DNA of 64,000 nucleotides from a virus: IMG/VR virus record IMGVR_UViG_3300031087_000014; one strand, written 5' to 3'. Numbering within the stretch: the stretch's first letter is position 1; each line of letters opens with the position of its first letter. Under the pieces are notes generated by a model. It was not told the DNA's origin, did not search any database, and saw nothing but the letters and a program-made list of their open reading frames with translations. A program made the position numbers and the translations under genes. This document shows positions 1 to 64,000 of this stretch, piece after piece.

Positions 1-1
1 A

Positions 2-457
2 GGTCTAAAGCTTAAGACATATAAGGACACAGAAGGTTACTGGACTATCGGGATTGGTCATCTTTTAACTAAGAAACCATCCTTGGACGTAGCAATAAGT
101 GTTTTGGATTCCCAAGTAGGGAGAAAGACTCAAGGGTCTATCACCGAAGACGAAGCCCGAAAGCTGTTCCAAAGTGATGTTAACTCTGCTGTTAAGTCGA
201 TCAAGGTTGATTCAACACTCGGCCCACTTTACGCCAAATATGATGATGCAAGGAAACAAGCACTGATTAATATGGTTTTCCAAATGGGGAGTGCAGGCAC
301 TGCATCTTTCAAAAATAGCTTAGGCTTGATTGCGGATAAGAATTACGCAGTTGCTGGGGCTAATATGAGGAAGAGTAAGTGGTATCGCCAGACACCGAAT
401 AGAGCAGAACGTGTTATTAAGGTGTTAACAACAGGCACATTTGATGCCTACAACTAA
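2..457 (+). CDS. e: T4-type lysozyme (GH24), 5'-truncated by the window edge
   Basis: Frame 2 reads GLKLKTYKDTEGYWTIGIGHLLTK...ALINMVFQMG...KSKWYRQTPNRAERVI..TGTFDAY, colinear with T4 lysozyme. The ORF-track start at 83 is internal. Confidence 0.93.
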   Translation, partial: GLKLKTYKDTEGYWTIGIGHLLTKKPSLDVAISVLDSQVGRKTQGSITEDEARKLFQSDVNSAVKSIKVDSTLGPLYAKYDDARKQALINMVFQMGSAGTASFKNSLGLIADKNYAVAGANMRKSKWYRQTPNRAERVIKVLTTGTFDAYN

Positions 458-488
458 TTAAGGGGCTTTGCCCCTTTCAGGAGCAATA

Positions 489-1223
489 ATGGGAAAGAGT
501 AGCCGTAAGTCTATTAAATCTTTTGATACCTCCGCACCACGTAGCAAATATCAAGAGAAGAACGCAGAAACAGCACCCGATTATAAGCTGGGAGATTTCA
601 TCCCTACCGAAAAACAGAATCAGATTGTCAATAGTATCGAATGGAATGATCTGACCATCGTAAACGGTAAAGCTGGTACGGGTAAGACCTCTACCGCACT
701 TTGGGCTGCAATCAAGAAGCTCAAGCAAGGGGAAACACGTAGAGTGCTATTCCTCAAGAACCCAACAGAAGTAGGTGACGATCAGATTGGCTTCCTTTCT
801 GGTGACAAAAAGGATAAACTTGTCGCTCACTATGCTACAACAAAAAGAGTGTTCCATCAGTTTGTATCACCAGGTAAGTTAGAGTCAGATATTGCCAATG
901 GTAAGATTGAACTTGAAATTCCAAACTACGCTTTAGGTGCGACTTGGGATGATTCGATTGTTATCATTGACGAGAGCCAGTTAATGTCGCCTGAAACAAT
1001 CAAGCTACTGCTTGAGCGTACAGGACAGAACACAAAAGTGGTAATTGTTGGTGATGTGACGCAAACTTACGCAGTTAAGAAGCGCCAGAACGGTTTAGCA
1101 GATTTAGTAAGTAGAGTAACCGACAACGGAGTTCCAAACAGGGACTTTATCGGGTATATTACGCTGGAATCTGAGGACAACCAGAGGTCAAGACTTTCTC
1201 AGTACATTACTGAGGTATATTAA
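489..1223 (+). CDS. phoH: PhoH-like ATPase
   Basis: GKAGTGKT Walker A, IGFLSGD, IIDESQ, VIVGDVTQ, NGLADL and RSRLS motifs; AGGAG RBS before ATG 489. Confidence 0.92.
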   Translation: MGKSSRKSIKSFDTSAPRSKYQEKNAETAPDYKLGDFIPTEKQNQIVNSIEWNDLTIVNGKAGTGKTSTALWAAIKKLKQGETRRVLFLKNPTEVGDDQIGFLSGDKKDKLVAHYATTKRVFHQFVSPGKLESDIANGKIELEIPNYALGATWDDSIVIIDESQLMSPETIKLLLERTGQNTKVVIVGDVTQTYAVKKRQNGLADLVSRVTDNGVPNRDFIGYITLESEDNQRSRLSQYITEVY

Positions 1224-1264
1224 ATAAGCAATGGGCAGGGAAGCCCTTATAACGAGGAGAATGT

Positions 1265-1741
1265 ATGCAGTTAGTTGAGATTGATCGTAGTGGTGTTGAA
1301 GCCTGCTATCAGGCAGGTATGGTTAAGCCAAACGAGTTTCGTCAGATTTTTATGGATCTTCTTGCAAAAGAGGTACAACTTCGGTTAGAGTCCACCACTC
1401 CTTTCCAGGTAGTGTCTGCTCTGTTCACTCAAGAGTACTTTCTTGAATTCTATCAGAAGCTGGCGGGAACAAAAGATGATTTAGTTCAATGCGTGATCGA
1501 TATCGCAACTTCCGAGCCAGAACTGCTGCTGATCGACCAAGAAGAAGCTAAACGCCTTTTCTTGAGCTATGTGTTCTACCGTAAAGCAGTTATTGTCCGT
1601 GATTGTAGTGATATCTTTAAGCACGAGCTAGTAGAGTCCAGCACGATTATGGTTGACAAAGAAACCCTCCGTGCTATAGAATACTTATCCGTCCATTCCT
1701 CCGGTGGTCGGGACTTAATTAAAACTTATTATCAAAACTAA
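1265..1741 (+). CDS. hypothetical protein
   Basis: GAGGAG RBS, 158-aa ORF in the operon. Confidence 0.75.
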   Translation: MQLVEIDRSGVEACYQAGMVKPNEFRQIFMDLLAKEVQLRLESTTPFQVVSALFTQEYFLEFYQKLAGTKDDLVQCVIDIATSEPELLLIDQEEAKRLFLSYVFYRKAVIVRDCSDIFKHELVESSTIMVDKETLRAIEYLSVHSSGGRDLIKTYYQN

Positions 1742-1750
1742 GGAGGTTGA

Positions 1751-2392
1751 ATGACTACAATTATTGCTACCCGAGATGCAATCTATAGTGACGGGATGAT
1801 TACAGTCGGGGATCGTGTTGACAGCGTTAACTTCAACAAGGTAAGAAAGATTGAAGGATACCTTGTAGGTGGTGCTGGTCGCTTATCCTCTATCCTAACA
1901 TTCTTCTCTTGGATGGAAGAACGTATCAAAGCAGAACGTCTGTCCGAGGAACTGCCCAGCTTGGATTTTGATAATGATCCAGAAAAAGACGACGAAGAGT
2001 TTACTGCTTTAGTTGTTCATCCTGACGGTGAAATCTATTTGCACGAAGGCAATGATCCTTCACGAGCATATCCAATTGATACGGAGTATTATGCAGTCGG
2101 AAGCGGTAGTGACTACGCATTAGCAGCATTAGATGCAGGAGCCACACCAGAAGTTGCTATGGATGTTGCCAAGTTTAGAGATGCATTCTCAGGTGGAGCA
2201 ACATTCTCAGAACATATCCCGCCAGAAGAAAAGAAAGTCGAACTTACGGATGAAGTTATGGGACTTATGAGCAAGGAAGAGTTGATGCACCTTATCAAAA
2301 CAGGAGTACCACTTGGAAAACCCGAACAAGTATTTGTTAGCAGCAGACCAAATCCTGAGTCTGACACCAGAAGCCAAACACCTACTGGCTGA
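1751..2392 (+). CDS. HslV/proteasome-like Ntn peptidase
   Basis: N-terminal MTTII (catalytic Thr), D..K, GGAG, AVGSGSDYALAAL, D.FSGG. Confidence 0.85.
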   Translation: MTTIIATRDAIYSDGMITVGDRVDSVNFNKVRKIEGYLVGGAGRLSSILTFFSWMEERIKAERLSEELPSLDFDNDPEKDDEEFTALVVHPDGEIYLHEGNDPSRAYPIDTEYYAVGSGSDYALAALDAGATPEVAMDVAKFRDAFSGGATFSEHIPPEEKKVELTDEVMGLMSKEELMHLIKTGVPLGKPEQVFVSSRPNPESDTRSQTPTG

Positions 2393-2486
2393 GTTGATCG
2401 AGGAAGCCGAGAAATCGGCTTTTAAAGACGGCTTCAATAAAGGATATAATGCAGGTTTCATTGAGCATAAGTATTTACCTTTCTAA
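2313..2486 (+). CDS. small hypothetical protein (57 aa) overlapping the peptidase 3' end; absent from the ORF track
   Basis: AGGAG 6 nt before TTG 2313; reads MENPNKYLLAADQILSLTPEAKHLLAELIEEAEKSAFKDGFNKGYNAGFIEHKYLPF and fills the gap to the next RBS. Confidence 0.55.
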   Translation: MENPNKYLLAADQILSLTPEAKHLLAELIEEAEKSAFKDGFNKGYNAGFIEHKYLPF

Positions 2487-2494
2487 GGAGAAGT

Positions 2495-2920
2495 ATGTTA
2501 ATTACTAAAGTGGAAGTATTGGCGAAACATTTCGCCTTTCAGCAAACGAGGAAGCTAGGCAGAAACCTACGAATCGCAATGGCACGTAAAATGTATTGGG
2601 TGCCTGGAAAAGGCATCTTCGGGAATTTCTATGACAACTACACCAACGTGTTTGGTGAGGCAATGTTAAAGAATCCTAAAAATGAAGAGATCCTTGATAC
2701 GTTGCTTGCAATGGATAAGATTTCCGTGGTAAACTATAATTTACTAGCCTTCTATGACGAAACTATGCAGGGTGAGGAGATGTTCCAAGCCCTGTTAGCT
2801 AAGTTTGAAGATAAAGAAGAACTTGACATTGATGAAAGATGTGTTAATATCGTCAGGTTCCTCGGAGACTTCAATGAAGAGACTCACGAAGGTAAGGGTG
2901 TGAAATGCCCGCAACTTTAA
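2495..2920 (+). CDS. hypothetical protein
   Basis: AAGGAG RBS, 141-aa ORF. Confidence 0.7.
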   Translation: MLITKVEVLAKHFAFQQTRKLGRNLRIAMARKMYWVPGKGIFGNFYDNYTNVFGEAMLKNPKNEEILDTLLAMDKISVVNYNLLAFYDETMQGEEMFQALLAKFEDKEELDIDERCVNIVRFLGDFNEETHEGKGVKCPQL

Positions 2921-3426
2921 AAAAGAAGTCTGAAAGAAATGCAAATGACTACTACCCAACACCAGACTCAGCTATTGAGCCAATGTTGAATGTAATCAAC
3001 TACGGTAGCATTGTAAAGGATTGGCGATTTGCTGAACCTTGCCGTGGAGAAGCAAAAGCAATATACAAGTACTTGCCTTTTGGAAGCGAGTACTGTGAGT
3101 TATCGGAAGGGAAAGATTATCTACTGTCTGAATGGAATGAAAAGCCAGATTGCATAATCACAAACCCGCCCTTCTCGATAGCTACCGAATTCTTAGAGAA
3201 GAGTCTTGCAGAGGCTGATGTTTGTATTTTCCTCTTGCGACTTGGCTTCTTAGAATCTGTGAGACGAAAGGAGTTCCACGATAAATATCCAGTGGATCAT
3301 CTGATTGTCCTCAGTAAGCGTCCATCGTTCTCGGGAGACGGAAAAACAGACGGCACAGCTTACGCTTGGTTTGTCTATGATCCGAAGAAGAGATTAGGAC
3401 TACAAAAATCGATATATGTCGTATAA
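2905..3426 (+). CDS. DNA N6-adenine (amino) methyltransferase
   Basis: DYYPTP, EPCRGE (motif I variant), IITNPPF (motif IV), LRLGFLES..R, AYAWFV. Confidence 0.85.
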   Translation: MPATLKKKSERNANDYYPTPDSAIEPMLNVINYGSIVKDWRFAEPCRGEAKAIYKYLPFGSEYCELSEGKDYLLSEWNEKPDCIITNPPFSIATEFLEKSLAEADVCIFLLRLGFLESVRRKEFHDKYPVDHLIVLSKRPSFSGDGKTDGTAYAWFVYDPKKRLGLQKSIYVV

Positions 3427-3439
3427 TTAAGGAAATATA

Positions 3440-3873
3440 ATGGCTTCATATCAGAACTACCTAGTTCGTTACAGTGTTTCACAGAAGAGCACCATCGGTG
3501 CAGGCGTTGTGAGCACTACAGAGTCAGATGCAAAAGTAGCTGGAAGCAAAGTACTAGCCTCAGCCTTCGGTGTACCTGTCTCTCAGGATAAAGTATTCGT
3601 TTCAGTAATGGATGCTCCGGTAACAACCTAAAAATCTTGCCCTCTTTCGGGAGGGCTTTTTCGTAGGAGGGAATTATGCAGCAACAAGTGGAAGTAGTTC
3701 AAACCTTCACTTCAAAAGCATCCGCATTAAACTTTATGCAGTTTTTGAACGTGGATCGTATCTTACTCGATAGTACAGGCTCTGAATACAAGGTTGTATA
3801 TGCCGCACTACGTAGCACAGTGGACGGTGAAGTTGTACCCAAAGAAGAAGAGACCAGTGTTATCACCTCATAA
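3440..3873 (+). CDS. two small hypothetical proteins (3440-3631, 3676-3873)
   Basis: Both have good RBSs and are separated by a terminator. Confidence 0.65.
3638..3663 (+). terminator. rho-independent terminator
   Basis: GCCCTCT-TTCG-GGAGGGC followed by a T-run. Confidence 0.85.
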
Positions 3874-3883
3874 GGGGTAATAA

Positions 3884-4471
3884 ATGCTCTTAAGTGCAAG
3901 TGGTTATGTCAGTTCCGAAATACTGACCAAAGCAATTCTACAGGCTTCAAAAGATCGTAAGCCATTGTCGTTGCCTATGTGTGTGGATTTTGATAGTGTA
4001 TACCAAAGCCATATTTCGCATCTTTACGTGCGTAGAAACAACGTAGACAACGTAACAGAAAACACATTCTATGTTACTACACCCAAGCAAGCTATCATCA
4101 ATCAGTCTAAGATGGATCTCTTGCCCAAGTCAGGAGATTATTTCAGCATTCTCCCTTGTAGAAGCCTAGACGTAGAGGGGATGACGTGTTATTCTACTGA
4201 GATGTGCGTAGAGCTAATAGATTTTGGGCATAACACAATGTCTAAGATCGTAACAGAGATTAAATCTTTCCTAATCTCTCTTGGAGTACAACGGAAGTAT
4301 ATTGACTTCGTTATCTCAGAGAAAGAAGGAGAGGGTGTGGAAGTATGGGTAAACCTTATTAAGGTTGGTAATGTAATTTGCTTTGATACTCCTAACGGAC
4401 GTACCGTTACGGTAGGAACCCTTGCAAAAGAACCTTTATTGTCTTATGCTGTAGAGGTGTCAACAAGTTAA
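3884..4471 (+). CDS. degenerate class II aaRS-core-like phage protein
   Basis: GDYFSILPC, VELID, VWVNLIKVGN and VGTLAKEPLLS echo the phage family pattern TPCFRDE...EL...NGIE.GSYG...GTG.AEPR.S, with the catalytic Arg residues lost. Confidence 0.4.
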   Translation: MLLSASGYVSSEILTKAILQASKDRKPLSLPMCVDFDSVYQSHISHLYVRRNNVDNVTENTFYVTTPKQAIINQSKMDLLPKSGDYFSILPCRSLDVEGMTCYSTEMCVELIDFGHNTMSKIVTEIKSFLISLGVQRKYIDFVISEKEGEGVEVWVNLIKVGNVICFDTPNGRTVTVGTLAKEPLLSYAVEVSTS

Positions 4472-4483
4472 ACGGAGGTAGTA

Positions 4484-5242
4484 ATGTTTCAGCAAAATAT
4501 TAAAGAGGGTGATGGTAAACGAGTTTTAGTGTTTGGTGATGTTCACGGAGCCTGGCACTTGCTGGAAAAGGCTATCCACGATCTAGCTATTGAAAAGGGA
4601 GATGTAAAAGTCTTTCTTGGTGATCTAACAGACCGAGGAACCGAAAACCTCAAGTGTGTTGACTACGCGGTTAACACAGAAAACTCATATGTTGTTCGCG
4701 GTAATCACGACGATATGTTGATTCAAGGTTTGCTGGAAGGGGATCAGAGAAACTATCTGGGATGGTTACAGAACGGTGGAAAGACCGTATTAGCAGAAGT
4801 TGGTGAAGAGGGTAGTACTTGTTTGGCAGTGATGCTGGAGAACAAGTCTTATTACCTCATTACGATGGAAGTTAATAGTAAGATGTACGCTTTCAGCCAC
4901 GCAGAATACCCGCTGGAGTTGGAAGAAGTGCCACCTCAAGCTTTGGAAAAAGTTCTTGAGCGCGTTTATCCTGATGACCTCGATCAAGCGAAAGCAGAGA
5001 TTGCTCAAATGCTTTGCTGGAACAGAACTATTATTGGTGCGATTGAGCAAGGATATAAACTTCCTGACGTACCTGGCGTGGAGATGATTTTCCACGGACA
5101 TACTGGAGTGAAAGAGCCTGTTATTCACGGCAACCGAGCCTATATCGATACGGGATCAGTGTTCACCCAGAAACTTACAGTGGCTGTTATCGAACCTGAC
5201 GGCGAGATCTGGTATTACAATACCAAAATGGAGGAGCTATAA
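4484..5242 (+). CDS. Ser/Thr protein phosphatase (lambda NinI/PphA-like metallophosphoesterase)
   Basis: GDVHG, GDLTDRG, RGNHD, HA, HGHT, IDTG motifs. Confidence 0.93.
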   Translation: MFQQNIKEGDGKRVLVFGDVHGAWHLLEKAIHDLAIEKGDVKVFLGDLTDRGTENLKCVDYAVNTENSYVVRGNHDDMLIQGLLEGDQRNYLGWLQNGGKTVLAEVGEEGSTCLAVMLENKSYYLITMEVNSKMYAFSHAEYPLELEEVPPQALEKVLERVYPDDLDQAKAEIAQMLCWNRTIIGAIEQGYKLPDVPGVEMIFHGHTGVKEPVIHGNRAYIDTGSVFTQKLTVAVIEPDGEIWYYNTKMEEL

Positions 5243-5474
5243 ATGTTCAAGATTAAAGTAATTAAGAAAGTCGGAGATGTGGAAACCATTGTTGAAGTGG
5301 ATACAGATAGCGTTGATATGGCCTTAGCCATTCTACGCCACAACGATGTTATTTCAATTACCAGCGATGTACCAAACCGTAATATTGATTTCGATTGGCA
5401 AGATTTCATTCGGAAGTCTAAAGAATACGGTTTACCCCAGACGCCTATGACGATCACTTGTTAAGGAGGTAAAA

Positions 5475-6194
5475 GTGCTAGTTGGAGAACTTCCACCAGA
5501 AGTAAGAGAGTTGCATCACCTCTTGTGGAAATATGCAGATAAGTATAATCTGTCTTTTGAAGAGGCTGTATCTGAGGTAACAAGATTATCTCGGGAGTTT
5601 CAGGATTCCCAGGAAGAGCAGTCTCAAGAAGGCCCGAGCAACTTGCTAGCATACACTGGTGTGGGCAGTCGTGAAGTGAGTGATGAAGAGTTTGACCTTA
5701 TGGAAGCCGTTGCAAAGTGGTTAGCTGGTCAAGGCTATGTATTGCGTAGCGGAAAAGCTCTAGGGAGCGACAGTGCCTTTGAAAGCGGTGTAAACCTTGC
5801 AGGCGATATCTCTAAGAAAGAGATCTACACTCCTTGGGAAAAGTTTAACGGCAATGACTTGGAAGGCGAAACAATCCCTCTGGGTAAACCTTCTACTGTT
5901 GATTTTGGAATCTCGTTGAAACTTGTACGAGAGATCCATCCAGCAGCAGACAGATTATCTCAGGGTGCGCTAAAACTTCATCAACGTAACTGCCACCAAG
6001 TGTTAGGTAAAAGCCTGGAGAATCCTATTCCTTCACGTTTTCTGCTTGCCTGTGGTAAAGAAGATAAGGACGGAAATGTTCAAGGTGGTACTCGTACTGC
6101 TTGGATGCTAGCTAAGAAATATGGCGTCCCTTGCCTGAACATTCGAGGGAAGACGAAGAAAGAGATCTTCGCTTTCCTTAAGCAAGTGATGTAA
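5475..6194 (+). CDS. SLOG/DprA-like Rossmann-fold protein
   Basis: YTGVGSRE, LRSGKALGSDSAFE, HP, RN..QVLG, GGTRTAW. Confidence 0.75.
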   Translation: MLVGELPPEVRELHHLLWKYADKYNLSFEEAVSEVTRLSREFQDSQEEQSQEGPSNLLAYTGVGSREVSDEEFDLMEAVAKWLAGQGYVLRSGKALGSDSAFESGVNLAGDISKKEIYTPWEKFNGNDLEGETIPLGKPSTVDFGISLKLVREIHPAADRLSQGALKLHQRNCHQVLGKSLENPIPSRFLLACGKEDKDGNVQGGTRTAWMLAKKYGVPCLNIRGKTKKEIFAFLKQVM

Positions 6195-6264
6195 CATATC
6201 AGGGGCACAACTGTTTAAATAGCGGTTAGTGTCCTTAATCAAACACCCTACAGAGGAGAAGAAT

Positions 6265-7430
6265 ATGTCAGAACATATAATTGCAGAAAATGGAATGGAA
6301 GCTAGCTTTGTAAAAAGCTGGGAAGGTTGGGATGAAATGGATACCTCCGATCTCTATTTCTATGACGTAAAGCTGCTGCCAGGTATTTTCCCTGCACACG
6401 TCTACGAACGTGAAGCAGAAGTTAAAGCTTCCGGTGGTCAGATTGATCTAGGTATCTGGGGCCAAACCAGTGTTATCGAACTTTATGACGGCAACGAAGA
6501 GCCAATCTTCAAATCTCAGTTTAAACTCGTATTAGTGGAGGAAGTATAATGGCAAAGTTAGGTGAAGTATTTATTGATCGTTGGGATGACGAAGCTTATA
6601 TCTGTATCTATGACGGAAAGACACGTCTTGATCAAGCAAATCCTACTCAGCTTGTAGATTGGAACTTTGATCCAGAAGCTTTGGATGAACACGTTTCAGA
6701 ATACCCAGGCACAGCAGCATACCTTAGCGAATACGGTGATGTGGAAGACTACGATAGTATGATGGATGATCGCAACTTACGTTCTCAGAGTGATATTGAA
6801 GAAGGCAAAAAGCTATACAAGAAAATCAAGAAAGCCTTAAAGCAAGTAGAAGGTTTAGATTTAGATAACCTAATTCTTTCTGATGGTGTTGTCTACAACG
6901 GTAACAGTGCGTGTTGTGATTACATCCAAGGTACTTATGCTTGGTGTTCAAGTTCAATGGAGTGCTAAATGATTGCATACAAAGAGCCAACAAAACGTTT
7001 TAATATTGACAAGCTTCAATTTTCAGACTATGGCTCTGCGTTGACAAAGTTACTGTTTGATCGTCTTCCTTCCGCTATGAAGATCGAACTATCCACCTCC
7101 GATGTGTTTCACAGACCTTCGGAGGAACCGATAAAATTGGTTCAGTATACTTTTGATGCAGAGTTAGATAAACAGGACATTCGGGAACTAGGATTCATTG
7201 CACAAGGGCTGACTCCAGATCACGGAACTTTCTTTGAGAAGATCCTGACAGTTATCTACAATCAGATTCACGCCGAAGTGAAGCATTTGTTTGAGCACGG
7301 AGTTCCGAAGGATTTTCAGACTTTAGTATTCCAAGCAAACCCAGCCGGATATGCTATCACCGGATATGTCAGGGATAATACAATCAGCATTACAACCGTG
7401 TTTAAGGTGGTGTCTAATGTTACAAACTAA
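6265..7430 (+). CDS. three hypothetical proteins (6265-6549, 6549-6968, 6969-7430)
   Basis: Translationally coupled ORFs with RBSs. Confidence 0.65.
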
Positions 7431-7956
7431 GGTAATATCTCTGGTTGCTGGCCCTGGGGCTGGCAAATCCACTACAGCCGCTGGTATCTTCCATAATATG
7501 AAGATCGACCAGAAGTACAAGGTGGAGTTGGTTACTGAGGTAATCAAAGATGCAGTGTATGATGACAATACAGGTATGCTGGATGACCAATTACTGCTAA
7601 CTGCAACTCAGAACCACGCCCTGCATCGTTTAGTCGGAAAGGTAGATTACGTTATCAGTGATGCTTGTCTTCTAAATGGTATCGTGTATAATCGTTTTTA
7701 CAATACGCCAAGTATCTTGGATAATCTGATTCTCACCTTATTCAAGGACTACGACAATACAGTAATTATGTTGCCTCGTAAGGCAAAGTATGAGGGATAC
7801 GGCAGAAGCCAGACAGAACAAGAAGCCAAGGATATTGACCAACTTTTCATTGACGTTCTGGAGGAACTTGGTGTACCATATCACGACTTAAGACAATGTG
7901 GACTCACCACAAGAGAGTTACCACTTCATATCATCGACTTAATTGGAGGTAAATAA
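7417..7956 (+). CDS. NadR-like/AAA_28 P-loop kinase
   Basis: AGPGAGKST, VTE..K, YVISD, GRSQT..EA..ID. Confidence 0.8.
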   Translation: MLQTKVISLVAGPGAGKSTTAAGIFHNMKIDQKYKVELVTEVIKDAVYDDNTGMLDDQLLLTATQNHALHRLVGKVDYVISDACLLNGIVYNRFYNTPSILDNLILTLFKDYDNTVIMLPRKAKYEGYGRSQTEQEAKDIDQLFIDVLEELGVPYHDLRQCGLTTRELPLHIIDLIGGK

Positions 7957-8153
7957 TGGATTCAACTAAAGCACGTAAGGTAGTACAGAATGCAATCAAC
8001 TCTATCACCCCTAACCTGACAGAGGGCCGTAACAGCTTCACTCTGGAAGACGGTGTTGAAGTTGTTATCAATGTACCTCAGAAAGAGGTAGAGTCTCACG
8101 AAGAATCTTGGTGGGAATCCTCAGAAGAATATTGGGACGATAGTGGTTGCTAA
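7956..8153 (+). CDS. small acidic protein with Trp/Ser/Cys C-terminus
   Basis: GGAGG RBS; ends ESWWESSEEYWDDSGC. Confidence 0.7.
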   Translation: MDSTKARKVVQNAINSITPNLTEGRNSFTLEDGVEVVINVPQKEVESHEESWWESSEEYWDDSGC

Positions 8154-8170
8154 TCCCAACAATATTTGAT

Positions 8171-8194
8171 AGCCTACTTCGGTAGGCTTTTTTA
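8171..8194 (+). terminator. rho-independent terminator
   Basis: AGCCTAC-TTCG-GTAGGCT plus T-run. Confidence 0.88.
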
Positions 8195-8757
8195 CGTTAG
8201 GAGGAAATGAAATGAGAGCAGTATCTGGTGATTGTGTTTTTGGTGGATGTATAGCGATTGTATTTGGTTTGGACGATGAATACCCTATGGGTGCTACAGT
8301 TCACGTCCAGCATCGTATAGATGAAAACCCTATCTGGTTTTGCATCTATGACTGTCCAGTAGACGGCTACAAAGAAGTATACCTGGATGAAAAGAATCTG
8401 AGTCGAGTCACCCCAGAAGACGAGGATACGATTGAGCGTTATTGGGGATCTAATGGAGGTGTGTATGCGTGACATTGTTTTTATGATTATTGATGAACAC
8501 GGAATTCCAACGTGGTTCCCTACGACTGCTCTGGCTAACCACTATATTGAAAAGAGTGGGCTGGAGGGATACACAGAGATTCATCGTATCGATATCCCTA
8601 AGATCCAAGAGGAACTACTTACCTCTAAAGAATCCATCGAAGAACTGTTTAACTTTTAGGAGAACGTATGTCACTACACTTGCACGGCTTAGGTAACGTT
8701 TTAATATTCGCTGTCATCCTCGTAATAGCTTGGGAATGGTGGAAACGGAGTTAACAA

Positions 8758-8910
8758 GAGGAGCCTAACGGCTCCTTTTCTTTTATATAAGACACTCTAA
8801 GAGCCTCTAACAGGTCAGCAATACGTTTCCCTACCTTAGAATCATAAAACCTCTTAGAATCGCTCCCACGAATCGTAGGCAATAAAAAAGGAGCCTTTCG
8901 GCTCCCTCTC
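8758..8910. terminator. convergent terminator pair between the + and - gene blocks
   Basis: GGAGCC-TAAC-GGCTCC-TTTT on + (8760-8780); GGAGCC-GAAA-GGCTCC-TTTTTT on - (8885-8905). Confidence 0.8.
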
Positions 8911-9729
8911 TCATCCTTCCAGATGCTTTTCGATAATCTCACAGAACTCTGGGTCACTGAAAACGTCTCCAGCGCCTTTCCTCCAGATTTTACCTCCTGC
9001 CTCTTGGATGATCTGCTCTTCGTTATACAAACCGTGAGGGTTTACCTCGTGTACCTGCAAACCAAACCTACGGGCCTTCGGGATCAGTTCACTCCAGAAG
9101 TTAATCACTAAGTTAGAGCAACCTACAACAACCACCATATCTTGAACTGTCAGATTATCCAGAACGTGATACATCTCAGTGTAAGCTGGGGCATTCTCGT
9201 AGAAGAACACAATGTTAGGCTTAACAAAGAAGTGCTCAGAAACATCCACAGCATTATATCCAACATCGATTACACGCCTAGGATCGCCAGGTGAGTCTTG
9301 GGTAATCACTTCTGGCAAATAACCGTGAATATGGAGGATATCAGATTTAACACCAGCACGTTCCAACAGGTTATCAACGTTAGTAGTCAGGTTAATCACT
9401 TGACCAGGGAAACGGTTAGCCCATTCTGCAATACGGCAATGAGCTAAGTTTGGCTCAACAGTACCCAATTCTTCGCGGCGCTTGTTGTAAAACTCATTGG
9501 TTAGAGTGTACAGGTCAATGCCTTTATCATTTTCATACAGCCAGTGAGCCTTAACCTCTGATCCAGTATACTTCTCAAAACCTGCACGGAAAGCGCGTAA
9601 GTCGCAAACCTCTCCAATATCGTATTCGTCCCACATACTTCTACCGGAAGCGGTGTCGGTACGGAAAGCTCGTACTCCACTCTCAACACTAAGTCCCGCA
9701 CCACTGATTACTATTAAACGTCTAGGCAT
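8911..9729 (-). CDS. Sir2/CobB-like NAD+-dependent deacylase
   Basis: ISGAGLSVESG..FR, TTNVDNLLERAG, HIHG, KPNIVFF, VVGCS; probable start MPRRL at 9729. Confidence 0.9.
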   Translation of the reverse strand: MPRRLIVISGAGLSVESGVRAFRTDTASGRSMWDEYDIGEVCDLRAFRAGFEKYTGSEVKAHWLYENDKGIDLYTLTNEFYNKRREELGTVEPNLAHCRIAEWANRFPGQVINLTTNVDNLLERAGVKSDILHIHGYLPEVITQDSPGDPRRVIDVGYNAVDVSEHFFVKPNIVFFYENAPAYTEMYHVLDNLTVQDMVVVVGCSNLVINFWSELIPKARRFGLQVHEVNPHGLYNEEQIIQEAGGKIWRKGAGDVFSDPEFCEIIEKHLEG

Positions 9730-11653
9730 CTTTCTTTTCCTCCAACTTGATAGTTTCTTTTTTGACAACACGACCGCTAAACTCCTGACGGTATGTGTAG
9801 TATTTCATTGCAATAATACGTCTTGCTTCAATCTCAGTGCAAACCTCTACAACATCAACCCACTTAGAGAAGTAGGTGATAATGTCCACGAGAGCACTCA
9901 TACCGAAACGGCGTTTCTGCACCATATAGGTAGGTGGCCCAGAATCGTGATGCAGTTTCTGTAACCGGAACATCTGGGACTTTGTTTTCATTTCTGACAT
10001 TCTTTCCTCCAATCATCGTAAGCCTGCTGATCCCCATAAGCCACGTACACCTGTATATTCTCAATAGGAGTATCGTGATCCTGCCAACGGATACTACCAC
10101 CATACTTACTACCAGGGAAAGTGAATTCTGCGATCTTAGTGAACATTGGGTAATCACACTGCCACTTAGTAACCTCATACTCAGGGAAGTTCTTCTCAAC
10201 GTAAGCTTTAAAGTCTTCTCCAGCCTTAAAGAATCCATCTAAGTAGTGTGCGTGTTGCTCTACTTCTTTCATATTGAGATAGATGTGCTTACGGTTAGGA
10301 CTTTCCACAAGTTCATCGGGGATGTACAAACCATCCATATGATCAGGGTATTCTTTTTCCAACTCGTCGTACTCCTCCCGTGTCACTGGTTCGTTCATCC
10401 GGCGCTGCCAGTATTCACTGTAAATATACCAGCCTTCCTCTAAGAAAGCCTTCTCCGGCACATACCCCAAAACAGCCCACTTGTCAAACTTAGGATCACG
10501 TTTGACGGAGTATTCAGTTTCTTCGTAGTAGTGGCCCATACGACTAGCTCCTAAACGTCGAGCCTGCAATCCGTGAGTAGCGAATACAATAACAGCACCA
10601 TCTTCATAATCAGGTGCAGTGACAACAAAAGCTCTAGCAATATTTTCCATTATTTTCCTCCAGAAACGACAAAAGGAGAAGGTATCACACCCTCTCCTTA
10701 GAATCAACCTTCGATTACAACACTTACTTTGTTTTTCTGACCAAACTCGTCATAGTAGAACACTTCAAACCCTTCGAGAGAATGGTAAATACCATCCATA
10801 TCGTAATCTTCGGGCCAGCTTTCGATCCAATCCCCTCCAATATACTTGTCGTAGTTTTCCACATTCTCGTAAGAGTCATAACCACCTTTACCGTTCCGAT
10901 ACAGGTTTGCACAGTCAACCAAGAACTGTAAAAACTCGTACATAGATTCAGTTTCAGTAACAGGGAAAGCTTTCTCTTCGATAATCTCACCATCTGCATC
11001 TCCAATCATAAACTTGGCACTCACCAAGTAAGAGTTGAAGAACCGAGGTGCCACGCTTTCAGCAATCATTACAGTTCGCACCTTTCCGAGAGGTGGCTGT
11101 CTGAAAGCAGGTGAAATAAAACCTTTATGCACTTTAATAGAATTCTTCATCTTCCCTCCTGTTATGCCCAACGGATATGAACGATCATTTCATAAATTAA
11201 CCACACTGTACCGACGATACTTGCAATAGCTCCCACACCCGCCATAATGAACAGGATCATAAACATCCCTTCCCAGCCTTTACCGAACATCTTCTTTCTC
11301 CTCTAATAGTTTGCGTAAACGCAACACTTCATAAGCCAAAACTCGCTCCAGACCGTTACGGCTATCGTCCCGAAGGTGAACAAGCAACTCTTCTGTTAGT
11401 TCTAATTGTTTCATTACTTTCTGCTCCAAGTGATTTCAATAACATCGTAGTCATCTGCAATCTCGGCATTCATCTTATTAAGAATACAATCCCAAGCCGC
11501 AGCCTTCGAAGAGAAAATTAGAAACTGCTTAGTTTCATTCTGCCAAGCAATACCGTCTTTTTCTTTATGATAGACTGCCCACATAGTCACCTCCAATACG
11601 TCAACCATATACCACCAGCAATTATCAGACAGGTAAGAATACCAAATGTCCAT
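9722..11653 (-). CDS. cluster of hypothetical proteins (9722-10012, 9988-10650, 10704-11150, 11414-11653)
   Basis: Coupled - strand ORFs with GGAG RBSs. Confidence 0.6.
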
Positions 11654-11750
11654 CTTGCCCAGCGGCGCTCAAGTAATCCAGGAAACTCAATGATAGCCTC
11701 AAACATACAAGCAATCAACTGAAAGATTGCCTCAATGATTTCTCCTTCCA

Positions 11751-12449
11751 TTAGCTATTCTCTAAGAACACAGCTTGGGCAAAGCCCCGAGGAGTGAGAG
11801 AGCGGATCATTTTAGTCTTTGCAGACTTGCCTCCCAACTTTTTGTATTGTACAGAGAATCCTTCATCTAAGTCAACAGGTTTCTTCTCTGGCATCTTAAA
11901 GCCTTCGCTCACCCACAGACAGGTTTTCTTTGGATAAGCATCTCTTGCCTTGATAAACTCAGGGAAAGCCGGATGCTGGTCGTCTTCCGGTAAATAACCA
12001 CCATACTCGTGAGGGTTAAATATGTGGTTTGGCTTTCTCCACATAGAAGACAGAACACTTACGGGATTCTCGATCATATACTCTGCCATATATTTCTCAG
12101 CCAGTTCCGCAGCAATCTTAGCAGTAGCAACAGCCTTCTCCTGGAACAGAGGATCTTTCTCCCGCTTAGCTTCAAAATGACGAGCACCACTTACAGCCAT
12201 ATCAGTGCAAGGAGGAAAGGCAAAGATTAGATCTGGAGCCTCAATCATCACACCGTTTACACGTTCACCAACAGGATCGAAGCCAGGCTCAATCCACTGG
12301 TTTACATAATGCATATTAGGATGCTGTACTTTGCACGAATATTCTCCGTGGTCGCCTTCGTCTGCATTGAACAGGAAGACAGTGTGACCTGCCTCCGCCC
12401 AATCCTTAGCCGCATATCCCGATCCATCAAACAAGGAAAAGATAATCAT
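11751..12449 (-). CDS. C5-cytosine DNA methyltransferase (phage Dcm-like)
   Basis: SLFDGSG (motif I), FPPCT (catalytic PC), ENP (motif VI), KKTCLW, RSLTPRGFA. Confidence 0.85.
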   Translation of the reverse strand: MIIFSLFDGSGYAAKDWAEAGHTVFLFNADEGDHGEYSCKVQHPNMHYVNQWIEPGFDPVGERVNGVMIEAPDLIFAFPPCTDMAVSGARHFEAKREKDPLFQEKAVATAKIAAELAEKYMAEYMIENPVSVLSSMWRKPNHIFNPHEYGGYLPEDDQHPAFPEFIKARDAYPKKTCLWVSEGFKMPEKKPVDLDEGFSVQYKKLGGKSAKTKMIRSLTPRGFAQAVFLENS

Positions 12450-12637
12450 TCGACACCTTCCCACACAGGGAAAGCAAGTCCATCGTCAGTATACACTTCT
12501 CCAATGGCTTGACAGTTATTGCAAGAGATATGATCTCCATCGTAAAACCAGTTAGGTTTCGTTGCGTCTGTTGTTACAGTAACATTGGATGCTCCGCAGT
12601 TATCACATTCCATCCAATCACACACTACTTTTTGCAT
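12446..12637 (-). CDS. Zn-ribbon protein
   Basis: CDNC...CNNC. Confidence 0.65.
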   Translation of the reverse strand: MQKVVCDWMECDNCGASNVTVTTDATKPNWFYDGDHISCNNCQAIGEVYTDDGLAFPVWEGVE

Positions 12638-12808
12638 TTGATCTCCTCTATGAATCCCCAGCGAATAAACTTCTCCAAGCTGTTCCTTGTGTGGTGAGAC
12701 TTATACCAACCACCAGCCTGATCCTGCGCTTCTACGCCGTTGTTCTTGCTTGTACGATATTTACGGTCAGCACCACCAATCTTACCTGTAGAAACGTAGT
12801 ATTTCATT

Positions 12809-13735
12809 TTACTCTCCTTTATAAGGTCTACAATTATGCTGATTCGCTTTGAATCGCTCTATGTAATCTGTCTTACCCAAGCTGTGATAAAGATTCACAA
12901 CCTTGAAGTAGTTCTCCCACGCATAGGTACGAAAACGCCCTGATGTGATTGAAGTACAGATTTTCATTAATGCTATCATAAAACTTCGTTCTGGGTCAAT
13001 CTCAAAGTTGTTTGGGATCTGAGAACGTTCTAACGCAAGCACACAAGCCTCTTCATAAACACCTAACAGACGGTATTCCTCTTCCACCTCAAAGAATTTA
13101 TCCATAGAGGTGAGGACTTGAGCACCTTCAAACATATAGTACCGGAAAGCTGGCTTGTCGTAAAGAGCAATTGCATCGTGAATATCGTCGTGCTGATAAA
13201 CGTAGTTTACACCATCACCAGAAAAGAACTCTCCACTAGATACATTTAACTTAGGGTGAGAGTAGTTGTAGGTCTCTTTCATACGCTTATTGTAGATATC
13301 AACAAGCTCACCCGTAATCTCAGCACCTAATGACCGCATAAAGTGGATATCCTTCATCGTTTTTAGGAAATGAGGGGAGTTCTTCTTGAAGCGGTGAGAC
13401 ATTTTTAGCATATACAGAACATTCAGAGAAACACAGGTTCCTAATCCAGATGTTTGATTCCTTGTTAGCTCAGGGTGTTTATAGCACCAAGTGAGGATAT
13501 CGTAGCCACTGCTACCTTCTTGAGCAATCTCGTACTCTTCGATTATATGACCGTCTTTCTTGATTAATCCTTTGTTTCCGGTACGGCTGACAGTGTACCC
13601 AGCAGCTTCTGAGCGATAAGAAACATTACTCCACTCCCGTTCAGAACAGATGTAATCGATATCCAGCATTGTTTTACGCAGCTTAATACCTTCTGGAACA
13701 TACTCTAGCAAAGCCTGACTTCCAATAATAACCAT
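12809..13735 (-). CDS. nucleotidyltransferase-fold phage protein
   Basis: IIGSQAL...DIDY (GS..DxD) at the N-terminus; KMSHR..K, HDDIH, EEACVLALER conserved block. Confidence 0.6.
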   Translation of the reverse strand: MVIIGSQALLEYVPEGIKLRKTMLDIDYICSEREWSNVSYRSEAAGYTVSRTGNKGLIKKDGHIIEEYEIAQEGSSGYDILTWCYKHPELTRNQTSGLGTCVSLNVLYMLKMSHRFKKNSPHFLKTMKDIHFMRSLGAEITGELVDIYNKRMKETYNYSHPKLNVSSGEFFSGDGVNYVYQHDDIHDAIALYDKPAFRYYMFEGAQVLTSMDKFFEVEEEYRLLGVYEEACVLALERSQIPNNFEIDPERSFMIALMKICTSITSGRFRTYAWENYFKVVNLYHSLGKTDYIERFKANQHNCRPYKGE

Positions 13736-13777
13736 AATACCCTCCTTACAAGAAATCCCGCCGAAGCGGGATCTATT

Positions 13778-14314
13778 TTAGTGTTGCTTGACACCCATAG
13801 TTGCGTTGTCAGTGTAAGTCTCTTGAGACGCTATCACTTTATTATCTTCAAAGTGATATGCGTGACGCTTACCTGTAGCCACATCTTCGAACATAGCACA
13901 AGCTAGATACTCAAATGGGACGATGGTGTTTTGATTGATAGTGATCAGGTCGATTGTTTTGGTGTTATCAATCTTAACCTGATTAGTTCGTGTGTCAACA
14001 ATAAAACCTTTAACACGGCTGAAATTATACTGCTTGCCGTCTGCATAAATCAGAACAACCTTACGATTTGTTGGTTTTTCTTTTTTGATCTCTTTCACAG
14101 TTCCTTTCTCCTTTATCAGCTTTAAATCCGAATGGTTATACCCATTTGATGTACCGTTATCCCAATCCACTGTAACAGGAAGAAACCCGCGAAACCGTTC
14201 TGTTATGGCTCTCTGCACTGTCCCTACACAATCTGATGGGTTATTACAGGTTGCAGATTGTCCATAATACCGAGAACCTTCTGCAATCTCAACACGATCA
14301 CCTACTTTAAACAT
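13778..14314 (-). CDS. SH3-like N-domain plus paralogous C-domain (family A)
   Basis: FKVGDRV...V.WDNG..N.Y...DL; C-domain IYADGKQYNFSRV resembles 58795 and 59633. Confidence 0.65.
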   Translation of the reverse strand: MFKVGDRVEIAEGSRYYGQSATCNNPSDCVGTVQRAITERFRGFLPVTVDWDNGTSNGYNHSDLKLIKEKGTVKEIKKEKPTNRKVVLIYADGKQYNFSRVKGFIVDTRTNQVKIDNTKTIDLITINQNTIVPFEYLACAMFEDVATGKRHAYHFEDNKVIASQETYTDNATMGVKQH

Positions 14315-14322
14315 AAGTCACC

Positions 14323-16920
14323 TCACTTACTTAGTTGATAAAAAGTTTCATATTGATCCCGAGTGATAATATCAGGGCAGCCCTTCGTTCCTTTGATGAA
14401 AGGCGGTTCAACCACCATATGATTGTTGATTAGACAATCTTCACCACGCATAAAGATTCCACGAGGAGTCTTGACAATGGCTCCTTTAGTCTTGGTAGAG
14501 AATTTAATCTCACCATCAAAATCACGCATAACGCTCATTGCGTTTGGGGGCCACTCCACACCAGAGTTAATCACTTCTTGCACCAGTTCCATTACTTAGT
14601 TCTCCTTGCCATTTTAATTGTCAGCTTAGATAAAGGCGAGAATACAAACTTGCATAGTAAAATAATCACTAGCATAGGCAACCAGAAGGTTGCAGGCCAG
14701 AAGTTATTCGTAAACAAGTCAAAACATTTATCCGTATCAACTTCTTTATCGATGTTTTTCTTCTGTTCATCATACAGATCCATCAGGTAAAACACAACCA
14801 TAAAGAATGGGATCAAGATAATGTAGCAGAAGAAAGGGTGATACATAACCCAATCCAATACAATCATCGTAACACCATTACCTTATGATCGTCAGAAGGT
14901 CGTGATGCTAAGTACTCATTGTACTCCTGAACCTTAGCTTTCGCTTCCTCTCTCAGCTTATCTGCAACAGACAGGCTCCAGTTAGGATCTTTCTCTTTGT
15001 TTGTGCTTTGAGTCAAGTTCTCGTAGTAGACATACATCTCGTCACCTACACTCATAGACCGACTGCCAGTAGAAACGATTTTGAAAGTAGGACAATCACT
15101 GTCGTCATCATTTGTAAGCTTCACAATATCACCAGGGACAAGTCCGTCTTCGTGGTCAATTACTGTAAAATGAGCCTTTAGATCGTATTTATTATTTTCG
15201 CAATATTCTTGAAATTGAGTCATCTTTTTCTCCTTAAATGGTAGGTTTGTCAGCCAGAGGCTTATCATAGTTTGGGCTAAAGGTGTGCAGCTTGTCAAAC
15301 GCATTGAAAGAGCTACGCGATGATTTAGGGCAATGCAGTACCTTAGCTTGGTGTTCGCCGTGTTGCTTACCGCAGTGCAGGCACAGATACTGAGTTTTAT
15401 TTTCCATTTTCATTCTCCGGTTCCACTACAGCTTTACGAACAGAACGTACAACATCACTGGTGATAGCACCACACATAAAGATCCAGATGAAAACGTTGT
15501 TATCCACATCCTTGAAGAAGATGTACTGGAAGCCAAGGGCCATAATAACCCACACTAACATTCCCCACAGAAAACCTTTAGTCTCTTTTTTCATCTCTTA
15601 CTCCTTATTTAACGAAAGTTCCAATATTGTAAGGCTGTGCTCTTACTTTACCAATGATACCGCATTCAGCATCTAAGAACAAGTACTTAATATCAAAATA
15701 AATCGTGTTGGTCATTGATGCATTTTGACGTGACTTGATCACTTTGTAATTCTGCCCTGTCTCCATAAACACGAGGTCAGCATACTTCATCGCATCCATA
15801 AACTGATCGTACTTATCTCCAAAATGATCGTTTTCAGTTTCAAGATAGCACAGAACTCCGTGTCTTGCAAAGTACATAATCATTATAAACTCCCGCAGAA
15901 GCAAATAAAACAGATCACCGTAGCTAACAGTGTCCAGATAGCCATTAAGATACGAGCACCTTCACTCCACTGGAAGATACCTACTTCCAACCACTCGCCC
16001 TGAACCATAGAACCCAAGAACCAGAGAAAGTAAGGAGGCAGAAAGATCACCAAAACTAACATAACGAGAAAACCGATAAACTCTTCCATCATTTTTCTCC
16101 TGTTTTGTATTCGTCAAAACATCCTAGCAGAGTCATACCACCTTGAGTAGTAATAAGTGCATACTGGCAACCAGTTTTGTGATCAGTAATTACATAATCA
16201 ACCCAACCTGTTACACGCTGCTGTTCCATACGTCCAGCTTCAAAGCTACCTGTCTGCAACGGATTGACAGGTTCCGCTGCTGTTACATCGCCATCACAGG
16301 CAGTAAGACAAAGCAATGCAATACCAATAAGAATCTTTTTCATTTAAAACCCTCCTCGCGTAAGAATTCTTTCACCTTCTCAATGTCCGTGAAAGTTTTG
16401 ATTGTGAAGTAATCGTAATGCCGACCATAAGACTTTGGGTTATCCCCTTCCATCCACTTCTTAACGTAGAAGTACCGGAGTAAATGGTGTTGCACTACCT
16501 GATAACCATCCTTTTGCCAAATGATCATTCAACCTCTCCTATACTTTCCGCAGAACCATCCCAAGCACCGATGATATCCATCGCGGTTGATCTTTTCACT
16601 CCGAAATACTTTAACATTGCCTCGACAATATCCTCCGTACTAGGAGAAACGCCTGGCTCTTTCCTTTCTACCCTTTCAAAGTAAATAGTGAGCCATTTAT
16701 GATAAGTCATCCAGTTACGGACACTCACCGACGAAAACCTTTCTTGCGATCTGCAAGCTTCTTAGCATAGCTACTGCCATAATCTTTGCCGGAATCTTTG
16801 TGATAAAGAACACGGTCAGAATCTTTACTCGGACGTTTTCCGATTGCTACCTGTACCACATAGAGGCGGTTGCCTACACCAGCAGCATCGGTTGTTGTTA
16901 GTTGTTTTAATGAAGCCATT
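14323..16920 (-). CDS. cluster of small hypothetical and membrane proteins, including a lipoprotein (16089-16343)
   Basis: Overlapping start/stop ORFs; hydrophobic segments in 14592, 15397 and 15883; lipobox LTAC in 16089-16343. Confidence 0.6.
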
Positions 16921-16982
16921 GTATCCTCCTGTTGTTTGATGTACACACTCTACCTAACATCTAAGAGAAGTACAAGTAGTTT

Positions 16983-17564
16983 TTAGAGGTCTAGTGAGAA
17001 ATCTTCTGAGATATCATCACTCATTTCTTGGGTAAAGCCAATATAGAACAGTGTTGCAGCCGGAGACGTTTGTCCCAGAAGCTTAGTGATACGCTCAATT
17101 TGAATACCGTTTTCGAATAAGATACGACCCTTACTCTTACGAGGGGTGTGAGTTCCCACTTCCAAAATACCACAACGACGACCTGCCTTACCAAAAGCTT
17201 CCAGCACAGCATTATGACTAACTGGAGAACCTTTTGATCGTTTGTCCGAAAGAGAGAATACATATTCACCAAACATATCGCGAGACGAAGCTTCCTTTAG
17301 ACGCTCAGATACAATCTGACGCATAGTGTCAGTGATCTTCACCTTGATAGTTTTGCCTGTCTTCTTCTGCTTTAACGATACGTGAGTAGCAGAATGAGAA
17401 AAGTCGCTCCACTTCAACTGAGTTGCATCGGAGAACCGCAGGGCAGTTTCATACTGCATCACCCACAAACTGTAGAATAAGTTGGTTGCACGGTTATCCT
17501 TAAGGATCTTCGCCACCTTCTTTACATCTTCGACAGATTTAAGTGATGCTGCTGCTTTACCCAT
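16983..17564 (-). CDS. stand-alone tyrosine recombinase (catalytic domain only)
   Basis: TALRFSD (R), KQKKTGK (K), THTPRK (HxxR), LLGQ (H to Q), TLFYIG (Y); own promoter TTGCTA-17-TAAGAT near 17596-17624. Confidence 0.88.
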   Translation of the reverse strand: MGKAAASLKSVEDVKKVAKILKDNRATNLFYSLWVMQYETALRFSDATQLKWSDFSHSATHVSLKQKKTGKTIKVKITDTMRQIVSERLKEASSRDMFGEYVFSLSDKRSKGSPVSHNAVLEAFGKAGRRCGILEVGTHTPRKSKGRILFENGIQIERITKLLGQTSPAATLFYIGFTQEMSDDISEDFSLDL

Positions 17565-17600
17565 TACGATTCTCCTCTCAAGTTGATGGAAGTATCTTAC

Positions 17601-17855
17601 CTACTCCTGAACCTCATAGCAAGCAAAATTATACACGTTACGGATTTTATTCGAGTCTGCATCCATAAACGTATATTCCCCATTATCCCAGCCAATCTCT
17701 CCCGTATAGTGGAAGCTGTACATATAATTGGTATCCGTACAAGCTAAAGTCTTACTTCCTGGCGGCCCTGCTGTCGGGGAAGGGGAGCATCCGGCTAAGA
17801 AAGCCAGAACTAAAGCAATAGCTCCTACTTTAACAGCATCATTCATCTTCGTCAT
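17601..17855 (-). CDS. predicted lipoprotein
   Basis: Hydrophobic signal peptide ending in LAGC. Confidence 0.6.
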   Translation of the reverse strand: MTKMNDAVKVGAIALVLAFLAGCSPSPTAGPPGSKTLACTDTNYMYSFHYTGEIGWDNGEYTFMDADSNKIRNVYNFACYEVQE

Positions 17856-19475
17856 TTGATTCCTCCTCTTCGTCATATGGTTTTTCAATAGACTCAAAGG
17901 AGTGCAGAACGTTATCAAAATAACCTCCGCTCTTCTGGTCTAGTTTTGCACCCGTTACACAGCTACCTGCGTATGCATCATTCTGAGAATCAGCGTAGGA
18001 TTTGGCTACAGAAATGGCTTCTTGTTCTGTACTGAACAATCCAAGAATACCTTCGCTGTGCTCCCAACCATCAGACCAATCCCACCAAGCGATGTAGATA
18101 TCCATAATAGGTTTCTCCTATCAATAAATGTGTTTTTGCACATAAGCTTTCATTAACTGATTAAGCTCTTCGTTTGTAAATAGTGGAGGTTGTTCTTGCA
18201 TCAGCAAGTTGTCCACCGAGATTCGTCAATATATCCTTGTTCAACAATCTCAAAGGTTTCAGTTGTGATTTGATACTTATCCTCGGTGAGGTTATCAATC
18301 GCAAAGCTCTTCGCCTCTTCAATAGAGTCAAAACTCTCCACGTAATCCTTAGCACCGCCGCTTGGGTAGTAGATATCAAAAGAAAAAAGATGATACTTCA
18401 TTCTAAACGCTCCGCAATAGGAAGAAGAAGATTACCAAGAGCACCAGCTTGCCACAGACGGAAAAGGTTATGCTCCTTTCTCAGTTCCTTATCCACACCT
18501 TTCATTCCATTATGGATATAAACGGGAATGCCGATAGAGTTGATGATAAAGATAGCGTAGCCTTCGTCCCAAGCTTTGTTAAGAAAGCACATCTGAGAAG
18601 TGTGTATGTGATCCCCATCTTTCGCTGCATCAAAAGCGAACTCAGTTTCACCATACCCTGTTAACAACTGTCCGTCCTTATAATCAGAGAACGGATAGAA
18701 CATTGCCATTTTCATAGACACCTCCTACCATTTAACGATGATATTTTCAATAAAACCAGGATCTCTATGAGACTCATAGTACACAACCTTAAACCCAGCA
18801 ATTTCCAGCATACGCTTATAAGGCTCCAACTCTAGCTCTTGACGATAACGAGCATAGTGAGGAGGATTTACTCCAAAGTGATCTACCGGAGATAAATGTG
18901 CTTCGAAAAGCCCGCTAGAAGCGGCTTCCTGTATAGCACCTATAACATCAGGGCTAATTTTATCCTTGTTTGCTTGAATAGAATGCTGCCGCATATCTTC
19001 TGCTCTTACCAAAACTGCATCCCCCATTCATCAGTTACTTCAACACCCATCGCCACCTCAAAGGCCATACTATACTGCCCTTTATTAAAGAACAGTTCAA
19101 ACCTGTAGAAGTGGTCGGGACACCTTTCTGACGTAAACTCTGTCGTCACTCCTGTATTAGGATTGAAGATCTTAGCCACACCATTCACTAGGGAAACATC
19201 TTCCTCTCGGAAAATCTCCCCTCTTTCTAATAGTTTGTATCGTAACATAATTATTCGAAAATCCAAACAAGAATACCAACAAAGCACCCAATAATGAAAG
19301 TAAGCCTGATATTTTGCCAGTTAATGTTAAAGAAACCCTGGGTAAACATATTCCAATCCCAAGTGACAAAGCTAATGCCAAAAAGAACAACAAAAGCAAG
19401 TACAAGCAGAGCAATAACAAAGGCCAAACCAAAAGCCATTACTACTCCGATGTTACGGATTAGTCGAGCGATCAT
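17839..19475 (-). CDS. cluster of small hypothetical proteins
   Basis: ORFs 17839-18105, 18201-18401 (YYPSGG motif), 18398-18721, 18725-19027, 19006-19248, 19251-19475 (membrane). Confidence 0.6.
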
Positions 19476-19484
19476 AAATCCTCC

Positions 19485-19946
19485 TTAATAAAGTTGAGCA
19501 ACATCTTCTGAGAAGCCATAGTCATAGAGCATAAGAGTTCCACGAGAGTTGACACCGCAGTTGGTAGGATAGTCTGCCATACCAATATCACAAGAGTTCT
19601 GATAACCGTACTTTTCATCCACAACTTCTACTCGTGCTTCGAGTTGGGAGAACTTCTTCTCAGATGCTTTGGTAATACGCTCAAGAGTTTCCATCTCTAT
19701 CCAGAGAAAGTCAGGATGATGGTTAACGATCTTCGCATAACGCAAACGCTCACGAGGACTCATTTTGTCGTAGAGAACAATCTCAGCTTCATTCTGAGCA
19801 ATACCACGCCAATCTTTAGCCACCTTGATACAAGTGGTATCCAGCAGGTTTTTATAGACAACACGACTGCTGCCTTCTCCTAATTCATCGCCTTTTGCGA
19901 TGGTTTGAATAACTTCACTAATACGCTCACGTAATGATACCGCCAT
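19485..19946 (-). CDS. minimal protein-kinase-like protein
   Basis: LGEGSSRVVY (Gly loop), CIKVAK, QNEAE, N.GV..G.LMLYDYG. Confidence 0.7.
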   Translation of the reverse strand: MAVSLRERISEVIQTIAKGDELGEGSSRVVYKNLLDTTCIKVAKDWRGIAQNEAEIVLYDKMSPRERLRYAKIVNHHPDFLWIEMETLERITKASEKKFSQLEARVEVVDEKYGYQNSCDIGMADYPTNCGVNSRGTLMLYDYGFSEDVAQLY

Positions 19947-19982
19947 AATCCCTCCTCTTTACTCTAAAAAGAGCAACCTAAA

Positions 19983-22201
19983 TCACTCCACCTCTTGTTC
20001 GAAAACCACTTTAACATTCTTTAGCTTGCCTGCCAAGTCCCTGCCTTGTTTTTCTTTCAAGGCTTGCATCGCATCGTCAAATGTATCGAAGGTACGATCA
20101 TAACTATCAGAATAACAATGCTCTTGTAGAGTGTGCCAGAACAGGGAACTTTTATACTTAACCTTGAAGGTGGTACGTTCATCACCCCAAGTGTAACACA
20201 CAATCTGATATTTCATTACTCCTCCTTGCCATCGATGTTACCAAGGAATACCAGAGTACCGTTATTCATCTCTTCTGTCAAATGCTGGAGGCTGGTGAAG
20301 TTGGATTCCGCACCATTCTTATCTAAGCAGGAGATGTATGTTCCTTCTACATCAATACTGTCCTGCTGAATGACCAGCATTTCACCTGGGCGACGACAGC
20401 CTGCCCGTTTGGTAAACTGGAACACATCGCCAAAGCGAACTTCGGTAATTTTAACAGTAGCGGTAGTTACAACGGTATCAGTCTTTTTCATTTTATTTCT
20501 CCTTAGTGGAATCGAATTTCAAGTTTGTTTTCACCCATAGGCACTGCACGAGCACACCGCAAGGTTTCAAAATAGCCAACGTAGAAAACGTGGATCTGAG
20601 TACGGATGCCTTCGGATGTTTCCAGGCTAATAGCAAACTGCCAGTAGTCTTTATCTTGCGCTGTACACCAAGCTTTGTCAACTACATCCTTCAACACTTC
20701 GGATTTAAATCGACGACCAGATGTTCCACCAGAACGGACATAGCGATCATTCCAAGCTCGGTCATACTCTTCTGCCAGCTTGTAGTGCTCTTCGATATCT
20801 TTCAGAGCCTGTTCTGCTAATTGAACATTGTCAAAGATCAATCCTAAGTCTTGATCATTACGCTCTTCGCTCCCGAAGGAATCTCCGGTGGTGTAGTCAA
20901 TAAGGATTTCGTATTTCATTTGTCCTCCGGTATGTTTAACATCTCTAACACCCACTGGAGGGTATTACATTGTGTCTGTAGTTGTAACCTAGCCTCTGAT
21001 CCAAGTAGAGGGAAGGATGCTTGAGATAAGTCATCGTTTTTAACAGCATCAACCAATACAGAAAACCGCTTTTTAAATATCTCTGCTGCTTCTGGAGTAC
21101 ACTCTACACCAGTTGATCGACAAGGTAAAGCATAAACCTGAGAAATCAGCCTATCTCTGTCACGTTGATAGGCAGACTCTGAGGCTGCTTTGGCAATAAT
21201 TAACTCTCGCTCTCGTTTTTGTTCTTCCACTTTAAAGATGAAAGAGAAGAGATTAGCACACTCTGTGGCAGTAAGAGAGGATGGAGAACTAGAATAACGA
21301 GCGTCACTCTCCCGATCATAGATCGAATACTGAGTACGAACTATTTCTAGCTTAACATCACCAATAATCAGACCATAACAAATTCTTCGGCTGTCCAATA
21401 CAGAATCCGTGCGTACTCTTGCTACCTCTACCGAACCATTCACAATACCTTCCTTGATCCTGGACAACATCTCAGAGTCAAACTGAGAGTTATCCTCGGC
21501 AGGGATAGGCTTAGTGGTACTATCGTTCAACCCTTTTAAGAAATTAATCACATATCCTCCTAAAACTCTTTATTGTCAACGTAGTATTGAATGGCCTCAG
21601 CCAAACCCATACCACCTAAGCTCCAGCCATTGATACAAACATACGTGTCTACGATGTATCTGTCAATGACATTTCCTTCGTCATCGTGCTTTGTCCAAGC
21701 CATTTTCTCACGAGAGATACTTACTTGGTTGTTTACGATGAAATCAAACATCTCCTCTTTTGTTAACACTTAGATACCCTCCCTCATCAAACTTCATATT
21801 TCCTCCTTAAGGCTGCGCCTTTAGAACGCTTCGCGGGAGGCTTCGCCTTTCCCCGCTACGCTTGTTGCATCCGTTTAATACTACCTTCACTCTTTTTCCC
21901 GAAAGTCAATTAGAATGAGGCTGTAAGCGTCTTGTTCTGAAATGTTCCACTCCAAAGCTTTCTCCACCACCCAGATATCGTGGTCATAAGCTGTCACCTC
22001 TGCTTCCCAACACCAATCAGGATCTGGATGTTTATCTAGGTTGTTACAGTGATTGATCGCTACTTGGCGTCTCTCTACCATATCAGCCTTCTCTTTCTCC
22101 AGTGCTTCTCTTTCTACTGGAAGTAAACGCTGAATGTGTTCATATCCTACCATCGCTTCGCTCCTCTTAACGTTCGGCACTTTGTGCCTCTCTTGTTGCA
22201 T
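19983..22201 (-). CDS. cluster of hypothetical proteins
   Basis: ORFs 19983-20216, 20216-20491, 20503-20919 (YTTGDSF), 20916-21551, 21560-21769, 21887-22153/22201. Confidence 0.6.
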
Positions 22202-22225
22202 CCGTTAGATCTGTATGTGTACAAT

Positions 22226-22423
22226 TTAGTGTACGATTGTCCAACCCGTCTTCTGCCATTCGTCACCCTTATACCAACGAGACATATTGTACTCACCTTC
22301 ACAGTAGATGACACCATTAATCATCTGAAACCATTCATCACAACAGAAGTGACGATGCTTCACCTTATCCCCTTCACTCATTGCTTTCTGCGCTTCTTCC
22401 CAAGACAAGTTGTACATTTTCAC
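22226..22423 (-). CDS. DUF2829/Tad2-like small protein
   Basis: LSWEEAQKAMSEGDKVKH at the N-terminus and GWTIV at the C-terminus match the family pattern F.EAL.A.K.G.KV.R...DW.IV. Confidence 0.45.
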   Translation of the reverse strand: MKMYNLSWEEAQKAMSEGDKVKHRHFCCDEWFQMINGVIYCEGEYNMSRWYKGDEWQKTGWTIVH

Positions 22424-23940
22424 TCCTCTGTGTGTATAACGGAATATTTTGACGTGGGGGGTGTGATACTCCCCGTCACTTGAAGTATCAGCCTACTCCT
22501 TCCCGAAGAAAATATCAAGGGGTATTTCAATAGAGATCTTCGTTCATCTCAATCAACGTTGTAGATTGATATGTATTCCCTATTAATAAATGGGGAATTT
22601 ACCTAATAATAATAGGTAATATGTCTATAATATTTCTGCCAGTATACCCGAATAATTTGACGCCCCTATCTGTGTAATTTGCCCCGAAATATATCGAGAA
22701 AACAGACAGAGTGCCTAACGCGGATTTTTGCCCCCGCCTGATTTTCAGATTTCAAGCCGCCCAAATATCACAATGGTTTCAATAGCTTACGTAATTATAT
22801 CATATCAGAGTGAAGGAGTCTATGATCATTTCGTGCTATCTCCAAACATTCCCGAAAATACTATCATTTCTTTATTAATCAATAACTTAGAGAGTGGAGA
22901 ATACGATATATCACTTTCAAGCTCGAATCGTTCACTAATCAACCAGTATTCACCTGACAACAGCGCAGCGCTCACTATCACAAACCGCTGAAAAGTGCAA
23001 TTTATTCGGGATCTCAAAAAACGCACACTTTTACAGATAGACGCTCAACAACCTACGGTAGTTTTGCTCCGAAACCATAATGATCCTGATTATTAAATAA
23101 ACAATAATAACGTTGTGTTATCATCACAGATGATTCCCTGTTTCACGTTGTGACGATTGTCAATGATGACAATATAATAACGGAAAGAAACGATAACGTT
23201 TCGTTAGAAACTTAAGTTTCCCACGAAGGCACCGAGGAAAGCGAGAGCTTTTCGAGAGTGGTTTAGTTCCGTTATTATATTGTGCGTAAGGTGGTGTCCT
23301 CACGCCCAATAACTATTATTGCTCAAATAGTTTCGCTGCGCAATCATTATTTCCCGAGATATTACCGCTTCGCAATTGTTCTTCCCGAAATGATGATAAT
23401 AACCTACGGTATAATTTCCTTATGAAACATTAACAACATAAAACATTTTAGTATGTTTATTGGTTGTTAGTGTATTGTCAGTTAGTGTAATCTTTCCCGA
23501 AAGCGATTGTTACTTAGATAATAGTTAGAATGCACATAGTAACGTGTGGTTATTATTACTTAGTTATCAATAACATATGTTAGCGTTTGTGTGTTGATTG
23601 TTTCCTTTGTTTACTATTGCACTTTCATAGATGCAGGTTGTTTAGTGTGTTAATTGAGAGCTATTATCATTTATTCACTGTATTGAATAACCATTCATTA
23701 AGATGCGTTAAAGTGTGTTAGTGGGTTGAATAACTGCATAATTGCCAATTGTTCGCCTTCTCAGGTTGTCTGTAAGCCATTCTAAGAGGCTTTTACTGTT
23801 AGCTGTGTGTTGATATGGATTGAGAGAGATTCACCGTTTAAGCAGTTTTTGCATAAATGCACTGTGACGGTTATTGATAGGCAAAATCTATTGGAAACTT
23901 GCAGACAAAATAAAAGGGCTTTTCAGCCCTTGTTTTGTTG
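22424..23940. other. 1.5 kb non-coding block with hairpins and short repeats (left flank of the early island)
   Basis: No ORF with a credible RBS; repeated TTCCCGAAA, AACCTACGGTA and TTAGTGT; long stem-loop at 23170-23283. Confidence 0.8.
23912..23937 (-). terminator. terminator closing the early island
   Basis: AAGGGCT-GAAA-AGCCCTT-TTATTTT on the - strand. Confidence 0.75.
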
Positions 23941-24400
23941 TTCCTTGCTTACATAAAGCCAAACGCTTTACAAGCTTTATTTCTGCGTTCGATCACTTTT
24001 AAGATTGCCTCTAAATTCTGCTTTGTGATGTAGTTGCGTTCCATTGCTTCCCGAACATTGACACGATAAGCGCCGAACCCCTCACGAATGATCAGGATGT
24101 TATCCAGTGGGGTGAGCATTACCCCTGCAACCTCCTCAGAGAAGAAAAGCGCGTTTACTTCGTATTCGATATTTCCATCATTCACACTTTCGATCATAAT
24201 GTCAGTACGAACAGCCCAGGCGTAACAATCGTGAATCAGGGTTGTTTGATCTTGGGTTAATGTTCTGTTGCTGATTGCGTGAGTCAGAGCAGCCGCACCA
24301 AAAGTTTCCGCGATAGTGATAACATCGTTAAAGGTGGTGATAGCGAACATAATAAAACCCTTTTTGTTTGTGGGTTGCTGTATTGCTTCCCGATGAAAAG

Positions 24401-24431
24401 ATTATACGACAAAAGCCCCTTTCGGGGCAAG
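24401..24431 (-). promoter_or_regulatory. sigma70 promoter with embedded GCCCC-GAAA-GGGGC hairpin
   Basis: TTGCCC-cgaaaggggcttttgtcg-TATAAT; near-identical copies at about 25584-25612 and 25843-25872. Confidence 0.75.
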
Positions 24432-25879
24432 TGTTTTGATCATTTGTTTGTTATTCTTTTTCCAGCGGTTCAGCCTCATAACCTAGCGTTCTTATGTCAA
24501 ACAATGCTTGATCAATCTCGTTGATCTTCTTCTGAAAGAATTCCCGCCGTGCTTGTAGCTTATCATCTAGCTGTGATAGGGCTTGCGCTACTGTCTCGCC
24601 TTGTGCGTATACAGTGCCATTGTCACGCCCTGGCATATTGCCTGCTGATGCACTTGCAGACCAATAACCGCGCTTAGAGAAAAACACCTGAAAAGTGCTA
24701 ACCTGGAAAACTTTTGTTTTTAATACGTGACAAAAACGGATCATTTTCTTTCGCCTTCTATTGCATCAATAAACGCGCTAACATCCATCGTAAAACCTAA
24801 AGCGCCAGCCCGCTTGCAAGGGAGATCGCGCAAATACTCTATATTGCCTTCCATTGCTATAGCTGTTTCAAGGTCTCTTAATGCTTTGTGCAAGATATGT
24901 GAATTCGGGTAGTCTCCTTGTTTCATTCTATCACCTCATAGCCAATTGTTTCACACCAGGAAAGCGCCTGATCTTTTGTCTGGAATCTTGCACCCTCTAC
25001 CGCTTGATTTTCCCGATAGCCTGACATTATTTTCAGAGTATAATCAACCTTATTACGATAACGATTAGTGATTATTTTTACTCTCATTATTTCCACGCTT
25101 TAATTGATCTTTCTAGCTTAGGAATGCTAACCTTTAAGGCTAACATTAAGTTAACTTGCTTAGGTGTCCAGGTATCTTGATCCTGCAATTCTTGATAACG
25201 CTTCTTATCATATGCTAATTGCTCTTTTTTCCTTTTCAGGGTTAATCTACCGTGCCAGGTAAAGCCGCTAATAGTGTTATTCATTTTATCACCTATGAAA
25301 GAAGAGCAAAAGAACCGCCAATGATGAAAGGAAGATCATAGCGGGTGAAACGCTTGTACCGCATCCACTGAATGATCACAAAGGAAAGCAACTGTAAAGC
25401 GTCGATCACGTTGTTTGTGATGTTCACGCTTTCACTATTAAACATCATTTCGCCTGTTACGTTGAATGCAACGTTTGACACGTAAGCACAAACTACAGAG
25501 AACAAACAAGCCTTGATAAGGCTAGTCTTTGATAATGTCTTAATAATTGCTTTCATTTGTTACACCATTTGAGCCAAAAACCTATTATGCACTATTGCCC
25601 CTTTCGGGGCAAGCATTATCAATAAATGATTTTCTCGCAGGTCATAGCGTTATGATCTTTCATTGACATAGTGATCGAACCTGTGCGGAGATCCCAATCA
25701 AGATTCAGCTTTTGTGCGTGAGTTATTTCGAATTGTCCGAGATTATGATAGGCGTAATACTTACCTGATACGATTTCTAAGCCAGTGTGAGAGATTGAGA
25801 TAGATTCTTGCATTTTGTTTTACTCTTTGATGGGTGAAATAAGATAGTAACATTGCCCCCTTTCGAGGGCAAGCATTAT

Positions 25880-26233
25880 TTAATCTTTCTTTGCTTCTTT
25901 CCAGTGAGTCAGATTAATAACGCCTTTTGCTTTCATCTTCTCGATCAAGTCGCTTGCAGTGTTGAAAGAATTTTTATAATAAGTCACTGTGTCGCAATAG
26001 CCTGTAGCTTTATCCTCAAAATCTTCACAATGAATCTTTCCGATGATAAGAGAGTTTAAAACGTAATGTTCGCCGGTGTACCAGTTATGCAAGTGAATCG
26101 AACAAGAAAAATCATCGCTCGGGCCTTCTGGCGTCATACACGCGATCAAATCCTCGCGCTCAACAACTAAACCCCAAACGTGATCTACATCACCGGGAGT
26201 TTTTACAGTAGCGTTTACGTTGATAGTTTTCAT
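25880..26233 (-). CDS. hypothetical early protein (start revised to MKTINV)
   Basis: A promoter TTGCCT-16-TATTAT and a leader hairpin lie inside the 5' extension given by the ORF track. Confidence 0.65.
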   Translation of the reverse strand: MKTINVNATVKTPGDVDHVWGLVVEREDLIACMTPEGPSDDFSCSIHLHNWYTGEHYVLNSLIIGKIHCEDFEDKATGYCDTVTYYKNSFNTASDLIEKMKAKGVINLTHWKEAKKD

Positions 26234-26848
26234 TGTCGATTGCCTTAATCTTGTGAGGGCTGGCACCATTGCCGCCCAACACAGATATAATAACATAACG
26301 AGGATTAAAGGCAACACTTTGATCAAGAATGTTTGAAATTCTTTTGAGCTACATCTAAATGATCTTTTATTGCTTTGAGGCTTGACATATGCGCCAAATG
26401 CTCTACCTTTCCTTTCTGGCAATGCTTCTTAGTTAGATGATATCGAGCCAGTAGACAAAGATAATCGAAATCGTTATCATTTATCAGTTTATTGCAAATG
26501 CCGAAACGGCGGGATATTGGATAACCTTTAAGAGGGTTAAACGCATTGTGACGATTAGCGCCCATTAACGATCATCTTCAATCAAAATTATTTCATCGCT
26601 GAAATGATGCGTTACCATCTCACAACCTTCCTCCGTTATGTAATGAATTGACATATAATCGCCGTGATCAACTTCTGTAATCAGCAATGAGTATTGCTCA
26701 CCGAAACAGTTTTCACGCGCCAGGCGATCACCCGCTTGGATACATTCAGCCTTAATCATACGTGCTTTCATTTTGTTTTCCTTAGTGGTTAGCAGTATTG
26801 CCGCCCTTCTGATAAACATCATATCATAGTGAGCGACACGATCAACAC

Positions 26849-27109
26849 TTATTTAAATCTATTTGCTCTTTCTTTTGCTATTTCTTTTTTGAACTGCTTA
26901 ACATACACTTTATTAAAGTTTTGCAACTGAGTGAAAGCGATGTTATATAGCTTTTTCTCTGTCTGATATTCTGGCGTTACTTTGATGTGATCCGGCGTCA
27001 ATCCCATTGCACTGCGTGGATATTTATCAAAGGCAGATCCTAGCAGCTTGCAATTTTCTTCTAACTGCGCTTTAACTTTCTTTGCTTCTTCAAAGGTATA
27101 AGCTAACAT
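26849..27109 (-). CDS. conserved phage protein (MGLTPD motif)
   Basis: PRSAMGLTPDH.K..PEY...K...AF..L.NFN. Confidence 0.55.
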   Translation of the reverse strand: MLAYTFEEAKKVKAQLEENCKLLGSAFDKYPRSAMGLTPDHIKVTPEYQTEKKLYNIAFTQLQNFNKVYVKQFKKEIAKERANRFK

Positions 27110-28267
27110 TAATCACACTCCGCACACGAATTAATCAGACCAATAAAACCAGAAAGCAACGATACCATAAACAGCACTAAACTACCAGCGTTTTCGGTCA
27201 AAGGATCTTTAAAAATCATTGAGCAGATGAAAGCAATAATAGCGATGATGAATGAAAAGCGCATTTTCTGATTCCTGTCTTTGTTTAGGCTCTATTGCCT
27301 CAGTCCGTATATAATAGCATAACCAGTTTTAAGATCCACTATTGTTTTGTAAAGATTGTGGAACTATTCTCATTACCAGAATAACAGGTATCTCCAGTGT
27401 GTTTCCTCCGGTGTCCATCGTTGCCGCTGTAAGTAAGATAACAAAAAAGGCCAGCAAATGCCAGCCCTTTTATCACCAATTTGTTGATCTGACTACTTCA
27501 CCCGCTACCAGTTGCCACCGCCAGCCCGATCCGGTTAGCTTGAATACGCTATCGTATTTTTCCAGCAAGTCATAAACAGGTTGTTGGTATTTTGTTTCAT
27601 CAAGTCCGATTTCCTGATCGTAGAAGCAAGCGCCACCCATAGCCATAACAAAAGCAACAGCACGATTTTTAGGGTTAAGCAAGATCTTTGTGACTCGCTT
27701 TTCTATTTCAGCCATCACAAGGCTTTCAGCCTCTTGCAACAGGTTATCAACTTCTTTCATTATTCGTAATCCTTAAAGAATTCACTGATAAACGCCCATA
27801 CATCGGCTTTTGTGTGACAAATGCCGTAATCAACGTGTGAAACTACATCGCCCATCTGTGATCCTTCGTCAGTCTCAGGATCTACACCTTCGGGAAAGTG
27901 AACCAGCGTTAAATCTTCAACACGATAAGCACTCTTGCCGCTTCGCAGATTCATCGGGCCTGGTGCAATAGTGTAGCACAACTCATAACGTTTACAAACA
28001 GACAAGACAGAATTAAAATGAGAGTAAGACGGATGACCATAGTCACGGATATTTGCCATATCTTCACGGGCTTTATCTTTTGCATCTTTCAGTTTAAAAC
28101 GAATCATTTTATTTATCCTTAAGCAACGATTGCAGCGATTGAAAACATAAATCCGATAATACCTAAAATCATAACGCCGTGTAAGTTGTTCATTTTGTTT
28201 CTTTCCGTTGTCTGTTTCAGTAAGGCTATTATGCCCCACTTTCGCAGGGCTGTTTTATCAATTTGTG

Positions 28268-30959
28268 CTATTTAATATAGTCTTTGCAATCTTCTGGGTT
28301 TAAGAATGGCATATGTTGAGCCATAACTTTACCGTATCTGCCGATTCCCCACTGATTAAGGTTATATTCTGCCGTTCGCTGAATCACTAAACCGCACTGG
28401 ATCTTGTCTGCTGCTTCTTTTTCTCTGTTGTTCAAAAAGTCGTGAAATCTCGGTAATGACTTATTGTTTTCTTTTTCAAATTCTGCTAGCGCGTCTCTTT
28501 CTTCTAGGACGAACATCAAATCACGAAAACCATTATTTGCCATTTCTTGACCAGTAGCAAAACGGGAATGATGATAAAAATAGTTGGTTGGATCTTGATA
28601 CTCTTCCAGCGGCTGCACTTCGTCTAAGAAAAATAGTTGACCGTTATCAAGCCCTAACCCATTTTCAGAGAGAGTTTCAACAGTTGCAATTTTGCGAGTT
28701 TCCAGAACAATGACTTTTTGGCCCACACAGAAGAAGTTTTTCATTTTGTTTGTCTCAGTTAGCGCCGCACCATTGCCGCGCCTTCTGTGATACATAATAG
28801 CAAACTGAGTTATTTTGTTTTATCTTTTTGTGCTATTGCATTTCAGCGTGAATAATGGCGCATTCAATCCCCGCCAGGATGTTACGACGATCTTTTAGTA
28901 GTTCGTCAAGTGTGGGAGACGGTGATAATAAATGCTCTGTTTCGGTTATCTCGCGCTGAACGATTTCCGACAGTGTGCGCATTTTTTCAATAGTCAAGTT
29001 TAAAGTAACAACTTTGCTCATAAAATCCTCTATTCAGTGATTATGCATAAATAACGCTGTTTATGCAGATAGTAACAGATAGCAACTAAATTTAAGCCAT
29101 TCTAAGGAGATCCCGACAAACCACCCTATCGTAAAACCTCCTGTAACGCTCTCTAAGCGTCGATCTCCGAAAGTGCTATCACTGCATTGCCTCGCGGAGA
29201 TCTCTTTAAATTCACTTTTTTGCATAACGCAAAAATGAAATAAAGTTGTATTTGCTATTGATTTTAATCGTTAAGTAAGATCACGATTAGCGCAATGATT
29301 AAGGCGGTTGTCCAGCCAAATAAATTCACAATAAGAGCGAAAAGTAGTAGATCAATGATAAAGTCACGCATAGTAATTACCCCTTGTTATTAACGATCAT
29401 AAAATGCTTGATGCGGTGCCAGGTGCGGTAAAGGTTGTTATGATAACCAGGGCCGCGATCATTAACATCGCAATATGCTTCGATGGCTAACTGTTTCACT
29501 TCGTCACTATCAAGCTTTAAACGTTTACCGTTCGTTACTACTTCTACGCATTCTTTTATGTAGTAAACATAATCGCCTTGATCAGTAAATATTGTGCGAT
29601 TATCACGAATATAGCGGATCAGATAATCATTGCCAAATTGCTTAACTTTTCGCAGTGCTGCGCCACCATTAAACAACTTTCTAATATGGTGAGGATCATT
29701 TATTGCCTTATTTGAATCCTTACACCAAGCAGACAAAGCTTTTTTGATATCGCGTGATCGTGCTTCGTACTCCGGCACTAACACATTGATCCGTGCTTGC
29801 GCTTTTGCTTCGTCGCTCAATTCATCATAATAGAAAAACTTTGTGATATTCATTGGTTAAGCCCTTTTCATAAAATCAACAGCACTTGTTAACGTGCGGA
29901 GCTTGCTCTCTGTCGCAAGTGAGATCGCATTATAAGTTTTAACCCTCATAGGCGCAAGCTGAATCTTGCGGATCTCGTTAAAATATTTTGCCTTTACTTT
30001 CTTGTTACATCCAGCATCATTAGCAACGGTATTCATCACCGCTTGCACTTTCTGATTGTGAATTCTGAAAATTGCATCAGGGTTATATTCCTGGCGCTTT
30101 GTTGCTGTCAGAGTGTCGTTGGCGATTGAACGTAACAGAGTGAGGAGTTGTAAAGGTTGCATTTTGTTTGCCCTAGTTGCTTAACCGATGAAAACCATTA
30201 TACACTAACAGAGGCGGGAGTAAACCCCCCGCGCAATGTTTATTATTGGAAAAACAAGACTAAAAAGACGATAGCCCACAAACCGCCGCTGATTAACAGC
30301 TTTGTTTTGTTTTCTGCTAAAAATGATTCTTCTTTATAGTCTATACTGTCGCTTTCCATATGGGTTTAGTTTACCTCTAAGTCTGATTTATTAAATTGGA
30401 ATTTGATTTCAGGATGTAACATATTTTCTAAAATCACTTTCCCGCTGTTATCATCTTGCGAGTCTGAAACAATGTAACATCCCCGCGTAATGATGTGATC
30501 TGCGTCTACCGTTTCAACGTCCGGCATAAAGTCCAGAATGTCAAAACAATTATTCGCATCTTTCTTTAACTCGGTAACAGAGTTGCTTACCCAGGTTTTT
30601 TCAAAATCTGCGCCGCACTTGTCGTTAGTTTGCGTTGCGATGTTACACAGTGAAGCGATTAAAACAATAGATGCGAACATTTTAGATCCTTAAGCTGTCA
30701 TATAATCGTTGACGATAGCAACAATAGTTGCTGGAGTATCTTGCAGTGAGATAACAGCGTTATCGCTCACCTGATGAAAACCATTATCGCATAAATAGGT
30801 TAGATTGCAAACATTATTTTCAACTGATACCACAATTCCCACTCTGCGATTATGAAACGAAAACTTAAACGTTTTTTCTGTCTTTGTTACGTCTTGGGAG
30901 TCTAACATAACGCCGTCAACAATACTAGAGAAAAAAGCCAAAGTGTTTGCGAGTACCAT
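28268..30959 (-). CDS. early hypothetical proteins (28268-28744, 28833-29021, 29377-29853, 29857-30162, 30366-30680, 30690-30959)
   Basis: ORFs downstream of early promoters; 30366-30680 has a signal-peptide-like N-terminus. Confidence 0.6.
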
Positions 30960-30972
30960 TTAAAAATATTCC

Positions 30973-31542
30973 TTACAGTGCGATTAGTTGGGTGGCAATG
31001 CAGCCTTTTAGCACAACAGCGCCAGCCTCTTTACTAATGAAATCACAGTTTAGCTTAATACCTAGTGATTGTCCAGAAAATTCTGCTGCCAATGTCTCTG
31101 TGATTTCTGTTCCCTTCTCCACCATTGGCACGGCTCTAGCTTCTAATTCCTTTGCGGTTAGCTGGATGTAAGCAACAACCGGACTTGCTTTAGAATACAG
31201 GTTTACTTTAAGGTTTAGATTACCGTTAGCCATTTCTACAGATTCGCCAATACTTTTCACCTTGAAAAACACCTGGCCTAGTGATGATTTTAATTGCTTC
31301 TTTGCACCTTCGAGATCACTTACTGCATTCTCTGCAATCCCTTGGGATAAAAACATTCTCGCATAAGCTGGATCAGATGTAAAGTCTTGTTTTGACATAG
31401 TACCAGAGTAAAAACAATCCTGGATAGCTAAAGCGTGATAACGGGATTCTTGCCCGAAATTAGTATCACTGCACCACTTAGGCGCGGCGCTGGCGGTGAA
31501 GCTGGAAAGGGCCAGGGCTGCAACTAGGATTGTCTTTTTCAT
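30973..31542 (-). CDS. secreted/periplasmic protein
   Basis: Classic signal peptide MKKTILVAALALSSFTASA; paired Cys residues. Confidence 0.7.
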   Translation of the reverse strand: MKKTILVAALALSSFTASAAPKWCSDTNFGQESRYHALAIQDCFYSGTMSKQDFTSDPAYARMFLSQGIAENAVSDLEGAKKQLKSSLGQVFFKVKSIGESVEMANGNLNLKVNLYSKASPVVAYIQLTAKELEARAVPMVEKGTEITETLAAEFSGQSLGIKLNCDFISKEAGAVVLKGCIATQLIAL

Positions 31543-32034
31543 TGTCTCGCCTTATATCTGCTTTGTCTCAATCAGTGCAGATATACTAACACAGTTTTCC
31601 CAATTATCTATAACTATTTTTGATTCTTTTTCGTCTACAGACAACACAATGCCCCACACAGAGAAGCCGTATTGATCGCGGTAACGCGCTTGCATTCTAT
31701 TGGATTGCTTCCATTGGAGGATAAAAGCGGGGAGGTTGTTTATAGCGGTGTCGTGTCTCATTGCTGCTGTAATCCATTCTAAGCGGGTTTATTGCTTTGC
31801 TAGTGTGATTGTGTGGCTGTCTGATTCAAGCCCTTAAACGTCGAAAGGGGCGCTATTTGCGCCCCCTCTTATTACTCTTGCCAGTTGCGTTTATTGCTTA
31901 CGCCTCGCGTAGTCTTGTTGCGCTTTGCGCCTTTCTTCACTACCACTTCACCAAAGGCCAGGCGCTTGCCAGATTTCATTTTTTCAGCTTTGTTTGTGTA
32001 TTGCATCTTTATACCCTCTTTAAGTTTAGTTAGA

Positions 32035-32595
32035 TTATTTGTTACGCATTTCTTTTGCTTTACTGCGCATAAAGAAGCAGTCTAGCAGAATCAGCTTGCC
32101 GTTGTCTACTGCAACATTTCGCGGTGAAATCTCAAACATTACATCAGATCCGTAATTCGCTACATCATCCAGCGCTTCAATCATTGTCGTGCGTAACTCG
32201 TCATTTTCAATCGTTGAAAATGCATCGTGTACCGCGTTGTAACTGTCATAAAGGTTGCTAGGACACTTTAACACATCCTGAGCCTTTCGCAAAGTTTTAT
32301 AAATTTCGTATTGATCTGCTTCTAAACTATTTTTCAGGCTTGAAACTTTTGTATACCGTTTCATTTTGAAAATAGTCTCGCCGCTTGCTAAGCAATCTAT
32401 TCTCTCAGTTACTGGAAACAGTGTATCACACAGCCAACCCATTGAGTAGACTTCTTTCAACGGATCTTCACTTACTAACAGTACTTCACTATCACTCAAT
32501 TCGAAACACTCAGTGAACAATCCTTTACCCAACTTTTTCAAGCCCTTCACTAACTGGCGCTTAGTGGTTTTGTCTGTGATTTCGATGATAGTCAT
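32035..32595 (-). CDS. protein-kinase-like early protein
   Basis: LGKGLFTECF Gly loop; FEISPRNV (catalytic loop, Asp to Glu); GKLILLDCFF. Confidence 0.6.
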   Translation of the reverse strand: MTIIEITDKTTKRQLVKGLKKLGKGLFTECFELSDSEVLLVSEDPLKEVYSMGWLCDTLFPVTERIDCLASGETIFKMKRYTKVSSLKNSLEADQYEIYKTLRKAQDVLKCPSNLYDSYNAVHDAFSTIENDELRTTMIEALDDVANYGSDVMFEISPRNVAVDNGKLILLDCFFMRSKAKEMRNK

Positions 32596-32919
32596 TTTGT
32601 TTTTCCTGGTTAGTGTGTGATTGTTTCTCTAAATCAGAGACACTATTCTATAATGTCTCTTGTTTACAGTCAACAGTTATTTTGAAACTTTTACTACTTT
32701 CCAACCTTTGCAGCCTGTAAACACTTCCTTATACTCTCGCTTTGCTTCTTGGGCGTCAGCATATGGTAAACGCCAATCTGGTTTAAAGATAGAACCGTCA
32801 GCCTGCGTACATTGGATAGTGTATTTGTTCATTTTCTTCTCTCTATCGGCGGGAGCCATTCCCGCCCTGTGATAAGTAGTATCGTTTATTTTGAATCTTA
32901 CGTCAACAACTATTTTTGT

Positions 32920-33267
32920 TTATTCTTCGTTTTCTGCTTCTTCTAATTCGTCTTCCAGATCCTGCAACTCGTTTTCTAATGTCTCTAACTCTTCCGCTAA
33001 CTCTTTGTATTCTTCGTTTTCTTCTTTTTCTAAAGAATCTTCATAGTCGCTTTTTCCGACGTTGTATGCTGTTTCATCAACCATCTTAAGAGCGTAAGCA
33101 GGGGAATAAGTGTTGCCGCAGATTTCTACTTCTTCGTAGCAATCATTAAGAAAATCATCATACTCGCTTTCGCTTACAGTGATTTCAAAGTTATCCATTT
33201 CGGACTGCTTTGCCTTGATTTCAGCAGTTTTAGAAACGATGTTTGCTTTGATGGTTGCGATAGTCAT
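32920..33267 (-). CDS. highly acidic protein, DNA-mimic candidate
   Basis: About one third Asp/Glu; YDDFLNDCYEEVEICG.TYSP.YALK.VD.TAY core; acidic coiled-coil tail; own promoter. Confidence 0.6.
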   Translation of the reverse strand: MTIATIKANIVSKTAEIKAKQSEMDNFEITVSESEYDDFLNDCYEEVEICGNTYSPAYALKMVDETAYNVGKSDYEDSLEKEENEEYKELAEELETLENELQDLEDELEEAENEE

Positions 33268-33418
33268 AATATTTTCTCTTCTCTGTTAGGGACAACCCTT
33301 TGTTGTCCTGATATGAAACATTCTACGCTATTTTGATTTAGAGTCAACAACTATTTTCTAAATCTTTTAACTTTCTTTCTCATTGCCCCTTTAATCAAAG
33401 AGGCAACACGAAAAATCG

Positions 33419-33760
33419 TTATTCTGTTTCTTCTTCCTCGTCTTCTCCGAAACCTGATTCACACCATACTAAATCATTTGAGTTCTGAATGTCAATGTAA
33501 AGTTGTTCGTAGATGCGAGCCTGCAAAATCCGCGTAACATCTTTTGTCTCAGGAATCAAGCCGCTGTCTTCGAATTCGTGATCAATACCTTCTGATGCCA
33601 TTACTTGAAAGATTTCACTGTAGTAGTGAGGTACATAGCGATCCGCTACTTCGTGCAATGCATCGTGTGAATCGCTCATTTCAGTAAGGTTATCGCACTG
33701 GATACGCTCGTTAAAAGCGACGATTGCATTTGCCAGGATTTCAGTGTAAGTAACAGTCAT
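33419..33760 (-). CDS. ocr: Ocr (T7 gp0.3-like) anti-restriction DNA mimic
   Basis: [56 protein letters not shown] is nearly identical to T7 Ocr [56 protein letters not shown]. Confidence 0.95.
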   Translation of the reverse strand: [113 protein letters not shown]

Positions 33761-33844
33761 TTTTTCTTTCCTTCGTTGTCTTGTTAGTGTGAGAGTATTT
33801 TAATGTAAGCTATCGCTATTTGCAATAGCCTACTAAAAATATTC

Positions 33845-42936: not shown

Positions 42937-43437
42937 TTATCGTAAGATTTTAAGTGCTTCTGGACAGTGAGAGGAGTATAGCATCTTCTGGAGATTACTT
43001 ACAAGCCTCATTTTTCTTTTTGGTGCGAAGAGAAGGTTATCTCTTTGTCGAACATATGTCAAGCTTGCTGATGGCATAAATGTTCTTACAATCACCTGGA
43101 AAACACCATTGTCTACCATCTTACACTCAATTGCAACTGCAAAACACTCAACAAGATTTCCTCGGTACAGTCGATAGAGGATCAGTCCACCGTCTTCGGC
43201 AAAGAATGCTTTATGCATAATCCTTCCCAAGTGAAGATCCACCATCTCCTGCAACATCACCATAATCTTATCAATATCCACATCTATGCGCAAGGATCTA
43301 TCGAAGATTCGATCTGCTACGTGATTCGTGATCACCAGATCCATTTTCAACCCAAACTCTTGCAGATGTTCATTAGCTTTCTCTGCAATGACGGATTTTC
43401 TATCTCGGATAATTCTTCTTGCTTCATAGAGTTTCAT
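42937..43437 (-). CDS. RegB/RelE-fold endoribonuclease candidate
   Basis: LVITNHVADRIFDR resembles T4 RegB LKYSQHLLDRAIQR after a similar N-terminal helix; similar length. Confidence 0.4.
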   Translation of the reverse strand: MKLYEARRIIRDRKSVIAEKANEHLQEFGLKMDLVITNHVADRIFDRSLRIDVDIDKIMVMLQEMVDLHLGRIMHKAFFAEDGGLILYRLYRGNLVECFAVAIECKMVDNGVFQVIVRTFMPSASLTYVRQRDNLLFAPKRKMRLVSNLQKMLYSSHCPEALKILR

Positions 43438-43449
43438 TTTAGGCTCCTG

Positions 43450-44100
43450 TTATGGCTTTGTTTGACTATCCAGTACAGCTTTTAGGCGCAGATATGCCTG
43501 ATGATACTTTTTCATACGCTCAAAGTCTTTCTCTTCCAAACCTTTCAGGCGGCGAACGTCTGTATTATGACGCAAGTCTGCTAGTTTGACACGAACTGCA
43601 TCGATATTTGTTAGCATCCTGTCAATGTACTGGTCATAGCTGATACCTTCCTCATTTGACATTAGTCGAACTCCTTCTATTACACGATCAGAGAAACCCT
43701 TGTCTTTCAGATCTTGTAATGAAACAGGGCAATCGTCGATCAGATCGTGCATTACTGCAATTGTCATTAGCTCCATATCTTCTGTCTTAAGATAGTGCAT
43801 CACCTTTAAAGGGTGTAGAATGTAAGGCTTACCGCCTTTATCTACTTGCTGTATATGGCCTTGTGCTGCTAGCTGGATAGCTAGAGCTAATTGTTGATTT
43901 GGTGATAGTTTGGTCATCTCTTTATCCTTGTTGTAGTAGGTGGCTTCTTCGATATAAACAGTATAGTCTCTACCGTTGTGTTCTACAACCCAAAACCCAT
44001 CTTGTTCGTAATCCGAAAGGATCTTTACGATATCCCCCTTCTTCGGGCCTGATGTACCATAACACCAATCTGACCTCATTTTTACGTGAGTGTATGTCAT
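43450..44100 (-). CDS. HD-domain (p)ppGpp-hydrolase-like (RelA/SpoT/Mesh1) protein with an N-terminal SH3-like extension
   Basis: A..AH..Q.DKGG.PYI.HP..V, AVMHDLIDD, VKLADLRHN; a possible second start is at 43917. Confidence 0.82.
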   Translation of the reverse strand: MTYTHVKMRSDWCYGTSGPKKGDIVKILSDYEQDGFWVVEHNGRDYTVYIEEATYYNKDKEMTKLSPNQQLALAIQLAAQGHIQQVDKGGKPYILHPLKVMHYLKTEDMELMTIAVMHDLIDDCPVSLQDLKDKGFSDRVIEGVRLMSNEEGISYDQYIDRMLTNIDAVRVKLADLRHNTDVRRLKGLEEKDFERMKKYHQAYLRLKAVLDSQTKP

Positions 44101-44102
44101 AA

Positions 44103-47100
44103 TTACTCCTTATTCATAGCCAAGCCAACTCGGAGAAGATGCGAAGCCAGATCAAGGACGGCATCACGATCACTAAATTCCAGCAAAGCTTCGCCGTGCT
44201 TGTCCTTAGCAGTGATCCAGATAAGATCAGTATCACCCTCATTGCCTGTCTCAATAGTCAAGCTGTCACCATATGCATCGGAGAATCTTTCATCCCCTGA
44301 AACAGCAGGCAGAGGTTCATCTTCAACTTGAATGATCTCAAGGTTGAGTCGCATTATGCCAATAAATTTAGGGCCATAGCTTGTCTCCTCAAAGAATACA
44401 TCTAAAGTGGATCGAGGATTGGAAATAACCGTATCAGATATTGTCTTTCCTACTAGCCCGATATAATCAGTGTTCTCAAAGTTGCCTGTGTTGTTTCCAA
44501 CATAACGTACAAGAGTGCCTTTAGGGATGTGTTCGTGTTGCATAATGTCTCCTTATTTAACAAGCAGAGCCTTTGGCCCTGTCTTACGTGCGCCAACTTT
44601 ATCAACGAAGATATTGAACACTGCCTCAGAGGGTGCAGACAGCATATAATACTGAATACTCCCTGGATAAGCCATCTTCTGCTTGATACGAATGTCTAAC
44701 TGTTTAATCTCCGTCTCTCCCCGAACTGCTCCTGCCTTGTTGGAAAAAGACACAGAGAAATCAAAGCTCATTTAGTCCTCCTATTAAAAATTACTGTAGT
44801 ACTCTTGGATAATCTGTTCCAAAGTATGATTCTGGTCTACTTCTACCCAGACACCATTGAAGTCAAAAAGGATCTTATCTGCTTTTGTTGTGTAAAGCAA
44901 GTCCTTTGCTTCTTTTACAGCAGTCAAGAGATCTACTCCCTTGTCTACCTCCACTTGAATTACACCAGTAAAAGCCCTTCTCATCGTTTACTCCCAGATT
45001 TTCCAAAGGATAAGGCATTCCAACCACAATCAAACTCTTGCAAATTTGGGAAGTAACCAAGACGACCCATACGTACAGCCAGAGGACTGAAACCTACTCC
45101 AATAGATCTCTTAATTTTCTTATGCGTGTTTTCAGACAACTTGTTACCCTTACTTAACGAGGAAATCTTTCGACAAAGCAGGATATTACCTTCGCAGGGT
45201 ACGTTCTTGATTCGTTGTGTGTTGCCTTTCATAAAGATACCTCCAATAGTTTAAGAATATCAAGCACTTTAGTGCTACATTCAATGGTGTTGTCGGTCTC
45301 AACATTGCCTGTGATATCCATTAATAGAGAATCACAGTAGGATGCATAATTCTGAGCTAATGTCATAGCAAGGTCACGTTGCTTTTGCAGCGTCTGTCCT
45401 CGCTTCACTTGAGCATTGTATGCCGCTGTCATTTGATCCAACTGCTCTTGCAGAGGGTTTGCAGCTACCAAGGCAGGTTCATCTTCAATGTACATAAGAC
45501 TTCTCCTCTGTTCTAGAGTTAGATTAGGGAATAAGGTGATACCAATCTCTTTTAGAACCTTTATCCGCTCCAATGGCGTCATAGAAGCACCTTTTTAGTT
45601 TCATCAGACGCATCATCCCATAAAGAGATAACCTTGTCCAAAGCATCTACGATCTCTTTTGTTAGATTGAATTCTTTGTATGACTTCCACCAGCTTTTAA
45701 CTTCACCGACACAGTGTAACACCTTGATCGGTTGATCGAGCATCACGTTATTGTCAAGATCCTCCTCAAAGGATGCAATCCAATATTCATTCTCAAGGTT
45801 TACACGGATAATTACACCGTTTCCTTCGGAGGTCTGGGTGATGTTCTTGGTGCAAGTCATTACGGTCATTCTTAATCCTTAAAGTTGATAACTGGACAAA
45901 CTCTTTGCTTCTTAGCTTGAATGTAAGATACCAAAACACTTGGCTCTTTGTCAACGCTGTAGTTAGAAATCTTTCCTCGGGTGAAGTTGTAGAATGCAAC
46001 AGCAAACCAGCCTACTGCAAAGAATACGATAGTAATACCTATGCCTACGCTCCAGCACTTCACAGCTACAATCCAATCCCACAAAGCACCATCTGGTGTA
46101 TGGGTGGCAATACCACCTATCATAAGAGGAAGAAGGCCCACAATACAGACAGCACAGAGCAATAGGATTGCAGGGCCGATGATGTAAAGGAACAGACTAC
46201 AGAATACCACCTGCCAAAAGTAGAGACACAAACTACGTGCTGGCTGACGGTTCATATTTTTAATTGTACGGTAATGCCAAGAGTTTTTAGAGATATTCAT
46301 TTTGGTTCCTCCAAGTCTTTGATGTTAATAAATAATTCGTTCAGGGGTACTGTTGCCTCATTTCCAGAAGGATAACTTCCTCGGCAGATCTTAAGTTTTC
46401 CCTTGTCATCGCTGTGGAAATTAATCGTGTCGGGCCAGCGGTGATGTTCCAGTTTTTCAAATGGAAGCCATTCGGTAGGCTTTTCATTTCCGTTGATCCA
46501 AGTAAAGCCCTGATCCTCTAGCAGTTCAAGTGCAAACACCATATCTTCTTTAGAGTGACAAGTAATCTTTTGTCCTGCTTTCAGTGTGATCATTATTCCT
46601 CCACACAATCGGTTAAACGGAAGTACACTCCACGGTTTTGATCTTCAATATAATAGCGCATATCGAACTTAGGGCGCATTTTCATTACGATCCCGTTTTG
46701 TTCTATAGAGAACACATCAGTGCTTCGATCCCAACGGTTCATTGGAGGCGTCTCTAGCACCTTGCCGTCAACGTCAACAGCAAAAGAGTTACCGTAGTCT
46801 GTCACCGTTGCTCCCTTCTCAGAGAAGGTTGTAGGAGTGTTTCCTGACACCTTAATGTCACACTTCCAGTAAGTTGTAGCAGCAGAGGCCTGGGCTGCAA
46901 GCAAAACACCTAACGCCAGTACTACACCTTTAATCATTTTCATTCTTTACCTCCTCGTTGTGGATTTTATTCGCTCGTTTCATCGCGCTCTTCAATGTAG
47001 AGAAGCTTACCTTCTTACCCTTATTGCTGTCAAGAAGAATCAAGCCGTCTTTTACACAAATTATTTTGTAGAGAGAGTCAAAGGGTAAACCCACAACATC

Positions 47101-47322
47101 TCCACCTGTATCTGTGTAGTGAGTGATTCCACGCTGGTCAAAGTAGTCACGGCAATCTTGATGAAAGCTACTCGTGATCTTGGCATTGGTAGTAGCACGG
47201 TAGTAGAAGGGAGTCCAATCTACAAAAGATCCGCACGGACAGCCGTGAACCCCGCAGGTTTGCTTCTTAAACGAAGCTTTGTGACCACAACAAGAAAATT
47301 CTATAGTGATAGTTGGTTGCAT
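44103..47322 (-). CDS. cluster of small hypothetical proteins, including a membrane protein (45872-46300) and a secreted protein (46593-46943)
   Basis: Coupled ORFs with RBSs. Confidence 0.6.
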
Positions 47323-47348
47323 ACATCCTCCTCAGTTATTGAGACTGA

Positions 47349-47397
47349 ATATTAGCAGTATCTTGGGTTGACTGCAAGCCCTAAGTTGGTGTAGAAT
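47349..47397. promoter_or_regulatory. overlapping divergent sigma70 promoters at the strand switch
   Basis: + TTGACT-18-TAGAAT; - TTGCAG-17-TAATAT. Confidence 0.7.
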
Positions 47398-47671
47398 GAG
47401 ACCTCAATCAATAAGGAGAAACACAATGAAGTTAACTTGCACCAAAGTAGTAAACGTCCCTTTCACAGAAGGCAAGAAGTATGCAGCTAAAGTAGAAGGT
47501 AAAGAGATCACCATTATTGGTGATGATGGTTACGAGTGGCTTGTAGAGCCTTATCTCGGGAACTATGCGATCCTGGTGGGAGGTATGAACTTCCAAAACA
47601 TCCGTGTCGTGGCTAAATTCAAGGAAGATGTTGCTCCACAAAAACACTTAGTAATTAAATCATAATACGCA

Positions 47672-47890
47672 TTGACAAGTTGAAAAATATATGCTAAGCT
47701 AAACACTAAGTTGCGAGCGATAGCGAGTAGGGATTATCTCTATTCGTTATCCTCATTCTATATGTTACATAAGGAGTAGATCCCGAAGGGAGATACGACG
47801 ATATGTAACATCTCTTCTATACCTCTTATCTCTATTTCATATCTCTTCTACATTCCCTATTGACACTCTGATCTACTTGTTATACTCTCC
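47672..47890 (+). other. promoter-flanked non-coding structured element (origin/ssi or sRNA candidate)
   Basis: TTGACA-17-TAAGCT promoter, tandem-GA hairpins, ATGTTACATA/TATGTAACAT stem, CT-rich repeats, then a second promoter. Confidence 0.5.
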
Positions 47891-47921
47891 TATCTCACCC
47901 ACTAATAACTAAGGAGTAATA

Positions 47922-50900
47922 ATGTTCTTTGAATTTATGCAGTACGCCTTTGTATGGCACTCTTCACAGTTTTATGCTATGTTAGCTGTAGGCGTTATCT
48001 CAGGATTAATCTTCGCTCGTAAGCGTAAGAAGAAATCAGGAATGATCTTGTTAAACATTATCCTCTGGGTTATGCTTATCTACCCTCTGATGTGCAGCAC
48101 TAACTATATGCGTTACCACGCTGGAGTACAGGCTTGTAATACTCACCAAGAGTATGTTATGATCCGTGGTATCTGCTATGCACCTACAGACGGTTATGTA
48201 CCGTATTACACTCAGCAGATCAACAAAGAAGTTGGTGATGCTGTTAAAGACACCTCTAAGAAATAAGGAGACAATATGAAAGCTACTGTGATTCTAGATC
48301 GTATGCACTTAGGTAACGAAGGCAAAGAGGTTGAGGTTGTTGCTGAAATACCTGCTTATGCTCAGATCTACTTCCTTGAGCCTGGTGGTAATGTCAAAGT
48401 TACACGTACAGTACGCTCGGTCTATTTGGTTAAGGGCATTGATCGTATGCAGCGATCTAACAAAGAAGGTACATTCACAGTACCTGTTACTTTCCGGTAT
48501 GAGGATCACTTTGGTAGCGATCTTATGTCGGCTGATGAAATCGAAATTAAGGAGTAAGATATGGTAGAAATTCCAGAAGTAGGATCAATTTGGGATGCAA
48601 AATCCGAAGAAGATAGTGTTACTGTCCTTTCAACAGGGTTTGGTACTGTAAGTTACAAGTGGAACGGAGAAGACGGGGGTCGTCAGTTTAACTTCTCAAT
48701 GAGCTACGCTAACTTCCTATCTGATTTTACTCTTCGCAAAGAAGAGAAGTTGGAAGAAGTCACCGAAGCGATGTATCGGTACGAGAATTCCCCTGTCTCT
48801 GAAACCAGACTGTTCGCTATCGACTCGAAAGAGTATGAGCAAGTGTTGGTACTCACTGAACATAAGGAAGGCGGTAAGTCAAAGAGCGCACATCTGCTTA
48901 AACTTGATGTAGAGGATGCTTTAGATCTTGCTGCGGATCTTACTCGTATGGCGATGCAAGTAAAACGCAGGAACGCAGTATGAGTGTTCATTGGAAAGTT
49001 GGGGATACCCTGATCTGTGTGGATAATGAGAATGCAGAGCATAACCTTAATCTGGGTAGCGAGTATCCAATCTCTAGCTTTTGGGCCAGGGGTGAACCTC
49101 GGGTATTAGTTAGGGGTAAAGAGTTGGGATATATGGCTAGCCGCTTTAAGCTAAAAACTCCAGCTAAGGATACAGTCCAATACCGCGATGAAACCTCGGA
49201 TAGTGAGGATGTTACGATGGAACTCCTACTGAGTAAGGATCTGGATGGTATCCTCCTGCGATTTATTGGGCGGCGTGACGGCGATGTTATTGGGTCATCC
49301 TCGTTCAACTTGGACAGGGATACTGCTATTGACCTTGCAAAAGAACTTTTAGCTTTTTCCCAAAAGATTTAATTGACGTAGCACAAGGATGTGCTAAGAT
49401 GTGTGTATTGAAACCGAGGAGATAGATATGAGCCAGAGAAGCAGCGAACGTCCTAAGTATGTGCCTAGTGTTACCCCACGTTATACAGACGAGCAGATCA
49501 GTATGTACAAGATCTACGAGGTTGTGTTGTGCCGTGGCATTCAGGCTACCATTCGTGATATATACGTTCGGATCTTCCGTTACGTTGACGAAGATGGCGA
49601 AGAGCAGTTTGGTAAGTATCTGTCGTTCCGTATGCACGAGAAAGAGTGGCAAGCTGTTGATGTTACTTTCGAAGAGATCGAAAAACTGAAAGGAGATCTT
49701 AACTTTGAATCAAGTCCAAAGTACAAGAAGCCCAAAGCATAAAGTGGGCGATTGGGTAAGAGATTCTTACTCAGGCAAAACAGGCCGGATCAGTGCTATG
49801 CACCTTTCGGATACCGATGTAGACAACTTACCTAATCCTACTTGGTACTACAGTATTGATAGGATTGGTTGGTTATATTCCCCAGAAGATGATTTGGAGG
49901 CATTATGAATAAAGTAGAATCAGTAAGCCATAAAGATATTGGTCGTATCATCCGTGTGATGAACTATCGGGAAGGTGCAGATCCTATCCCTGGAACAGAG
50001 GACTTACTTCTTGTAGTAGGTGTTGACGATCTAGGACGGCTACAGTTTAAGCACGTCGAAGGGGTTTACCGTGGCTGTACTGTAGACAAGCTGGCAATCA
50101 ACGAGGATTCTACTCACATTGTGTGGGAAGGTGGACTCCTGACATATGCAGCAATCCTGCAACAGCGCTTTGCTGATGCCGCTGCCTTTGCTCAGTCTGA
50201 GATCAGTATGGAGTTTGTCGATAAGACAGACACTGAGTGGGCCTTGCAGGGTTACGGTGAACTTTTCTATATGGAGGATGGTGAGATTTACTCGTATGAT
50301 CGTGCCGGATTAGTCGAGTCGGATGAAAATTATCACAAATATTATGTTGACAACGGCTGTGGTGACGAGTACTATGTTGTTTTCGCACTGAAACATAAAA
50401 AAGACTCACTTGATGACGAATATTATTAAGCCTGTATCCTGCCGTCAGGCAGGGTATGACCTGAATAAGAAGCCTCTGTGGGTAGTGATCTTATCTGATG
50501 GTACGGATCTTTCTTGGGTGGAGGGTGATAAGTTTGTTATGAAAGCCCACTCGGAAGAAGTACACGGTAAGATGAAACATTATCGACAGAAAACCTCTTG
50601 CTCAAAGTATCTTACTCTGGTAAAGTATGCTGTGAACAAGAACAAACAACCTAAATGTTAAGGAGAAATATATGATGAACGATAGCCTGTCTGCAATTTT
50701 AGCTTCTGCACTGTCCACAAACCTGATCAAGTTCAGCGAAACGGGTGGTAAATCCTCTCTGTACAACGTTACAGTGGGTAAAGAGTATAAGGTGCTACGT
50801 TTCCTTACCCCAGGGGATCGAACCATCAACAGCGACCCTGTGGACTCCTACGGTGTAGAGTTTTACAATGACGTGGATAAAGTGGTATGTGTCGATCTTC

Positions 50901-51358
50901 TGGACGGTAAAGCTAAGTGGGTGATCCATAACGTCGAAAGCGGTGACACTATCACATCAGAAGATGGTGAGAAACAGGTAGCAAGCGAAGATGCTGTTTC
51001 AGCTATGCTGGATATTGTAGGAGAGATTGTCCGTGCCTCGGGTGATGTTGAGATTCAGCAGATGCACGATGAAACTGTTCTGGCAGTGAAAGGTATGAAT
51101 ATGGAAGAGGCTCAGGCTTACTTTATGGGTAAGCTGGCTGAAATTCTTTCTGAGCAAGAAGCGTCTATTTCCCCTGGTGATAAAGTACGTGTAACTAGAT
51201 CCGATGGATTAGGATATATGTTCTACAATGTAGGTGAAGTATATACGGTGGCACGAGTAGATGCAGAAGGTAATTTCACTCTTAAAGACACTATGACCGA
51301 TCTCTACGATCAACCGATCCCTATGGAAGGTCTTCTCTGGTCTTTTGAAAAGGTGTGA
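47922..51358 (+). CDS. cluster of hypothetical proteins (membrane protein 47922-48266; family B paralogues 48561-48983 and 48980-49372)
   Basis: AAGGAG RBSs, coupled ORFs. Confidence 0.6.
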
Positions 51359-51702
51359 CGATGGAAGTATTGAATTACTACAAATGTGGTAAGACGATAC
51401 CAGATGGCGCGGTGTATATTGGAAGAGGACAGCCCCAATCGGGGCTTCCTCATTCTAAGTTTGCCAATCCTTTTAAAATCACTACGTCAGACACAAGAGA
51501 AATAGTGGTTGAGAAGTATAAAAAGTGGTTGTGGGAACAAATCAAGTCTGGTAGGATTACTCTTGAAGACTTACTTGAGTTGGAAAATAAAAATCTCGTC
51601 TGCTTTTGTTCCCCTGCTTCTTGTCACGGAGATGTGCTTGTGGCAGCAGTGAAATGGGCTAGACAAAAATATAATAGTGTCCACGGACACTGGAACTGGT
51701 AA
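51355..51702 (+). CDS. DUF4326 protein
   Basis: YIGRG...SKFANPF, Y..WL, L.CFC.P..CHGDVL. Confidence 0.85.
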   Translation: MTMEVLNYYKCGKTIPDGAVYIGRGQPQSGLPHSKFANPFKITTSDTREIVVEKYKKWLWEQIKSGRITLEDLLELENKNLVCFCSPASCHGDVLVAAVKWARQKYNSVHGHWNW

Positions 51703-51712
51703 AGGAGAAACT

Positions 51713-52069
51713 ATGAGCGTAGATATTTTTGATTGTTTGATCGGACAGACACTGACAAAAGCATTCACTTCCAATGACGACGAGAATGAAGCTTTGCTTC
51801 TTGTTCGTGAAGAAGGCGGTACAGTGCGGTTTATGCATCATCAGGATTGCTGTGAGTCTGTTTACATCGAAGACATTGAAGGCGATCTGGATGACTTAGT
51901 GGGATCTCCGATCCTGCAAGCAGAAGAAGTTACAGAAGACAACGAAGAGGCTGAATGTGGTATGTGGACTTTCTATAAGTTTGCAACCGCGAAAGGTCGT
52001 GTCACTGTTCGATTCTACGGATCAAGCAATGGCTATTACGGTGTTGGCGTATCTATGAGTATCCTCTAA
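51713..52069 (+). CDS. conserved phage protein (HQDCCE / SNGYY motifs)
   Basis: HHQDCCESVYIEDI.GDL, WTFYK, GSSNGYY. Confidence 0.7.
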   Translation: MSVDIFDCLIGQTLTKAFTSNDDENEALLLVREEGGTVRFMHHQDCCESVYIEDIEGDLDDLVGSPILQAEEVTEDNEEAECGMWTFYKFATAKGRVTVRFYGSSNGYYGVGVSMSIL

Positions 52070-52207
52070 TGACTACTCAAGAGAAGAAGCTGGCAAAGGC
52101 TTACATCAAAGTTAGGATGAAAGCAAAGGCAGCAAACGATAACGAGGGTGGCGATCATCAACGCGCCGCTACTCGTCGGTGGTGTTAATTTAGAATAAGG
52201 AGTAAGT

Positions 52208-52534
52208 ATGAAATATTTATCCGAATCAGTGATCTCTAAGATGGACATTAAACGCTTAGGCGCACTACGCCGATCTATTCTGGCCCACATTAATCGTTGT
52301 GAGCGGGATGGCTACTGGTGCTGTGACCGAAAGTGCGAATATGTGAAGGACGAAAACCATACTTACCCAGGAAAAGATACAGACTATGCTTATCGTGACT
52401 TGGTGAATAAGTATTATGACCGCCAAAGTGATGCTCTTGTCGCTCTTGTTAAAATGTCTCAAGAAGACTTTAAGCAGGGGCGAAGTATGCCAGCAAGAGA
52501 GGCACTTGCCCGAATGAGGGCAGCACGAACCTAA
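52208..52534 (+). CDS. hypothetical protein with an antitoxin-like C-terminal tail
   Basis: AAGGAG RBS; ends ALVKMSQEDFKQGRSMPAREALARMRA. Confidence 0.6.
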   Translation: MKYLSESVISKMDIKRLGALRRSILAHINRCERDGYWCCDRKCEYVKDENHTYPGKDTDYAYRDLVNKYYDRQSDALVALVKMSQEDFKQGRSMPAREALARMRAART

Positions 52535-52638
52535 GCATTGTCCTAATGATCAATCATTGATTGACTAAAACCTGCTATTGGGGTATAATGAAGGAATACC
52601 CCTTTAGTGGGATCTTACCTTTTATAAGGAATATCTTA

Positions 52639-54450
52639 ATGGTAATTTTCGGACAACCTTATGGTGGTAGCAATAATGGAAGCACAACGCCTCCAGACGT
52701 AAGCGATCAAATCGCTGCTTATATTGCTGCACATCCTTTCTATCGCACATTCAAGTCTTGGGCAGAGCTTAAAGCAGCCAAACCAACGGCAACAGGTGAG
52801 CGAGTATTTCTTTCCTCTTATAACGCAGTGACTGACGGAAGTTTCCACGGAAGCGGTTGGTTTACTGGTAGCCTTGCAGGTAAAATTGCAGATGATGGCG
52901 GTGTACACGCTGCTGATAGCGGTAAGACTTATTTCTGGCTGCGTGAGAAAGAATACGACAAGTTAGACGTTACAGACTTTGGTGCTATGCCTGGTGCTAC
53001 AGTTGATGCTCAACCCGCTATCCAGCGAATGAATGCCTTCTCTAATACATACCTGTCTACCCTCGGAATCCGTTTCCCTGCTGGTAGTTTCCTTGTATCT
53101 GGTTGGGATTACTCTGCAACATACGTATCTAAATTCAAACTGGCTGGCCCAGATGTTGAGCTAGGATATATGGCAGTGACCACACTAGTACTTGACGGTA
53201 GCGCAGACTATGCATTTAAAGTGCAAGCACGTTATACCGAGATCACAGGCATCCTAGTTTATGGGCAATATGATAAGAAAGTCAATACAATGGGCTTCTT
53301 TAGAAATATTTGTTCTGCTGGTCAGTACGCTCGTATCAAATGTGTTCGCTTCTCATATATGGGAGGTAAGAGCCTAAGCCTGATCGATACCTTGGACACC
53401 AAGATTGATCAATTCTACAGTAGTTATACGTATGATAGCGTCCTAGATGTTACTTACGACAACGCAACTGTGGGGAACTGGGATCACTCAACAGCACTAG
53501 AGCTAAGTAACTTCAACCTGCAACACGGTTTTGGTAACGCAAGTATCTATGCACCAAGAGCGACACAGTGTTTCATCTACAATGGATGGATCGAGCATAC
53601 AGTACACGCTGGTGATTTGTCTAATGGACAATGGCTGATTGATGGACTCGACCTTGAGAATATTGATACTCCGTTTGATCTGACCTATTGCCGTGCATCT
53701 CTGCGTGGTATCAACCTGATTAACGCAAGCTTCAACAGAAGCAATGCAGCAATCAGTATGTGGTCTTCTGGTTATGATCAAGGAAACCGCCAAGACGAGG
53801 CATTCGGTAGCGTTATCAACGGTACAATGAAAGCTAAGTGGTACACTGGTGCTCTCCGTGGTACAAACAATGCCAACGCTAGTATGTGGCTAAACTTAGG
53901 TAGCTTCTATACCCCTAATAACGGCGGTATTTGGGAGATTGAGATCATTTCTCGCCTAAGCTATAACTCGGTGGGTAGCGGAAACTATCCTGTAACAGCC
54001 GACAGATCACCTGGTAAGACTATTATCAACATCCAACGTGGTGCTGGTAACGTCCCTATTGTGACAATGTATCACTTCGGTGCTACTGGTGTTACTGCGG
54101 CTCAGTATGCAAACCAGCAATACAATGAAACATTACCTTCACTGTGGGTTCAGTTTGGCCCTTACACTGGTGAATACGTCATTAACGTTAAGAGTACGTC
54201 TCCTACACGTTTCGATCAAGGTCAATGCGCATTGTTTACTGTTAGTGGTGCTACTCAGACTGCTTCTCCTGGCTTAAACGCTGTGACTCCTCGTATGTCT
54301 CTACATAACGGTAGCGCAGGTGTTGGTGCTCAGGGTAACTTACTTGCAGTTAGCACTGCAACAGGTACACCAACAACTCCAGGCACTGCTTCAACGCATA
54401 TGCAGGTGGTTGTCAACGGAACTGTTTACTTCGTTCCATTGTTCCTGTAA
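52639..54450 (+). CDS. AmsF/WceF-like exopolysaccharide depolymerase (tailspike beta-helix)
   Basis: VTDFGA..G..DAQPAIQ...IRFPAG.F beta-helix start; GNWDHSTALELSNFN, RATQ..I.NGWIEH...GDLSNGQW; own promoter TTGACT-17-TATAAT and terminator. Confidence 0.75.
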   Translation: MVIFGQPYGGSNNGSTTPPDVSDQIAAYIAAHPFYRTFKSWAELKAAKPTATGERVFLSSYNAVTDGSFHGSGWFTGSLAGKIADDGGVHAADSGKTYFWLREKEYDKLDVTDFGAMPGATVDAQPAIQRMNAFSNTYLSTLGIRFPAGSFLVSGWDYSATYVSKFKLAGPDVELGYMAVTTLVLDGSADYAFKVQARYTEITGILVYGQYDKKVNTMGFFRNICSAGQYARIKCVRFSYMGGKSLSLIDTLDTKIDQFYSSYTYDSVLDVTYDNATVGNWDHSTALELSNFNLQHGFGNASIYAPRATQCFIYNGWIEHTVHAGDLSNGQWLIDGLDLENIDTPFDLTYCRASLRGINLINASFNRSNAAISMWSSGYDQGNRQDEAFGSVINGTMKAKWYTGALRGTNNANASMWLNLGSFYTPNNGGIWEIEIISRLSYNSVGSGNYPVTADRSPGKTIINIQRGAGNVPIVTMYHFGATGVTAAQYANQQYNETLPSLWVQFGPYTGEYVINVKSTSPTRFDQGQCALFTVSGATQTASPGLNAVTPRMSLHNGSAGVGAQGNLLAVSTATGTPTTPGTASTHMQVVVNGTVYFVPLFL

Positions 54451-54456
54451 TATTCA

Positions 54457-54490
54457 AATCCCCTTCTCTTCGGAGTTGGGGATTTTTTAT
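54457..54490 (+). terminator. rho-independent terminator
   Basis: ATCCCC..CTC-TTCG-GAG..GGGGAT plus T-run. Confidence 0.8.
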
Positions 54491-54505
54491 TGCCTATAGG
54501 AGGAA

Positions 54506-54682
54506 ATGATGATAGATTTAATTGACACATACGGCGAAGGAAACTCAATCAAGGCATACATCCAGCCTAGTGAGGTGGAGTTAATAGCCGAGTGGGCGGG
54601 AGATATTTATGGAGAAGGGATGTTGACATTAAACCGAGACCAAGCTATCCTACTTGCAGAATCAATAATCGACAATATGTGA
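54506..54682 (+). CDS. small protein (58 aa), stand-alone family B domain; absent from the ORF track
   Basis: GGAGG RBS; ends LTLNRDQAILLAESIIDNM. Confidence 0.6.
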   Translation: MMIDLIDTYGEGNSIKAYIQPSEVELIAEWAGDIYGEGMLTLNRDQAILLAESIIDNM

Positions 54683-54688
54683 GGAAAA

Positions 54689-55702
54689 ATGAAGACAATC
54701 GTTAAAATGTTATTCGGTAGTAAGCTTTATGGTACAGACACACCTGAATCAGACACCGATTATAAAGAAATCTTTGTCCCTAGTGCTGAAAGTATCCTGC
54801 TCGGCACAATGAAAAATCATATGAGCTACAACACAGGTAGTGACGAAGTGAAAAATAGCGCAGAGGATATCGACTACGAGCTATTCAGCCTGCGTTACTT
54901 CATCAACTTGGGTATTGAGGGTGAAACATTGGCACTAGATATGATTCACGCGCCTATGGACAAGGTAGTTAAGTCTGATCTCCCTGCTGTATGGGCCGAA
55001 CTACAGGCAAACCGCTCTCAGTTCTACTCTACGGATATGAAATCCTATCTGGGTTATGTTCGTAAGCAGGCTGGAAAGTATGGTGTTAAAGGTAGTCGTA
55101 TGGCTTGTCTGCGTCAGGTGATGGAGGCATTAGAAGCGGCTCCGGCACAATCTCCAGATCCTAAGTATAATGGTGAACGTATGCGTAAAACCCGAGTTGG
55201 TGATATCGCACACACTTTACCCCTGAATGAATTCTGCGAGTGGATCACAGATGAAAACCAGCGTTCAGGCTTCCAGGACTTTTACGTAGTGTTGGCACGT
55301 AAGTTCCAAACCAGCGTTTCTGTGGAGGAGATGCAGAAGTCTTTGCAGAAAACGTGGGAAGAGTATGGTCATCGTGCTCGACAAGCTGAACTGAATGAAG
55401 GCATCGACTTTAAAGCACTCAGTCACGCGCTGCGGGGCGGCTTACAACTGAAAGAGATTTACTCTACAGGTGATCTGGTGTATCCTTTGAAGGATCGAGA
55501 ATACCTGATGCAGGTGAAAGCAGGTAGTGTCCCGTTCAAAGAGATCCAAGAACAACTCGAAGATGTGGTCGAAGAAGTTGAAAAACTATCTTCTCAGGCA
55601 AAAAAGAATGGTATGCGAGAAAAAGCAGATCCTACTTTCTGGGATAATTTCATCCGTGATGTTTACTTGGAAGAAATCTTGAGTGTGTACGGCCCGAAAT
55701 AA
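54689..55702 (+). CDS. Pol-beta superfamily nucleotidyltransferase (RlaP-like)
   Basis: FGSKLYGTDTPESDTDYK, GY...QA.KY..KG.R, DFKALSHA.R. Confidence 0.88.
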   Translation: MKTIVKMLFGSKLYGTDTPESDTDYKEIFVPSAESILLGTMKNHMSYNTGSDEVKNSAEDIDYELFSLRYFINLGIEGETLALDMIHAPMDKVVKSDLPAVWAELQANRSQFYSTDMKSYLGYVRKQAGKYGVKGSRMACLRQVMEALEAAPAQSPDPKYNGERMRKTRVGDIAHTLPLNEFCEWITDENQRSGFQDFYVVLARKFQTSVSVEEMQKSLQKTWEEYGHRARQAELNEGIDFKALSHALRGGLQLKEIYSTGDLVYPLKDREYLMQVKAGSVPFKEIQEQLEDVVEEVEKLSSQAKKNGMREKADPTFWDNFIRDVYLEEILSVYGPK

Positions 55703-55776
55703 GGCTTGCATTGAAATAACAAACTATGATAACATCAGTTTTCTGGTGTTATCTTTTTAGAGCAAACGGAGGAACG

Positions 55777-57354
55777 ATGGAATTCACACCAACAGCACAA
55801 CAGGCGGCTTGCCTGGAGTCATTTAAGTTAAACCGCTTCACAACTATCCAAGCACGAGCAGGTACAGGCAAAACCTCTACTCTGAAACTGCTGGCTAGCA
55901 CCACATCCGATAGTATTCTGTACCTGGCTTTTAACAAGACAATGGCAGAAGAAGCGAAGAAGAAAATGCCTTATAACGTGCAGTGTCGTACTCTTCACTC
56001 TGTTTGTTATCAAGAGCTTCCTGTGGAGATGCGTCATAAGCTGACACGTCCAGAAGGTAAGTATGTGAACGTTGCTGGTACTGGTAGCGAGATCGCTAAG
56101 CGTTTCAAAATAAAGCCTTGGGCAGATAAACGTGGTAAGGTGATGATCACTGAGGCTATGTTGGGCCTGCTGGTTAAGCAGACGTTGGGTAAGTATGAGT
56201 TCTCTGATGCAGAACACATTACCCGAGATCACTTCCCTGGCGCATACGTTGAAGATTTTAAGAAGAAAGGAGTGAATATTCCTCAATTGGTGACAGACGT
56301 TATTCGTTATGCTAAGCAGTTATGGCGGGAACGTACTGATTCTACTTCTAATGTGATGATGACCCACGATACCTACGTTAAGTTGTATCAGCTTTCTGGT
56401 CGGGATCTTGGATACGACATTATCTTTGGAGACGAGTTCCAAGACGTTAACGCAGCATTCCTTTCCATCCTTAAAAATGCGAAGAGTGCAAAGCGTATCG
56501 TTGTCGTAGGAGACGAGTTCCAGAGTATCTATCAGTTCCGAGGTAGCACGAATATGATGACTGAAACATCCACTATGGGTGCAGAACTACATCTGTCGGC
56601 ATCATTCCGCTTTGGCCCTCGTGTAGGTAAACTCGCAGAAGACGTATTAAAGACTACTGCTACTGGTAATGTAGAGGTGGAAGGTAAGGGCTTTAATACC
56701 GAAGTGGGTAGTGGGTATAGCTCTTTTGTGGATACCAGTAAGCCCTATACAATGATTTTCCGTAAGAATATGTCTATGCTACTGGCAGCAATGGACAAAA
56801 TCGCTGACGGAGTAGAGGTTAATATGCACGTAGATACCAGAGACTTCGTTTCTATGGTGGATAGTGTGAATGCGCTTCGTCGTGGCGAGATTAATAAGGT
56901 GAAACACGAAAGTATTCTGCCTTATACAAGCTGGGAAGACTTTGTTGAGGGTGCAGAATCAGATCCTGATGCAAAACGCCTGCTTAATATCATCGTTTCT
57001 GGTAAGGCAGGAATGATTGCACAGACATTGCGTAACTATCGTCCGTCTAAAAACGCTCACGTTACCTTTGTTACTGGTCATAAGTGTAAAGGATTGGAGT
57101 TTGATCAGGTGATCTTGGCTAATGACTTCCCTTCCAACTACAATAAAGAAGGTCAGTGGGTAGGATTAGAAGATGCAGAGCGTAATTTACTGTATGTTGC
57201 TGTGACACGAGCCATTAAAGTGTTACAGTGGAACGATACAGTGCAAGAAATCCTGGATATGCAGCGCGAAAGCGCTGATTCCAAGATAGATACTGAGTTT
57301 AACTCTCTAGTTAAGTCTCAAATCAAATCATTAATGTCCGATGTGGAGGTTTAA
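55777..57354 (+). CDS. SF1 UvrD/Rep-like DNA helicase
   Basis: ARAGTGKT, LAFN, DEFQD, VGDEFQSIYQFRG, SFRFG, TGHKCKGLEFD, YVAVTRA. Confidence 0.93.
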   Translation: MEFTPTAQQAACLESFKLNRFTTIQARAGTGKTSTLKLLASTTSDSILYLAFNKTMAEEAKKKMPYNVQCRTLHSVCYQELPVEMRHKLTRPEGKYVNVAGTGSEIAKRFKIKPWADKRGKVMITEAMLGLLVKQTLGKYEFSDAEHITRDHFPGAYVEDFKKKGVNIPQLVTDVIRYAKQLWRERTDSTSNVMMTHDTYVKLYQLSGRDLGYDIIFGDEFQDVNAAFLSILKNAKSAKRIVVVGDEFQSIYQFRGSTNMMTETSTMGAELHLSASFRFGPRVGKLAEDVLKTTATGNVEVEGKGFNTEVGSGYSSFVDTSKPYTMIFRKNMSMLLAAMDKIADGVEVNMHVDTRDFVSMVDSVNALRRGEINKVKHESILPYTSWEDFVEGAESDPDAKRLLNIIVSGKAGMIAQTLRNYRPSKNAHVTFVTGHKCKGLEFDQVILANDFPSNYNKEGQWVGLEDAERNLLYVAVTRAIKVLQWNDTVQEILDMQRESADSKIDTEFNSLVKSQIKSLMSDVEV

Positions 57355-58331
57355 ATGTACGTTAGTACTGGTAATACAGAGATGCGGGAGATTTATTTAC
57401 CCGCTGTAGCGTTTCAACTACTGGTTAAAGCCGCTAGCGAAGGTATCCAGTGGACTGCCTGCCAGAATGAAGACCCTCTTCCGGCTCGTTTGCAGGGTAA
57501 ACGTGTGTTTACTCTCTTTGGGGTACGGTATGTGGAAGAAGTAGTAGCCCCTACCCTCTTTGACAAGTATACGGGTAAGCCTAATATGGTATATCCTGTA
57601 GGAGCACGATAATGGATAAGAGTGTATTGATTGCTTGGGCAGAGAAAGAGCTTCACGATCCCCATACCCAAGAGGCTATTCAGAAAGCCGTTAAATGGTT
57701 GTCTGAAAAAGGCTTCACTTGGGCAGAACACGAGGTTGAAAAAATCCTCGCCTCTCTAAAAAAGAAAGATTGATATTACTCAGGGAGTGTCGTAAGATGC
57801 TCCCACACTTAACGAGGAGGGATTATGGACTATATCGGAAAATGCTACACAGTACTGAACGACGATGAAGAGACAATGAATCAGTGGCCCGAGATTAAAT
57901 CTGGTTTCTCGTTTCAAGTGCTAAGAGCAGAAAATCGTGATGACTGTTATTTCGGCGCAACACGAATCCGTTGTTTGGATACTGATCGGGTTTTCGATGT
58001 AGATTTCCCTCTCCACGACGGAAGTGAGTCTTGGTTCTGGTGCGTGGTTGCACTTTCGGATTTGGGAGAGGTTGCTCTTAAGCCCCTTAAAGAGCGCCCA
58101 TTGAAGCAGGAGCCTCTTGGCAGAGTACATATGAGTCACTTCCAGGGTAAAGAGGTGGACATTGCCTACGCTCTCTCTGCACTAGCCTCTCAAGAAGGCT
58201 GTGACGGTGAAGAGTATGATCTGATGGAAAAGGCATCACGCTATATCCGTTATCTGGAAACACAACTTAACGCTTGACTTTAGAAGCCAAAGCAACTAAC
58301 CTAACAACACTTAAAACAAAGAGGAACCATT

Positions 58332-58784
58332 ATGAAATCTATCCTGTCTATCCTGAAAGCTGATCGTATCTGTGCTCGTGCTGATAAAGATCACGATAAG
58401 TTTGCAACCCTGACACTGGTTATTGGTGAATATGATGTGGCAAAAGCGTTGAAGAAAAACCTGACTCGTGACGAGAATGACGTTGTTATCGATGTGATTC
58501 AGGCATATGTCACTAAGGTGAATGCCAGCATTGAAGAGTTCAAGAAGTTGGGACTAGCTAAAGATGTTGCTCGTGCAGAGCGTGATCTTATCCTGCTGGA
58601 CAACTACTTGCCGGAGCCTCCAGTTCAGTTTACTGTCGAAGAACTGGAAGAAATGGCAGAAGAATTTAATTCCGAAGGGAAGAAGTTTGGTGACTTTATG
58701 AACTTCCTGCGTACTGAACATAAAGGCGAGTTTGACGGTGCAGTAGCCGCTCAGATTGCCAAACGTATTCTGCCAACTAAATAA
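58332..58784 (+). CDS. GatB/YqeY-domain protein
   Basis: LK.D...AR...D, E..LLD.YLP.Q, G.FM..L......FDG. Confidence 0.75.
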   Translation: MKSILSILKADRICARADKDHDKFATLTLVIGEYDVAKALKKNLTRDENDVVIDVIQAYVTKVNASIEEFKKLGLAKDVARAERDLILLDNYLPEPPVQFTVEELEEMAEEFNSEGKKFGDFMNFLRTEHKGEFDGAVAAQIAKRILPTK

Positions 58785-58794
58785 GGAGAAAAAT

Positions 58795-60193
58795 ATGCAG
58801 CATTTGAAATGTATTTCAAGCACTGAGACTAAATGGTTCAAAGAAGATGCATTGTATCCGGTTGTTGGTAAAGGTGACTGGAACAAAGTATTGGACGCAG
58901 CAACGTTCATCGTTATTGATGAAACTAATAGCAAAGTTACAGTACCTTTGAAAGGCTTTGTATGGGAGTTTGAGCTTGTGGAAGAAAAGCCTCGCGTACC
59001 TCGTGTTCGTCGCAAGCGCAAGACACCACCAAAGAAAACTACCACTACAGCACAGCTTCGTTACAAGAATGGTCAGTCATTCACCTTCCGTAACGTCAAG
59101 AATGTGAGTGTTATTGGTGGAGATCTGACGGTAATCACGAGCAAGACTATCGAAAAAGGTATCACCCAGCGTGTGATGCATAAAATCGATGCATCATTGG
59201 TACGTTCGGTTATTATGGATTCACCAAAAGGCACGGAAGAGATCTATCAAGATGTTTTTGTAGACGGTAGCTGGATGTATTACACTCCAACTCGAACTAT
59301 TATGAACAGCAAAATGCTAGAGCTACGTTTCTAATACAACAAGGGGCTTCGGCCCCTTTAGGCGGTGAGAATGCACGAGCAGTACCTACGGTGGATGCAT
59401 CAAGATATTGGTTGCATTATTCGTATGATCGGCAAAAACTATGCAGAGCTATTAGAGAATCCTAATTTCAAGCACGAAGAATTCCTTCTTATTGGAGGTT
59501 TTCAAGTGTTAGGGATTTATAAGATGCTTCTGGATAGTTGCAAAAATACTGGATCTGATATTGATATTGTCACTCATATGGACTATCATAACCAGATTCA
59601 AGATATCTATAACAAACGATGGGAGAAAAAAGATGAAAACTGATATGCGCGGTAAAAATGTTATTGCTGTTGTAGTTAATGGTATGGATCAGTGGTTAAC
59701 AGAAGGTAAGTCATATACTGTTGTTGACCAGTGTTCATCCTTATTCTACGTAATGACGGATGAAGGTTACGTTGGTGGCGCTAAGATTGAGAGATTTATC
59801 GAAGATACTGCTACCACTCCAGAAGGTAAACATATCCCTACCTTTGCTCGTGTTCACTATGCGAAGAAAGCTAAACAGGTTCGTCGTCCTAAGCAGAAAC
59901 CACCTGTACGTAAGAAGACCGATATTCTAATCACCTACGAGAACGGCGCTCAGTACGAACTGACGAACGTTATTACCGTAGCCCTAATCGGACTCGATAC
60001 CGTATTTGTAACTCAGCCTGTAGCCTCTGGCGAAGGATTTGAGACGGTTAAGACTACTAAGCTGGATGGTGTTATTGAGCTTGAACTGCTAACACCAACT
60101 GATCGTATCTTTATTGACCGCGCAGCGTCTTGCTGGGAGATCGAAGGAAACAAAGTAAGTATGTCGGCAACTAAATTTATCTGGGAGGCTTAA
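58795..60193 (+). CDS. family A paralogues (58795-59334, 59633-60193) with an intervening ORF
   Basis: SH3-like N-terminus (WF/WLTEGK.Y.VV), basic Pro-rich linker, YxNG.Q/S.Y/F..NV C-domain. Confidence 0.65.
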
Positions 60194-60549
60194 TGGAGTT
60201 ATTCGAAGGTATTTCTTCTGATACAAGCATTCATACTCGGCTGGATATTTCTTCAATCATTCAAACAAGTGTTGAGAAAGAAGATGGACGCTCACTGAAA
60301 GATATCGCCCTTTACTTAAACTCTGAATCTGGGGAAGTAGCCGATTGGCTGCTTAACCCTCAGAAGCAAAAGGAAGGACTTCTCGGGGAGTGTTCAGATG
60401 TGATTATCTGTGCCGTAGATCTGGCGTTCCAGTACCTAAGAACACAGCCAGCTTACTCCACACTGGATGATAAGTCCCTGGCTAATATTCTTTCAATTAT
60501 CCTGGAAGAAACCATCGATGAAAAGTGTGCTAAATGGGCAGGTAAATAA
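60193..60549 (+). CDS. MazG-like nucleotide pyrophosphohydrolase
   Basis: L.SESGEVA...GECSDVIICA.DL (ExxE...ExxD), K..KW. Confidence 0.75.
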   Translation: MELFEGISSDTSIHTRLDISSIIQTSVEKEDGRSLKDIALYLNSESGEVADWLLNPQKQKEGLLGECSDVIICAVDLAFQYLRTQPAYSTLDDKSLANILSIILEETIDEKCAKWAGK

Positions 60550-60919
60550 TGGCTGTGTTCGGTGAAATCATCATAGTGCTAGCAGGCTTGGTGATATTCT
60601 TATGGTCTGCATTCGTGGCATACTTCGTGAGTAAACTACAGCAGGTAGGGTACTTCTTCCTACTGCCGATGCTCCTCGGTGTTGTGCTTATGTGGATTGG
60701 TATTCATTATGGGCCTATTACGGTAGGTGTAGGAGGATAGTATGCAAGTAAGAGCTACAGAGTTTCGTCCGATGAATAAATTTTCACTACGTGTTATGCT
60801 GGGGAATGGCCCCAGCAAACACAAACTGGACTTCAATATTCGTAGACGTGTAAAAGGATTCAGTATTTATCGATCAATCCTTCCCTACGAACGTTTCTTA
60901 GACAACAGGACGGGCTGGT

Positions 60920-61456
60920 ATGATTGAGTACTTAGTTGGAAACCTTATCGACGAAGGTAAAAAGAACAACGTTCAAGTGATTGCTCATTGTGCAAACTGT
61001 ATGAACACAATGAAGTCAGGTATTGCACCTCAGATCGTTAAGGCATTCCCTTATGCACAGGAAGCAGATCTAGAGACTGTGCGAGGAGATAAGCAGAAGC
61101 TAGGAAGTTTCAGTGTTGGTATTGCAGAGCCAGAAGATTTTGATATCCTGGGCTACAACTGCCCAGATGTTTTCAATCTTTACGGGCAATACGGATTCAC
61201 TAAGCGTCAATTGGGCTTGCGTGATCTGGACTATGATGCTATGTTTAACTCTCTTCAAGCGATGGCCTTTAAGCTTATAGATTGGGGCGCAGAAGACTTG
61301 ATTATAGGCTTACCGGCTATTGGATGTGGCCTTGCAGGGGCTAGGTGGAGTATCGTTGAAGCTATGATCAAGGAAACTCTCTGCTTGACGGAGAACAGAA
61401 TCGTGGTATACTCCCTGACTAAAGAAGCAATGGAAAATTTAAGGAGTTATAAGTGA
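60920..61456 (+). CDS. macro domain (ADP-ribose processing) protein
   Basis: GNL, HCANC...M.SGIA, NLYGQ, LPAIGCGLAG..W. Confidence 0.9.
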   Translation: MIEYLVGNLIDEGKKNNVQVIAHCANCMNTMKSGIAPQIVKAFPYAQEADLETVRGDKQKLGSFSVGIAEPEDFDILGYNCPDVFNLYGQYGFTKRQLGLRDLDYDAMFNSLQAMAFKLIDWGAEDLIIGLPAIGCGLAGARWSIVEAMIKETLCLTENRIVVYSLTKEAMENLRSYK

Positions 61457-62643
61457 GTACTAAGTTTATAGTATCAAAGTTCCCGTATGATGATGTAACT
61501 GTTCTTGTTAGTGATGGTAAAAGTCAGACAGGATTTTATGTAGGGGATTCCGCTCAAGAGGGTGTAATCACCCTAGAAGATTTCCTGAAAGCAGTAGATG
61601 TATCTAATTGGAAAGAAGATCAGCTTAAGCTGTTCACCAGCCCTCTGTTTAAAGATACACCAACTGGTCAAGTTATTGGTGAGTTCACCATCCCCGCAAC
61701 TACTTAAGGAGTTAAAATGGAAGCTATCTTTACTGTCCTAGTGTTTTTATTCTTTATCGCAATCTCGTTTTGCATTATGCTGATCCCGAGCTTTGTTCTG
61801 ATTTGGGCTTATGACCATATCGCAGCGCAGTTTAACTGGCACGTCCTAGAACTTGGCTGGGCAAATGTAATTTGTGTTGCCGTACTGCTTGTAATCGCAC
61901 GTAGTATTTTTAAGAAAAAGTGATTGACATATAGAGAGGGTGTGATATCCTTCTCTCACTAACAAAGACAAGGAGAAAATATGGAACAGCTAGTAGATAA
62001 TGCAGACTATCAACTGATGGTAGAAGTGGGTGACAGAAAGATCAAGTTTGACTATGCTGGTCACTTCACTGTCGGTGGAAAAACTATCCTGAGTCTTATT
62101 CGTGAAGATAACATTGCCTATTTCTACCAAGGGCAAGAAGGTGTTACGCACGAAGATACGATTGATGCCCTGAATAAGATCCTGAATGAAGGCTTTACAG
62201 CCCAGGCGATGAAGTGTATCAATGTTGGTGAAGGCTTCTACGATGTAGATTGTGCTAACAACAAAGGTATTCTGCGTCTTTACTTTGAAGACAAGGGTAA
62301 TGACAACTTCAACTTCTACAAAATGGAAGTTCTGTAACTACGAGGGACGGCGTATGGTGATTATTGTTATTGTGTTTCTATTCGTCGTCCTCTTTTTGGA
62401 GGGTATTCTATGAAGGTTATGCTTAAAATTGTTATTTTTGTTTTTCTGTGTGGATTGGCGGCTATCGCTCACGCAGCAGATATCAAGCAAGAAAAGGTTT
62501 ACAACGGCGGTTTCACTCAAGCGGATGTTCTGATCATCAAAGACAAAACTCACGGCGTAATGTGCTGGGTGTTTGATGGGGGTAATAACGTTACCTCCCA
62601 ATGTCTGCCAAAGTCTCAAGTAGAAAACTTTGATAAAGATTGA
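61453..62643 (+). CDS. hypothetical, membrane and secreted small proteins
   Basis: ORFs 61453-61707, 61717-61923, 61981-62337, 62410-62643. Confidence 0.6.
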
Positions 62644-62741
62644 AAATAAAGGTTGACGAGTAAAAAGATTCTGGTAAGATGTATCACATCAAGACGAGAT
62701 AGCTAGCAAATAGGTTGCTAGTTTAATAAAGGAGAGACAAT

Positions 62742-63806
62742 ATGAACACATTTATGAAGTACTACAAAATCCCTACAATCCTCTGGGGCATCGGTATTGC
62801 ACTTGGCGGTTATATCGGTTTCGCTGAAACTGGTACTGTAGCAGGAATGATTGAAGGTTTACTGGCGGTGATTATTCTGTCTGTCCTTGAGGTTTCTCTC
62901 TCAGCAGATAACGCAGTACTTAACGCTAAGAAACTGGCGGATATGGACGAAGTGTGGAAGAAACGTTTTCTCACCTGGGGTATGTTGATTGCTGTGTTCG
63001 GTATGCGATTAGTACTTCCGATTCTGATTGTAGCAGGCTTGGGTGAAATGACCCCGTGGCACGCAGTATGGTTAGGCTTTAATGACCCTAAACAGTATGC
63101 AGATGTTCTACAGTCTAGTCATCATCTGGTAGCGAGTTTTGGTGGTGCGTTCCTGTTAATGGTTGCTCTGGGCTTCTTCCTGGATGATGAAAAAGAAACA
63201 CATTGGCTGTCTTGGATTGAAAAGCCACTAGCTAAGATTGGTGGCGGTATTACGGCGCAGGTTGGTATTACTCTTCTGGCACTGATTGTAGCAAGCTTTG
63301 GTGCGGATCAGGCAGAACGTGTAGCTTTCTTAGCTTCTGGTGCGGTTGGTGTGATTCTGTTCTTAGGCATTCACTTCCTGTCTGAGTGGCTTGAAGCAAA
63401 AGACGAAGCAATGGCAGCAGCAACTGGTGCGGTAGTTAAAGCAGGTCTGGCAGGTTTCATCTACCTTGAGATTCTGGATGCGTCTATGTCGTTTGACGGA
63501 TTAATTGCAGCATTCGCTATCACACAGTACTTCTTGGTGATTATGATTGGTCTGGGTATTGGTGCGCTGTTTGTACGTTCAATGACTCTGCACGTACTTG
63601 AGTCTGGTCAGATGGGCGAATACCGCTATATGGAGAATGGTGCTTTCTTCGCTATCCTCTGCCTGGCAGTGATTATGCTCCTGAACTTCCTGATTGAAGT
63701 TCCAGAAGTGGTAACTGGTCTGATTGGCGTAGCTTTCTTGGGTGCAGCGGTTTATCACAGCCACGTACTTAACAAGAAAGAAGCTTTAGAAGAAGCAACT
63801 GAATAA
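62742..63806 (+). CDS. DUF475/TerC-family integral membrane protein
   Basis: LEVSLSADNAVLNA, FLTWGMLIAVFGMRL, YLEILDASMSFDG, YMENGA; multiple TM helices. Confidence 0.9.
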   Translation: MNTFMKYYKIPTILWGIGIALGGYIGFAETGTVAGMIEGLLAVIILSVLEVSLSADNAVLNAKKLADMDEVWKKRFLTWGMLIAVFGMRLVLPILIVAGLGEMTPWHAVWLGFNDPKQYADVLQSSHHLVASFGGAFLLMVALGFFLDDEKETHWLSWIEKPLAKIGGGITAQVGITLLALIVASFGADQAERVAFLASGAVGVILFLGIHFLSEWLEAKDEAMAAATGAVVKAGLAGFIYLEILDASMSFDGLIAAFAITQYFLVIMIGLGIGALFVRSMTLHVLESGQMGEYRYMENGAFFAILCLAVIMLLNFLIEVPEVVTGLIGVAFLGAAVYHSHVLNKKEALEEATE

Positions 63807-63811
63807 GAATA

Positions 63812-63835
63812 GAGCCTCCTTCGGGAGGCTTTTTC
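63812..63835 (+). terminator. rho-independent terminator
   Basis: AGCCTCC-TTCG-GGAGGCT-TTT. Confidence 0.88.
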
Positions 63836-64000
63836 GTTAAAGGAGAAAATAATGTTTGCAATGTTTGCCTTATGTATCGTACTCTTGGTTCTTCCGGTGT
63901 TGGCAATATGTTTCATAGTGTCAATTATCAAAAAACTTTTATAGGACAAGAGCTTGATTATTTTATTTCTATGCTGTACAGTGTTTATATTCCTGCCATC

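What the first reader, a model, noticed from the sequence alone, without database searches (positions are those of the whole stretch)
1..64000. CATG appears to be completely absent while GATC and other 4-bp palindromes are common
Seen: I found no CATG by eye across 1-22.4 kb and several later blocks (30-31, 47-48, 52.6-54.4 and 59.3-59.6 kb). About one per 270 bp would be expected from base composition. In those blocks His before G-starting codons is consistently CAC, and no ATG is preceded by C. GATC, CTAG, AGCT, GTAC, TGCA and ATGCAT occur freely. Of roughly 65 GGATC seen, none is GGATCC. Known: loss of 6-mer palindromes is common in phages, but total loss of one 4-mer implies strong, persistent selection. 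Inference: either a widespread host defence targets CATG and is not countered by Ocr or the two methyltransferases, or the phage encodes a CATG-specific nuclease or modifier that attacks host DNA and spares its own.
Basis: partly seen in the sequence, partly recalled or inferred. Interest (0 to 1): 0.75.

Follow-up and report, generated by a model that had tools for sequence, protein, structure and literature searches.

The report
CATG-free phage genome: restriction-site purge
This uncultured 148-kb phage and its sister lineage have removed every copy of the four-letter DNA word CATG by silent changes. This is the classic footprint of escaping a DNA-cutting host defence, here in extreme form, and related phages have each purged a different four-letter word.

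Summary
CATG occurs 0 times in the 64-kb window, against 192-238 expected, and it is the only one of the 256 4-mers that is absent.

The loss is made by silent choices:
- His before a G-starting codon is CAC in 95 of 95 cases.
- NCA before TGN occurs 0 times in 104.
- NNC before ATG occurs 0 times in 227.
- A synonymous shuffle expects 138±9 CATG in coding DNA.

A sister lineage, about 81% identical in DNA, has a complete 147,472-bp genome that I joined from two overlapping IMG/VR contigs. It also has 0 CATG against 446 expected. Replaying the 10,962 substitutions that separate the two lineages would create 145±13 CATG, so selection has been continuous.

The trait is lineage-specific. phAPEC8 and rV5 have normal CATG counts. 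Other relatives purge other palindromes:
- GTAC 0/64
- CTAG 0/249
- AATT 100/585

All of them also lack 13-27 six-base palindromes.

I found no nuclease gene in either CATG-free lineage. A Dam-family methylase insertion sits in the window's lineage only, so it is not the cause.

The best reading is avoidance of a CATG-specific host restriction system. The host was not identified; it is probably an Erwinia/Pantoea-like bacterium. NlaIII-family enzymes were not found in 301 related bacterial genomes.

This is a new member of a known kind. The scan has seen CATG loss before, in another window of this genome and in a cyanophage.

The parts
1..64000 (.). DNA free of CATG in coding and non-coding stretches. 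It also lacks 26 six-base palindromes (four of which contain CATG), and GGWCC, GRGCYC, YGGCCR and GGTNACC are absent or nearly so.
   Evidence: 0 CATG against 192-238 expected. The synonymous shuffle expects 138±9 in coding DNA.
33419..33760 (-). Ocr-type DNA mimic. It acts against type I R-M and BREX, not against type II enzymes.
   Evidence: tblastn gives 67-69% identity to the Ocr of Kayfunavirus and other T7-like phages of Enterobacterales.
11751..12464 (-). Small protein with cytosine-5 DNA methylase motifs (FDGSG, PPCT, ENPV, LTPRGFA). It evolves fast: 56% identical to the sister's copy. Its target is unknown.
   Evidence: phrog_757 'DNA methyltransferase'. Motifs seen in alignment A2. 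No Pfam, NCBIfam or PDB sequence hit. The AF2 model is poor (pLDDT 52) and its top fold match, M.HaeIII, is weak at E=0.01.
2905..3426 (+). 173-aa protein labelled 'DNA methyltransferase' by PHROGs only.
   Evidence: phrog_799. No Pfam, NCBIfam or PDB hit. 63% identical to phAPEC8 gp177.
52561..54450 (+). Amylovoran-type EPS depolymerase tailspike. It is the main clue to the host.
   Evidence: phrog_4250. 33-36% identical to depolymerases of Erwinia and Pantoea phages. Named homologues are nearly all from Erwinia, Pantoea or Mixta. 94% identical in the sister lineage.
57825..58277 (+). PinA-type inhibitor of the host Lon protease. Its best match is in T4-like phages of Erwinia.
   Evidence: Pfam PF10465. 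52% identical to Erwinia phages Cronus and IT22, against 41% for Klebsiella phages.

Best explanation
The phage is an uncultured member of the phAPEC8-like group of roughly 150-kb myoviruses (Stephanstirmvirinae and relatives). Tested relatives are cut wherever sites exist, so its DNA is presumably unmodified (inferred).

Its lineage has been exposed for a long time to a host enzyme that cuts DNA at CATG. The most likely agent is an orthodox type IIP restriction-modification system carried by part of the host population. Any genome copy that gains a CATG is cut when it enters such a cell, so new sites are removed as fast as mutation makes them.

Every CATG can be avoided by a synonymous codon (CAC for His, NCH before TGN, NNT before ATG). 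The purge therefore costs no protein change and has gone to completion. The same process, acting through other enzymes, removed some two dozen six-base palindromes in the whole family, and other four-base words in sister lineages.

Shown: the absence, its silent-site mechanism, its persistence across about 19% divergence, and its lineage specificity.

Inferred: that the agent is a host nuclease, and that the host is an Erwiniaceae-like bacterium.
For: 1. The word is a 4-bp palindrome, and it is the only 4-mer with O/E below 0.2 in this genome. In each of the five family genomes that have such a word, it is a palindrome.
2. The depletion is made entirely at silent sites and in non-coding DNA.
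3. The sister lineage has 0 of 446 over a complete 147.5-kb genome. The two lineages differ at 10,962 of 58,002 aligned sites. A site-independent replay of that substitution spectrum creates 145±13 CATG, and none is observed.
4. Depletion is graded and varied across relatives, as expected from host-specific R-M pressure: CATG O/E is 0.55 in G407, 0.78 in phAPEC8 and 0.90 in rV5; GTAC is 0/64 in the L140 lineage and 157/450 in phAPEC8; CTAG is 0/249 in G406; AATT is 100/585 in Citrobacter phage Tr1.
5. The co-purged degenerate words are classic enterobacterial type II sites, by my recollection of REBASE: GGWCC 0/128, YGGCCR 0/62, GRGCYC 0/57, GGTNACC 0/25.
6. Vequintavirinae and relatives were found experimentally to be exceptionally sensitive to R-M systems where sites are present (PMC8594841).
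7. Complete or near-complete elimination of type II sites occurs in about one tenth of phage genomes (PMC6286503).
8. No nuclease was found in the phage (see the rival explanation).
Against: - The host is not identified, and no CATG-specific system was shown in any candidate host.
- The NlaIII/IceA family (PF05315) was not found in 301 species-representative genomes of the GTDB family that holds Erwinia. It was found in only 2 of 400 Gammaproteobacteria and 1 of 72,556 plasmids.
- Five cultured Erwinia and Pantoea phages show no CATG depletion, with O/E 0.78-1.01. The agent is therefore not general to E. amylovora or P. agglomerans.
- When a genome still holds hundreds of sites, removing one gives little benefit under a simple model of host restriction. 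How the purge started is not explained.
Confidence: 0.62

Rival explanations
1. The phage itself encodes a CATG-specific endonuclease, an orphan restriction enzyme. It shreds host DNA or the DNA of competing phages, and the phage is protected because its own genome has no site. Sister lineages that lack GTAC or CTAG would carry nucleases of other specificity.
For: - The purges are absolute: 0/446, 0/249 and 0/64.
- Each such genome has lost exactly one 4-mer.
- Self-cleavage gives a constant cost per site, which explains how a purge reaches zero.
- No CATG system was found in the presumed host family.
- More than 100 small ORFs of unknown function remain.
- An earlier report of this scan (e1-5320700) proposed this for a CATG-free cyanophage. 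I did not check that claim.
Against: - No restriction-endonuclease, HNH or IceA domain appeared among about 75 ORFs scanned by Pfam, NCBIfam or PHROGs in the window, the sister's other half and the G406-specific genes.
- PF01844 found nothing in G001, and PF05315 found nothing in G002/G003.
- Two bacterial NlaIII-family proteins gave no tblastn hit in clade DNA.
- The one HNH protein (L027:3931-4557) has a 56%-identical orthologue in CATG-normal phAPEC8.
- Partial depletion of the same words in relatives (CATG 0.55, GTAC 0.35, AATT 0.17) cannot come from a self-nuclease.
- The lineage-specific methylase/ParB-like insertion is absent from the CATG-free sister.
Confidence: 0.12
2. CATG is selected against by a host factor that is not a classical type II R-M system. 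Examples are a restriction glycosylase, a phosphorothioate-dependent system, or a nuclease carried by a prophage or satellite that recognises CATG.
For: - The known CATG endonuclease family was not found in the candidate host family or on plasmids.
- GTAC, which a related lineage purges, is the site of the R.PabI-type glycosylases (PMC5388411 and PMC10273834, listed but not read in full).
Against: - There is no direct evidence.
- Palindromic 4-6-bp words are the signature of orthodox type II enzymes (PMC6286503).
- Species-representative genomes sample strain-variable R-M systems poorly, so the negative searches are weak.
Confidence: 0.18
3. The cause is not defence. CATG would be reserved as a signal for a phage DNA-binding protein (packaging, replication or transcription), or removed by a mutational or repair bias.
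For: None directly. It cannot be excluded, because the proteins are mostly uncharacterised.
Against: - A reserved signal should leave at least one copy, and there is none in 147.5 kb.
- A mutational bias would not act equally in all three reading frames, on both strands and in non-coding DNA while sparing the one-off neighbours. There are 3,304 words one substitution away from CATG in the window, and CATA, CATT and TATG are all common.
- Relatives with the same replication genes have normal CATG counts.
Confidence: 0.03

Closest known systems
Restriction-site (palindrome) avoidance in virulent dsDNA phages (survey: Rusinov et al. 2018, PMC6286503). The textbook extreme, from my own knowledge, is Staphylococcus phage K, which lacks all GATC.
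   Same: A short palindrome is removed completely from a large lytic phage genome by synonymous changes. Many six-base palindromes are removed too. The trait is specific to a lineage and not tied to a phage gene.
   Different: Here the word is CATG. The host and its enzyme are unknown. Close relatives have each purged a different 4-mer (GTAC, CTAG, AATT), which I have not found reported for this phage family.
NlaIII / HpyI (iceA-hpyIM) type II systems that recognise CATG; Pfam PF05315 for the endonuclease.
   Same: Same recognition word. An enzyme of this kind in the host would explain the purge.
   Different: No member was found in the phage. None was found in 301 genomes of the candidate host family, and the family is almost absent from plasmids.
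Chlorovirus CviAII, a virus-encoded CATG restriction-modification pair (from my own knowledge; the PBCV-1 methylome paper PMC7248222 was listed but not read).
   Same: A virus whose biology turns on CATG cleavage. It is the model for the rival reading that the nuclease is viral.
   Different: As I recall, the chlorovirus keeps its CATG sites and methylates them. This phage has no sites and no detectable cognate pair.
Escherichia phage phAPEC8 (Phapecoctavirus, Stephanstirmvirinae).
   Same: Gene order and content match: PhoH, HslV-like, DprA, Sir2, rml genes, UvrD helicase and AAA ATPase at 46-74% amino-acid identity. It shares the avoidance of six-base palindromes, with 18 absent.
   Different: phAPEC8 has 443 CATG (O/E 0.78) and instead depletes GTAC (0.35) and GGCC (0.39). 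It carries more tail fibres and no amylovoran-type depolymerases.

Membership tests
Restriction-site avoidance by a lytic dsDNA phage | The depleted word is a short palindrome of the kind type IIP enzymes recognise, and depletion far exceeds what composition predicts. | tested here: met
   CATG 0/192 in the window and 0/446 in the sister. It is the only 4-mer with O/E below 0.2.
Restriction-site avoidance by a lytic dsDNA phage | Depletion acts on the DNA word, through synonymous sites and non-coding DNA, not on the protein sequence. | tested here: met
   All three reading-frame contexts are emptied by codon choice. The synonymous shuffle expects 138±9 and the count is 0.
Restriction-site avoidance by a lytic dsDNA phage | Selection is ongoing, so the absence is not a frozen accident. 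| tested here: met
   Replaying the 10,962 substitutions between the two lineages creates 145±13 CATG; none is observed.
Restriction-site avoidance by a lytic dsDNA phage | The host population carries an enzyme that cuts the avoided word. | tested here: inconclusive
   The host is unknown. PF05315 was found in 0/301 genomes of the family that holds Erwinia, 2/400 Gammaproteobacteria and 1/72,556 plasmids. Other enzyme families were not tested, and one genome per species samples R-M poorly.
Restriction-site avoidance by a lytic dsDNA phage | The phage DNA is not protected by a general base modification. | not testable with these tools
   Indirect only: relatives are highly sensitive to R-M where sites exist (PMC8594841). 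The family does carry rml genes and four glycosyltransferase genes whose target is unknown.
Phage-encoded orphan restriction endonuclease with self-protection by site absence | A sequence-specific endonuclease gene is present in every site-free lineage. | tested here: inconclusive
   None was detected by Pfam, NCBIfam, PHROGs or tblastn. Many small ORFs have no detectable family.
Phage-encoded orphan restriction endonuclease with self-protection by site absence | The word shows an all-or-none distribution among relatives. | tested here: not met
   Intermediate depletion exists: CATG O/E 0.55 (G407), GTAC 0.35 (phAPEC8), AATT 0.17 (Tr1).
phAPEC8-like myoviruses (Stephanstirmvirinae and relatives) | Shared gene order and homologous core proteins. 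| tested here: met
   Helicase 66%, ATPase 49-52%, NrdA 73%, TerL 72% and portal 68% amino-acid identity, with synteny. There is no closer cultured relative.

The most novel reading that the evidence does not exclude
Each lineage of this phage family carries its own unrecognised four-base-cutting nuclease: CATG here, GTAC and CTAG in relatives. The nuclease would destroy host or rival-phage DNA. The phage tells self from non-self purely because its own genome lacks the word, with no protective methylation.
Probability: 0.1. Interest if true: 0.85.

Novelty: new member of a known kind. Interest (0 to 1): 0.5.

Why it matters
This is one of the cleanest natural examples of a restriction-driven genome purge: 0 of about 450 expected sites, held for the time it took two lineages to diverge by 19%. 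The whole family behaves the same way with different words (CATG, GTAC, CTAG, AATT).

That gives a set of closely related 150-kb genomes in which three things could be measured:
- the speed of a site purge;
- its population genetics;
- the host enzymes behind it.

It also predicts a common CATG-specific defence in a poorly sampled host, probably Erwinia- or Pantoea-like, where the known CATG endonuclease family was not found. In practice, the missing word could help match such phages to hosts, and it makes the DNA resistant to NlaIII-type enzymes.

Tried and rejected
Identity and host:
- There is no near DNA match among 50,697 GenBank phages.
- The first genome-contig scan, with the depolymerase, found nothing.
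- The second, with the TerC-like gene, gave only 43-47% matches in Acinetobacter and Massilia, which says nothing about the host.
- The depolymerase was not found in 401 sampled Gammaproteobacteria.
- IMG/VR holds no unrelated phage with a closely related depolymerase, so I could not test whether other phages of the same host also lack CATG.
- A 20-kb DNA search of 301 genomes gave one 33-nt match (31 of 33 bases). It does not lie in a CRISPR array, so I dropped it.
- A search for the sample accession numbers found no paper.

Causes I rejected:
- The lineage-specific insertion upstream of the window (L027:4631-7088: a 176-aa ORF, a 335-aa protein with ParB/DGQHR-like motifs seen by eye, and a Dam/D12-family methylase) looked like an R-M-like module. 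It is absent from the equally CATG-free sister. Citrobacter phage Tr1 carries the same methylase at 72% identity with normal CATG.
- The methylase is not related to the genes next to bacterial NlaIII-family genes.
- The HNH protein near the exonuclease genes has an orthologue in phAPEC8.
- The 18 G406-specific ORFs, scanned as a test of the self-nuclease idea in the CTAG-free lineage, gave no nuclease domain.

Other:
- The fold of the C5-methylase-like protein came out at low confidence (pLDDT 52) with only a weak M.HaeIII match, so it is inconclusive.
- The window lineage's own structural half could not be fetched; only the sister's is complete.
Full report
**1. The observation**

The window has no CATG at all. 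The expectation is 238 copies from base composition and 192 from a maximal-order Markov model. CATG is the only one of the 256 four-letter words with no copy.

The GGATCC remark is also right: GGATC 70, GATCC 67, GGATCC 0.

CATG is the extreme of something broader. Twenty-two six-base palindromes that do not contain CATG are also absent, each with 5-10 copies expected; examples are CTGCAG, GGATCC, GGTACC, GTCGAC and CAGCTG. Several degenerate sites are absent or nearly so. The counts below are for the sister genome (section 4); the window gives 1/50, 0/28, 0/27 and 0/9.
- GGWCC 0/128
- GRGCYC 0/57
- YGGCCR 0/62
- GGTNACC 0/25

**2. How the word is avoided**

I called 155 ORFs and looked at the three reading-frame contexts that can produce CATG.
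- His followed by a G-starting codon is CAC 95 times and CAT never. Elsewhere His is CAT in 60% of cases.
- Four-fold Ser/Pro/Thr/Ala codons before TGN never end in A (0 of 104, against 35% elsewhere).
- Codons before an internal Met never end in C (0 of 227, against 39% elsewhere).
- None of the 108 ATG start codons follows a C.

Shuffling synonymous codons within genes gives 138±9 CATG. The 7.5 kb of non-coding DNA would add about 26. The selection is therefore on the DNA word, in every frame, on both strands and outside genes. It has cost no amino-acid change.

**3. What the genome is**

The proteins place the window in the phAPEC8/rV5 group of roughly 150-kb myoviruses.
- UvrD-type helicase: 66% identical to Phapecoctavirus.
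- AAA ATPase: about 50% identical.
- PhoH, HslV-like peptidase, DprA, Sir2 and others lie in phAPEC8 order.

There is no close DNA match among GenBank phages. The phage is uncultured. The exact protein encoded at 54689-55702 occurs in 24 sample blocks of public assemblies, the longest contig being 148,080 bp.

Near-identical contigs from ENA, JGI and Logan assemblies are also CATG-free, so the absence is not an artefact of one assembly. Walking upstream of the window added 18 kb of the same phage, again with no CATG.

**4. A sister lineage and the test for continuing selection**

IMG/VR holds a second lineage whose helicase is 90% identical. Two of its contigs, 76,973 and 83,492 bp, overlap at both ends. 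They close into a 147,472-bp genome with 0 CATG against 446 expected.

Over 58,002 aligned positions the window and this sister differ at 10,962 sites (p = 0.189; 0.36 at third codon positions). I replayed the observed substitution spectrum, specific to codon position and strand, on the window sequence without regard to context. That creates 145±13 CATG (minimum 115 in 100 runs). Neither lineage has one. The word has been kept out continuously since the two lineages split.

Part of the window (about 20.9-31 kb) is 90-99% identical to the sister, while the rest is 70-85%. The two lineages still recombine, and both occur in the same JGI sample series.

**5. Distribution among relatives**

| Genome | Relation to the window | Word counts (observed/expected) |
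|---|---|---|
| phAPEC8, whole genome | helicase 66% | CATG 443/569; GTAC 157/450 |
| rV5, 50 kb | more distant | CATG 178/198 |
| G407, 149.5 kb | phAPEC8-like | CATG 287/526 |
| L140 lineage, 17 kb | helicase 72%, depolymerase 66% | CATG 75/83; GTAC 0/64 |
| G406, complete, 153 kb | portal 68%; TerL 90% to phAPEC8 | CTAG 0/249 |
| Citrobacter phage Tr1 | carries the window lineage's Dam-family methylase (72%) | AATT 100/585 |

- G406 differs from phAPEC8 at 21% of aligned sites. At most 2 of 148 aligned phAPEC8 CTAG sites survive in it, and since G406 has no CTAG at all those two are probably gap artefacts of the alignment. Control words survive at 35-53%.
- In every genome that has a 4-mer with O/E below 0.2, that word is a palindrome. 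All of these genomes lack 13-27 six-base palindromes.
- IMG/VR holds no relative between 90% and 67% helicase identity. The CATG-free clade, as sampled, is the window lineage plus its sister.

The picture is a continuum, from mild depletion to complete loss, with different words in different lineages. That is what host-specific restriction pressure predicts. It fits the literature. Elimination of orthodox type II sites is common in virulent dsDNA phages and complete in about a tenth of genomes (PMC6286503). Vequintavirinae and relatives were found experimentally to be exceptionally sensitive to R-M where sites exist (PMC8594841).

**6. Is the nuclease the phage's own?**

I looked for a nuclease in several ways.
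- Pfam, NCBIfam and PHROGs scans of about 75 ORFs showed no restriction-endonuclease domain. They covered the window, the sister-specific ORFs of the other genome half and the G406-specific ORFs.
- The NlaIII/IceA model (PF05315) found nothing in G002, the half of the sister genome outside the window region, or in G003, a 14-kb contig of the window lineage. The HNH model (PF01844) found nothing in G001.
- Two real bacterial NlaIII-family proteins, recovered, gave no tblastn match in clade DNA.
- The window lineage has an insertion 11 kb upstream of the window. It holds a 335-aa protein with ParB/DGQHR-like motifs (seen by eye) and a Dam/D12-family methylase. The sister lacks it, and Tr1 has the methylase with normal CATG. 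It is not the cause.

Partial depletion of the same words in relatives cannot be produced by a self-nuclease. I keep this reading at about 0.1, because more than a hundred small ORFs remain opaque and because self-cleavage would explain well how a purge reaches exactly zero.

**7. The host and its enzyme**

Both tailspikes are amylovoran-type EPS depolymerases: 52561-54450 in the window, and an 858-aa protein in the sister's structural block. Their best phage matches are Erwinia and Pantoea phages, at up to 48% identity. The named cellular homologues are almost all from Erwinia, Pantoea or Mixta. PinA is closest to Erwinia T4-like phages and Ocr to Kayfunavirus and other T7-like phages of Enterobacterales. 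An Erwiniaceae-like host is likely but not shown.

I could not find the enzyme.
- Five cultured Erwinia or Pantoea phages have normal CATG, with O/E 0.78-1.01. They do show other purges, for example GATC O/E 0.00 in LIMElight.
- PF05315 was absent from 301 species-representative genomes of the GTDB family that contains Erwinia sorbitola.
- It was present in only 2 of 400 Gammaproteobacteria and 1 of 72,556 plasmids.

These are weak negatives. R-M systems vary by strain, and other enzyme families can cut CATG. Still, the agent remains unidentified, which is the main gap in the explanation.

**8.

- Ocr is confirmed. It acts on type I and BREX systems, so it would not help against a type II enzyme.
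- The two 'methyltransferases' in the window are PHROG labels without Pfam, NCBIfam or PDB support.
- The protein at 11751-12464 does align with clear cytosine-5 methylase motifs. The structural check was inconclusive, with pLDDT 52 and a weak M.HaeIII top hit.
- It is only 56% identical between the two CATG-free lineages, so it does not track the trait.

**9. Verdict**

The mechanism of avoidance is shown, and so is continuing selection.

The cause is most likely a CATG-specific host restriction enzyme (0.62). A non-classical host nuclease (0.18) and a phage-encoded nuclease (0.12) are the live alternatives.

It belongs to a known kind of phenomenon and is an unusually complete example. The new element is that the family purges a different four-base palindrome in each lineage.

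Noticed in passing
L140 (Logan SRR29074724 contig, 17 kb) and L141: A third lineage of the same phage family (helicase 72% and depolymerase 66% identical to the window) has normal CATG (75/83) but no GTAC at all: 0/64 and 0/45.
   Followed up: partly
G406 = IMGVR_UViG_3300014004_000001 (loci L142-L149): A complete 153-kb phAPEC8-like genome has no CTAG (0/249). At most 2 of 148 aligned phAPEC8 CTAG sites survive, against 35-53% for control words. Its 18 specific ORFs show no nuclease domain.
   Followed up: partly
Citrobacter phage Tr1, OR515479.1 (loci L158-L165): AATT is strongly depleted (100/585) and so is GGCC (56/192). The host strain is named (Citrobacter sp. JL 978), so the matching enzyme could be looked for directly.
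   Followed up: no
L027:4631-7088 (same phage, about 11-13.5 kb upstream of the window): An insertion relative to both phAPEC8 and the sister lineage. It holds a 176-aa ORF, a 335-aa protein with ParB/DGQHR-like motifs (IQRD, VVDGNTR; phrog_2615) and a divergent Dam/D12 methylase with DPPY. The methylase's relatives are in Tr1, Mydovirus phages, Aeromonas T4-like phages and cyanophages.
   Followed up: partly
window 20900-31000, against the sister G001 26062-36206: This block is 90-99% identical to the sister lineage, while the flanks are 70-85%. It looks like recent recombination of the early-gene island between the two lineages.
   Followed up: no
G001 + G002 (IMG/VR contigs 3300031087_000234 and 3300031133_000010): The two contigs overlap by 7,640 bp and 5,353 bp at their ends. 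They close into a 147,472-bp circularly permuted genome, although IMG/VR lists each as a roughly 50% fragment.
   Followed up: yes
window 11751-12464 (-): A small protein with C5-methylase motifs that is only 48-56% identical among lineages whose genomes are otherwise much closer. It could be a fast-evolving modification enzyme of unknown target.
   Followed up: partly
L039:8332-10989 (sister genome): NAD-salvage genes that phAPEC8 lacks: a NAPRTase-family enzyme of 587 aa and a ribose-phosphate pyrophosphokinase-like protein of 296 aa.
   Followed up: no
window 57825-58277: The PinA gene is present in the window, L008 and L009. It is missing from the 148-kb contig of ERZ27252479 and from L011, which are otherwise near-identical. 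This is a presence/absence polymorphism within one phage population.
   Followed up: no
Pantoea phage LIMElight NC_019454.1: GATC O/E is 0.00 and AATT 0.38 in this T7-like Pantoea phage. Erwinia phage Ea9-2 depletes GCGC and CGCG (0.24 and 0.28). Erwiniaceae phages therefore carry strong purges of words other than CATG.
   Followed up: no
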